64,000 nucleotides of DNA from Thalia democratica (GCA_965202585.1 OZ241829.1:19902001-19966000), one strand, 5' to 3'. Counted from the first letter of the stretch, positions 1 to 64,000 are shown. The notes: generated by a model not told the origin, from the sequence alone. Numbers and translations are program-made.

Positions 1-160
1 GTAACTGAATTTGTATTTTTGTTATAACTTTTTTCTAAATGTTATTTATTCTTTATTGAGTTAGTTTTAATAGTTAAGTATCCTATCTCCAGAAAAAAAT
101 ATTTGGATAGCAGAAATACTAATAACCATACTTTGCTTTAAAGTTGCTGTTATATACGAT

Positions 161-6773
<6,613 letters not shown>

Positions 6774-8156
6774 TATGTAAATTATTTTATGTTATCTGTT
6801 TTAAAAAATTAAAAAAAAATAAATAGAGCTTTGCATAAAAAAACAATTTAACTTACTTATAAATTAAAAAATATTAATACTCTAGTTATTTAATTTATTA
6901 ACTAATAGAGTAAAAACTTGACTAAGTCATTTTTACCTAATCAGTTCTTTCTATTAAACTAATCAAATAAACTAAAAAACTTTTTTCGTGTTTTGTAAAA
7001 AAATTAAAGAGAGTAGTTTCAAAATTTAGTTTTAGTTTAAACTAAGTTTATAAAACAATATTTCAAATACTTAAAAAATATACTTAAAACTTAAACAACC
7101 ATGAAAACAATTCCTAGCTTTGTAGTAAGTCATATAACCAACTAATTCCTATATTATTTAGTTGAAAAATTATAAGTACTTTTCTTCAGTTAGTTTTATT
7201 GTGATAATAATCAACACACTATTTGCAAACTTTATTAAGCTTTCAAATAATTCACTAAAAAATTACTTAGCAAAAAACATATAATTTAATAGAAAAACAA
7301 ATGTATTAAAAAAACTTAAAACATAGCACAAATAGTAAGCTAAAAAATTTAAATACTTTAATCAATGTAACTTAAAAATACTTAACTTATAAATTTTTAA
7401 AACCATAAAGTAGTGATAATTAAATCTAATTTTACAACCTTTAAAACATTTTGGAAAAAAAAAGTAAAACGAACTTTTATGATGTATGAGTAAGACTAAC
7501 ATGCCAAAAATAATATTAACACAAAAACATTTTAGATATAGTTTAAACAAGTTCAAAATAATAAAGTTCAAGTTTTGCTGCAATTTATTGAAAGTATCTA
7601 AATGTTACAATAGTAAACATTTTCAAAATCAATTTAGTGTAAATAAAAGTTTACTAACACCATTGCAAAATAGCTTGAAATATATAAACTAAAATTTAAT
7701 AAACGAATCTTAATAAGAGCACATATAAATGATGAATTGTTTAAAAACTTCAGTATAAAAACAAAAGTAGTTTTTTTTTACCATCTAAAAACTAGGTTAT
7801 TACTATTTTAAATTGTAGTTATATTCAAACTACTCAAAATGAACAAGACGAACAGTATTAAGTGTTTAAGAGCAGCAATAAGAACATTTAACTGAACCAT
7901 TCAAGTATCATTTATTTCAAGTAACTATTCAAAACTATGGATAATTCATAATATTTTGTAGACAAGTTCATCCCTAATGGATATTTATAAAAATATTATG
8001 ATTATTTAAATTATTTGTCAAACTAATTAAAATATTCTACAGATGCTTTAGAGTTTGTAAAATTCATAATGTTAGGCCAACAATAAAGCAAAAAATATCT
8101 GTCTACAAAAACTTCAAATAGCCTATATTACTAATTTTTATATAATTTATTTTAAT

Positions 8157-10274
8157 TCAATCACTGCAGATATCCTCAACAAGGGTGTCCACCAGCTTAC
8201 CAACATCAAGCCTTTCTCCAAACATGTTCTCGTACATCTTCCTGGCGTTCCTACCCCCTCCCTGGCTCAGCATCTCCCTCCTGTACCTCTCTCCCTGCTT
8301 CCTACAAAAGGGGTTTTCCCTGAAACACTCCACCCACAAACGGCTGGCAATGGCCCTGGAAACCAGGTAGGCGTGGTACTTGGCCCCGTAGGCGGCAAAG
8401 TGGTTGAAGCGGTGCTGGTAGGATCCGTGGTGGACCGCGGGAACGCAGCTGTGGTCTTCTTCTATTTTAGCAAGTATCTCTGAGGTTGTTTTGCTGCCGT
8501 CAAAGTCACCGTGGAAGGCCTGGTCCATCAGGGAGTACTTGACCTGCACCTGAGCATCCAAGGCCTGCCCGTGCTTGTCAAAGTTTGCCATGTAGTCCAG
8601 CAACTTCTGGCTGATTGGTGTGCCTGTTTTGTAGTGACGGGCGAAAGTCTTTAAAACCCTGGGGTCTCTGGCAAAGTACTCCATGAGGATGGCAGGCACC
8701 TCAGCAAAGTCAGTGGCACACCTGGTACCAGTGACGTGCTGGTAAGTGGTTCTGGCCAGCATTGAGTGCATGGCATGGCCCATCTCATGAAACAAGTTGC
8801 TCAGTGAGTTAGGGGTCAGCAGGGTTGGCTTCAGCATTGATGGGGGACTCAGATTGAGGCATACAGCCACTTTTGGAAGCTGGTACGTCCCGTCCCTCAG
8901 CCTCCTGCCGCCTTGTATTGTGAACTGGCAGTCCTGATTGGGTTTGCCATTTCTGTCATACAGATCGCAGTAGATGTAGCCAATCACATCAGTGTCTTCA
9001 TCCACAACAGCCAGCTTCACCACATCCTCACTCCACAGTTCACCCTTGCTCGCCTTCTGAGGCTGAAACTCCACCCCATATAGCGACTTGAACAGATTGC
9101 TCAGCCCCTGCATGCAGTGGCCCAGTGAAAAGTAGCTGGAAATGTGGCTGTTGTCCGTTGCAGAGGTGGCTGCTCTGAGCTTAGCGCTGTACATTGGCAC
9201 GTCCCAAGCTTCAAGCTTGTTGGATTTGCTCCTTCTCCTGTGGAAGTCTTCCACTTTCAGATCTTCCAGCTGCTTGCACTCTTGCTCAGCAACCGGCTTC
9301 AGCTTTGAAGACAGAGTGAGTAAAAAGTTCATTACAGTCTTTGGATTGTCTACTGTTTGAAGCAACAAATTCCTTTCACTCCAGCTTTTGTAGCCAAGAA
9401 GCTTTGCAATCTTGTACCTTGTACTCAATATGCCTGACAAAAGCTGCTCGTTTTGGGGGTTGTCGTGGTGGAACACTTTGTAGGCAAACTCCCTGACTTC
9501 CTCGTTTGGGTTGCTGTAAAGAGGCGAGGTGACCAGCATCGTCTCATCTTCATAGTACTGGAAGTTGTGGCGCATTGATTCAGGCACCATGCTGCTTGGA
9601 ATTAGCACTGGCTGGTTGCAGGTGTGCTGGAAATTTCCCAGCAGCTGAAGCAGCTTTTCATGATACCCGACCGCCTTCTCTCTTTTTGCACTCTCCAAAT
9701 GAACTCCTGCAATCTTGAAATCAGCAAGCAAAAGTTCAGCAACAATCCTGGACTCTTCATCCAGCTTGCCCGAGGGTTCATCAACTGCTTTTTGCAGCTG
9801 CTTGAAAAGCTTTACGTTTGTGTTCAGCTGCTCCACCATGGTGGCAATGCTCAAGTGGGCCTCACCTGCTGCGTTTTGATACTTCTCTTCTGGGTGGCAA
9901 GTCCTTATAAAGTCTGCCAGGTCCGCCACCCTGCACAGGACATCTGACAGCTCGTCCACGAGCTTGATGGTCTCCACTCCAGGCTCCACCTTCTCAATGT
10001 CTTCCAGCAGCTCCTGGGCTTTTTTCAGAGCTTCCTTCTTGACAGTGTTGAAGCCGCCGGGGCTGGTCAGCTGGGGAACTTGGAAGAGGCCTGCGTTGTC
10101 GTTTGTGACAAAATCAGTGAACCTCTTGAGTGGGGAAACGGACACAGAAGCGGGGAGAGTGTTGAAGGAGGTCTTCACGAGCTCGTGGTTGAGCCGCCAC
10201 TGCTGGTAGGTGGATCCTGCCAAGAACCTGCCACGCTTTGATAGGTGCTGCAGCAGCCTGCTTCCATTTTGCAT
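8157..10274 (-). CDS. MIPEP: Mitochondrial intermediate peptidase (peptidase M3 family), single exon, 705 aa
   Basis: Uninterrupted ORF with an Arg/Ser/Leu-rich N-terminal presequence, HEMGH zinc motif (LFHEMGHAMHSML), downstream RCATDFAEVP motif, GYIYCDL and a GAKYHAYL (YYSY-like) segment typical of MIP/Oct1. Confidence 0.93.
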   Translation of the reverse strand: MQNGSRLLQHLSKRGRFLAGSTYQQWRLNHELVKTSFNTLPASVSVSPLKRFTDFVTNDNAGLFQVPQLTSPGGFNTVKKEALKKAQELLEDIEKVEPGVETIKLVDELSDVLCRVADLADFIRTCHPEEKYQNAAGEAHLSIATMVEQLNTNVKLFKQLQKAVDEPSGKLDEESRIVAELLLADFKIAGVHLESAKREKAVGYHEKLLQLLGNFQHTCNQPVLIPSSMVPESMRHNFQYYEDETMLVTSPLYSNPNEEVREFAYKVFHHDNPQNEQLLSGILSTRYKIAKLLGYKSWSERNLLLQTVDNPKTVMNFLLTLSSKLKPVAEQECKQLEDLKVEDFHRRRSKSNKLEAWDVPMYSAKLRAATSATDNSHISSYFSLGHCMQGLSNLFKSLYGVEFQPQKASKGELWSEDVVKLAVVDEDTDVIGYIYCDLYDRNGKPNQDCQFTIQGGRRLRDGTYQLPKVAVCLNLSPPSMLKPTLLTPNSLSNLFHEMGHAMHSMLARTTYQHVTGTRCATDFAEVPAILMEYFARDPRVLKTFARHYKTGTPISQKLLDYMANFDKHGQALDAQVQVKYSLMDQAFHGDFDGSKTTSEILAKIEEDHSCVPAVHHGSYQHRFNHFAAYGAKYHAYLVSRAIASRLWVECFRENPFCRKQGERYRREMLSQGGGRNARKMYENMFGERLDVGKLVDTLVEDICSD

Positions 10275-10434
10275 TGTTTAAATTCAAAAGCTGTTTGTTT
10301 TATTTATATTAAAAAGTTTGTGGAATTAAGTACCATGACAAATTTAATATAATAAGATAATGTGAAAAATAAGTCAATTAGTTGAAAACTATTAAAATTG
10401 TAATTAATTTATATAAATATTTTAAATAATAAAT

Positions 10435-10945
10435 AATTTATTATTTTTGAGAAAAACAACTGCTAAGTTTCACCGCAGAGCGAATTTCCTAATTGTAGAT
10501 CTAGTAAAATAACAATGGTAAAAATGACATATAATTAAAAATTGGTTTGAATTAAGTTTTTTTTTTTAAACTATTAAAAAAATTAATAAATAAAATAATA
10601 TTAAGTTAAGAATTATGTTGATGCTAAACAACCTTTAAATTAAAAACTATTAAATTATAGTCCATAAAAAATACAATTATCCATGGTATACAGTGGGGTA
10701 TTGATACCTAATGGGATTAAAAAACAAAACTTTACAGAGTTAGAAACTATAGAGTTGTAAATTAATATTATTAAGCACATTTTTTTAAGTTAAAGGTTGT
10801 TTAGCATCAATATTATTCTTTTTTTTTTTGTTAAAAATCTTAATTCAAACCAATTTAATTTTACCATTATTATTTTACTAGATCTACAATTTGAAAATCC
10901 GCTCTGAGGTGAAACTTAGTAATTGTTTTTTCTCAAATATAATAA
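10435..10945. mobile_element. Foldback/MITE-like imperfect inverted repeat upstream of MIPEP
   Basis: Left arm about 10449-10638 (GAGAAAAACAACTGCTAAGTTTCACC...GATGCTAAACAACCTTTAA) is the imperfect reverse complement of about 10790-10934. Confidence 0.75.
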
Positions 10946-11184
10946 AATATTAATTATCAATCGCCCTTGTGGATAGATTACTGTGTATTATTTATTTGTT
11001 TTGAACTTAATAGTTAAATATTTTAAATAACCTATGACTATTCTTAAATTAAAAATTTATACAACTATGAAGTATGAGGTGAGTATTTAATATAAGTACA
11101 AGTAAATATCAAAATTCAAAACATATGAAATTTTACAATAAAAAGTAAGATGAATTAATACTTTTTATTAGAAAGTACATTCTA

Positions 11185-11587
11185 CAGGGTTGCCACTTGT
11201 TTTTTCATAAAATTTTCTAGGTTTTCAACATTTCTTCCAGGTTTTTAAAAGTAAACCTTTTTGGGTCTATTTTTAGTTAAAAGTTAAGTCTAAGCTAAGA
11301 AACTGTGTTAAATAGTATAAAAACATTGAAAAGATAGTGTAAAGCTACTTTAAATAGTTTATCAATAAAAAAATTTTAGATGATGACAAACTTTTTTATT
11401 TATATGATAGATTTTTTGAGTCAAATTTGAGTTACTACTGAACATGTTGTAAAAAAAATTGTAAAAATTCCAGGTTTTTTTAGTGACTTTGTTCAAAATT
11501 CCAAGTTTTTCCAGGTTTTTTTCAAAATTTCTTAAGTTCCAGGTTTTTCAAGGTTTTTCCAGGTCTCCAGGTAAAGTGGCAACCACG
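11185..11587. mobile_element. MITE, GGGTTGCCA-terminus family (hAT-like)
   Basis: Ends CAGGGTTGCCACTT and AAGTGGCAACCACG; internal CCAGGTTTT repeats; no TSD resolved. Confidence 0.6.
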
Positions 11588-12418
11588 ATTCTGTTTAGAA
11601 TGATTGAAGATGTAAACTTATAAGATTGAACTTTTTTGTAAAATTTAATAATTTTCACCTTAGTTATTGAGTACTGTTAACATAAATTCAAAACACCAAG
11701 CATCATAAGACCCAAAGGTTAAAACCCATGAGCTCTATACTAAAGGATTTTCTTTTTAGCTATAAAAGAAATGATTTCTTTGAAAAAAAAAACTTCACTA
11801 AAGCTTTAGCCTAAAAATAAAAAAGACTCTTTATATTTTTGAAGAATATATACTTTTAATTTAATAATTTACCTTTATTTTAAGGGTTATTTTAATCAGG
11901 ATAGTCACTCACCCAGGAAATAAAACTAGCATTAGGTTATTAAAAAAATTAAAGAAATATTTGTGCATCTTTTGTGCAAGTTATGTATACATTAAGCTTT
12001 TTAGATTTTTTAATCTATAAGTATAAACAAATATTATATCTAAATATTCATCAAATAGTATATTTGTTTATTTGTATGAGTAAAATGGCAATATTAAGTA
12101 CTGAGTTTGTTTAAACATTTTGAAATAAAATGAATGGTAACAAGCAAATATTAAAATTTTTTTAAGAAACATTAAAATTTAAACAAACTTACAGAAAAAT
12201 ACTCAATTTTTATTATGATTATCTACAACAAACTTGTAACAACAGCTCAAACTTCTTTCAATCTAAACTGTTTACTGGTGTACTATTTATATATTTTAAA
12301 TAAATGAACTATTTTGGCTCAAAACCTGATTAGAATCAAAAACAAAGATATGAGGTCCTAAAAACAAATATTAGTATCAGTCTTTAAATAAAACTTTTTA
12401 CTAAAATAGAGAAAGCCA

Positions 12419-12710
12419 CAGGGTTGAAAATAATACCTTGTAATTCAAATCATAACAAAAGTTTAGAGTATTTAAAATATACTATTCAAGTAAATTTAAA
12501 ATAACAAGTATTAAAAACTTAATGACAAAATATTATTAGGTTGAAACAAAAAACAACCTAAGTTTTACAAAATTCATACTAGCTGGAGTTTCAAAAAAAA
12601 AACCAAAGCCAGATTAAATTCTTAAGTAACTTTTTAAAAGTTCAAACTAAACTGAGTTTTTCAAAAAGTTCCTAACTAGTCTATATTAACCTGATGGAGT
12701 GGCAATCCTG
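12419..12710. mobile_element. Degenerate MITE, GGGTTGCCA-terminus family
   Basis: CAGGGTTGAAAA ... GTGGCAATCCTG. Confidence 0.4.
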
Positions 12711-12880
12711 TTTAATAGAATATTTTAACTTTTTTAATTCATTTTAGTTGTCAGAATGACAGTAGCTACTTTTGAAAAAAAAATTGTCCTAACTAGGTTA
12801 GTATAATCTATAAGTACACTTAGCTTGACAATTTCAATTAAAATACCTTGAAGCTATGAAAAACATATTAAGATAATTAA

Positions 12881-13332
12881 GGGCATAGGGGGGTAACACC
12901 TTTTTTTGAAACTTGATCTAATTTTACAGAGTTTTTAGTAAGCTACAAGATGCTTTTTACAGATTTTAAAACTTCACAATAATTTTTGAGATATAGCCGG
13001 TCAGAGTCGGAGGCAACAGTAGGATCCTTATGGCAGGCGCAAACTAAAATGGCAAATAACTAGAAATCACTAAAAATATATATTCTCCTACGTTTTTTGA
13101 GGTAGTTATCTTAAAAAAATGTAGAAGATAGATTTTTAGTGAAATAGCCTATTTTTGCCGTTTTAGCTTGCTCCTCCCATAAGGATCCTATTGCTGCCTC
13201 CGACTTTGACCAGCTATATCTCAAAAGTTATTTTGAATTTTTTAAATCTGTAAAAAGCATTTTGTAGCTTAGTAAAAACTATATAAAATAAGATCTTATT
13301 TTAAAAAAAAGGTGTTTTTTCCCCCTATGCCC
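12881..13332. mobile_element. 452-bp MITE with long TIRs and TTAA flanks (Kolobok-like)
   Basis: TTAA|GGGCATAGGGGGG ... CCCCCTATGCCC|TTAA, with arms of roughly 190 bp. A TTAA TSD with purine-purine 5' termini fits Kolobok rather than piggyBac (CCC start). Confidence 0.8.
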
Positions 13333-14555
13333 TTAAATTTTTTCTTTATTATTGTAAACTTTACTACAATTTAAACATTTTAGAGTAAAAGATAACCTAA
13401 TTCAGCATAAATTCATTGTTAAGCCATAAAAACTAACACCTTATATCATATTTTCTAAATATTAATTAGAAGGCTTAAACAACATTGATTTAAAAGAAAT
13501 TAGAATCAAAAAATCATAAAAAGAGTTATTTAATCAAATTAAATATTGACTTTTAAAACTAAAAGTACATTTATCAATTATCTATGTTTCACAAAATATT
13601 TCTATTAAGAAATCAAAAACATTAACTTACCTTAACACCTTCTTCAAAAAAGATTTAGTACCTATAACTTTTACTTTAAAATTTATGTTATCATCATGTC
13701 TTAACATTAAAATTCATTGCTTTTTACAAACACTTTACTACTTTCACACATACAATGCTAAACTTTTTAAACTTCTTTAGTCATTTTCAAACTTATTTTA
13801 AATGTACTATTTTGGCTTAAAACCAGTTTAGAATCAAAAACATAGATATGAGGTCCTAAAAACTAACTTTTAAGCCTTTAAGGTTTTAGTGAATCTAATC
13901 CAATTAAAGGAAACTTAATAAGATTATAAAACCATTCATTATACATGATTAAGGCATAAGTAAATTGACACCATACATTGTTCTTTTAATTAAAGCAAAA
14001 CTTTAGTATGCAAGAAGTAATATCTAAATTATAGTGAGAAAATATTTTAACTAGAAGCATAAAATTCTAAAAAAACTAGGAAGTATATTTGAAAAATTAA
14101 CTGCTTTATCAAAAAGGTCAAAGAGATAGCAGATATCAGATAAAGGGTCAGCAAAACACATTCTAACACACAGAAAATCATGACCCTCAACACACTTTTT
14201 AAATTAAAAAAAACAACTTGAACTTGACATAACTGAAATTAAGTTTGTTTTATAAATAAAATGTGTCCTTATTTCAATCAGGAAAAAACCTTAATAACTA
14301 ATAATAACTAATTATTTTGTTAAAATTTTGTTTTTAATCATTTTTATACTGGGTTACCCCTAAAATATTAAAATAAAACAAGAAAATTTTTCATAGGCAC
14401 TCCATCTTATTTTTAGACACCCAAAATTTTAAAATATACACTTTTTATTACTGAAATAAACTTGGCTGAAGTCAGTAAAAAATATTCTTTAGTGAATAAT
14501 AGAGAGATAAACACAGTTTTCTGTTTAAAAACAAATTTAGTGTTAAAAACACAAT

Positions 14556-14863
14556 CAGAGTTGTCAGACCTTTAATCAAAGAACTGTCCTGAGTAACCTT
14601 AAACTGTCCTGAGTCATTTCAAGTTATTTTAAAATTCATAAAATTCAAGTTTTATAACAAATTAGTTACAAAAGAAGAAAATATTAATATTAATCAACTA
14701 AATCTCATTCAAAATCTAAAAAATTATGTCTTACAATTTCAAAAAAAAATCTTAAACTATTCTAAGTATGCCTAGGTTTGAAATAAAAATCAAAACATTC
14801 TGAATTATCTAGAGCCATCCTGAAATTAAAAAAAAAAAATATCCAAAGTGTGTGGCAACTCTT
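14556..14863. mobile_element. Degenerate MITE, GGGTTGCCA-terminus family
   Basis: CAGAGTTGTCAG ... TGTGGCAACTCT. Confidence 0.45.
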
Positions 14864-17800
14864 CAAAATTGTCAGTAAAAGTTTTTGTAAAAAGGTTTTT
14901 GAATAAAATAAATAAAAATAAACATATTTAGTTTCATGGTTTCTAAAAAGCCTTACCCTTTTCTTATGTATACAATTTTAAATTTCCAAATTTCCTTATC
15001 ATTTATATTTTACAAAACAAAATGATATCTTAAAAAGCAAGGAAGTCCTATAAAATTCTTTAAGTCTAAAATAACTTTTTGTTCATGTTTAAATTCTCAT
15101 TTTCTGTTTAAATTTGAACTTTTATAACTGATGAGCTCTTTTAATAAAACTTTGCACTATAACAAACACTTGAAAGTAGAACTCTAACCATAAACAGACA
15201 TATTTAAAAGTATAATATATTGCAAATAAAGTTAACTTTATCAGAAACACTTGTATATCTAAATAGAAACTAATCAACACTAAGCAAAAAAAGTAAGTTC
15301 AAGGAAAAACTAAATGTTTTAAATATTTTATCAAATTAAATCAAAAAAACTTTAAAGTTTTAAAAATCAAGGAAAAACAAGAATAGTGGGAACACTGTTT
15401 ATGGCAATTTTTTATTAGTGTTGCAAAAGAGTATTTTAAAGATTCCCTTTAATTTTAGGGTTATTGACCCCTGTTTTAAATTGAACTATAAAAACTTAAT
15501 ATTTCTCATAGTTACATCACATGCAATATTAGGTTATATTTGTTTATCTAATGATGCTTAGTTAGTCTTATATTACAAGGATATAAATAATAAAATAATA
15601 TAAGAGTACAATATTATTAGAAACATATATACTTATCTAAACATTCATTTTTGTTTTTATTTTAAGTCATATATTTTATTACATGACTTAAAAATTTTTA
15701 AACATGTTTTCAACTTCTAGTACAAGTTGTAGCAAAAAAATGTTAAACATAAAACAAAATTTAAAAACTGTGATATTAATTGTGCTACTAAAGTTCTCAT
15801 TCAGGTATTTAGTATTGCATATTATTGAACAGGTTAAAATATATTTCAATTTGTGTGGTAAACAAAATATTTTTTTGAATTTTTACACACAGAGATACTG
15901 ATTCTGATAAATAGTCAAGTAAAGTTAAAAAGAAGACTTATGAAAAATATATTTGGAAGTTCTTTTGATTTGGCATATGCTTTTTTTTACTGTTTCACAG
16001 CACTTACTATCATTTGAACCAAAAAAAATCGAGGCCATAGAGGGATAACAACTAAGGATAAATTAGTTACAAATATTGGTTTTTGTTTTAAAGATTAAGT
16101 TAAGTACTGTGAAATACTTTTTTTAGACAAAAATATCAAACAAACTTTTGTGATATAGCCAGTTTACTTAAAAGATTTTGATATACATATATGAAATAAT
16201 AATTTTATTGCCAGTTTTTTTAAAGTTAAAAACACTATTAAAAACAATATTTTTAAATTTTTAAGCAAATTAATTTAAATTAAAAAAAAAGTTTCTTGAT
16301 TTATTTTTTTTCAATTAACATAAAATAAGAATTGGTACTTCAGAACAAAAAATTAAAAATAAAGTGTTTTAACATAAAAATAAAAGAATTTAACTGATAA
16401 TTTTTAAAATCCCACACATGATTGTTATTATAAATTTAACAGCAGACTGAGAAAGTTTGAGAATAGCAACTGTAAGAAAAAGATAGATACTAGAAAGACT
16501 TTTTTCCCCATTTTTCATTTGATAAAGAACCTATTAAATACTTTTACTTTGTATCCTTTTATCTCAAAAACTAACTTGGATTTAACTTAGGCAAAAAGCA
16601 ACTGCTAGAGCAAAATTTAAAAAATTTAAACTTGATTTACTTGTAAAAAAGTGCCTTAACCTCTTATGTGGCTTACAATTATTAGATACTCCAAAATATA
16701 AGACTAATATTCAGAAAAAAACACAATAATCCATATTCACAGATAGAGTTTTTAGCAAAAACTATACTTGCAATAACTAAAACTTACAACTTTGCAAGTA
16801 AAAAATTCACAAGCATACAAACTCTCTTTTTTTTTTAATTGTGAATTATTTGTTTTTAATTTAAAAACTTCAACTTTTAAATGCTTTTTTATGAATTAAA
16901 AAAAAATGTCACAATTGAAATATTTAAAACAAGGACCAATATTTGTAACAACATTGTTGTATCACTTTATCAGGATTGGAAACAATTTTACGTTGCTGTT
17001 GCAGTAAGCATTTAAAAAAACCAATGAATAAAGTATTTGGAATGATAGGAAAATAAATACCCTAATAGCACAGTATCATTTACTAAATCAAGTTTTAAAT
17101 TTGTTTTATCTATTCATGTAGCTTGAGAAATTCAAAAATTACACTATTACATTCTAGATTTTCAAAAAATTAAATTATTATAAGTATTCATGATGTTCTG
17201 CTCCACCCTTGGTTTTATCACTAGTTATTACTACATGCTTAAAAATGTTTACTGGCACACTCAGCAATTCTAGATTCTATTTGTAATATTAAGCAATACT
17301 ATAAGTATACAAACTTTAATCAAAATACCAATAGTTTAATTGCACATAAAATTTAATTTTCAAAATTTCCGTTATATATGTTTGTATTTTTAAAATTAAC
17401 AAAAAGAAATTTAAAATTATAACTATACTAATTAGTTGGGAGTTACAATAATAACAATAACTAATTAAAATTATGAAACACAAACAACATTTTTAAATAA
17501 CATTTTACCTTTAAAATTATTTAAAACTAAATAACATAGTTAATTTTTGAATTATTAACCTTCAAAAAATTAAGATGTTAGTATTATGATTAATAGCGTA
17601 AAAAGAATTTTACAAAATTAGGGTATTTTGTATAGACAAGTGTAAATTGATTAAAACAAAATACTGCACATAAGTTTAAAAAACTTTTTTATTTAGTTGA
17701 TTTACCATATATTTCAATTTACTACTGACACTACAAATTTGTCATAAAAAATTTAAGTTTGTTTTTTTTTTTTAGTCAGTTTAAATAATTTATTTTTCAA

Positions 17801-18535
17801 ATTTAAACATTAATTAAGTAAAGAATTTTAAATATTTAGCCATGTTGAATAAACAAATAAATACAACTTATACCAAAAATAATTTGTACAACATTGTTCA
17901 TTTAAGCTAAAAAGCTTGTCTAGAGAAATTGAAATACTTGAATCATATTAAAATAAAAATTTCAAAAAAATAAAACAGATAGCATTTTTATTTTGTTAAA
18001 ATATAAAACTTTAAATTTTTAATGAGTAGGAGAGTATTTTTGGTTAGACTGAACTTTTTTTTAAATTTTTACTTGCCATTGAACCAATGCTTCTTATATA
18101 AAATAAATTATTACTAAAATTTTCAATGATAAAAAATATTTTAACTGCATACTAGCTTCAATAAACTGTAATAGTATTACTTAGCAACTTTTTTAGTAAA
18201 GTTAAGTTTTTATTACTCTTTCATTTACATCAATAAGCAAGCAAATTACATTGTTGGCCTCATTTTAAAATTAAAACTTAATGATTTTTTTCAAAAGAAA
18301 CCTTAAGTAATTTAGCAAACACTTACATGTACAAATATGTAACAATATATTTGTACTTACATGTACAGATATGTAATACAAGATGGGAAATTTTAAACTA
18401 GTTTACTAAAATTTGAACCCAAGCAAGTTTTCACTGACATTTAGACCAAAAAATGCATTAACATTAACAGACACTTTTAAGAAACATTAGGTTTAGGACA
18501 AATTGTTAAACTAAGATTTTAGTTTCAAATTATTT

Positions 18536-18910
18536 CGGGGTTGCCACTATTTGAGGCAAAAAAGTTAGCCTGAATGATCAAAAACTAGCCTGAGTTAATA
18601 AAAAAATTCAATTAATAAAATGAGAAACAAATGAAGAAAATTACTGTTAGTTAACCTCAATACCTAAAAATAATAATTAAATAACAACAGGATTTGATAA
18701 CAAACACAATTTAAAAAAAACATAAAAGTTTAAGTCATAAACTAGCCATAGATTTTGGAAAAAATATAAAGTAGCCTAAGTTTAAAATAAACAAGTTTAA
18801 GTCTGCTACATTTTTTCATCAAATTCAAATTAGCCTAAACTGACCAAAGTTTTCCAGAATTTCAAACCTGAGTAATCATAAGTAGCCTGAAAGTGTAAGA
18901 TGGCAACTTT
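18536..18910. mobile_element. Degenerate MITE, GGGTTGCCA-terminus family
   Basis: CGGGGTTGCCACT ... AGATGGCAACTT, with internal TAGCCT repeats. Confidence 0.5.
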
Positions 18911-20689
18911 TTTTTAATAAATTTAAATAAAATAATCAAACTAAATCAATGATTGTAAGAAACTAACACAAAAGAGTAATCTAAAAAATTAAATCTGAAG
19001 CTAAAAAAGTAAATACAAAAAAATAGAAGTCTACTTAATAAATACATGAAAAGTTATAGAAAAAATTAACAAATTCAAATAAAATACTTAACTATTAAAT
19101 GTAAAATAATATGTACATTATTGATAGAGTAAACAATTGACTATATTGTACTATTTTCTGAGCAATTTATGTACTATTTTAAAAAACTAAAGACAATATA
19201 AAAAACAAATATTAAATAAAAACTAAGTAAATAAAAGTATGATTATATTTAAAAAAAATGTCATTATAAAACATCTTTTTTGTAATTTGTAAATTTGTTT
19301 TAAATATTAAATGTGTATGGTACTAATAACAACATGTACATTATTAAGACATTAAAATTACAAATTCAAACATTAAAAACTTTTTAAAAAGTTATTTTTT
19401 TAAATAAATGCTTTTTTAAAAGTGTAAATAGTAAATATTATTAAAATTTAAATATAAACCCAAATAGTTACAGTTAACTAAACTAACTTATTTAACCTAA
19501 ACTAATTTAAAACAAGTATTATGAACAAAATTTATGTTTATTTAGTTCCTCCAAGTTTATTTATTTGTTCTATTCTTAGTAATATTTCTCAAAATCAGTG
19601 GCAACTAGCAAAATTTCAAGCAACAGAAAATAAACATTCTATGAAAATAGTTACAATTCAACTAAAACTTACTAACACTATTAGCACTAAAACACTGTAC
19701 ATAGTTTTATACATTATAGACTATGGGTCACAATCGGAGTTGAATTGAAGTACTAAAAGGACTATAATTCATATTACATTTTCTCCTAACTTAGCTAAAA
19801 AAGTTAAGCTCTTTTTTTGTTAAAAAAACTAAAAAATTACTCTTGGATAGACAGCTACAATTAGTGCAGTTTTATTTTTATCTATTGTATAGAAAGTCTG
19901 ATTGGGTAATTTAATTTTAAATCCTAAATTAGAACTGACTCTCTAAGTGTATTTTAATAAGAATGGGAAAAAGTGTTAAAAACTTTAAAACAAGTCATTT
20001 ATGTTTTATTTTTGTAGATTATTTAGTACTATGATATATTTCTAGACTTTTTGCTACAACCGAATTCGTACATATAAGTTATAATAATTAGAATAACTAG
20101 TATTTTTATGAAGTAAAAAAACAATAAAAATTATCATATTTCAAGTATTGAAAAAGCATATAAGTTTGAAAGCCTTAAGGGCTTACAAACTAATATGTTC
20201 ATTCAATATTTATTTATATAATATATGTTTTAAGTTTTCAACAAAACAAACAAAACTATTACTCTAGTCAAATACAATAATTTACAGATTGTAGAAACAA
20301 ATTACAATTTATTTTCAGGTTAAATAATTTTAAAATATAGAAAAAATAACTAAAAAAGTTTAAATAAGTAACTTAGAAACTAACTAAAACTTAACTTAGT
20401 TTGTAAGACTTATTACATAATTGTTTTTTTTTGTTAATAGGTCCTAGGACCAATTAACTTGAGCTCTTTTTTAATTTTCAATAAATAATGTTTTTAATAC
20501 TTTCAGTTCTTTATCGTGATCGATACTTTAAAACTGTTAGATCCAGTCTTTACTCAATTATGATGTATATATAATTCGTTTTTTATAATTAATAGATAAA
20601 TAAATAAAAAACTGATACTCATCTTGTAGGCAACTCCTATTGCAAATTTTAAAAGAATTGCACAATATAAGGCTGTTAAACTTAAGTTA

Positions 20690-22500
20690 TTCGTGACCAT
20701 AGTAGTCACTCATATTTGCTAAGTCAGCAAAAATAACATCTTTTTTAAATGTTTTGTTTTAATTTTAACTATTTAAACTTTGATTTTTTGCTTAATTTTT
20801 ATTGTTTTCAAATAAGGTGGAATATAAAAAAATGAATAAAAGTTTCTTTTAAATAACTTTCTGAATCAGCAAAAATGCAAATCAGACTAATCTTTAGGTT
20901 TACTTACCCAATATATGTACAATATAGAAACTTAACATAGTTGTTCCTTTGTTTATTACAAAAAATGTTGCACTTCATTATATTTTTAAGAAATTTTACT
21001 TAGACAATCAAAGTTTTATCAAGACAGGAACACTGAAAAGTATTGCAACCCAAGTTTCACTATTTATTACAAAAAGTACTTGAACATAAATCGTTTGTTT
21101 GATAAAGGTGCTACTTATCTAGTATTTATATACAAACGAAACACAAACTTCTCAACACAAGTAGAGACCAAAATAAGGCAGAGTTTTAAAACAAACGTAC
21201 GAAAATTTAAAAGAACTTATTGAGTGTCTCATACATGCTCCAAAATCAAAATAACAAGCTTAAAATGATGGACTACAAATCCAAAAATTTGAAACTACTT
21301 TTCCACATTATAATATTCTTACCCTTATAAATTTAATATTGCGCTTTTCGAAATTTACCCATTAAAGATGGTAAACTGTCCTTCCCCTGTCGCCGTTTCG
21401 TTTTGTTGGAGATCAAGTTAAGATACATACAAAATGTATTCCTACTATAAAGCCTTTAGTTATACCGTATAATTAATTAAATTAACATAAACGAACTAAT
21501 GTTGTTATATTTTGAAAAGAATTTCCAGATTAAACCAGATTTATCAGTTTGAAAACAATTTTTGATACATAGCATCACAAATATAGTCAGCTAATATTAA
21601 CAATGTCTAAAATTATACACATCTACTATGGATATAGGTGTTTTTTTATTACTTATATATGTACTAACTAAACGCAACTTTTCTACACAACTAAAAATCA
21701 AAATAAAGTAAAGCATTAACACGTACGTATGAAAATAATAAAAACCGAGTAAATGTTTTGCACAATTTCCAAACTCATAAAGAAAAAACGAAAAAATAAT
21801 ACAGAAAGAAACAGACTACAAATAAAAAATTGTTGATTATCGTACGTATAATCAAATCCTCATTTTTTTAGTTACTCTTCAACCATTCAAACCTCTTTCT
21901 TATTCATTTCTCAGCTGTACAATGTGGCGATTTCCGAAATTTACCCACTGGGGATGGTACACTGCACTTCCCCTGTCCCCGTCTTCTGCTACGTTGAAAT
22001 AATACCTCCTTTAGATAATGAAATATATAGTAAATTATATTGAAATAATAATAAATTGAAATAAACAAGTATTTAGAAAATAAAAAAACTGACAATATAA
22101 GAAAGTTAAATATAAAACCTCTTCTCTCCGTGACCCGGATGTAGAGTGATAAAATAGATCTTTGTCACGTGACACGCCTTTTCTCCTTCGATCTCATTCA
22201 TGGCGAACATGAAATTATACTCCTCCTCGTCGATCTCAAAATCCTCCTCATCTTCGTCCAACTCATCCATCTGGAAGGTCACTCCTCGGAGGGAGAAGGA
22301 CAGTTCTCCCGGGATTTCCATTTCTATGTTTAAGATGCGGGCGGGGATATCGTTTTCGACGAGACCGCATCCGAGGTAGACAGCGTCGTAGACGATCTCC
22401 TTGCCTTTTTTGAAGGACTCGATGTGCTCGGTCATAATTTTAGACGCTGAAAAGATTAATACAAGTTTAGTTAGAGTCATATCAATTACCTTTAGTTACC
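20690..22500. repeat. Segmental duplication, direct repeat of about 54215-55950 (third partial copy at about 46270-46805)
   Basis: Collinear shared blocks such as TAAGGTGGAATAT, AATGCAAATCAGACT, GTCTCATAC and ATTAAACCAGATTTATCA, plus both exons of the orphan gene. Confidence 0.85.
21900..22435 (-). CDS. Two-exon orphan gene, 141 aa, weakly PTB/PH-fold-like with an acidic loop (copy 1, intact)
   Basis: Exon 22119-22435 (MTEHIESF...HPGHGEK) splices through a 110-nt GT-AG intron (22009-22118) to exon 21900-22008 (RRYYFNVAEDG...QLRNE*). The exons are GC-rich islands. A TTTTCAG acceptor lies 11 nt upstream of the ATG, so an upstream exon is possible. The gene model is firmer than the domain call. 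Confidence 0.75.
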
Positions 22501-24443
22501 ATAAGACATTGTTTACACTTAATAGTAATTTTTTAGAGTAGATTTTCTAAATAAAACTTTATTTTTTATTATACTACTATATCTACAGTTACTATATTTT
22601 ACTATTAGTTGATTAAACAGCTGCATTTGTACAGTACAAGCAAACTAAAATTTCAAAAAGCGAAACACAGTCATATTTAACCTATAATTCCCAACGTATA
22701 TAAAAATTTAATATTGTCAACATCAAATCGAATCATTTGAAACAAATTTATCTTATACTAAACTTTGTTGTAACTGTGACACTTTTTGTTAAAAATTTAA
22801 TCTTTCATGGTAAAGTTAGTTTTTATTTCAAACTGTTTTTATTAAAAGAATTTTTAATGTATATTGTTTGCATAGATCTACATCATAAAAGTGTTACTTA
22901 TAAAATCTCATGATAGTTTGTTTTTCAGTCTATAAGCAGTATAAAAGAAAAAAAAGCCTATTTTGACCTCAAATACCTTTGAAAGCTATTAAAAATTAAA
23001 CTATGCTGTATTTATGTACAGTTTTATGTAAAAAAATATTTTAATGTCATATGGTTCTTATAGTTTAATAAGTTATAAGTTAAACTAATATTTAGACTAG
23101 TCACAACAATTTCGTATAAATTTTCATTTAGTTTTTTGATTACTGATAAATCAAGTTAGTTATTGTATTTAACGGACGAAAATAAGCTTATTTATTTTAT
23201 AATGTAAGTTAAGTTAACAAATTTTGTTTAAACCTGATAATAAATTATTTGAAAAAATTTTATGAATAAAGTTTTATATTTTTATAAAAATTTTAATTCA
23301 GTTACTATAAACAAATTATTAAAAGGCATTAATAACTTTAAGAAAAAAAAAAACAGTTTTCTAATATATAAAAACAAGCTATTTACATTAAAAACTCTAT
23401 AAGTCAATATATGCTTCTTCAGTTAATCTATAAAAAAAAACTGATACTTAATTGTTAAAGTAAAACTAAATGTCATATGTACAAAACGTAATTTAATTTG
23501 AATATAATTTTAATTATTTTTTGAATAGTGAGTGTATTTCAAGCAACCAAATTTCTACTTTAAACTATACATATTGTGAGTATAATAAAAATAGTTATAG
23601 GTCGTAATTATGAGAGCCTCCAAAGACGACAAAAACAAATTTATATTCACAATTATTCAAACTAAATTTTTTAATGTAAAGTTCAGTTATTTTAATTTTT
23701 AGAATATTGTTTTTTGAATCAATTTCAAAGTTATTTCGAACAAACAATTAGTAATTCACTACTTTTTATATAAAACTATGAAGCTTACATTAAAAAATAC
23801 AAATTAAATGAAGCTTAAACGTTTTTTAATTGGTCTAAAAATCTATATATTTTTTTTAAAGCAACATAGTTTTATCTATAATAACTTAAAATATAAAAGC
23901 TTGCATATTAAACAAAAAGTTTCTTTTGGGTTTCATTTCCAATTGTTAGAACTTTATTTATTAACTCAATTTTATACACTTTTACAAAAATAACTGAAAA
24001 TTTACTGCTTAATTTATATTACTTCAAAGGTTCAAAAGTACTGATATTTTAAATAATTTTGGATAAGGTTGAAGCGTTTTTTTAAATTGGTCGAAAAGTC
24101 ATTGTTTATTTCTTTTTACCCAACAGAGTTTTATCTAGTTAATTCAAAATATAAAAACTTGCAGTTTGAACAAAAGTAGGTACTCGGAAATTTCGAACAA
24201 AAGTGGAAGTTTTTTGGGTAAAAAATGCGTACTCGACGGGAAAAGCTCACCATAAAATGTGTTCTTGGAGAAAAGTGATTATTGTTAAAATTAAAGTATT
24301 CATAAAAGTAACTAGGAAATTTTAATGATACAGTTTTAGCTATCGATTTTAGTTTGTAATAAGTACTATTCTATTTTTGGTATCACTATGAAGTAGTTTT
24401 GTTTATGATTTTTAAGTTTAAGAATTTTTCGTTGTATTTAAAA

Positions 24444-24783
24444 CCGGGTTTCCCAAACTGAATCATAAAGGTTCAGTCAGGTGTATTCACATAAGGAAAT
24501 TTAGATGACCACGCGAAGTAAAGGGGCTACAGGGGGCAACTAGACCATAACTTGAAACTCGCACTTGATATTCTTGACTTGATGGTGGAGAGCAATATAA
24601 AAAGGAATGGTGTCATTAAGGGAAGTTTTGTAACTCATACTAAAAATTATGCAGTTGATAGTATAGCAAAACAAAAAGTTTTCAAATGAATTTAAGGGTA
24701 GTTTTTTGAGAAGTATTTTTGGAGGGGCCATAGCTTTTTGATTTCTTTAAAGGGGCCTTATGAAAAAAAAGTTGAAAACTGTG
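24444..24783. mobile_element. Old hAT/Charlie-like MITE embedded in the duplicated flank unit
   Basis: CCGGGTTTCCCAAACTG ... AAGTTGAAAACTGTG. Homologous copies lie in flank units near 28855-29110, 32390-32620 and 43335-43530. Confidence 0.5.
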
Positions 24784-26061
24784 ATTAAAAATATTTAAAG
24801 ATTTTTCTATTTAATTTTATCACTAATGCTTACTTTTAAAAACATTAACCTTTATAACACTTTAAATTAATCGAAGGTTAAGCTTTAACATCAAAAAAGT
24901 AGTAATAATTTCAAGTTATTCTAAAACTAATTAACACTTATTTACTAAAAACCGTATAAAATTAAACAAACTTAAGACTAATGTTTAATTGTGTATAGTT
25001 AAAACATATTTAGTCTTTTTATAGAAAAAACTTTATATGAAAAACAAACTACATTAAATATATTGTATTAAAACAATGACTAATTTTTCAAAAAACATAT
25101 TTCTGCAAAAAATATATTGGAATTTTTTAATTAAGTAACTAGTTGTGTTTAAATAAACTTAGAGCATGATAAAAAAAGCTTTACATACAAACTAAGTATT
25201 TTTAAATAGAAATAGAAATTAGGAAAAAAATACTACTTTTGTAAATATACTTCTTTACTTATTTATTAATAACATTGATTTAAAAAGTTAAAAAAAAGAA
25301 AAAAACAGATAAAAAGTGTGTATGGTTTTTTCTTTACTTTTAAAATATAGTTCTTTAACGTACGTTTTAAACCATTGGGTTATATGAAAAAATTAGATTT
25401 CAAAATACTTAAACAAATGCTTTATTTTTTTATTATCTTTACTCTGTTGTAGCTATTAAAAGTATAAACATCATAATGTCGCCACAATAACAAGTTATGT
25501 CGTATAATTGAAAACCCATTAGTTTGAATTATCACACGTGACAAGACGACTTAGCTGATCAGTAAATATTTCAAATAGAAATTTTTAAGCAACAAAACCT
25601 CAGATTTTCAGTAATACTTGAACTACGAATTGTTACAAACTTTTTTTTTATTACTTTATAAAAAAACATATAAGTGTGTTCTAACAAAGTTCAAATTGTA
25701 TTTATCAAATTAATTATGCAAATAGCTTTTGAAATATTTAGAGAGTTGATTAATTTTCATAACATTAAACATTTAATGTTACTAATAAAATAGTATTTAT
25801 ACTTTCCGGGACAAAACGTTTAACTGTGTCCGAGTAGTGGAAGACCGGATATAAAAAATATTTCTCGAATATTTTATTTTACTAAGACCAAATCTTTTTG
25901 AACGTTATGTTTTGCCGATCAATAAACTATCGCAAGTGTACATTTATCAATTAAGAAATTACAACATATGCTTAATAAACTAATTAAAAAGAGACTCCTT
26001 CAAAATAAGACAGTTTATTGAAGCATAACAAAACTAAACACATCAACTTATACTCACTATG

Positions 26062-26616
26062 TCAATTATCGTACACAATAACAAGACGTTTCAACAAAAC
26101 AAATAATACATACTGATGCAACCGAGGTTTACTTAATACACAATACAATACGATTCCGTTTTCAGCCTGACACTGAAACAGATTCAAATTTTCATCTAGC
26201 AAATTCCCATTGTTATCTTGTTTGGACAAGCCATTTACTTGTAACCTTGAATCATTAATAATACGCTGCTTGACCGCAGCAATCAAATCAAACCTGATAG
26301 AAGATAGTTTGCAAGCACATCTTCTTCCATCACGATCGGAAGGCAAAATGACGTAGAAATGCGCCCAAGTAGAAAATTCCCCTGTTGTGAGAATGAGTTC
26401 GGCCTTCGGGGTGCCCTGAACAAAACGGTGATTATCTTCGCACAAACTCAAACCAAAACCCTGTTGTAGCTTGTCAGGATAATAAAACAAACGTTGGTCT
26501 ATAACTGGTACGCCGACAGTATCACAAAACCTTTGTTTGATTTCACGCACAGTGATGGGCAAACTGATGACGTTACATGTAACTGTTTTAACTTCTAAAT
26601 GTATTACCAATTGCAT
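26062..26616 (-). CDS. Tandem di-ubiquitin-like protein, copy A, 184 aa, long form with hydrophobic tail
   Basis: Ubiquitin-like patterns occur twice: MQLVI..TVREIKQR..GVP..QRLFY..ELIL and FYVI..D.IAAVKQRI..GNLLDEN..L..ENG..LYCVL. There is no C-terminal GG; the protein ends HQYVLFVLLKRLVIVYDN. Confidence 0.75.
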   Translation of the reverse strand: MQLVIHLEVKTVTCNVISLPITVREIKQRFCDTVGVPVIDQRLFYYPDKLQQGFGLSLCEDNHRFVQGTPKAELILTTGEFSTWAHFYVILPSDRDGRRCACKLSSIRFDLIAAVKQRIINDSRLQVNGLSKQDNNGNLLDENLNLFQCQAENGIVLYCVLSKPRLHQYVLFVLLKRLVIVYDN

Positions 26617-29161
26617 CTTAACAAACCTTCAAAAATTATAAATGTTTACCGATACTGATTAAAAACTTGATTTACACTTAACTTTATTTACCCTATATGA
26701 CCTAGATGATAAATATTATAACTTTTTAACTGACATAACTATTAAGTTTATTTAAAATTAAAAGTGTTAACTCAAAAGATGTTATAAAAACTGCTAAAAT
26801 TTACAAAAACCGTCATTAATACATTACCTAGATTCCACATAATAATTTTGATACTTTTTAAATAAAAATAGTTTTAGGCCATTCAATACGTGATTAGTAC
26901 TAGTTTTAAGTTTTTTTTCTAAAAATTGTAGATCAAAGCTTCAATAAATAAATAAAAGTAAGGTTTAAGTAGTAGTTTAACTAAGTTAAGATAGTTTTTT
27001 TTTCTTTAAAGTAAAAACAAAATTATTATATATTTTAAAAATTATGCTCGAAAAAAAGGTAATAAATAGATCTTGTATTAAAATTATGTTAAATTTTAAT
27101 ATTAATGGAAATATTGTAAATTGTAAGAAATTTCAACAAGATATCTAAATAACTTAGCTGATACAATACAAAGTTAATTTGTGCCAGTTTATTAAAAATT
27201 AATAAACGAATGTGTCGTTTGACATATTTTAATCTTAAAACTGTCACTAATGCATAATTTGTTTATACAATAACTATTACCACATTTAAAGTATAAATTA
27301 TAAGCAAAACAAATTAACAAAAAAATATGTAACAAAATTCTTTTTTTTCAGGATATTTCTTTGACTTTGCTTCTCTAAAAATCCTGTTGATATTTCAAAA
27401 TTAAAAATTTTCGTTAGAATATATATATATAATTTATAGCAGTTTTGTTTATTTAAAGTCAACTATCGTTTACGTAAAACTTTCATAACTATTTTCTACA
27501 TGTTATAACATTTTATATAAAAATAATTAATCACATTATTGTTTATTAAACATCGATTTTGAATAAAAGAAAAAATAAAACAAAAACTTTTATTTTGAAA
27601 ATTTAGTTTTTTAGTTGTGAAATGTAAATTGGTTGATATATTATTACACAGTCTTCTGGCTAAAATATATTTTTGTTTAATTTGTTTGGTATAAAGTTTA
27701 TAGTTTCTTATTATTGGAACAGTTCTAACATGCACGAAGACATTTTTGCACGAAGGGTCAATTATGCACGAAAACAATTTAACACGAGCAATTTATGTTG
27801 CTATGATTCAACAAACTGTTTTGATTATCGAAAATCTTCATAAAATATAACAAAAACTCCATAATATCTAATATAAGTTTATAAACTACCCTTAAGTACA
27901 CCTGAGAAAATCATGTTTTTAACGAGAGCAAAAATCTCTTAAACTAAATATCATGAACAAAACTACTTACAAAAAATGAAATAGTACTTTAAATTATCTA
28001 AAACCGAACACTAAAACTGTGCTATTAAGTACATCCTACTTGCTTCACTAAGTAATTTAATTTTAACAATAATAACCTTTATCTTGAGTACAAATGAAGC
28101 TTGATTAAATTATTTAAAGTAAAGTTTAAGTACTAGGTTACTTGATTAAATTATTTAAATTAAAGTATAATTTTAAAAGATTAAACTAAACTATATATAT
28201 ATACTACTTAGTTGTTAAAGTAAAAAAAAAACTTCTTAACTATAAAACGCTCTAAATTATTATTAATATTATTTAAATTTAATTAGTTTTGAATAGTGAT
28301 TGTAATTCAAGCAACCATTTTTCTATCTTTAGCTATACTTATTATGAGTATAATAATATAGTTGAATATCAAAGTTATGAGTGCCTTAATAAACGAAAAA
28401 AAAAAAGAGTTTATACTCACAGTTATTTACAATATATTTTTTAAATGTAAAGTTCAAACATTTTAAAAGTTAGTATAATACTTATTACTTCAATATTAAA
28501 AAGTTCTTACAAAAATAACTAAAAATAAATTAACTTATTTCTTATTACTATGAAGCTTCAAAAAGTGTTGAATTTGAAAATAATATAAATCAAAAGGGTT
28601 TAAACGTTTTTAAAATTGGTTTAAAATTGATCGTTTATTGTTCTTACTAAAAGCGTTTTATTTAGTTTTTACTTAAGAAAAAAGCTATTATTGTTAAAAC
28701 TAAATTTTCTAGTGAAGCAACTAAGATTTTTTAATGATATAGTTTTAGCGTTCGGTTTAAGTTTATATGAAGTACTGTTTGATTTTTGGTATCACTGTGA
28801 AGTAGTTATGTTTATGATTTTTAAGTTTCTGAATATTTTTGCTCGTCTCTAAAACAGTTTTTTCAAAATTGAATCATTTATAATCAGTCAGGTTTAGTCG
28901 TATTACAGAAGTTTAGGGGCCATTAATAATAAAGAGGCCACATGGGGGTTATGATACCATAGTTTGAAACTTACACTAGATAGGTTTGACGGTGAACAGC
29001 AAAAAACAAAGGTCTCAGGTGTATACAAGGGTATTTTTTTATAGAAATCGTTCCGGAGATGGCAGTAGCTTATTTTATTTCTTTAAAAAAGTCCTTATGG
29101 AAATAAAGTTAGGTAGATTCTAATTTAAAACATTTAAATTTGTTTTCCAACTCTATTTTAC

Positions 29162-30227
29162 TAGTGATGTGCCGGACTTACTATCCGGATCCGGCTGGAT
29201 ATTTCCATTTTTGTCTGATTTCCGGATCCGGCCGTATTCCAATTTGATAAAAAAGTCCGGATCCGGTTTCGGCCGGATTCTAATTTGAAAAAAAGTCCAG
29301 ATCCGGTTCCGGCCGGATCTTAACATAGATCCGGCCGATTCGGATCTAGTTAGTAAAAAAGAGCATACAAAAAAGTATTTTTTTAAAAACAAATTCTTTG
29401 TAAATTAAAAAGAGTCATTTTCGTCTGTTAAAATTAAACACCTACCATGATTGGCTAGATTTGAACACATGACTAATTTACATTTGTTTACATTTAAACT
29501 ATGAAATAAAAATTTAAGAAATGCAACTCTTTACCTATGTTGTATAATTAAAAACTTTACTACCAAATTGTTAGGCTAGTTTTAAGATTTTTTGAAAAAC
29601 TCAGGCTAGTTTTCTTTTAGATTTTAAATGAGTTTAAGCTGATCCAGTTTTCAATATTTTGTGATTTTCTAGTTAATTTTGTTCAAGAACTTGATTTTAA
29701 TTGATTTTAAATTGGTAAGGCTATAGGGGGAGGGGGGGGTCCTCCTTGATTTTTACAAGTTGATCTTATCTTATAGATTTTAATCTTAGCTACCAGATAT
29801 TGTTCCTGTGATGTACTTTATCTCTCTATCAGTTTTCCTTATACTAAATTTAAAGTTATTCATAGTTTTTTTAGCTTTTATAGAAATGAAATTTTGAAAC
29901 TACAAATGTAAGCTCTACTTTTTATGTGAAAACTAGTAATGTGCCGGACTCACTATCCGGGTCCGGATCCGGCCGGATATTGCCATTTTTGTCTGATATC
30001 CGGATCCGGCCAGATCTTGATATGAAAAAAAAATCCGGATCTGGTTCCAGCCGGATTCTAATTTGAAAAAAAAGTCTGAATCCGGTTCCGGCCGGATCCT
30101 AATTTGAAAAAAAAAGTCCGGATCTGGTTCCGGCCGGATTCTAATTTGAAAAATAAAGTCCAGATCCGGTTCCGGCCGGATACAAATTTGAAAAAAAAAG
30201 TCCGGTTCCGGATCTGGTACATCAATA
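29162..30227. mobile_element. Non-autonomous hAT element (TAGTGATG ends, CCGGAT-rich subterminal repeats) with an internally duplicated end
   Basis: Starts TAGTGATGTGCCGGAC, restarts at 29934 and ends GGTACATCAATA. Near-TSD TATTTTAC/TTTTTTAC. Paralogous flank units (e.g. near 32690) lack the insertion. Confidence 0.8.
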
Positions 30228-31021
30228 TTTTTTACTAATGCTTACTTTTAGAAACATTAATCTTAATCATTATTTTAAGGGGTTGAAAGTCAAGCTTTAC
30301 TACTAAAATAAAAATATAAAAATTTAAGTTTATTTTAAAACTAATTATAATTTAATAAAATTAATACTAAAATGTAGGGACACGTTCAAAATCAACTCGC
30401 GATTAAAATCCACCCTCGTGTAAATTCTATCCAATCAAAATCCACCCAGTCTAAACTCGATAACCACTTACTGATCAAACAATACTTTATATCGAATTGT
30501 TTTAAACTTTGTATATTTTTTTAGGTTACTTTGAAAAAATCATTTAGTATTATTTGTATTAAATTAAATTAAAATAGTATAGCGTTTAGTAAATGGACTT
30601 TATATAGAATTTTCTTAATTTAAAGTCATTAGTTTTTCATGACGTTGGAAATGTAATATTTCCAAACAAAAGTATTTTTACTATCCTGGTAATGACGCTA
30701 AGATGTATCCAAGTTGTGTAAGCCTTGATATAAAGAATACTTATCAAAATATATATTATTCCCAGGATCAAATACTTTTGACCACTTTGTTTTGTCAATC
30801 AATTAACAATTGAAACTATTATTTAAAGTGTATTTTTATCACTTAACAAACTACAACACAATATATACTTTAATTAATTAAAAAAAGACTCCTCGTAAAA
30901 AAAATAGTTTATTACAACAACACAAATACGTCAACTTATACTCACTATGTCAGTTATTAAACACAATAACAAGACATTTCAACAAAACAAAAAATACATA
31001 CTGGTGCAACCGAAGTTCACT

Positions 31022-31513
31022 TTATACACAATGCAATATGGCTCCGTTTCCTACCTTACTTTGAAACAGATTCGTATTTTCAACCAGCAAATTCCCATTG
31101 CATTCTTGTTTAGACAAGTCATATACTTGTAACTTTAAATCATTTATGACACGCTGCTTGACCATAGCAATCGAATCAAACCTGTTAGAAGATATTTTGC
31201 AAACACATCTTCTTCCGTCAGGATCACGTGGAAAAATGACGTAGAAATGCGCCCAAAAAGAAAATTCCCCTGATGTGAGAACAAGCTCGACTTTCGGGGT
31301 ACCCTGAACAAAACTTTCATCATCTTTGCACAAACGCAGACCAGGACCCTGTTGTGGCTCATGTGGATTCTCAGGATAATATAACAAACGTTGGTGTCTG
31401 ACTGGCACATCAAAACATTTAAATAATCTCTGTTTGATTTCAAGAACAGTAATGGGCACACTGATTTTGTTAAATTTAAATTTTCTAGCTTGTAAATGTA
31501 TTACCACTTGCAT
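31022..31513 (-). CDS. Di-UBL protein, copy B, 163 aa (TAA after LHCV; latent open tail 30950-31021)
   Basis: Clear paralog of copy A across the whole ORF. Confidence 0.72.
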   Translation of the reverse strand: MQVVIHLQARKFKFNKISVPITVLEIKQRLFKCFDVPVRHQRLLYYPENPHEPQQGPGLRLCKDDESFVQGTPKVELVLTSGEFSFWAHFYVIFPRDPDGRRCVCKISSNRFDSIAMVKQRVINDLKLQVYDLSKQECNGNLLVENTNLFQSKVGNGAILHCV

Positions 31514-32840
31514 CTTAACAAACCTTCTAAAATATTAAACGTTTACTAATAATGATCAAAAAATAGCTTCGATTTAATAAAGATAAATTAACTCATAAGT
31601 TTTTTATGCCTTTTAGTTAAGAGCAAAGTATATAAGTAAAGAACACTTTTGTAATTTAAAAAAATCTGTTTACATTAAAAGTTCTAAAAAAATCTTTACT
31701 TTTTCAGTTAATCTAGAAATAAAACTGACACTTAGTTGATAAAGTAAAACGAAATCTCTTATATATAAAACGCTCCTAATTGTTTCAATGTTGTATAACT
31801 TTAACTAGTTTTGAATAGTGATTGTAATTGAAGTAATCAAACTTCTACCTTTGGCTATACTTATTATGACAATAATAAAATAGTTGTATATCATAGTTAG
31901 GAGTGCCTTAATAAACGAAAAAATAAACAGGTTATACTCACAGCTGTTTAAATTATATTTTTTTAATGTAAAGTTCCTCGAAAAACATTTTATTATTAGT
32001 ATAATACTTATTACTTAAATATTAAACAATATTTACAAAAGTAATAGAAAATTTTTGACTTATTTATTATTACTATAAAGCTACAAAAAGTTTTGAAATT
32101 TAAAAACAATATAAATTAAAAGGTTTTAAGCGTTTTTAAAATTGGTCTAAAAATTATTGTTTAATTTTTTACAAAAACCGTTTTATTTAGTTTTTATTTA
32201 AGAGAAAAGTTATTATCGTTAAAACTAAATTTTTCAGTGAAACAACTAACACAATTAGTGATATAGTTTCAGCGTTCGGTTTTAGTTTATATAACGTACT
32301 GTTTAATTTTTGTAAAAATGTCTATGAGTATGACTTCTAAATTTGTTTATGATTTTTAAGTTTCTGAATTTTTTTGCTTGTATCTAAAACAGGGTTTTCA
32401 AAAGTGCTTCTAAAAGGGTCAGTCAGGTATAGTCGCATTACAGAAATTTAGGGGCTGTGAATAGTAAAGGGGCCCACAGGCGGCTAAGAGACCACCATAG
32501 TATAAAACATACACTAAATATTCTGGATTTGACTGTGAACAGAAAAAATAAAACAAGGTCTCAGGTGTATTTAAAGGTATTTTTTCAAGAAGTCTTTCCG
32601 GAAGTGGCAATAGCTTATCTTATTTTAAAGTTCAATGAAAAACATTGGGCAAATTATAATTTAAATTATTTAAAGATAATGTCTAACTTTTTTTTTACTA
32701 ATGCTTACTTTTGAAAACACTTATCTTAATCTTTTTTTTTTAACTGGTTGAAGGTTAAGCCTTAACATTAAAATGAAAATATAACAACTTAAAGTTTTTC
32801 TATAACTAATTACAACTTTAATATAATTAATACCGAAACG

Positions 32841-33105
32841 TAGGGACACGTTCAAAATCAACCCGTGAATAAAATTCAATCGCGATCAAAATGTACCCAT
32901 CCTATTAAAACCCATCTAGTCAAATTCGAGAACCGCTTACTGATCAAGGTTAAGGATTAGGAGTAACAGTGATAGTGAAAAATATATTAAAATAAATAAA
33001 AAAAATGCAAGAAAATTATTAAATAAGTTTATAAATAAACAAAATGTAAAAAAATATCGGGTTGATTTTGAACGCGGGTAGATTTTGAACGCGGGTGGAT
33101 TTAAA
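32841..33105. mobile_element. Small element with 17-bp subterminal inverted repeats (MITE or Helentron/HINE-like); partial copy at about 30375-30475
   Basis: CGTTCAAAATCAACCCG (32849-32865) is the exact reverse complement of 33058-33074, with tandem variants next to it. Confidence 0.6.
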
Positions 33106-34318
33106 TAGTATACCGAAATGAAAATGCGTATAATTAAAAAGTATCAAGTGTTTGTTGAACAATTTTTTTAATAAAAAACAAATTACACTAAGTCTAATCA
33201 ATAGAAGCAATAATTAATTTTTCGAATATATATACATCTGTGTTAAAAAAATATGGGAATTTTTAGTTTAACAATTTATGCAGAGTAACTAACCGTATTC
33301 TTATTTTTTAATAGAAGTGAATATAAAAGCTAAACCATGGTGAAAAAACGTTATATACTAGATACGTTTTTAAAGGTATAAGTAAAAATAACAACAAATA
33401 TACTTTTTTATAAATACTTTACTAAATTTATAATTTAAAAGCATCATTTAAAAAGCTTAAATAAAAAAAAGTGTTTAAAGCAAAGAAAAATAAAACATAG
33501 TAGTTGAAAATAAATTTAAAGCCATATTGTTATACAAAAAAAAAATGTTTTTAAAATATGTTTGCTAATGACTTACTTTTTATTTTCTTTAAATTGTTGT
33601 AATTACTAAATGTACTAACATTCTAATGTCGCCACCAAAGAAAGTATTTTGTTTAAGTAAAGACCTTTTGGTTTTAATTATTATTAGTGACAAAACCATT
33701 TAACTGATTAAAGAATATTTCAAATTAAAACTTTTAACCAATGAAGCATAACGTCAATAATATTACTTAAACTTCGAATTGTTTCAATTTTTTTATATTT
33801 TTGCTAGAATAATTTGAAAAATTAAACATTTAGTATTATTTGTATTAAATTAAATTAAAATTATAGTATAGCTTTTAGTAAATGGACTTTATATAGAATT
33901 TTTTTATTTTTGAAAAGTTATATATCTTTCATGACGTTGGAAATGAAATGTTACCTACTGAAAAGTATTTTTACTGTCTGGTAAAGACGTTAAGATGTAT
34001 CTAAGTAGTGCAAGCTTGGATATAAAATTTTTTTACCAAACTATATATTGATCCTAGGATCAAATACTTTTATCCGATTTGCTTTGTCAATCAATTAATT
34101 ATTGAAACTATTATTAAAAGTATACTTTTTATCAATTAACAAATAATAATATATATTATACTTTAAATAATTAAAAAAAGACTCATCTAAAACAAACAGT
34201 TTATAAAAACATAACAACACAAACACATCAACTTATACTCACTATGTTACTTATTATACACATTAACAAGACATTTCAACGAAATAAATAACACATACTA
34301 GTGCAACCGAGGTTCACT

Positions 34319-34798
34319 TCATACACAATACAATACGATTCCGTTTTCAGCCTGACACTGAAACAGATTCAAATTTTCATCCAGCAAATTCTCATTGTTA
34401 TCTTGTTTAGAAAAGCCATTTACTTGCAACCCTGTATCGTCAATAATACGCTGCTTGACCGCAGCAATCGAATCAAACCTGTTAGAAGATGTCTTATGAA
34501 CAATTCTTCTCATAGGATCAAGCTGAGAAATGACGTAGAAATGTGCCCAATAAGAAAATTCCCCTGATGTTAGAACGAGTTCGACCTTCGGAATGTCATG
34601 AACAAAACTGTGACAATCTTTGCATAAACGCAGACCAGGACCCCGTTGTGGCTCATCAAAGTAATATAACAAACGTTGGTTAATGAATGGCACGCTTAAC
34701 CATTGAAAAATTATCTGTTTAATCTCAGGAACAGTAATTGGCACAATGATGTCGTTAAATGTAAATTTTCTAGATTCTAAATGTATTACCAGTTGCAT
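34319..34798 (-). CDS. Di-UBL protein, copy C, 159 aa (TGA after LYCV)
   Basis: Paralog of copy A; the downstream tail frame contains a TAG. Confidence 0.72.
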   Translation of the reverse strand: MQLVIHLESRKFTFNDIIVPITVPEIKQIIFQWLSVPFINQRLLYYFDEPQRGPGLRLCKDCHSFVHDIPKVELVLTSGEFSYWAHFYVISQLDPMRRIVHKTSSNRFDSIAAVKQRIIDDTGLQVNGFSKQDNNENLLDENLNLFQCQAENGIVLYCV

Positions 34799-36805
34799 CC
34801 TAACAAACCCTGAAAAATATTGAACGTTTACTAATAATGATCAAAAACTAGCTGGATTTACACTTTATTTTAGTGTATTGAGTTTTAAAAAGTATTAAGT
34901 ATATTTCAACTTAAAAAGTGCTAACTCAAGTGTCATTTTACTCTACGTACCTACATTATTTTGACAATATTATAATTACTAATTAATTTTTTTACAACAA
35001 ATTTGAGATGAAAGAATGTTAAACTTTATGTGTTTTTATTTTTATCAGCTTTTTTGTTTTAAGTTTAATTTCACTAAAACAAATAATTTTAACGAATAAC
35101 AGTTTTCATTTAATGAGTTAGTTAAATTAATTGCTAAGTTGTTTTACAAAGTTAATCTAAATTTATAGTTTTTATTCTTGTTGGACTGAATTTTAATAAC
35201 TTGTAATTTTTAAAGCGTTTTGTTTAAGCAACTTCGAGATTTCAAGTCTTAAATAATGTTTTTTTTTTTTAAATTAAGAATATCTTATTGTCATAACAAC
35301 AACTTTAATCACAAGTATGAATAATAGTTAGGAGCTTTAAAAATGAAGAAAAGCTCTTTTAAAATAGAAATATAAACTAGCTTTTGAATCACTTTTCATT
35401 ACATATTCGAAAAACTGCTAAAATTTACAACCAAATCTCAATAACAACATACTTATATTTCACATAATACTTCTGTAAATTTCAAATTAGATTAACATTA
35501 GACCTTTCAATATATGATAAATTATGCATTTAAGTTTTTTTTTTCCATTTCAATAGATAACTTAAAGTAAAATCTAAGATCTAGGTAATTTTAAGTGAAA
35601 AATTTTTAAATAAGAACATAACTGAAATATATTTTTAAAATTGTACACGGAAAATAGTTCCGAATATAATTGTAGTTTAAATTTTGTAAACTGTAAGAAT
35701 TTTAAACAAGACAATTTTGTAACTAAGCTCATACAATACAAAGTTAATTTGAGCTGATTTATTAAAAACTAATAAACGAATGTGTCGTTTAACATGTTTT
35801 AATCTTAAAATTGTCACTAATGCATAATTTGTGTATATAATAACTTTATTTATACGAAAAAACAACTTTGACTAAATATAACCTAGTATGTACTTGAATT
35901 CTACTCAAAGTTATTTATTGAAACTTTATTCAGTAAGTTTTTGATAGTTTTTACAAAAAAAACTTACAAGCATAATGCAGTATATATTAAAAATCAAAAA
36001 GTTTATTTAATCTAAAAATTTACAAAAGCATTTATTGAAATATAAGTAAGGTTTTATGGATATGTTGTTGTATTTGATTTTATAAAATATTATTAGGTTT
36101 TTTCTAATTATAAAAAATTTAAGCAGCTTTTGTTACATCTAGTTTAAAACGGTTAAAAAGCTAGTTTATATTTTTTATTGAATTAAGCAAACTTTATAAA
36201 CTTAAATACTGTTATTCATTTTTAAAGCCCTAAATCAGTGTTATTTGTGATCAAATTATTGTAGCAAAAATAGAATGTTATTACATAGAATAATAGCATT
36301 TCATATTTAAAATAATGAAGTTACTTAGTTAAAATGCTTTAAAAAATTTCAAATTGTTCAAATTTCATCAAATGAGTATTAAAATATGAAGTTAGTCTAA
36401 TTCATTAAAACATTCTAGCAATTTCCTTAACTTATTCATTAAACAAAAGCTATTAGTTAAAAGTAATGATCTTAGTGAAAGTTTGAAATAAAATTTTTAA
36501 AAGTGGATTTAGTTGATTACAAATGAAGTTAATCACATCATCTGAAGTCTGTAATAAGAAAATCTAAACAGTAATTACAGTATTGACAATGAGGAGAAAC
36601 TTTATGTACTGACGCTCTGGTTGTATTTTCAAACTTAAAACAACTTTTAATCATATTCAAACATTAAACTTAATTCATTTGAAATTAATTTTCTTCTAGG
36701 TCGCAAAGTAGTAAAAAAAATAATAAGAAAATAAAATTAAGTGTAAATCAAGCTTGTTTTTATTGAGTGTCACTAAACATTTAATGTTTTTGAAGGTTTA
36801 TTAAG

Positions 36806-37350
36806 ATGCAAGTGGTAGTACATCTAGATGCGCACAGCACATGTTTAACGACATAAAAGTACCCATCACTGTGCTTCAATTCAAACAATCATTTTATCTT
36901 ATGTTCGGCGTACCAGTAAGACAACAAAGTTTATTTTATTATCCTGACATGCCACAACAGGATCCTGGGCTGCATTTGTTCGAATATCATCACAGCTTTG
37001 TTCAGGACATCCCGAAAGTCGAACTCGTTCTCACATCAGGGAAGTTTCTAGTTGGGCACGTTTCTGCGTCATTTTTCTTCCTGGTCCTGATAAAAGAAGA
37101 GTTTTTAGCAAGCTATCTTCTAACAGTTTTCATTCTATTGCTGATATCAAGCAGACAACTTTTGATGATCAAGAGTTACAAGTCAATGGCTTCTCTAAAC
37201 AAAAACATATTGGAAGTTTGCTGGATGAAAATTTGAACATGTTTCAATGTCAATTAGAAAACGCAACCATATTGTATTTTAAGTATAAAGTAAACCTCAG
37301 TTGTACTAGCATTTATTTTTGTTTCGTTGATACGTATTTTTTACGTGTAT
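36806..37350 (+). pseudogene. Di-UBL copy D, inverted, two single-base deletions
   Basis: ATG CAA GTG GTA at 36806 is out of frame with MFNDIKVP (36841). A second -1 shift occurs at TSGKF, after which the homologous frame resumes (..KQ..LQVNGFSKQ..LLDENLNMFQCQLEN). The downstream donor motif has decayed to GTGTGT. Confidence 0.8.
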
Positions 37351-39166
37351 AATAATTGACAATGTGTGTATAGGTTGATTTATTTTTTGTTCTATTGTTT
37401 TAATAGACTCTTTAATTTTCGAGTAATCTTTTTTTATTTATTAATTAAACTATAATATTTAAAAGTATAACGTTGTCTAATTTGACCTATAATTCCCAAT
37501 CAATAAAAAATTAATATTTTTCAATAAGCTTTTGTTTATTTTATACTACACTTTGTTAAACTCTGACATTGTTTTGTTAAAAATTTGATCAATTATGGTT
37601 AGGTATGTATTTATTTCTAATTATTTATATCCGAAAACTGTCTAGCTTATTTTATTTACATTGATCTTCAACAAAAATATATTTAAAAAAAAACTCATGA
37701 TAGTTTAGAAGAAAGCTAGTAAAAAATAAACTAAGCGTTAATTTTTGTAAAAACAAGTTCAGATCTATTTAGATACATTTAGACTTCAAGTAACTAGTTT
37801 TTATTGTATAATTTTTAATATTTCAAATTTATTAATAGTATTTAAAAACTTTTAGACAACTCATGACAATTTTATATAAGTTTTATTTTTTACTCACAAA
37901 ACAATTAAACTAGTTTTTGTATTTAAGTGACGAAATAAGCATATTTATTTATCAAATTCAAATTATTATATTATAATGTTTTCACATGATGAGAATTTAT
38001 TTATTAAAGTTAGGTGGTAGAAAATTAGTAATCTTTACTATTTTAGCTCCTTACTGGGAACAAAATTCGTAAGATGTTAAACACTTATTCTAAAATCAAA
38101 TTATATAAAAACAAATGTTTTTCTAATATAAAACCAACTAAGGATCTCTAAGTTCTTAACTACAATCTACACTTTTTGATTTAAATTAAAAGAAAAAATT
38201 GATTGTTGAATTACAACTAAGTTTGATATATTTAATATAAAAGTAGAAAATAAATATACTATTTGATGTATTTTTTTTATTTAATAAAGTAAAACTACTA
38301 AGTAAAAAAATTTAAAAAAAAATATTATAAAATACGATTAGTTTTTTTTTTAAATAAAGAAATAAAAGTTTGAATGATAACCTTAAATAAAAAAAAATCT
38401 TTTACTTTTTACTATCTTTACAATGTTGTAGTTATTAAATGTAGTAACGACGTAATGTCGCAACCAAAAAAAGTTTTATCGTTTAAGTGAGGACATATTA
38501 GTTCAAATATTATTACAAGTGGCAAAACCACTTAATTAAATAGAATATATCTCAAATAAAAACTTATGTCCAATGAAACCAAACGTCACTAAAAATATTT
38601 AAACCAACAATTAGTTTAAATTTATCTGTTTGTTAAATTAGTTTGAAAAAAAAAAACAATTAAATTTTTTGTCATCTGTATTAGTTTTTTAGTATTTCTG
38701 TAGAGTTTTTGGTTAGTAGAAAATTTAAAAATGTTTTTATAAAATTTAGAAATCTTTTAACTTTTCATAACATTGTAATCGAAATATTGTATATAATAAC
38801 AATATAAGTATTCCTACTATCCTAGTCATGAAGATAAACTGTATCCGAAGGTAAGACTAAATAACAGAAGTATTGTTCGAAATATATAAAAGAACTTTTT
38901 CTTAAGAAAAAATCCTTCTAAGCGCTTTGTTTTGTCCATCAATAAAATATTGCATCTATCATTCAAAGTGTATTTGTAACAATCTACAAATAAAATATTT
39001 ATTGTACTGAAATTAGTCACAAAAAAGACTCCAAGAAAACAAAATAGTTTATTGAAACATAAAAACACAAATACGTCAACTTATACTCACTATGTCAGTT
39101 GTTATACACATTGATAATACATTTCAACGAAACAAAAAATACATGCTGGTGCAACTGAGATTCACT

Positions 39167-39652
39167 TTATACAAAATACAATATGGTTCCGTTTTCAACT
39201 TGACATTGATACAGATTCGAGTCATCCTCCAGCAAATGCCCGTGGGGTTCTTGTTTAGACAAGGCGTGAGTTCTCAACTCGTCATGATCAGCAAAAATCC
39301 GATGCTTTATCTCATGAATTAAATTAAACCTGTTGAAAAAAACCTTGAGAACTCGTCTTTCATCGCCAGGATAACGTGGAAAACAGACGTAGAAATGCGC
39401 CCAATTTGAAACTTCCCCTAGTGTGAGAATAAGATCGACGTTCGGGTTGCCCTGAACAAAACTTTCATCATCTTGGCATAAACGCGGACCAGGACCTCGA
39501 TGTGGCTGGTCAGGATAAGAAAACAAACGTTGGTGTCTGACTGGAACTCCGAACTTAAGATAAAACATTTGTTTAATTCGAAGCACAGTAATGGGCCCAA
39601 TGATGTTGGTGAATGTAAACTCTTTTGTTTCAAATTTTATTACCACATTCAT
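39167..39652 (-). CDS. Di-UBL protein, copy E, 161 aa (TAA; latent open tail 39095-39166)
   Basis: Divergent paralog retaining the family motifs VPVRHQRL, LC.D..FVQ.P, WAHFYV and FQ/YQCQVENG. Confidence 0.72.
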   Translation of the reverse strand: MNVVIKFETKEFTFTNIIGPITVLRIKQMFYLKFGVPVRHQRLFSYPDQPHRGPGPRLCQDDESFVQGNPNVDLILTLGEVSNWAHFYVCFPRYPGDERRVLKVFFNRFNLIHEIKHRIFADHDELRTHALSKQEPHGHLLEDDSNLYQCQVENGTILYFV

Positions 39653-40801
39653 CTTGACAAACCTTCAAAAATATTAATACTTACTGGTATTGATTAAAAT
39701 TTAGCTTGATCTACTATACATTAGTTCTTTTTTATGATATAAAATGAAATTGATTTCGACAGTTTTAAGTCAAATGTTTTAATATGACTAAACGTGGTTT
39801 TAAGCTTGAAAAGTGTTACTAAAATGTCGTATACTGTACGTACCTACATTTTTAGTTATTGTCAATATTATATTTACTACTTACTTATTCTTATAACAAA
39901 TTTTAGATGAAAAAGGTGATTAACTTCACATTTAATTAAGTTAATCCGCTTTTAGAACCTTTTTTCTTAGTTTAGCTTCCCTAAGTTCAATAGTTATAAT
40001 CAACAGTAGTTTTTATTTTAAAAATAAGTTAAATTGCTAGTTTATTTTAGTTAACTCGCTTAACTTTTAGTTTTTATACTTATCGGACTGAATTCGAAAA
40101 ATATGTGACTTTAAAAAGTTTTTGATAAATAAACTTTTTAATTTCAAATATGAAATGTAATCATTTTAATGTAATAACATCCTATTGTGGCTACAAGAAG
40201 TTTGATCACAATTAACACTAGTTCAGGGCTTTTATAATTTTTGTTTGCAATCAACTAGAAGTATAAACTAGCTTTTGAAACACTCTAAATGAGATGTTAT
40301 AAAAACAGCTTAAGTATTTAACACATATATAAAAAAAAATATTTATTTGCCTCAAAATATTTTTGTAATATTTAAAATGAAAACAACTTCAGGCCATCTT
40401 TATATGCAAATTATGAATTTAGTTTTGTTTTAAATGGATTTAAACTAAGAGAATAAAGCTTCAGTAAATAAGTAAATAAATTGAAATAAAATTAATGTAC
40501 TAGTTGATTTAAAGTTAGTGACCTTTTTGCAAGTAAGTACAAATCTATAATACAATTTATAAATTGTGCACAAAATAAAAGTATAAATAGAACTTAAATC
40601 AATAATAAATAAATATGCTGTAAATTAAAATAAATTTAACAAGACAATCAAGTAATTTAGCTCATACAATATAAAGTTAATTTGGGCTGAATTATTAAAA
40701 ACTAATAAACAAAAGTGTCGTTTAACATATTCTAATCTTAATATTGTCACTAAAGTATGACCTGATTAAACAAAACAATTATCATAGTTAAGGGCAGGAA
40801 T

Positions 40802-41340
40802 CTAATATGCACGAAGGGACACTTTTGCAAGAAGACACTTTTGTACGGGTTGATTTTTTTTTTTTTTTATAGTTTAAGTTAATTATTTTTTTACTATCAC
40901 TACCGACCCTAACCTTACCCGCGGTCTTATTTTAATTTACTCGTTTTTGTCATCTAGAAAAACTCTATTAAGTTTTTTTTATATTTTCTTAACTGTTACT
41001 CCTAACTCTTATCCTTGATTGGTAACTTTTTTTCTTTTTTTGATTTTTTAGTATATATTTTATTTATTTATTTTTTAAGTTATTGTATTTTTTTTCTATT
41101 TTTCTTTTACTATAGTTTTTATCTCTAACCCTTACCCACGTGCATTTTTTTTTAATATACTTTTATCTGCTTTATTTCTTTTTTAATTAATTTGTTTATT
41201 TTCTTATTCTCGGGCAAAAATGACCTTCCGTGCAAAATAGTCGTCGTGCAAAAGTGACCGCTCGTGCAAAAGAGTTTTTGTACAAAGTTGTTCCTCCATG
41301 AAAAAAAGACTTCGTTCAAAAGTGTTAATTCGTGCAAAAA
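40802..41340. mobile_element. TTTTGCACG-repeat element with CCCTAACC core
   Basis: Left TTTTGCACG/ATGCACG repeats are inverted relative to right CGTGCAAAA repeats. Related copies or ends occur at 45695-46150, 42502-42565, 27725-27790 and about 56845-56920. Confidence 0.65.
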
Positions 41341-42379
41341 TATATATGTGCCTATTAGAACCGTTACTCATAATTAAACGCTATAATCTTTAAGCCAAAT
41401 AAGTTAAACAAAGATATATTTTAGCTGAAAGACTGTATGATAATACTTAAGCTAGTATTTCAATTAAAAGTGCTGTAAAGGTAAAATAAATTTATGTAGT
41501 AAATTTGGATCTTAATTAGCTTTTATGATAGTTTATCGTTAAAAATAAAAGAACTATGAATAAATATCTGTAATTTTAGGATGTTTTTAGACTTTGGTAC
41601 TTCTGAAAAGCCTGTTAATATTTAAAATTTATTTAGCATTTTTAAAATATATATTTAAATTATAGGAGTTTTGTTTATTTAAAGTCAATTATCTATTACG
41701 TAAAAATTTCTTAATAGTTGTCTACATGTTATATTAAAGTTATTAATCAATAAACATTTAGTTAAGTATTAATTTTTTTAAATATTGGAGAACAATAAAA
41801 CGTAAATAATTTTTCTAAATATACAAGTTTTATGTAATATATTTTCATATAGAGGTTTTTTTTTTCTTTTTTTTTTCATTTTTAGCTCGTTATAAACTTT
41901 ATTAATTTTGGTATGCAACTCGATGACCGAGAGGTCTTTTTGCGTATCTAGGTCGTTCAACCAAAAAAAATTAAGTAATTTTTTGTTTTTGTTTAATAAA
42001 CCACTAAAAGTTTTTAAATAGAACTAAACGTTTTTTTTTCAAAACATTTACATCAATAACGAATAGTTTATTAGCTTTTTGTCTAAAGTATCATGAACTT
42101 TTAAAAATAATATGTTTTTATTGTAGATCTATGTAAATAAAATAAATTATACAATCTTTTGATACAAACAGTTTGAAATAAAAATAATTTGAAAGATTTA
42201 GTTTTTTAAGAAAACAGTGTCAGAGTAACAACTAAGTTCAGTATAAAATAAATAAAAGGTTAATAAAAAAACAACTCGATTATATGTTGACAATAATAAT
42301 TTTTATATATTGGAATTATAGGTTAAATAAGACAGCGTTACACTTTTCAATATTATAAGCTATTAAATTAAAAATAAAG

Positions 42380-43083
42380 ACCTCGAAAATAAAAGAGTCT
42401 ATTGAAACATATAAAAAGAAAATAAACCAACCTATACTCACAATGTCAATTATCATACACGTTAACACGACACTTCAAGGAAACTAAAAATACATGTATA
42501 ATATGCACGAAGGTACATTTTTGCACGAAGACACTTTTGCATGAAAACACTTTTGCACGAAGGGTAAAGAAAATTAGTTTATACTCACACTTATTTAAAT
42601 TATTTTTTTTTAAAGTGAAGTTGAAACATTTTAATTGTTAGAATAGAACTTTTTACTTCAATATTTAAGGATTTTTATAAAAATAATAGAAAATTGTAAC
42701 TTATTTCTTATTACTATGAAGCTTCAAAATATGTTAGAAATTAGAAAAAAAAAAAAAGGGTTTAAGCGTTTAAAAAATCGGTCTAAAAGTAATTGCTTAT
42801 GTTTTTACTAAAAGCGTTTTATTAAGTTTGTACTTGAGAAAAAGTTATTACTGTTAAAACTAAATTATTTAGAAAAACAACCGAGATTTTTTAATGATAT
42901 AGTTTTAGCGTTCGGTTATAATTAATATAAAGTATTATTTAGTTTTTGGTATCACTATGAAGTAGTTTTGTTTATGATTTTTAATTTTCTTAAAATTTTT
43001 GCTTGTATTTCATCTACAGTGATGGGTAGATTGATGTTGTTCAATGTAAATTTATTAGTTTTTAAATGTATTACCACTTTCAT
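42380..43083 (-). pseudogene. Di-UBL copy F, centre deleted and replaced
   Basis: 5' stub 43015-43083 reads MKVVIHLKTNKFTLNNINLPITV. The 3' remnant at about 42380-42495 retains the tail end, TGA and GTGAGT. Between them lie a TTTTGCACG-repeat end and a copy of the array's flank block. Confidence 0.75.
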
Positions 43084-44385
43084 CTTAACAAACCTTCAAA
43101 AATATTTAACTTTAACTTAATTTATACTGATTAAATACTAGCTTATTTTACACTATACTTTCGTTTTTTAGTTTTTGTTTGCTTTATAAAATGAAATTTA
43201 TTATGAAAAATTTATATCAAATGTTTAGATATGACTAAATGTTGTTTCTAGCTTGATAAGTGTTACTCAAATGTCGCTTTACTGTACATACCTACATTTT
43301 TAGTTATTGTCAATATTACAATTACTACTTAATTAGGCTGCATGAATAGTAAAGGGTCCCAAAGGGGGCTATGAGACCATAGTTTTAAATTTACACTAGA
43401 TATTCTGAATTAGACGGTGAAGAGCATAAAATAAGGTCTTAGGTGTATTCAAAAGTAATTTTTCAAGAAGTCTTTTCGAAGCTTGCCATAGCTTATTTTA
43501 TTTATTTAAAATAGGCTTTATGAAAAAAAGTTATGGATAATCTAATTTAAAAACAAAAATTTAAAGATATTCTCTAACTATTTTCTTAGCTAATGCTTAC
43601 TTATGATAACATTAGTCTAAATATACTATATTTTTAAGGGTTGATAAGCTGAGCTTTAATATTAAGATAAAAGTATAAAAATTTAAAGTTATTCTAAAAA
43701 TAATTAGAACTTTAATACAATTAATACTAAAATGCAAATAAGTATAATCGAAAAACATTTAGTGAATGTTTAACAAATTTTTTAATGATAAACAAACTAT
43801 ACTAAGTTTATTGCATAGAAATAATCATTAATTTTTTGAATATATGTATTTCTAATAAAAGTATACGAGAAGTTTTTACTTATCAATTTATGATAATAAT
43901 TTAATGAATACTTATATTTGTTTTAATGTTTAACAGAAAATAAATTGGTATAATAATAATATTTAATTACTATTCTTAAAAATTACAAAAAATATACTTT
44001 CTCTTAATTATTTACCTAACTATGTTTGGTTTTTCTTTACTTTTAAAATATAGGAATTTAAAATAAGTAGTAAAAGCCTGGATATTAGAAATACTTTTCA
44101 AAATATATATATATTATTCCTAGGATTAAATCCTTTTGAGCGCTTTGTTTTGTCGATCAATTAACTATTAAAAAATTCTATTAAAAGTGTATTTTCACCA
44201 ATTAACAACTTACAACATATGTTATACTTTATATAATTAAAAAAAGACTTCTCGAAAACAAAACAGTTTATTGAAACACAAAAACAGAAATACGTCAACT
44301 TATACTCACTATGTCAGCTATTATACACATTAACAAGACATTTCAACAAAACAAAAAATGCATACTGGTGCAACCAAGGTTCACT

Positions 44386-44871
44386 TTATATACAATACAA
44401 TTTGGTTCCGTTTTCAACTTGACACTGAAACATGTTCAAATTTTCATCCAGCAAAATTCCATTGTGCTCTTGTTTAGACAAGCCATTTACTTGTGACCCT
44501 GAAACATTAATAATACACTGCTTGACATCAGCAATCAATTCAAACCTATTAGCACTTACCTTGGAAACACGTCTTCTTCCGTCAGAATCAGGAGGAAGAC
44601 AGACGTAGAAATGCGCCCAAATAGAAACTTCCCCTAGTGCGAGAACAAGCTCGGTTTTTGGGGTGCCCTGAACAAATCTGTCATAATCTTTGCACAATCG
44701 CAGACCAGTATCCTGTTGTGGCTCGTCAGGATAATAAAACAAACGTTGGTGTCTAACTAGAACGCCTAACTCATCATGAAACATTTGTTTGATTTTAAGC
44801 ACAGTGGTGGGTAAATCTATGTCGTTTATTGATATAAACGCTTTAGTTCCAAATTTTATTACCAATTGCAT
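44386..44871 (-). CDS. Di-UBL protein, copy G, 161 aa (TAA; latent open tail 44314-44385)
   Basis: Paralog of copy A across the whole ORF. Confidence 0.72.
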   Translation of the reverse strand: MQLVIKFGTKAFISINDIDLPTTVLKIKQMFHDELGVLVRHQRLFYYPDEPQQDTGLRLCKDYDRFVQGTPKTELVLALGEVSIWAHFYVCLPPDSDGRRRVSKVSANRFELIADVKQCIINVSGSQVNGLSKQEHNGILLDENLNMFQCQVENGTKLYCI

Positions 44872-45694
44872 CTTAACAAACCTTCAAAAATATTAAATAC
44901 TTACTGATACTGATTAAAAAAATCTTAATCTACTTTAGGTTTTAGTGACTCACTTCTAGTTTTTATTCTTAATTGACTAAATTTGAACAATTTGTAATTT
45001 TCAAAGCGTTTTGATTAAGCAACTTTTAAAATCAATTCTGAAACGTAATAGTTTTAATGTAATAGCACCCTATTGTCGATACAATATTTTATATCACAAT
45101 TGACACTGATTAAGGGATTCAAAAATGAGGAAAAGATTTATAAAGTTTTCTTCAATCAAATAGAAACACGAAATAGCTTTTGAAACACTTTTAATTAGAT
45201 GTTGTAAAGACTAATGAAATTAACAACAAAATATCCACAACCCCTTACTTAAATTCCACATAAGACTTTTGCAAATTTTTAGGTTAAACAACCTTTAGAA
45301 TTTCGAAAGATGCTAAACTATGAATTTAAGTTTTTTTTTAATTATTCTAAACTGAGAGAATAAGCTTGATAAATAAATCAAAGTAAACTTTAAGTACTAC
45401 CTTATATCAAACAATTTTTTTTTATTAATTGAACTAAACTGTAATACATTTTATTTTTAACACTGTGTACAAAAATGTTTAAACATAATTTATATCATAA
45501 TAGAAATATACATATTGTAAACTATAAAAAATTTAAACAAGATAGTTAAGTAATTTAGCTTATACAAAATTAGTTCTGCTAATTTATTAAAATATAATAA
45601 ACGAAAATGTCGTTTAAAATATTCAAATCTCAAAATTGATACTAATGATGTATCACTTGGTTTTAAAACTATTATCATAGTTAAGGGTAGGAGG

Positions 45695-46150
45695 CTAATA
45701 TGCACGTAAGGACACTTTTGCACGGGATGAAATTGTTTTTTTTTTTTTGTTTTTAACAGTTTAAATTTACTATATTTTATACCATCATTCACTACCATCC
45801 CTAACCCTTACCAGCGGTCTTATTTTTTTACTCGTTTTTTTATTGATTTTACTTATTTATTGAGTTTTGTTTTTTACTTTTACCCATAACTCTTATTCTC
45901 GATTGGTAACTTTTTTTTTCGATTTTTCAGTATATTTTACTTTTTTTTCAATTGTTTTTTATTTTTCAATTTTTCATTTTTCTTTTCTATAACTTTTATC
46001 CCTAACCTTTACCCTCGGTCGGTAACTTTTTTTTCGTTTTTTGTTTATTTATTTAAGTTTTGTTAATTTTTTATTCTCATGCAAAAATGACCTTCCGTGC
46101 AAAAGAGTCGTTTGTGCAAAAGTGACCCCTTGTGCTAAAGTGTTTTCGTA
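45695..46150. mobile_element. Second copy of the TTTTGCACG-repeat element
   Basis: Same ends and the same CCCTAACCCTTACC..GCGGTCTTATT core as 40802-41340, at the homologous position of the duplicated unit. Confidence 0.65.
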
Positions 46151-47537
46151 CTATTTAGATGGTTTCAAAACTTCAAAGCTAACGCCTTACTTATTTATTA
46201 TTTATTAAATAATATTATTACTGTTATTATTGTTCGAGTTCAACGTTCGATAGCCCATAGCCCATAATCAGTCGTGACCATAACAGTCACTCATATTTGC
46301 TAAATCAGTAAAAATAACATCTTATTTTGTTGTTGTTTTTAATTTTAAGTGTTTAAATTTTAAATTTTTCGCTAAAATTTTATTATTTTTGAGTAAGGTG
46401 GAATATGAATAAATAAAAACTTCATTTAAAAAATTTCCTGACTCATCAAAAATGCAAATAAGACTGACTTTTTAGTTTACATACCCAAGGTATGTACAAC
46501 ATAAAAACTTATATTCATAGAAAGTTTGGTTTTATTTCAAAATCAACATATAAATGTTCAAAATAATTGCCACTCTAAAACTTTATATAAACATAGTTGT
46601 CCTTCGTGTATTACAAAATTTAGTTTAAACTTTTGTTAGTTATTAGCAGCAAAAGCAACTAGAAGGAGTAAACTATCAAATTGAATATACTTTACTGAAC
46701 AAAACAAAAGTTTTTGAGAATTTTCACTTTGATAATCAAAATTTTATTAAAACTTAAGTTAAATTTTGTAGGAACACTGTTACAGTTTTGCAACCCAAGT
46801 TTTACTACCAAAGCATATACAACAAATTTTCCAAACAAAAGGAAATTTGTAGTCCTCAAGGGCCCTGGTAGGAACTACCTTTAATTGGGGGAGAGCGTTT
46901 AGCTTTAAAGACTTTTACTGAATTTACCTTACTAATTAGGTTTAACTTAGTAATTAATAAGTATGTAATAAACTTAGTATAAACAATTTCTATAGTAAAG
47001 TGAGTTTATTGAATATGTTATTTAAATGTAAATGAAAGTAGAAGTGACAAAGCAGCCAATTTATCAGTAGAATAGACCCGCAAATATAAACACAACAAAT
47101 AAAAACAAAATTCTACAAATTAAAATGTGTTAATAATGTTCTTAAAATTTTGAATGTCACAATCTTAAATACAAAATAGGTCTTACTAATAAAACTACTA
47201 ATAATACAGAGTCTTTATATATGTCGTGCTTCATGCACAACGATGGCTAAACTAAGCACAACATAATACGATAATGTAAATAAACATCAAGATCTTACAA
47301 AAAGAAAATAATAAAAAAGTTCTTATAATCAAATCGTGTGCCTCTCGCACGGTCTTATGGCTTAACTGTGCCATTTAATAAACGTTGTTAAAGTTTTATT
47401 GTGTGTTGATTTAATAAACAATCGTCTAATGCCCTCTGGCGGTCATTTAAAAATATTAAAATATTCATTTTTGTTACAAACTAAGAAGAGGCTCACAAAA
47501 AATAGTGATCAAACAGTAATTGAAAACAAGTTTTAAG

Positions 47538-48158
47538 TAGTGATGTACCGGACCTGGATCCAGACTTTTTTTTGAAATTAGGATCCGGCCAGACCCGGAT
47601 CCGGATAGTTTTTTCAAAATTAGAACCCGCCTGAAGGCCGTATCCGGAACCGGATATATAATATTCTAAGTTATTTGTAATGTAAATAGGAATAAAAACT
47701 ACTATATTCGATAATGCAATTTTATTTAACTAACAACTAACTAAGTATAGTTGTGAAATGTTTATCTTTTATATTTTATATCTAATTATATCATTTTGAA
47801 TTTTGAAAAAATATAGTTTAAAAAAAATTTAGACTAAAAAATATTAATGTGCTGCTAAAATAAATAAAAAATCAGAAAGTTTATAATATGTTATTAAGGT
47901 CTAGTTAATATTAACAGTTAAAAATAGTAGCTGGTATGTTTGCTAATTTAAACTTTTTAATTTGTTTATGAAAAAATTCTTTTTTGTATGCTCTTTTTTA
48001 CTTACTAGATCCGAATCGGCCGGATCTCTGTTAGGATCCGGCCGGAACTGGATCTGAATCTTTTTTTCATATCGAGATCGGACCGGATCCGGATATCAGA
48101 CAAAAATAGCAATATCCGGCCGGATCCGGACCCGGACAGTGAGTCCGGTACATCACTA
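47538..48158. mobile_element. 621-bp non-autonomous hAT element with a perfect 8-bp TSD
   Basis: GTTTTAAG|TAGTGATGTACCGGAC ... GTCCGGTACATCACTA|GTTTTAAG. The termini resemble Ac (TAGGGATG). Confidence 0.9.
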
Positions 48159-49781
48159 GTTTTAAGCCATATCGTTATATTTAAAAGATATGAGATTTTA
48201 AAATATGTTTGTAAATGAATTACTTTTTATTTTCTTTACTTTTTTGTAGTTATTAAAAAGTATTAACATACCATTGTCGCTACAATAATAGATTTTGTCG
48301 TAAAACTAAGGACCTATTAGCTTAAACTTTCACGAATTAAAAAATTAACTGATTAAAGCATACCTCAAATGAAAACTTTTTAAGCAAGGAAACCTGAGGT
48401 TACTAAGAATACTTGTAATACTATTTAGTTTAAACTTTTTATATTAACTTTAACTCTAAACTTTAACAACTTTGGAAAAATAAATTAGTCAAAAGAAATA
48501 AAAAAATAAAATAGTTTATAGCCCATGGAATTAAACTAGAGTTTGTAAAATGTCTAGAAAGCTAAAAAAATTTTCATAAAATTAAAAATAATATGTTACA
48601 TATTCAAAAACATTCCTACCAGGAGAGTCGTGTGGAGTGTTGGACTGCCGCAATTGCACCACCTTAAAATTTAGTAAGTAAATTAAGTACCTGCAACGTT
48701 TTAGTAATTTTTTAGAACTAAATTTCTTGTAAGACTCCAATTCAGACAACGACCATTTTACTCACTACACTACGGCAAACTTTCAGCTGACTGCGAATGA
48801 AATCAAAAAGCAAAAATTTTTTAAGAATTACCTTAAAGTCAATATGAGCGTGAACTTAGCTTAACAGCGTTTTTAGGTACTTTATAAAAATGTCTAGTTT
48901 TAAGACCCAATTATTTTCCTTATCTTAATAGCAAATTAAAAACTTCTTTTTTTATACTAGAGAACGGTCTTTTGTCTTTAATTGAAAAAAATCCATTGAA
49001 CTAGGGTTTGACTTTCTGAGTTGGGCCCCTTTAAAATTTTACCCGTTATGACTTTTTTTGATGCTTTGATATGCTTTTCCCAGTTAATTATTGCTTTTAG
49101 AATATATGACCCATACAAGCTTTACCTAAATTCTTAGAAAATCTATTTAAGAGATTTTTTTGAAGAGTTTAGGTAAAACTTGTATGGGACATATATTTTA
49201 AAACAAAAATTAACTGGGTATAACATATCACAACAACATTAAAAATAATTTTACAAATCTGTTAAAAATGAAAGTTGTTAGAAAAATATTTTATTTTGCA
49301 AAAAAAGCTGTAAATGAAGCCGAAGCAACTCCATTAGGGACAACTGGAGCGGAGGCAACTCGAGCAAGGATAACTCGAGTAGTAATTAACGGAAATTAAA
49401 GCACCTCTGATTTTTTTCTTCACCATCAAAGAAAATACCAGACGGTGCCACTGCTTCCTACTATCCTCAGAAAGACTTTAAGTTATCCAAGTAGAGTAAA
49501 TTGGTTCACACAAATATTTTCGAAATATTTAACGGGATCTTTTCCTAGAACCAAATCCTTTCAAGCGCTTTGTTTTGTCGGTCAATAATCTATTGCATCA
49601 ACTAATATAAATGAATTTTTATCACTTAATAAGTTAAAATGTATTTTATACTCTAGTTAATACAAAAAAAACTTCTAGAAGAGAAAACAGTTTATTGAAA
49701 CATATAAAAACACAAATACTTACAATGTCAGTTAATATACATATAACGAGACACTTCAACGAAACAGAAAATAAATACTGA

Positions 49782-50282
49782 TTACAACCGAGATTCACTT
49801 AATACACAATACAATATAGTTCCGTTTTCGACCTGACACTGAAACAGATTCAAATTTTCATCCAGCAAATTTCCATTGTTGTCTTGTTTAGACAAACCCT
49901 TTACTTGCAGCCCTTCATCAGCAACAATTCGCTGCTTGACCACAGCAATCGAATCCAACTTGTTAGAAAATGCCTTACGAAGATTTCTACTTCCATCAAG
50001 AAAACGAGGAAAAATGACGTAGAAATACGCCCAAGTAGAAACTCTACCGAGTGTGAGAACGAGTTCAGTATTTGGGATGTCCTGAACAAATCTCTCATAA
50101 TTTTTGCACGATCGCAGACCGGATACTTGCTGTGGCTTCTCAGGATAATAAAACAAACATTGGTTTATAACTGGTACGCCGACAGTATCACAAAACCTTT
50201 GTTTGATTTCACGCACAGTGATGGGCACTTTGATGTCCTTACATGTAACTGTTTTACCTTCTAAATGTATTACCACTTGCAT
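49782..50282 (-). CDS. Di-UBL protein, copy H, 166 aa (TTA at the switch codon, stop five codons later)
   Basis: Paralog whose N-terminal half is closest to copy A. Confidence 0.72.
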   Translation of the reverse strand: MQVVIHLEGKTVTCKDIKVPITVREIKQRFCDTVGVPVINQCLFYYPEKPQQVSGLRSCKNYERFVQDIPNTELVLTLGRVSTWAYFYVIFPRFLDGSRNLRKAFSNKLDSIAVVKQRIVADEGLQVKGLSKQDNNGNLLDENLNLFQCQVENGTILYCVLSESRL

Positions 50283-53200
50283 GTTAACAAACCTTCAATA
50301 GTATTAAATGTTTAGTCATAATGGTTAAAATCTACCCTGATTTACACTTAATTTTACAGTTTGAATTCTTTTTTGCGAGCTTAAAGGAAATTTATTGTAG
50401 ATGATTTTAGTGAAATGTTTAAACATGATTAAAAGTTGTTTTAAGTTTGAAAATGAAACCAGAACATCACTACAAAAAGCTTTTACTTATTGTCAGTACT
50501 GTAATTACTATTAATTTTTCCATATTACAGACTTGAGATGAAAAGGTGATTTGTTTCATTTGTAATCAACTTGATCTGCTTTGAAAAGTTTTGCTCCAAG
50601 TTTATTTTCACTAAGATAATTACTTTTAAGTGATAGTTTTTATTTAATGAACAATTTAAATAAATTGCTAGTTTGTTTTAATGAATTAGACTAACTTAAG
50701 ATTTTTATTCTTCTTGGACTAAATTTGAACAATTTGTAATTAAAAGCGTTTTGATTAAGTAACTTCTTTATTTCAAATATGAAATGCAATTATTTCAGTA
50801 ACAACATTCTATTGTTCCTACAATAATTTGATCACAAATAACACTCATTAAGGGATTTAAAAATGAAAAACAGTATTTAAACTTATAAATTTTTCTTAAT
50901 TCAATGACAAATATAAACTAGCTTTTGAATCGTTTTAAATTAGAGTTAAAAAACTGCTTAAATTTTCTGTAATTTTCAAAAACGTAAGAATATTATATAA
51001 AATAAATTAAAACAAAATATCCATAACACCTTACTTATATTTAAACAAATGCTTTTTTTAATTTTTAAGTTAAATAAATAGTTGGCCTTCTAGTACATGC
51101 TGCTATATGGTTCAAAATCTTCTTGTAAAAATTTTCAAAAACTTACTGAATAAAGTTAAAATAAACATCTTTAAGTATACACTATGTTAAATTTAGTTAA
51201 AGTTATTTTTTATAGAAATTAATAAAAAAATATTACATTTTTGAAATTGTGCACAAAAAAATGTTTTAAATAAATTTTATAAGTTAAGTTTAAATAAAAA
51301 TGGAAATGTTCTAAAGTATGAGAAACTTTAACAAGATAACAAAGAAGGTTAACTCATTCAATTAAAAGTTATTAAAAATTAATAAACGAAAGTGACGTTT
51401 GACATATTTTAATCTTGAAATCGTTAGTAATTCATAATTTGTTTGTACAAAAGTTATTACAACATTTCAAACCATTAGTATAAAGAAAAAAAAGAAAGTA
51501 TTTATTAGCTTTAACACTGTGTAATAATATCTATGTTAATATTATAAATATAAAGTAATGATTAATTGTTTGTTTTAGTTTGTTTTCATAAGATTTTAAC
51601 GCTAAATATAAAAAATAAATGTAGTAAAGATTTGTACTTCTATGTTTCTTTTTACTTTGCTATTTCTAAATAGGCTGTTGGTTTTCTTTAACTTAATTAT
51701 TTTTTCAAGAATTTTTAGTTAGTATATAGAAGTTTTGTTTGTTTAAAGCCAACTATCATTCATGTAAAAAAATTATAACAGTCGTCTACGTGTTAAAACA
51801 TTATTTATCAAAGTTATTTAGAGTTTCAGAGTTGATTACAAAATTTAAAACTAAAATAATCATTTTTGTCTGTGCAATATTTTATCGTTCATTCTTTACA
51901 GTGCAATAAATATTTTCTTATATCATTTTCTAACTTTTTAATGTATAAAGGAATTTACATTTAACAAATAAAGATGTGAATATGAAAAACAAAAATATTC
52001 ATATTTTATTGTTTCCTTTTATTTAATGAAAATCAGTATTTAGCTAAGTTTTGATGTCATTAATAACTTTAAATAAAATGTTCTTATATGTAGATAAATA
52101 TTATTAAATATATGTAAACGATAGTTATTGTAAATAAACAAAAGTGCTATAAATTAACTAAATATTCTAAAAAATCTAACTAAATTAAAAAAAAATCAAC
52201 AGCTTTTTTAGAACAAGCAAAGTCAAAAAAAAATACTGAAAGTACAGATTTTAATTTTATAGTTTATTTATGTTTGAGCTTTAACATATCATAAAAACAA
52301 AGTCTGATTTAAACTACCTACATAATAATATTAATGTATAATGATATATACAATAATGTTGTTTTAACTTTACATTACTATATATTTAGAATACTAGCTT
52401 AAATATTATTATAGTGTTCCAGATAAAATGTATATTTTTGGTTAATTTGTTTTGGTTTAGATTTTACAATTTTTAATTATGATAATAGTTAATGTATAAA
52501 CAAATTATGCATTAGTGACAATTTTAAGATTAAAACATGTCAAACGACATTTTCGTTTATTAGTTTTATATAAATCAACACAAATTAATTATAGTTTGTA
52601 TGAGCTAAATTACATAATTGTCTCATTCATATTTCTATTAGCTTACAACATTTACATTTTAATTTGATATAAATTATATTTATAACATTTTTTAGGGCAT
52701 AATTTTAAAAATATTTTACAGTCACATTAAAATATATATTTTAATTTAAAATACCGTACTACTTAAATTGAAGCTTTATTCTCTCAGCTAAAAAAATAAA
52801 ACTTAAATCCATAGTTTCGCACATATTAAAAGGCCTAATGTTTTTCTAATTTAAAATTTACAGAAGTGTTATGTGGATTATAAGTATGGTGGTTTTGATA
52901 TTTTGTTGTAAATTTTAGCAGTTTTTCAATTATCTAATCAAAAGTGTTTAAAAACTTAGTTTATATTTCTATTTTTATAAAAATTTCGTCATTTAAAAAG
53001 CTTCTAATTATTATTACTTGTGATCAAACTTCTTGTAGTGACAATAAGATATTTTTACATTTAAAAGTATAGTTTCAGACTCGATATCAAAAAGATTCTT
53101 AACCAAAACGATTTAAAAAATTACATGTTATTCAAGTTCTGTTAAATAAGTGTGAAAACTAAAAGTTTAGAGTAACTTTGTTAAACAAACTAGCAATTAA

Positions 53201-53591
53201 TTTAGCTAATTCATTCAATAAAAACTATTATTAGTTAAAAAGAATTATTTTAGTGAAATTAATATAAACTTAAACAAAACTTTTAAAAGCGGATAAAAAT
53301 GATGACATATGAAGTTAATCACCCTTCCATCTCAAATTTGTTTAAAAACAATTAAGTAGTAATTACAATATTGACAATATAAAAAATGTAGGTACGTAGA
53401 GTAAAGTGACACTCGAGTTAGCACTTTTTAAGTTGAAATATACTTAATAGTTATGTGAACTTACTGAGTATATCTAATTATATTTATAAAAAATAACCTT
53501 TTTAAAACTCAAAACACTAAAATAAAGTGTAAATCTAGCTAGTTTTTGACCATTATTAGTAAACGTTCAATATTTTTGAAGGTTTGTTTAG

Positions 53592-54056
53592 ATGCAAGTG
53601 GTAATACATTTAGAATCTAGAAAATTTATATTTAAAGACATCAGTGTGTCCATTACTGTTCTTCAAATCAAACAGAGATTATTTCAATGTTTTGATGTGC
53701 CAGTCAGACACCAACGTTTGTTGTATTACTATCCTGAGAAGCCACAACGGGGTCCTGGTCTGCGTTTGTGCAAAGATGATGAAAGTTTTGTCCAGGGCAC
53801 CCCGAAAGTCGAGCTCGTTCTCACATCAGGGAAATTTTCTTATTGGGCGCATTTCTACGTCATTTTTCCACGTGATCTTGACGGAAGAAGATGTGTTTGC
53901 AAAATATCTTCTAACAGATTTGATTCGATTGCTGATAACAAGCAGCGTATTATTGACGATACAGGGTTACAAGTATACGGCTTTTCTAAACAAGGACACA
54001 ATGGAAATTTGCTGGATGAAAATTTGAATCTGTTTCAGTGTCAAGTTGAAAATTGA
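53592..54056 (+). CDS. Di-UBL copy I, inverted, 154 aa, truncated by GGA>TGA (possible young pseudogene)
   Basis: The premature TGA at 54054-54056 removes the final TILYCV segment. The homologous TGA at 54075-54077 and GTGAGT at 54153 are still present. Confidence 0.65.
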   Translation: MQVVIHLESRKFIFKDISVSITVLQIKQRLFQCFDVPVRHQRLLYYYPEKPQRGPGLRLCKDDESFVQGTPKVELVLTSGKFSYWAHFYVIFPRDLDGRRCVCKISSNRFDSIADNKQRIIDDTGLQVYGFSKQGHNGNLLDENLNLFQCQVEN

Positions 54057-54214
54057 ACCATATTGTATTGTGTATGAAGTGAACTTCGGTTGTATCGGCA
54101 TGTATTTTTAGTTTTGTTGAAATGTCTTGTTATGTGTACAATAACTGACATTGTGAGTATAAGTTGACATAGTTTTGTTTTTATGTTTCAATAAAATGTT
54201 TTGTTTTCGAGGAG

Positions 54215-55950
54215 TTTTAAAACTTCAATTTTTTGCTTAATTTTTAATTACTTTTAAGTAAGGTGGAATATGAATAAATGAATAAAAATTTATTTAAAAA
54301 ATAATCCTGACTCAGCAAATATGCAAATCAGACTGACCTTTAGGTTCACTTACATTATATATGTACAACAAAAATTTTATATTCATAGAAAGTCTGGTTT
54401 TATTCCACGATTAATATATAAATTTTCAAAATAATTGCTTCTCAAACATTTAAAAAAAACATAATTGTTCCTTCGTTTATTACAAAATTTATTACAAAAT
54501 TTTTGTACATGACTGTATTTTCAAGAAATTTTACTTCGATAATCAAAATTTTATTAAGACTTAGTTTAATTATTTTAGGAACACAAAAACGGTATTACAG
54601 CCCAAGTTTCACTAAATATTACATAAAGTACTTCAATATAAATCAGACTGAAATAAGGTAAAGTTTTAAAACAAATGTATGAAAATAAAAAAGAACTTGA
54701 TGATTGTCTCATACAAGCTTTAAACTCAAAATAACAAGCTCAAAATGATGGACTATAAATCAAAAATTTTATAATTACTTATACTCATTCTAACGTTTTC
54801 GACCTTATCAATTCAATATGAATCGGCACATTTCAAAATTTAACCATTGGAGATGATAAACTGTCCTTCCACTGTCGACGTTCCGTTTTATTGGAGATAA
54901 AGTTAAGATACATACAAGATGTATACCTACTAAAAACATTTACTTATTACCGTATAATAAATTTGTTTAACACTAATAAACGAACAAATATTGTTATATT
55001 TTGAAAAAATTTCCAAATTAAACCAGATTTATCATTTTGAAAACAATTTTTTTAAACATAACACATAAATTGCGTCAACTAATATTTACAATGTAAGAAA
55101 TTATACATTTTTATTACTTATTTATATATAAACTAAACGCAACTTTTCAACACAACTAAAAATCAAAATAAAGTAAAGTATTAACACGAACGTATGAAAT
55201 TAATAAAAATCGAATAAATGTTTTACACAAGTTCCAAACTCATGAAGAAATAACGAAACAATAATACAAAAAGAAACAGGCTACAAATAAAAAATGTTGA
55301 TTATCTTACGTATAATCAAAACCTCATTTTTCTAGTTACTTCTCAACCGTCCAAATCTCTTCTTTATTCATTTCTCAGCTGTACATTGTGGCGCTTTCCG
55401 AAATTTACCCACTGGGGATGGTACACTGCACTTCCCCTGTCCCCATCTTCTGCTACGTTGAAATAATACCTCCTTCAGATAATGAAATATGTAGTGAGTT
55501 AAAATGAAATAAACAAGTATTTAGAAAATTATTTATAATAACGATAAAATAAATAAACAAATAAATAATAAATGGTAATAAAATAATAAAACTGTAATAA
55601 AAACAAAAAAACCTCTTCTCTCCGTGACCCGGATGTAGAGTGATTAAATAGATCTTTGTCACGTGACACGCCTTTTCTCCCTCGATCTCGTTCATGGCAT
55701 GAAATTGAACTCCTCCTCGTCGATCTCATCTTCGTCCAATTCATCTGGAAGGTGACTCCTCGGAGGGAGAAGGACAATTCTCCCGGGATTTCCATGTTTA
55801 AGATGCGGGCGGGGATTTCGTTTCCGACGGGACCGCATCCGAGGTAGACAGCGTCGTAGACGATCTCCTTGCCTTTTTTGAAGGAAACGATGTGCTCGGT
55901 CATAGTTTTAAACGCTGAAAAAATTAATAATTGATTATATTTACTAATTA
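54215..55950. repeat. Segmental duplication, direct repeat of about 20740-22500
   Basis: Same collinear blocks as the 20.7-22.5 kb copy; begins immediately after the 3' end of di-UBL copy I. Confidence 0.85.
55364..55903 (-). pseudogene. Frameshifted paralog of the 21900-22435 gene (copy 2)
   Basis: Same two-exon structure (55613-55903, 55364-55472). Exon 1 is 291 nt versus 317 nt because of 6-, 4-, 12- and 4-nt deletions, giving a net frameshift after FQM. Confidence 0.85.
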
Positions 55951-55994
55951 TATTAATAATAAACAAACGAGATTAATTTTAACTGCTTTTATAC

Positions 55995-56495
55995 ATTATT
56001 TTGATAAAAATATACTATTTATTATAAATATAAAGGTTAATTTAGACCTCAAGTTAAACGAACTATGAGATACCTAATAATCAAGTATCACAAAGTATAC
56101 TTGAAATTTGAATTAAATTTTAAACGAAGTTCATTAAAAATGCTTTAAGTACCTTATTTTGATAAAAATATACTAATCATTATATATACAAAGTTTAATT
56201 TAGACCTCAAGTTAAACGAATTACGAGAAGCCAATAATCAAGCATCAAGATAAAATATACTTGAAATTCGAATTAAGTTACAAATGAGATTCATTTAAAC
56301 TGCTTAAGCACATTTTTTTAATAAAAATATACTATTTATTAAAAATTTAAAGTTTCATTTATACCTGAAGTTAAACAAATTGTGAGATACCCCATAATCA
56401 AGTATCACATAATATATTTTAATTTAAATCAAATTACAAACGAGATTCATTAAAATTGCTTTAAGCACATTCTTTGATAAAAATATACTAATCAT
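55995..56495. repeat. Minisatellite, about 158-bp unit, about 3.2 copies
   Basis: (G)ATAAAAATATACTA unit starts at about 56003, 56161, 56320 and 56476. Confidence 0.8.
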
Positions 56496-58019
56496 TATAA
56501 ACTAATCATTTTAAAACTTTTAGACGTTTAATGTTTTCTATTAAGGCTTTTAAACAATTTTTATTAATACAATACATCTTCAGTTACAAAACAACGTTTA
56601 AGTGCGTATAACTTAATTAGTTTATTATATTATCAAATTGTTCACAAATTTAAAGTGCTTATGCCTAAAATTAAACATAAACACTCTATCAATGCAACTA
56701 TCAATGAAACTCGAACCCAAAATATTTTATTGGAATAAGCACAATGGAGTTAATTTGAAGCCTTATCAAAAAGTAGTGTTTAAATACAACATTAAACAAA
56801 CTTTGATGCTTTTTATACCTTTCAAAGACAGTTTTATTGTTATCGCACTTTTGCACAGTTATTTAATTTTACTATTAGTGTTATCCCCAACCCTTACCCT
56901 TGGTCGGTAACTTTTTTTCTTAACATATTCGAAAAAAAGTTTTCTTGTATCATTTCTCGTTTTTTGAAAAAAAAATGGAGGTTCAAGAAAACTTACAAAA
57001 AGTGATAAAAATTACATAAAAGAAATTCCACAACAATACTTCATTTGAGTCGTTTCAAATTTTTAACATGTGTTTGTGTGTAGCCACATTAAAAAAAAAT
57101 CAGCTTAAAACTCCAAGGTCGCATTTTTTGAATCCCATACATTTTGCATTGGGGTGGTAATTAGAAAGTCGGTTTGAGGTAAGGTGAAAGTTTCTTCAAA
57201 TCATAAAAGTCAACACAGAAGAATTAACACCAAGGCATAACTTTTCTAACAATTTTTTTAACCATATTTCAGTTTTTTGTGTTTGTTTTTAATGACATTA
57301 GAACTATTTTATTCAATGTATGTTTTTTGAATTAAGTTTATTCTGTTCGTTGATATTTATAAAAACATTCTGGTACGGAAGTATAACTGTAAGAACGCAA
57401 TTTTTAAAATTAAATCGTTTATAATTTATTCATATCTCTTCTACAACCTACTTTTTTACATAAAAAGGTTAAGGAATAATTTAAGATACTGACAAATTAA
57501 ACCTAAAATATTGATAAAACTTTGCAACAAAAAGTGCTAATCACTGGAGTCGATCTTGCTATCTTAGGCTCTCAGATCGGGTTGACAATCGCTGAACCAC
57601 ACAACCACTTGCAAATTGCCTTCCATGCTGGTATATAAACTTAATAAAATAGTATATGGTTAGATTTATACAAAACAATTAAAGAGATCTCAATTACTAG
57701 AGGAAATACATTATATTTTATTCTTTCAAGACTCTATGATGCAAACTATGATTCGGTAAAAGACCTCGTAAGTGCTTAATTAAGTATAGAATACTTTAAT
57801 TTTGAATAAGTTTATTTAGATTTTATTTTTTTACTTTACTATAAATGGTTATTATACTTTTTATTTGAAATATTCTTACACACATAAAACTGTTTGTTTT
57901 ACACAAAACTTTTACGTGCATTTTAATATTTCAAAGTTTTCCATTCAAAAGCTGCAATAGCAGAGCAAGTGTAGTTATTAAAGGCAGTTTTGATTTTTGT
58001 TGCTTATGTCTAAATATAT

Positions 58020-58353
58020 ACTGTTAGGCTATATTTGCATCGGTCTTGTTATAATAGCTAGAAAAATTTGAACTTTCTATAATTTAAAAAGTTTTAATAC
58101 TTTAAACGTACAAAAGAAAGTTTTTGCACGCTCAATTTTTCTAGTTATCAAAGCATTTAATAAGTTTTGTTCTTTTTTGTTGCTTATGTCTAAATGAAAA
58201 GAACAAAACTTATTAAATGCTTTGATAACTAGAAAAATTGAGCGTGCAAAAACTTTCTTTTGTACGTTTAAAGTATTAAAACTTTTTAAATTATAGAAAG
58301 TTCAAATTTTTCTAGCTATTATAACAAGACAGATGCAAATATAGCCTAACAGT
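58020..58353. repeat. Near-perfect palindrome with 157-bp arms and a 20-bp spacer
   Basis: 58020-58176 versus 58197-58353, with one mismatch seen (58042). Confidence 0.9.
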
Positions 58354-59970
58354 TTATATATTATATATTACCAAAAACCAGAACTAAAGCAAAAGAGTTA
58401 TATTTCAAAACTAAAATCAACATTAAAATAGCATTTATATCACAAAATAAAAACAAAATTTTAAGTTTGATAAACATCACCAGCATTTACGTTATTGTTT
58501 TGACATTTTGTTGAAATATTTATCAGTAATTCTACCAAATTTACTGGTTAATAATTTGTTTACCTCTCTTCTTTATATTCACACAAGGAAATTTCCTTTT
58601 AAATGCACTTTATGGTTACAAAAAAAAATAATGAACCAACTTTTTACAAAGCTTTGTTTAAATCTTAGGCACCTTATTACATAATACATTGGTTTGCTTA
58701 GTACTTATTAATACAACAATACTTCAATCTAGTATTAGATAGAACCTTTAGTAGTAAGTATGTAAAAAAATGTTTATTCAGACACTAAGGTTTAGCTTAA
58801 GTTTACAAACTATAACAAAATATATCAAAACACTAATGAAACTGTTAGGCAAAGTAAACTTTAGAATAACTACTTAAATTAATAGAGTTGAGGAAAAAGT
58901 AGCATTCATCTGATGGCCAAACCAAATGTAGTCATTCAAATTTATGCAAATTTTTATGCAACAAAATCGAATGAAAAAGAACAAGTATAACTTTTTTTTT
59001 ATATTTGCCAATACTTAAAAATAAACATCTCCATCGTTTCTGGCAGAAAATTTCATGCGAAAAAACTGCAAAAAAATATTAAAACGATGAAAAATAAGTT
59101 TTATTTAATTTTCTTTTCATGGTTCTGTCTTATGGCAAGTTTAAAGAGGAAAATTTATTTTATCACGTGGTATCTATTCTCTTCTTTTAAAAACTTTAAT
59201 CTGCTTTTAAACTTTTCGCTATATTTTGCTTAAACCTTGCTTTTTTCAAAAACTAATTTTACCTGCATAGAAAGTTTATTTAGAAAGCAAATTTCGAGTG
59301 GCTCTCAAAAGTCGCTGTTTTTATTACAAGGGTGTTTTTGTTAAACTTGTTCAAATATTTTTTCAAGGAAATATCCTGTTAACTTGAGTTTAAATCTATT
59401 TATTTATAGTAAAGTCGTTATAAAGCTGATATGGTATGTCTGAATATCAACTATTTATACAGAAGTAGACAGCAGTGGTGATCTACATCATTTTATAAAT
59501 GAAGATTCACAAACACATTAAATATTCAAAATGCGATTAATACTTAACTGATTTACCTATGAAAATATATTTAAAATCACATATACTTTCTCGTTATTTG
59601 TCATTAACTTGAAAAAAAAAACATTAACAATCTGGCCTCACACTGTACGAAGCAGAAAATGACTGAGCTATTTTTGTAAGCCTGTGCAACAATAGTATTA
59701 GATAAAACGAATTGTTCTGTAAAAGTTGAATTGTGTTTAGTTGTTTAATAGCAGATCAAAAAATGAGAATGCAATTACTCTAATAGAGACAAGTGTAGTC
59801 AAACTCAGAGGTTTATCGTAAGGAAAACTGGTGAAAGATGTTGGATAAACTGTTGTATGAAATTCTATTTAGTCTTTACTTCACTAAGCTTAAACTAAGC
59901 AACTCGTTTGAACAAGTATGTTGCAGAAATTTTAAAACCAAAAACTAAATTAAATATCTTCAGTCTTTGG

Positions 59971-60244
59971 CAGCGATTCTTAACCTGGAGTAAATTTGTC
60001 CCTTGTTTAAGGAAATAAATTTTCTTTATTTCAAGTTATGTAAATTAATGTTTATAAATTTTCTTTTTAGTTGGTCTTTTTAGAAGCTAAATAAAGTCTT
60101 AAAAATTTACGGTTTTTTATATTTATTTGATAAGCGTGAATTTCAGAAAAGTTTTTATTTTACTCAAACTTTTGTAAATTGGGATTAAATTGGTAATTGC
60201 CTTCAAAAAACGGGTAAAACATGAAAAAAGGTTAAGAACCACTG
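59971..60244. mobile_element. hAT/Charlie-like MITE
   Basis: TIRs CAGCGATTCTTAACCT and AGGTTAAGAACCACTG; the flanks share GTCT (decayed TSD). Confidence 0.65.
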
Positions 60245-60509
60245 GTCTACATTATAACTAAATACTAAACAAACAATTTATTTGCTATTTATGAGACTTA
60301 TTATTAAGTTTAATTAAATAATATAACTATTTGAATTGCAATAGAATTAAAAAAGAAACTAAGTTTATGTAAGAAAACATAACAATAGAGTTAAACATGT
60401 TTAAATGATAACACGAATTAGATAGAAAACTTTTATAAGTAAACGAACTGGTATGTAGAACTAGTAAATTTATTAGACGAAATACAATACAATGATATTA
60501 ATAAATCAA

Positions 60510-61540
60510 ATTACAATAAGTAAAGTGTTATATATAGAATAATAGATTGATTGTCTACTCCAAAACCATACCATTTGGAGTACTACATCAATGTTATATA
60601 CTATAACACATAAAAATTTACTGTAATTCGAATATGTTTAATACCAAACATACATATGGACACTTGAAAGGATATACAACTAAAATTAAGAGAAAAATAC
60701 TAATCAAGACTGTATGATGACGTAGTGGGTAAATTAAATTTCAACTAAAACACTTAAATTAAATGAATAAAAAAAGACATTTTGCGACTATGATAATGCA
60801 TACAATTTGTAGAATTTTATGTGGACAATTTAAGACGTTTTTCATTTGAAATTCTAACTTAGTTGGTGGTTAGGAAGAAATTATTCTCACTTAAAATACA
60901 TGAGTAGTTACTCGTACATCAAACAAATAACTAATATGATACCAAACAGCAGAGTGACGGGGCCTAATGAACAGAAATAAAAAATAGAGCAAAGTAGTGG
61001 AAGTGAGTTGGCCTAGCGAAAAGCAGCCAACGAAGACAAACGAAAGAAGAAAACTGAAGACAAAACGAAAATCTTTAATTTATTCTAAACCCAAATAAGT
61101 AAATAAATAATATTTGCAAGTAGCATGAATTGTTTTGTCTAACTTTGTTTAACTAAAGCAGTGCCATAACTAACTTTTAATTGACCGTTATACACAAATA
61201 AACTAAGGTGTAATTTATTTAAGAGATATACTTAGTATTCAATACTATGTAACAATATATTTAGTTAAAATAACAAGTAAATGATATGGATAAATAAGAT
61301 TACAAAGTAAGTTGAAGTGTTTATTATAGAATAATACCAGGCTGTCTACTACAAAACTGTATTATTGGTAGTACGACACCAAAGATACATACTATAAAAC
61401 ATAAAACTTTACTTGTAATTTAAATATGTTAGTATTGAATTTAAAGGAAAAATAACATACTAAAAAATTGTGCGTAACTACTCGTACATCAAACAAAAAA
61501 CTAATTAGGTGCCGACCAGCATAAGGACACGGCCTAAAGG
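60510..61540. repeat. Diverged direct duplication (60510-60960 versus 61300-61540)
   Basis: Shared TATAGAATAAT..TGTCTACT.CAAAAC..and TACTCGTACATCAAACAAA.AACTAAT..GGCCTAA blocks. Confidence 0.65.
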
Positions 61541-62064
61541 ACGGCTTTCGTTATTTGTGCCAAAGTCCCGGGAGCAAGAGTTCCTCCGGAGGAGAAACTC
61601 GCAGCGGAAGGACTTATGCACAAATAACGAAAGCTGTCCGCTACCACTTTAACTCAAAACCGAACTACTTCTTAGAGCTCAGTACCACACTTTTATGTAG
61701 TTTGGCGGTCAGGCTTACTACCTGAACTCCAAGCGTAATTAGGTTTTGAAGAAAAAATGGTTGGGAAAAAAGTGAAAAAATTTTTCGCCGGCGGAGCCGG
61801 CGAAATGCCTTAAAAAAATATTTTTATCATCAATCTCAAAAATTTTCATCAAAAGTTTTACTTTGGGGAAATCCCCCATTTGTGAAAAATTGTGTGGGGA
61901 CCTTAATAATTAGTGCGTACCTTTTGCGTGTGCGTATTTCTTAAATGACGTACCTTATAGAAATCACGTTAATGCATTGTTACAAACTAAACCATACTAC
62001 TTCATGTGAATAACAAATTATTTTTTGTTCAAAATTTGTTAACTACTTGGATCTTAAGTAGTTC

Positions 62065-62276
62065 TAAGGTCCGGCTGCAGTTTTAACGTCGCTTCTGATT
62101 GGCTAATATATTACATTTTGTATTAATTTTAAGTTTGCAGTAATAAAACTTGTTTTTTATTTTATTTTTATGTAATTTGGTAATTGTTTTTAATATTGTG
62201 CTGTACTATCACTTCACCTCATAATAATATGAATGAAAACATATACAGAGCCTTACAACTGCAGCCGACCAACTTA
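62065..62276. mobile_element. Small MITE-like element
   Basis: TAAGGTCCGGCTGCAGTT ... AACTGCAGCCGACCAACTTA inverted ends. Confidence 0.5.
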
Positions 62277-62439
62277 AAATATGGCTCAACCTACCTTATC
62301 TAATTACTAACATATTTAAATTTAAACAACCCCTGTCAAAAACTATGTTGTTTAACCAATAAAATAGAGTAAAACTGAGTTATTACGAAATGTTATAAAA
62401 AATCCAAAAGGAATATTAGTGATTTTATTTTTTTAACAG

Positions 62440-63520
62440 TTTTTGACAGAGTTTATTTAAATAAAATAGTTAACATGTTTATATACCATATAAAAAACTA
62501 ACTTTTATTAATTATCAAAATAGTATTTGTTTAGAGTCTTTTTTGTGACACTATCTACTAGTATGAGTGATGAAACTACCAAAAAACACTTGGAAATAAT
62601 GCTGCACAATACATAGTATCAAGTTTGAGATAAAATAAACACCTATGTTAATTTGTAATGTCACAACAGAAATTCCAGACAAAGGCTTCTTTAAACTATT
62701 AGTAGTGTTACAAAAAAAGTTCAGCATGTCTATATAACAATCATATGTAGTCAGATAAAAGTCTGGTTTTGTCAGCTAGTCACAGTTTGTTTATCATAAC
62801 TCTGTTAAACACTAAAGGGTTATCAACATTTGTTTCTAAATATTAATTTTATATTTTTATCTTTTATTAGCTTTTAAATACACTCTATAACCGTTACAAG
62901 TAACAAACCAGATTCTTATCTAAATTAGCATTATCAATTATTACATAATTCTCAAAACATTTATTAAACACCTTGTTATGGTTTGAACAGTTTTTGTTCA
63001 AAGAATATAGTTAACATGCTTGTATATTATATCAAAAACTAACTATTAATCGTTTAAATAATCTTTCATAAGAGTTTTTATGGTGCCACTGTCTAACAGT
63101 AAATCATAAGTGTTTGTTTTATACAGCATTTCATTAACTAACACTGGTTTAGATGAAACTAACTAAAAACGTTTGATTTAATGCTACACATAGTATCAAA
63201 TTGAAGATGAAACAAATACTTATGATACACTATTTCATAATGTCACAATTAAAACTCCAGACAAAGACTATTTTGAAATATTATTAATATTCCAGAAAAT
63301 ATTATCATTTCTATACAACACAGTCTTTTTATAAACATCATATATAGTCAGACAACAGTCTGGGTTTTTGTTAGCTAGTTACAGCTTATTTATCACAACT
63401 CTATCAACTATAATAACCACTTAATGATTATCAATCTTATTATACATTTAAACTTTACTACCACTTTTAATTATAATCACTACAAGTAACTGAAACAAAC
63501 CGGACTTATATCTAACTTAG
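62440..63520. repeat. Diverged tandem duplication, about 540-bp period
   Basis: ATAGTTAACATG at about 62466 and 63007; CCAGACAAAG, TAGTCAGA and GCTAGT blocks recur in order. Confidence 0.7.
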
Positions 63521-64000
63521 TTATATAAACACATAAAAACACAAACTAATATCTGTCAGTTGATCAAGCTGTCTAAATATTGTTTGTGTTCTTATATGTT
63601 TATTTGTAATAAAATATGTAACTATACATTTTACACTGTAGCTTTAATTGCTTAGTGGTTAAAAAAATAATAATATCACTCTTACTTAAATAATTAATAA
63701 CAATATATCTCTAAAAGTGTGCAAAGAATTAACCACTTAGTTATAAAGCTTGTTACATTCAGAGTTACACTAAACAAAAAACAGCTCGATTTTTAGGTCT
63801 AGAATGATTAACTTCTTTATAAACTTTAAAACACATAAGTTTTGAAATATTAAATGCTCATAAGGTTTGAAAGTAACAGCGCTTAGTTACTTATGCACAC
63901 TTTAAAAACTTTATATGATCTATTTTCATCTAAAATTTTCATTACAATGTTCAAACTGGAATTTTTTAAATTAGTTCATACTTCTTGACATAATATTATA

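Follow-up and report, generated by a model that had tools for sequence, protein, structure and literature searches.

A tandem array of intronless genes predicted to encode stand-alone di-ubiquitin-fold proteins without a conjugation tail in the tunicate Thalia democratica

The two-domain ubiquitin-like proteins ISG15 and FAT10 have a central role in the antiviral defence of vertebrates. Here we describe nine paralogous intronless loci within ~28 kb of AT-rich Thalia democratica DNA, lying in a stretch of 64,000 nt that was analysed as a whole and is referred to as the window. These loci probably represent a real, lineage-restricted protein-coding family whose products are stand-alone, di-ubiquitin-fold proteins of ~160 residues that would serve non-covalently as decoys, inhibitors or adaptors.

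An array of intact and damaged copies

All nine loci that a preliminary description had placed in this region were recovered by ORF listing and tblastn inside the window, and its count of seven copies on the minus strand and two on the plus strand holds for the recovered loci. Six copies are intact. Of the other three, one ends 7 codons early, another is frameshifted twice and the third has a repeat in place of its interior:

Copy A, 26062-26616, minus strand: intact ORF of 184 aa, core end at 26137; the family stop TAA is changed to TTA (Leu), adding a 24-aa tail.
Copy B, 31022-31513, minus strand: intact ORF of 163 aa with a 3-aa in-frame insertion (NPH).
Copy C, 34319-34798, minus strand: intact ORF of 159 aa with a 1-aa in-frame deletion.
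Copy D, 36806-~37283, plus strand: pseudogene that needs three frames to be read, with frameshifts near codon 8 and after LTSGKF.
Copy E, 39167-39652, minus strand: intact ORF of 161 aa, the most divergent of the window copies.
Copy F, 42380-43083, minus strand: disrupted; codons 1-36 are left at 42976-43083, a ~450-bp interspersed repeat (42566-43008) stands in place of the interior, and a relic of the 3' flank lies near 42380-42500.
Copy G, 44386-44871, minus strand: intact ORF of 161 aa, the sequence used for the structure model.
Copy H, 49782-50282, minus strand: intact ORF of 166 aa; the same change of the family stop to Leu as in copy A adds a 6-aa tail.
Copy I, 53592-54077, plus strand: 154 open codons, then a premature TGA (54054-54056) 7 codons ahead of the family stop (54075-54077), with loss of the last beta strand.

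Protein identity between pairs of copies is 49-69%. The region is only 25% GC, which makes stop codons frequent, and the cluster ORFs are the sole long ORFs there, arguing that they did not arise by chance. There are no N runs within the 64,000-nt window, and neither Rfam families nor tRNAs were found in it. A neighbouring peptidase has its nearest match in the tunicates Clavelina and Ciona.

Conserved motifs lie on either side of the coding sequences, with those of copy G given as examples:

Upstream motif TTTTTGAAG/GTTTGTTAAG, 44872-44890, minus strand: conserved, acceptor-like, directly before the ATG.
3' untranslated block, 44240-44385, minus strand: conserved, with AATAAA at 44267-44272.

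The upstream motif precedes 8 of the 9 copies and also occurs in the metagenome relatives described below; an acceptor-like motif ahead of the ATG makes an unseen upstream exon possible. The same 3' block lies downstream of every copy, with its poly(A)-like signal 106-121 nt past the last sense codon, and it is more conserved than the coding sequence (0.83 vs 0.78), suggesting that part of the constraint may act on RNA and not on protein. A conserved RNA structure within the block was considered and rejected (RNAalifold -0.55 kcal/mol, essentially no covariation); what is conserved is the sequence itself, and even distant subfamilies have the poly(A)-site part in common. Each gene has one coding exon; only from such conserved motifs do we infer that it is expressed and where its 5' and 3' ends lie.

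Intronless copies with poly(A) signals, together with interspersed repeats and damaged copies inside the array, would also fit a decaying set of non-functional duplicates, or cargo of a transposon or virus, an explanation we consider very improbable. ORFs would have closed under neutral decay; a neutral simulation gave a chance of ~2e-9 for six ORFs all remaining open on their terminal branches, and 5 of 5 length differences among the intact copies are multiples of three. This retention and the in-frame indels show, at the level of sequence evolution, that selection holds the ORFs open. Homology between copies reaches 1-2 kb into the flanks, indicating segmental tandem duplication as opposed to retroposition. 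Transposon cargo was rejected given the lack of transposase, RT or mobile-element ORFs between the copies (10.5-64 kb), and viral origin given the lack of viral ORFs, a base composition of the cluster equal to that of the host DNA, and no confirmed relative among 2.9 million viral contigs (IMG/VR). The preliminary description had raised a transposon or viral insertion as an alternative, and neither came to light at 10.5-64 kb or in IMG/VR.

Two predicted beta-grasp domains and their kin

Pfam ubiquitin matches fall in both halves of the protein, and a match to PF00240 at E <= 0.01 was obtained for 28 of 33 family members. Copies B, G, H and I exceed its gathering score of 25.4 bits (27.1-34.7, with copy H the highest at 34.7 bits); copies A, C and E score below it. 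Using AF2 with the 33-sequence family alignment, we modelled copy G as two beta-grasp domains (pLDDT 90.4, pTM 0.84), the beta-beta-alpha-beta-beta-(3-10)-beta grasp fold occurring twice. This model supersedes an earlier run on only 12 close sequences, which at pLDDT 60 gave a hint at most. Each predicted domain can be overlaid on domains of ubiquitin, ISG15 or FAT10 at 1.4-1.9 Å (Z ~10.5), and the best full-length Foldseek matches were ISG15, linear di-Ub, the OASL tandem UBL and FAT10 (1e-10 to 1e-7). A family profile search returned linear di-ubiquitin (E 5e-10, two stretches), ISG15 (1e-6) and FAT10 (2e-4). The profile was required, as a single-sequence search of the PDB returned only APOBEC3H at a chance-level E of 0.86. 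Pfam, profile, AF2, Foldseek and superposition thus agree on the two tandem beta-grasp domains that had been proposed, and a structure other than two such folds, which the preliminary description had named as telling against it, was not predicted.

The description had further likened this architecture to that of ISG15 and FAT10. The two-domain build bears this out, but the sequence is nearer to ubiquitin and the packing matches no solved di-UBL: the predicted arrangement of the domains is unlike all of them, di-ubiquitin included (TM ~0.4), and the closest two-domain shape is the OASL di-UBL (TM 0.54, 139 residues). In the model, two conserved elements are predicted to hold the domains in a fixed, compact arrangement: the junction LTLG-x-VS-x-WA[HY]FYV and the loop YPE-x-P-xx-GPGLRL. 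The four core motifs noted previously (VP..Q.L.YY, LC.D..FVQ..P, WA.FYV and QCQ.ENG) are all present in the copy alignment, Met1 is kept across subfamilies, and the ORF, at 159-184 aa, comprises two UBL domains only.

By sequence, the family profile comes closest to ubiquitin in its linear (Met1-linked) di-ubiquitin form, yet identity is just ~17-20%. The Lys27-equivalent of ubiquitin is kept in both domains, domain 1 starts MQ-x-x-I/V, and the family LVLTLG aligns with ubiquitin LVLRLR; in close metagenome relatives a GG near the junction is still present, as in polyubiquitin. Unlike ubiquitin, domain 1 has the extra loop YPE..GPGLRL, domain 2 has a longer first hairpin, and the C-terminal RLRGG is missing. 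Unlike polyubiquitin, the halves are not near-identical, being very unlike each other and unlike ubiquitin, there are no cleavable RGG unit ends, and the window junction reads LT[LST]G[EKR]. No polyubiquitin gene lies in the window. The family was probably derived from ubiquitin, with a head-to-tail ubiquitin pair as its source.

The sole relatives we found are unnamed proteins encoded by AT-rich contigs from marine (Tara) metagenomes; NCBI and UniRef yielded none, and no further arrays were found in JGI metagenomes. The family is as lineage-restricted as had been supposed, with relatives neither in NCBI or UniRef nor, confirmed, in viral contigs. On the tree the window copies group as a single clade (99/91) whose sister is a metagenome clade, within one of ~ten subfamilies that keep the same motifs. 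Judged from these sequences, the array is shown to have grown by tandem duplication after the split from its nearest relatives. Literature searches returned no description of such a family, and the Salpa thompsoni genome paper makes no mention of ubiquitin.

The C-terminus and comparison with conjugated and non-covalent two-domain proteins

Intact copies end at the last strand (...LYCV/LHCV/LYFV/LYCI), and across all copies and all relatives found the chain stops there or shortly past it. A C-terminal GG is absent from the alignments of all copies, all relatives found and every subfamily, in agreement with the earlier claim that no copy carries a diglycine, and the tails of A, H and the distant subfamilies likewise have no GG terminus. 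The flexible LRLRGG tail is the part adenylated by E1 enzymes, and it is missing from the family proteins. We considered whether the read-through tail is functional coding sequence and rejected this, as the frame past the stop is unconserved (C has a second stop, H ends after 6 codons, I is frameshifted).

Two features could nevertheless allow conjugation after all, through a diglycine exposed by processing at the junction or spliced in from an unseen exon: close metagenome relatives have LTLGG at the domain junction, and a donor-like GTGAGT lies ~75 nt past the stop, conserved in most window copies. The window copies, however, have a single Gly at this junction (L-T/A-L/S/T-G-E/K/R) and no cleavable GG. 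The relative L001 has TTGAGT and does not keep the donor-like site, the conserved AATAAA follows within ~40 nt of it, no subfamily member ends in GG, and the unconserved frame in C, H and I speaks against coding past the stop. We regard conjugation by either route as highly unlikely.

ISG15 has a C-terminal LRLRGG and depends on UBA7 for its conjugation, and FAT10 is activated by UBA6. Like ISG15, the family proteins stand alone with two ubiquitin-like domains in ~155-165 aa; ISG15 is the top Foldseek and VIA match, and predicted domain 2 lies on the ISG15 C-terminal domain at 1.6-1.7 Å. In contrast to ISG15, they have no LRLRGG tail, their profile match to it is weaker than to ubiquitin (1e-6 vs 5e-10), so that ISG15 did not emerge as closest kin by sequence, and the domain orientation differs, with an rmsd of 12-15 Å over both domains. 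The two tandem domains are also shared with FAT10 (UBD), on whose N-domain predicted domain 1 lies at 1.9 Å, and language-model neighbours include 'Ubiquitin D family' clusters; FAT10, however, has a free C-terminal GG, and the sequence match to it is weak (2e-4).

The C-terminal tandem UBL of OASL binds non-covalently as a polyubiquitin mimic. Like the family proteins, it has two ubiquitin-like domains and lacks a conjugatable diglycine; the Foldseek matches include PDB 7sbi. In OASL, however, an OAS-like domain is joined to the di-UBL and there is a single gene, whereas the family proteins consist of the di-UBL alone and are encoded in a diversifying tandem array; no specific sequence kinship between the two was detectable.

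Selection, gene conversion and candidate roles

The preliminary description had noted variable positions around a conserved core, and the codon model gives a class of sites with omega > 1. Overall omega is 0.77-0.87, close to neutral, with omega = 1 rejected (LRT 8.0), and the three codon positions are nearly equal in conservation (0.79/0.79/0.75). The comparison of M2a with M1a gave 2dlnL = 26, with 18% of sites in a class of omega 2.3 and 45% in one of omega 0.26, in an implementation with fixed relative branch lengths and with the proviso that recombination between paralogs can inflate site-model tests. Sites with omega > 1 are mainly in domain 2, at the start of the second strand, both helix ends and one loop. 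In the numbering of copy G, the fast-evolving positions are 19, 50, 73, 101, 103, 106, 115, 124 and 136. When segment-specific trees were used, domain 2 gave an LRT of 14.9 and the summed p was 0.0013, and the M2a test was non-significant in 2 of 3 alignment segments. Identities between paralogs are mosaic (A-H 93% then 74%; PHI-type test p <= 0.001), indicating gene conversion. The birth-and-death history proposed earlier is upheld by intact, truncated, frameshifted and disrupted copies lying side by side, and is refined in that gene conversion acts alongside it, which weakens the selection test.

These data bear on a rival in which the array is a tandem family of recent origin whose constraint is mostly relaxed, for instance with germline- or testis-biased expression and a dispensable or dosage-type role, its amino-acid turnover reflecting weak purifying selection and gene conversion as opposed to a recognition arms race. 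The overall omega, the near-equal conservation of codon positions, the disabling of 3 of 9 copies and the two non-significant segments would all fit, and a false omega > 1 class could arise from recombination. We nonetheless hold this rival to be rather unlikely, as ORF retention is far above the neutral expectation, omega is ~0.26 at 45% of sites, the domain 2 signal survives segment-specific trees, and the family is old enough for ~ten subfamilies with the same motifs.

We therefore favour the non-covalent di-ubiquitin look-alike as the probable explanation, with the near-neutral mean omega, the near-equal conservation of codon positions and the damage already done to 3 of 9 copies counting against it. 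Because the protein cannot be conjugated, it would act non-covalently as a ubiquitin or di-ubiquitin look-alike, and, as a decoy, inhibitor or adaptor, could occupy proteins that bind or process ubiquitin. Separate paralogs may recognise separate or changing partners, a pattern expected in host-pathogen or other genetic conflict. Segments are exchanged by gene conversion, some copies die and selection keeps the others open.

A bolder reading, which we judge decidedly unlikely, is that the array provides a diversified natural binding repertoire on a rigid di-ubiquitin scaffold that traps ubiquitin-handling proteins of pathogens or selfish elements, such as viral deubiquitinases. Its diversity would come from tandem duplication, from gene conversion that shuffles segments and from positive selection acting on surface positions of domain 2. 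Engineered ubiquitin variants and di-ubiquitin 'Affilin' binders would then have a natural counterpart in this array. ISG15 has been reported only from vertebrates (PMC9722776).

Collectively, these findings place in tunicates, the closest invertebrate relatives of vertebrates, an unannotated and expanding two-domain family that has no conjugation tail and is evolving fast. If unexpressed, it would be merely a lineage-specific gene family of modest interest. Should its members prove to be expressed and to bind partners that handle ubiquitin, they would represent natural ubiquitin mimicry as a diversifying recognition or decoy module. With 160 aa and no disulfides required, they would then also offer a tractable scaffold on which to study the re-targeting of ubiquitin surfaces. 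Were the repertoire reading true, the sister group of vertebrates, which is without ISG15, would have in this array a decoy system of innate immunity.

Organisation of the nine-copy array

The window consists of AT-rich eukaryotic DNA (~25% GC) and contains no N runs. Between 26 and 54 kb, an ORF listing and internal tblastn recovered nine homologous loci at exactly the positions assigned to them in the preliminary description. Six of the nine copies (A, B, C, E, G and H) are intact ORFs of 159-184 codons, all on the minus strand; protein identity between copies is 49-69%, and the alignment contains all four core motifs that had been quoted for the cluster.

Copies of the di-UBL gene in the window
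26062-26616, minus, copy A, intact single ORF
31022-31513, minus, copy B, intact single ORF
34319-34798, minus, copy C, intact single ORF
36806-~37283, plus, copy D, two frameshifts, readable only across three frames
39167-39652, minus, copy E, intact single ORF
42976-43083, minus, copy F, codons 1-36 only
44386-44871, minus, copy G, intact single ORF
49782-50282, minus, copy H, intact single ORF
53592-54056, plus, copy I, 154 open codons, then a premature TGA

The premature TGA of copy I lies seven codons ahead of the stop codon common to the copies and removes the last strand, and in copy F a ~450-bp repeat comes after codons 1-36, with a remnant of the 3' flank beyond it. In copies A and H the common stop is mutated from TAA to TTA, leaving tails of 24 and 6 residues, respectively.

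Homology between copies extends up to 1-2.3 kb, well past the ORF ends, at 67-86% identity, as expected of segmental tandem duplication and not of retroposition. Immediately 5' of the ATG lies an acceptor-like motif (TTTTTGAAG/GTTTGTTAAG) that is conserved in eight of the nine copies and retained in relatives from other organisms. Since Met1 is kept in the alignment across all subfamilies, translation most likely does begin at this ATG; the gene would comprise one coding exon, possibly with trans-splicing at the upstream motif. Tunicates are known to use spliced-leader trans-splicing, as noted in one report (PMC5174732).

A conserved block of ~120-150 nt follows the stop and carries, 106-121 nt downstream, AATAAA or a form with one base changed. 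Its mean identity (0.83) exceeds that of the coding sequence (0.78) and of the outer flanks (0.55-0.69), and no supported RNA structure was found in it. The poly(A)-site part is common even to distant subfamilies. This part, TGTTTCAATAAACTGTTTT, occurs at window positions 30880-31021 and equivalents and on two metagenome contigs carrying relatives (L003:3261-3420 and L006:1134-1290); gene copies encoding proteins with just ~35% identity have it in common, and it may represent a consensus for 3' ends throughout these genomes and not an element specific to the family.

Other features of the window
8157-10274, minus, intronless M3 peptidase of 705 aa, mitochondrial intermediate peptidase-like (PF01432 at 1e-114)
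21165-22461 and 54645-55929, a separate unit present in two directly repeated copies with 82% identity, one to either side of the whole array; upstream-flank pieces recur at 46272-46634
22106-22480, minus, 124-aa ORF with an acidic tract in the first flanking copy
55529-55966, the frameshifted counterpart in the second flanking copy
24252-24439, 28398-28846, 31929-32383 and 42566-43008, and inverted at 27941-28094, ~450-bp interspersed repeat (at least five copies within the array)
29221-29318 and 29991-30211, GC-rich 40-42-nt tandem repeat with CCGG palindromes (TCCGGTTCCGGCCGGAT...) amid very AT-rich DNA; related sequence near 47400-48230

The M3 peptidase gene has 49% GC against 25% for the genome, and its best named relatives are from the tunicates Clavelina and Ciona (46-48% identity); its lack of introns and odd composition suggest a retrogene or a gene with an unusual history. 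The flanking unit matches nothing in Pfam and has no convincing relative in the Atlas. The ~450-bp repeat, in which no coding capacity was seen and one copy of which stands in place of the interior of copy F, is probably a non-autonomous mobile element.

Two ubiquitin folds without a conjugation tail

Pfam gave weak ubiquitin matches in both protein halves, with four of seven copies above the gathering score, and PF00240 was matched by 28 of 33 family members. The family profile matched linear di-ubiquitin in two stretches (5e-10) and, more weakly, ISG15 (1e-6) and FAT10 (2e-4), with domain 1 spanning ubiquitin residues 1-74 and LVLTLG standing opposite LVLRLR. An AlphaFold model of copy G built from 33 sequences, including distant subfamilies, reached a pLDDT of 90.4 and a pTM of 0.84; a model from just 12 close sequences was poor (pLDDT 60). 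Full-length Foldseek searches returned ISG15, linear di-ubiquitin, the chicken OASL tandem UBL and FAT10 (1e-10 to 1e-7), and each domain superposed singly on ubiquitin-fold structures at 1.4-1.9 Å (Z ~10.5). Together, the profile, Foldseek and superposition results make the two predicted ubiquitin folds per protein certain, bearing out the earlier proposal of tandem beta-grasp domains. Their predicted packing is peculiar to the family, as whole-protein TM-scores reach only ~0.4 in the PDB and AlphaFold DB; among two-domain matches, the OASL di-UBL scores best (TM 0.54).

Intact copies stop at the last strand (LYCV or a near variant), relatives from other subfamilies carry short tails, and the alignments confirm that no copy or relative ends in the diglycine whose absence had been remarked. 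Hidden conjugatability is poorly supported. The window copies carry a single Gly at the domain junction, where close metagenome relatives show LTLGG; we interpret LTLGG as a vestige of a junction between two ubiquitins and the sole hint of a processable ancestor.

Relatives, gene conversion and selection

Five close relatives came from a word-indexed search. When 1.84 billion representatives were searched exhaustively with HMMER, ~25 two-domain relatives (144-268 aa) emerged, and the other matches were polyubiquitins. All 20 family clusters checked come solely from ENA marine metagenome assemblies, several of them Tara Oceans, and none has a name or an NCBI or UniRef record; no relative was confirmed in the viral contigs and JGI metagenomes searched. 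The longer metagenome contigs with relatives have 25-28% GC, as in the window. In the family tree, the window copies group in a clade with one metagenome sequence (99/91); four further metagenome sequences make up the sister clade, and both clades lie within one of ~10 subfamilies. The array has therefore either expanded locally and recently or is undergoing homogenisation.

The paralogs are clearly mosaics at the sequence level: copies A and H are 93% identical in the first 150 nt and 74% in the next 150, metagenome contig L007 is I-like and then G-like, and a PHI-type test gave p <= 0.001. Tandem duplication, gene conversion and pseudogenisation all act in the array. L007, which encodes protein P0006, is 97% identical to copy I over its first 150 nt and 95% to copy G over the next 150; it is either an assembly chimera (coverage 1) or a gene-conversion allele carried by a wild individual that belongs to this or a sister species.

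Nei-Gojobori dN/dS among copies averaged 0.69, maximum-likelihood omega was 0.87 for nine and 0.77 for 13 sequences, and conservation is almost equal at the three codon positions. Such values would also fit relaxed evolution of a young, possibly germline-expressed family, a less likely rival reading. Under a neutral substitution model, the probability that the six intact ORFs stayed open along the terminal branches alone is ~2e-9, so the genes are not drifting despite the near-neutral omega; the five differences in length between intact ORFs are all divisible by three. A reading as plain pseudogenes or mobile cargo is poorly supported.

Site models in our own implementation rejected omega = 1 (LRT 8.0) and favored M2a over M1a (2dlnL = 26), with omega of 0.26 in 45% of sites, neutrality in 37% and omega of 2.3 in 18%. 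Candidate sites with omega > 1 are 19, 50, 73, 101, 103, 106, 115, 124 and 136 (copy G numbering). Because recombination inflates such tests, three segments were refitted, each on its own tree. The signal persisted overall (p = 0.0013) and in the segment for domain 2 (LRT 14.9), and was absent from the middle segment. The fold and junction are under purifying selection and a minority of sites, chiefly in domain 2, change fast; diversifying selection on the family is likely, not proven.

Possible mode of action

The family comprises ubiquitin-derived, two-domain, tail-less proteins. Its closest functional analogue appears to be the tandem UBL of OASL, which likewise lacks GG; that OASL domain mimics polyubiquitin through non-covalent binding. 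No description of such a family was found in the literature searched. The two-domain architecture is already known and its superfamily is the most familiar in eukaryotes, so what is new is the family itself, stand-alone, tail-less, arrayed and apparently diversifying, and not a new kind of system. According to a review (PMC9722776), vertebrates are the only group in which ISG15 is known.

Profile-to-ubiquitin alignment places hydrophobic residues of domain 1 at positions hand-aligned to ubiquitin Leu8, Ile44 and Val70, and our reading of the family alignments puts a conserved Ser-Lys-Gln at the Ile44 position of domain 2, a mapping that is approximate. As no tail is available to E1, the proteins would act non-covalently. 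Most plausibly, they are look-alikes of ubiquitin or di-ubiquitin that would occupy ubiquitin-binding or -processing proteins as decoy, inhibitor or adaptor, and the diversity of the paralogs would then follow diverse or evolving partners.
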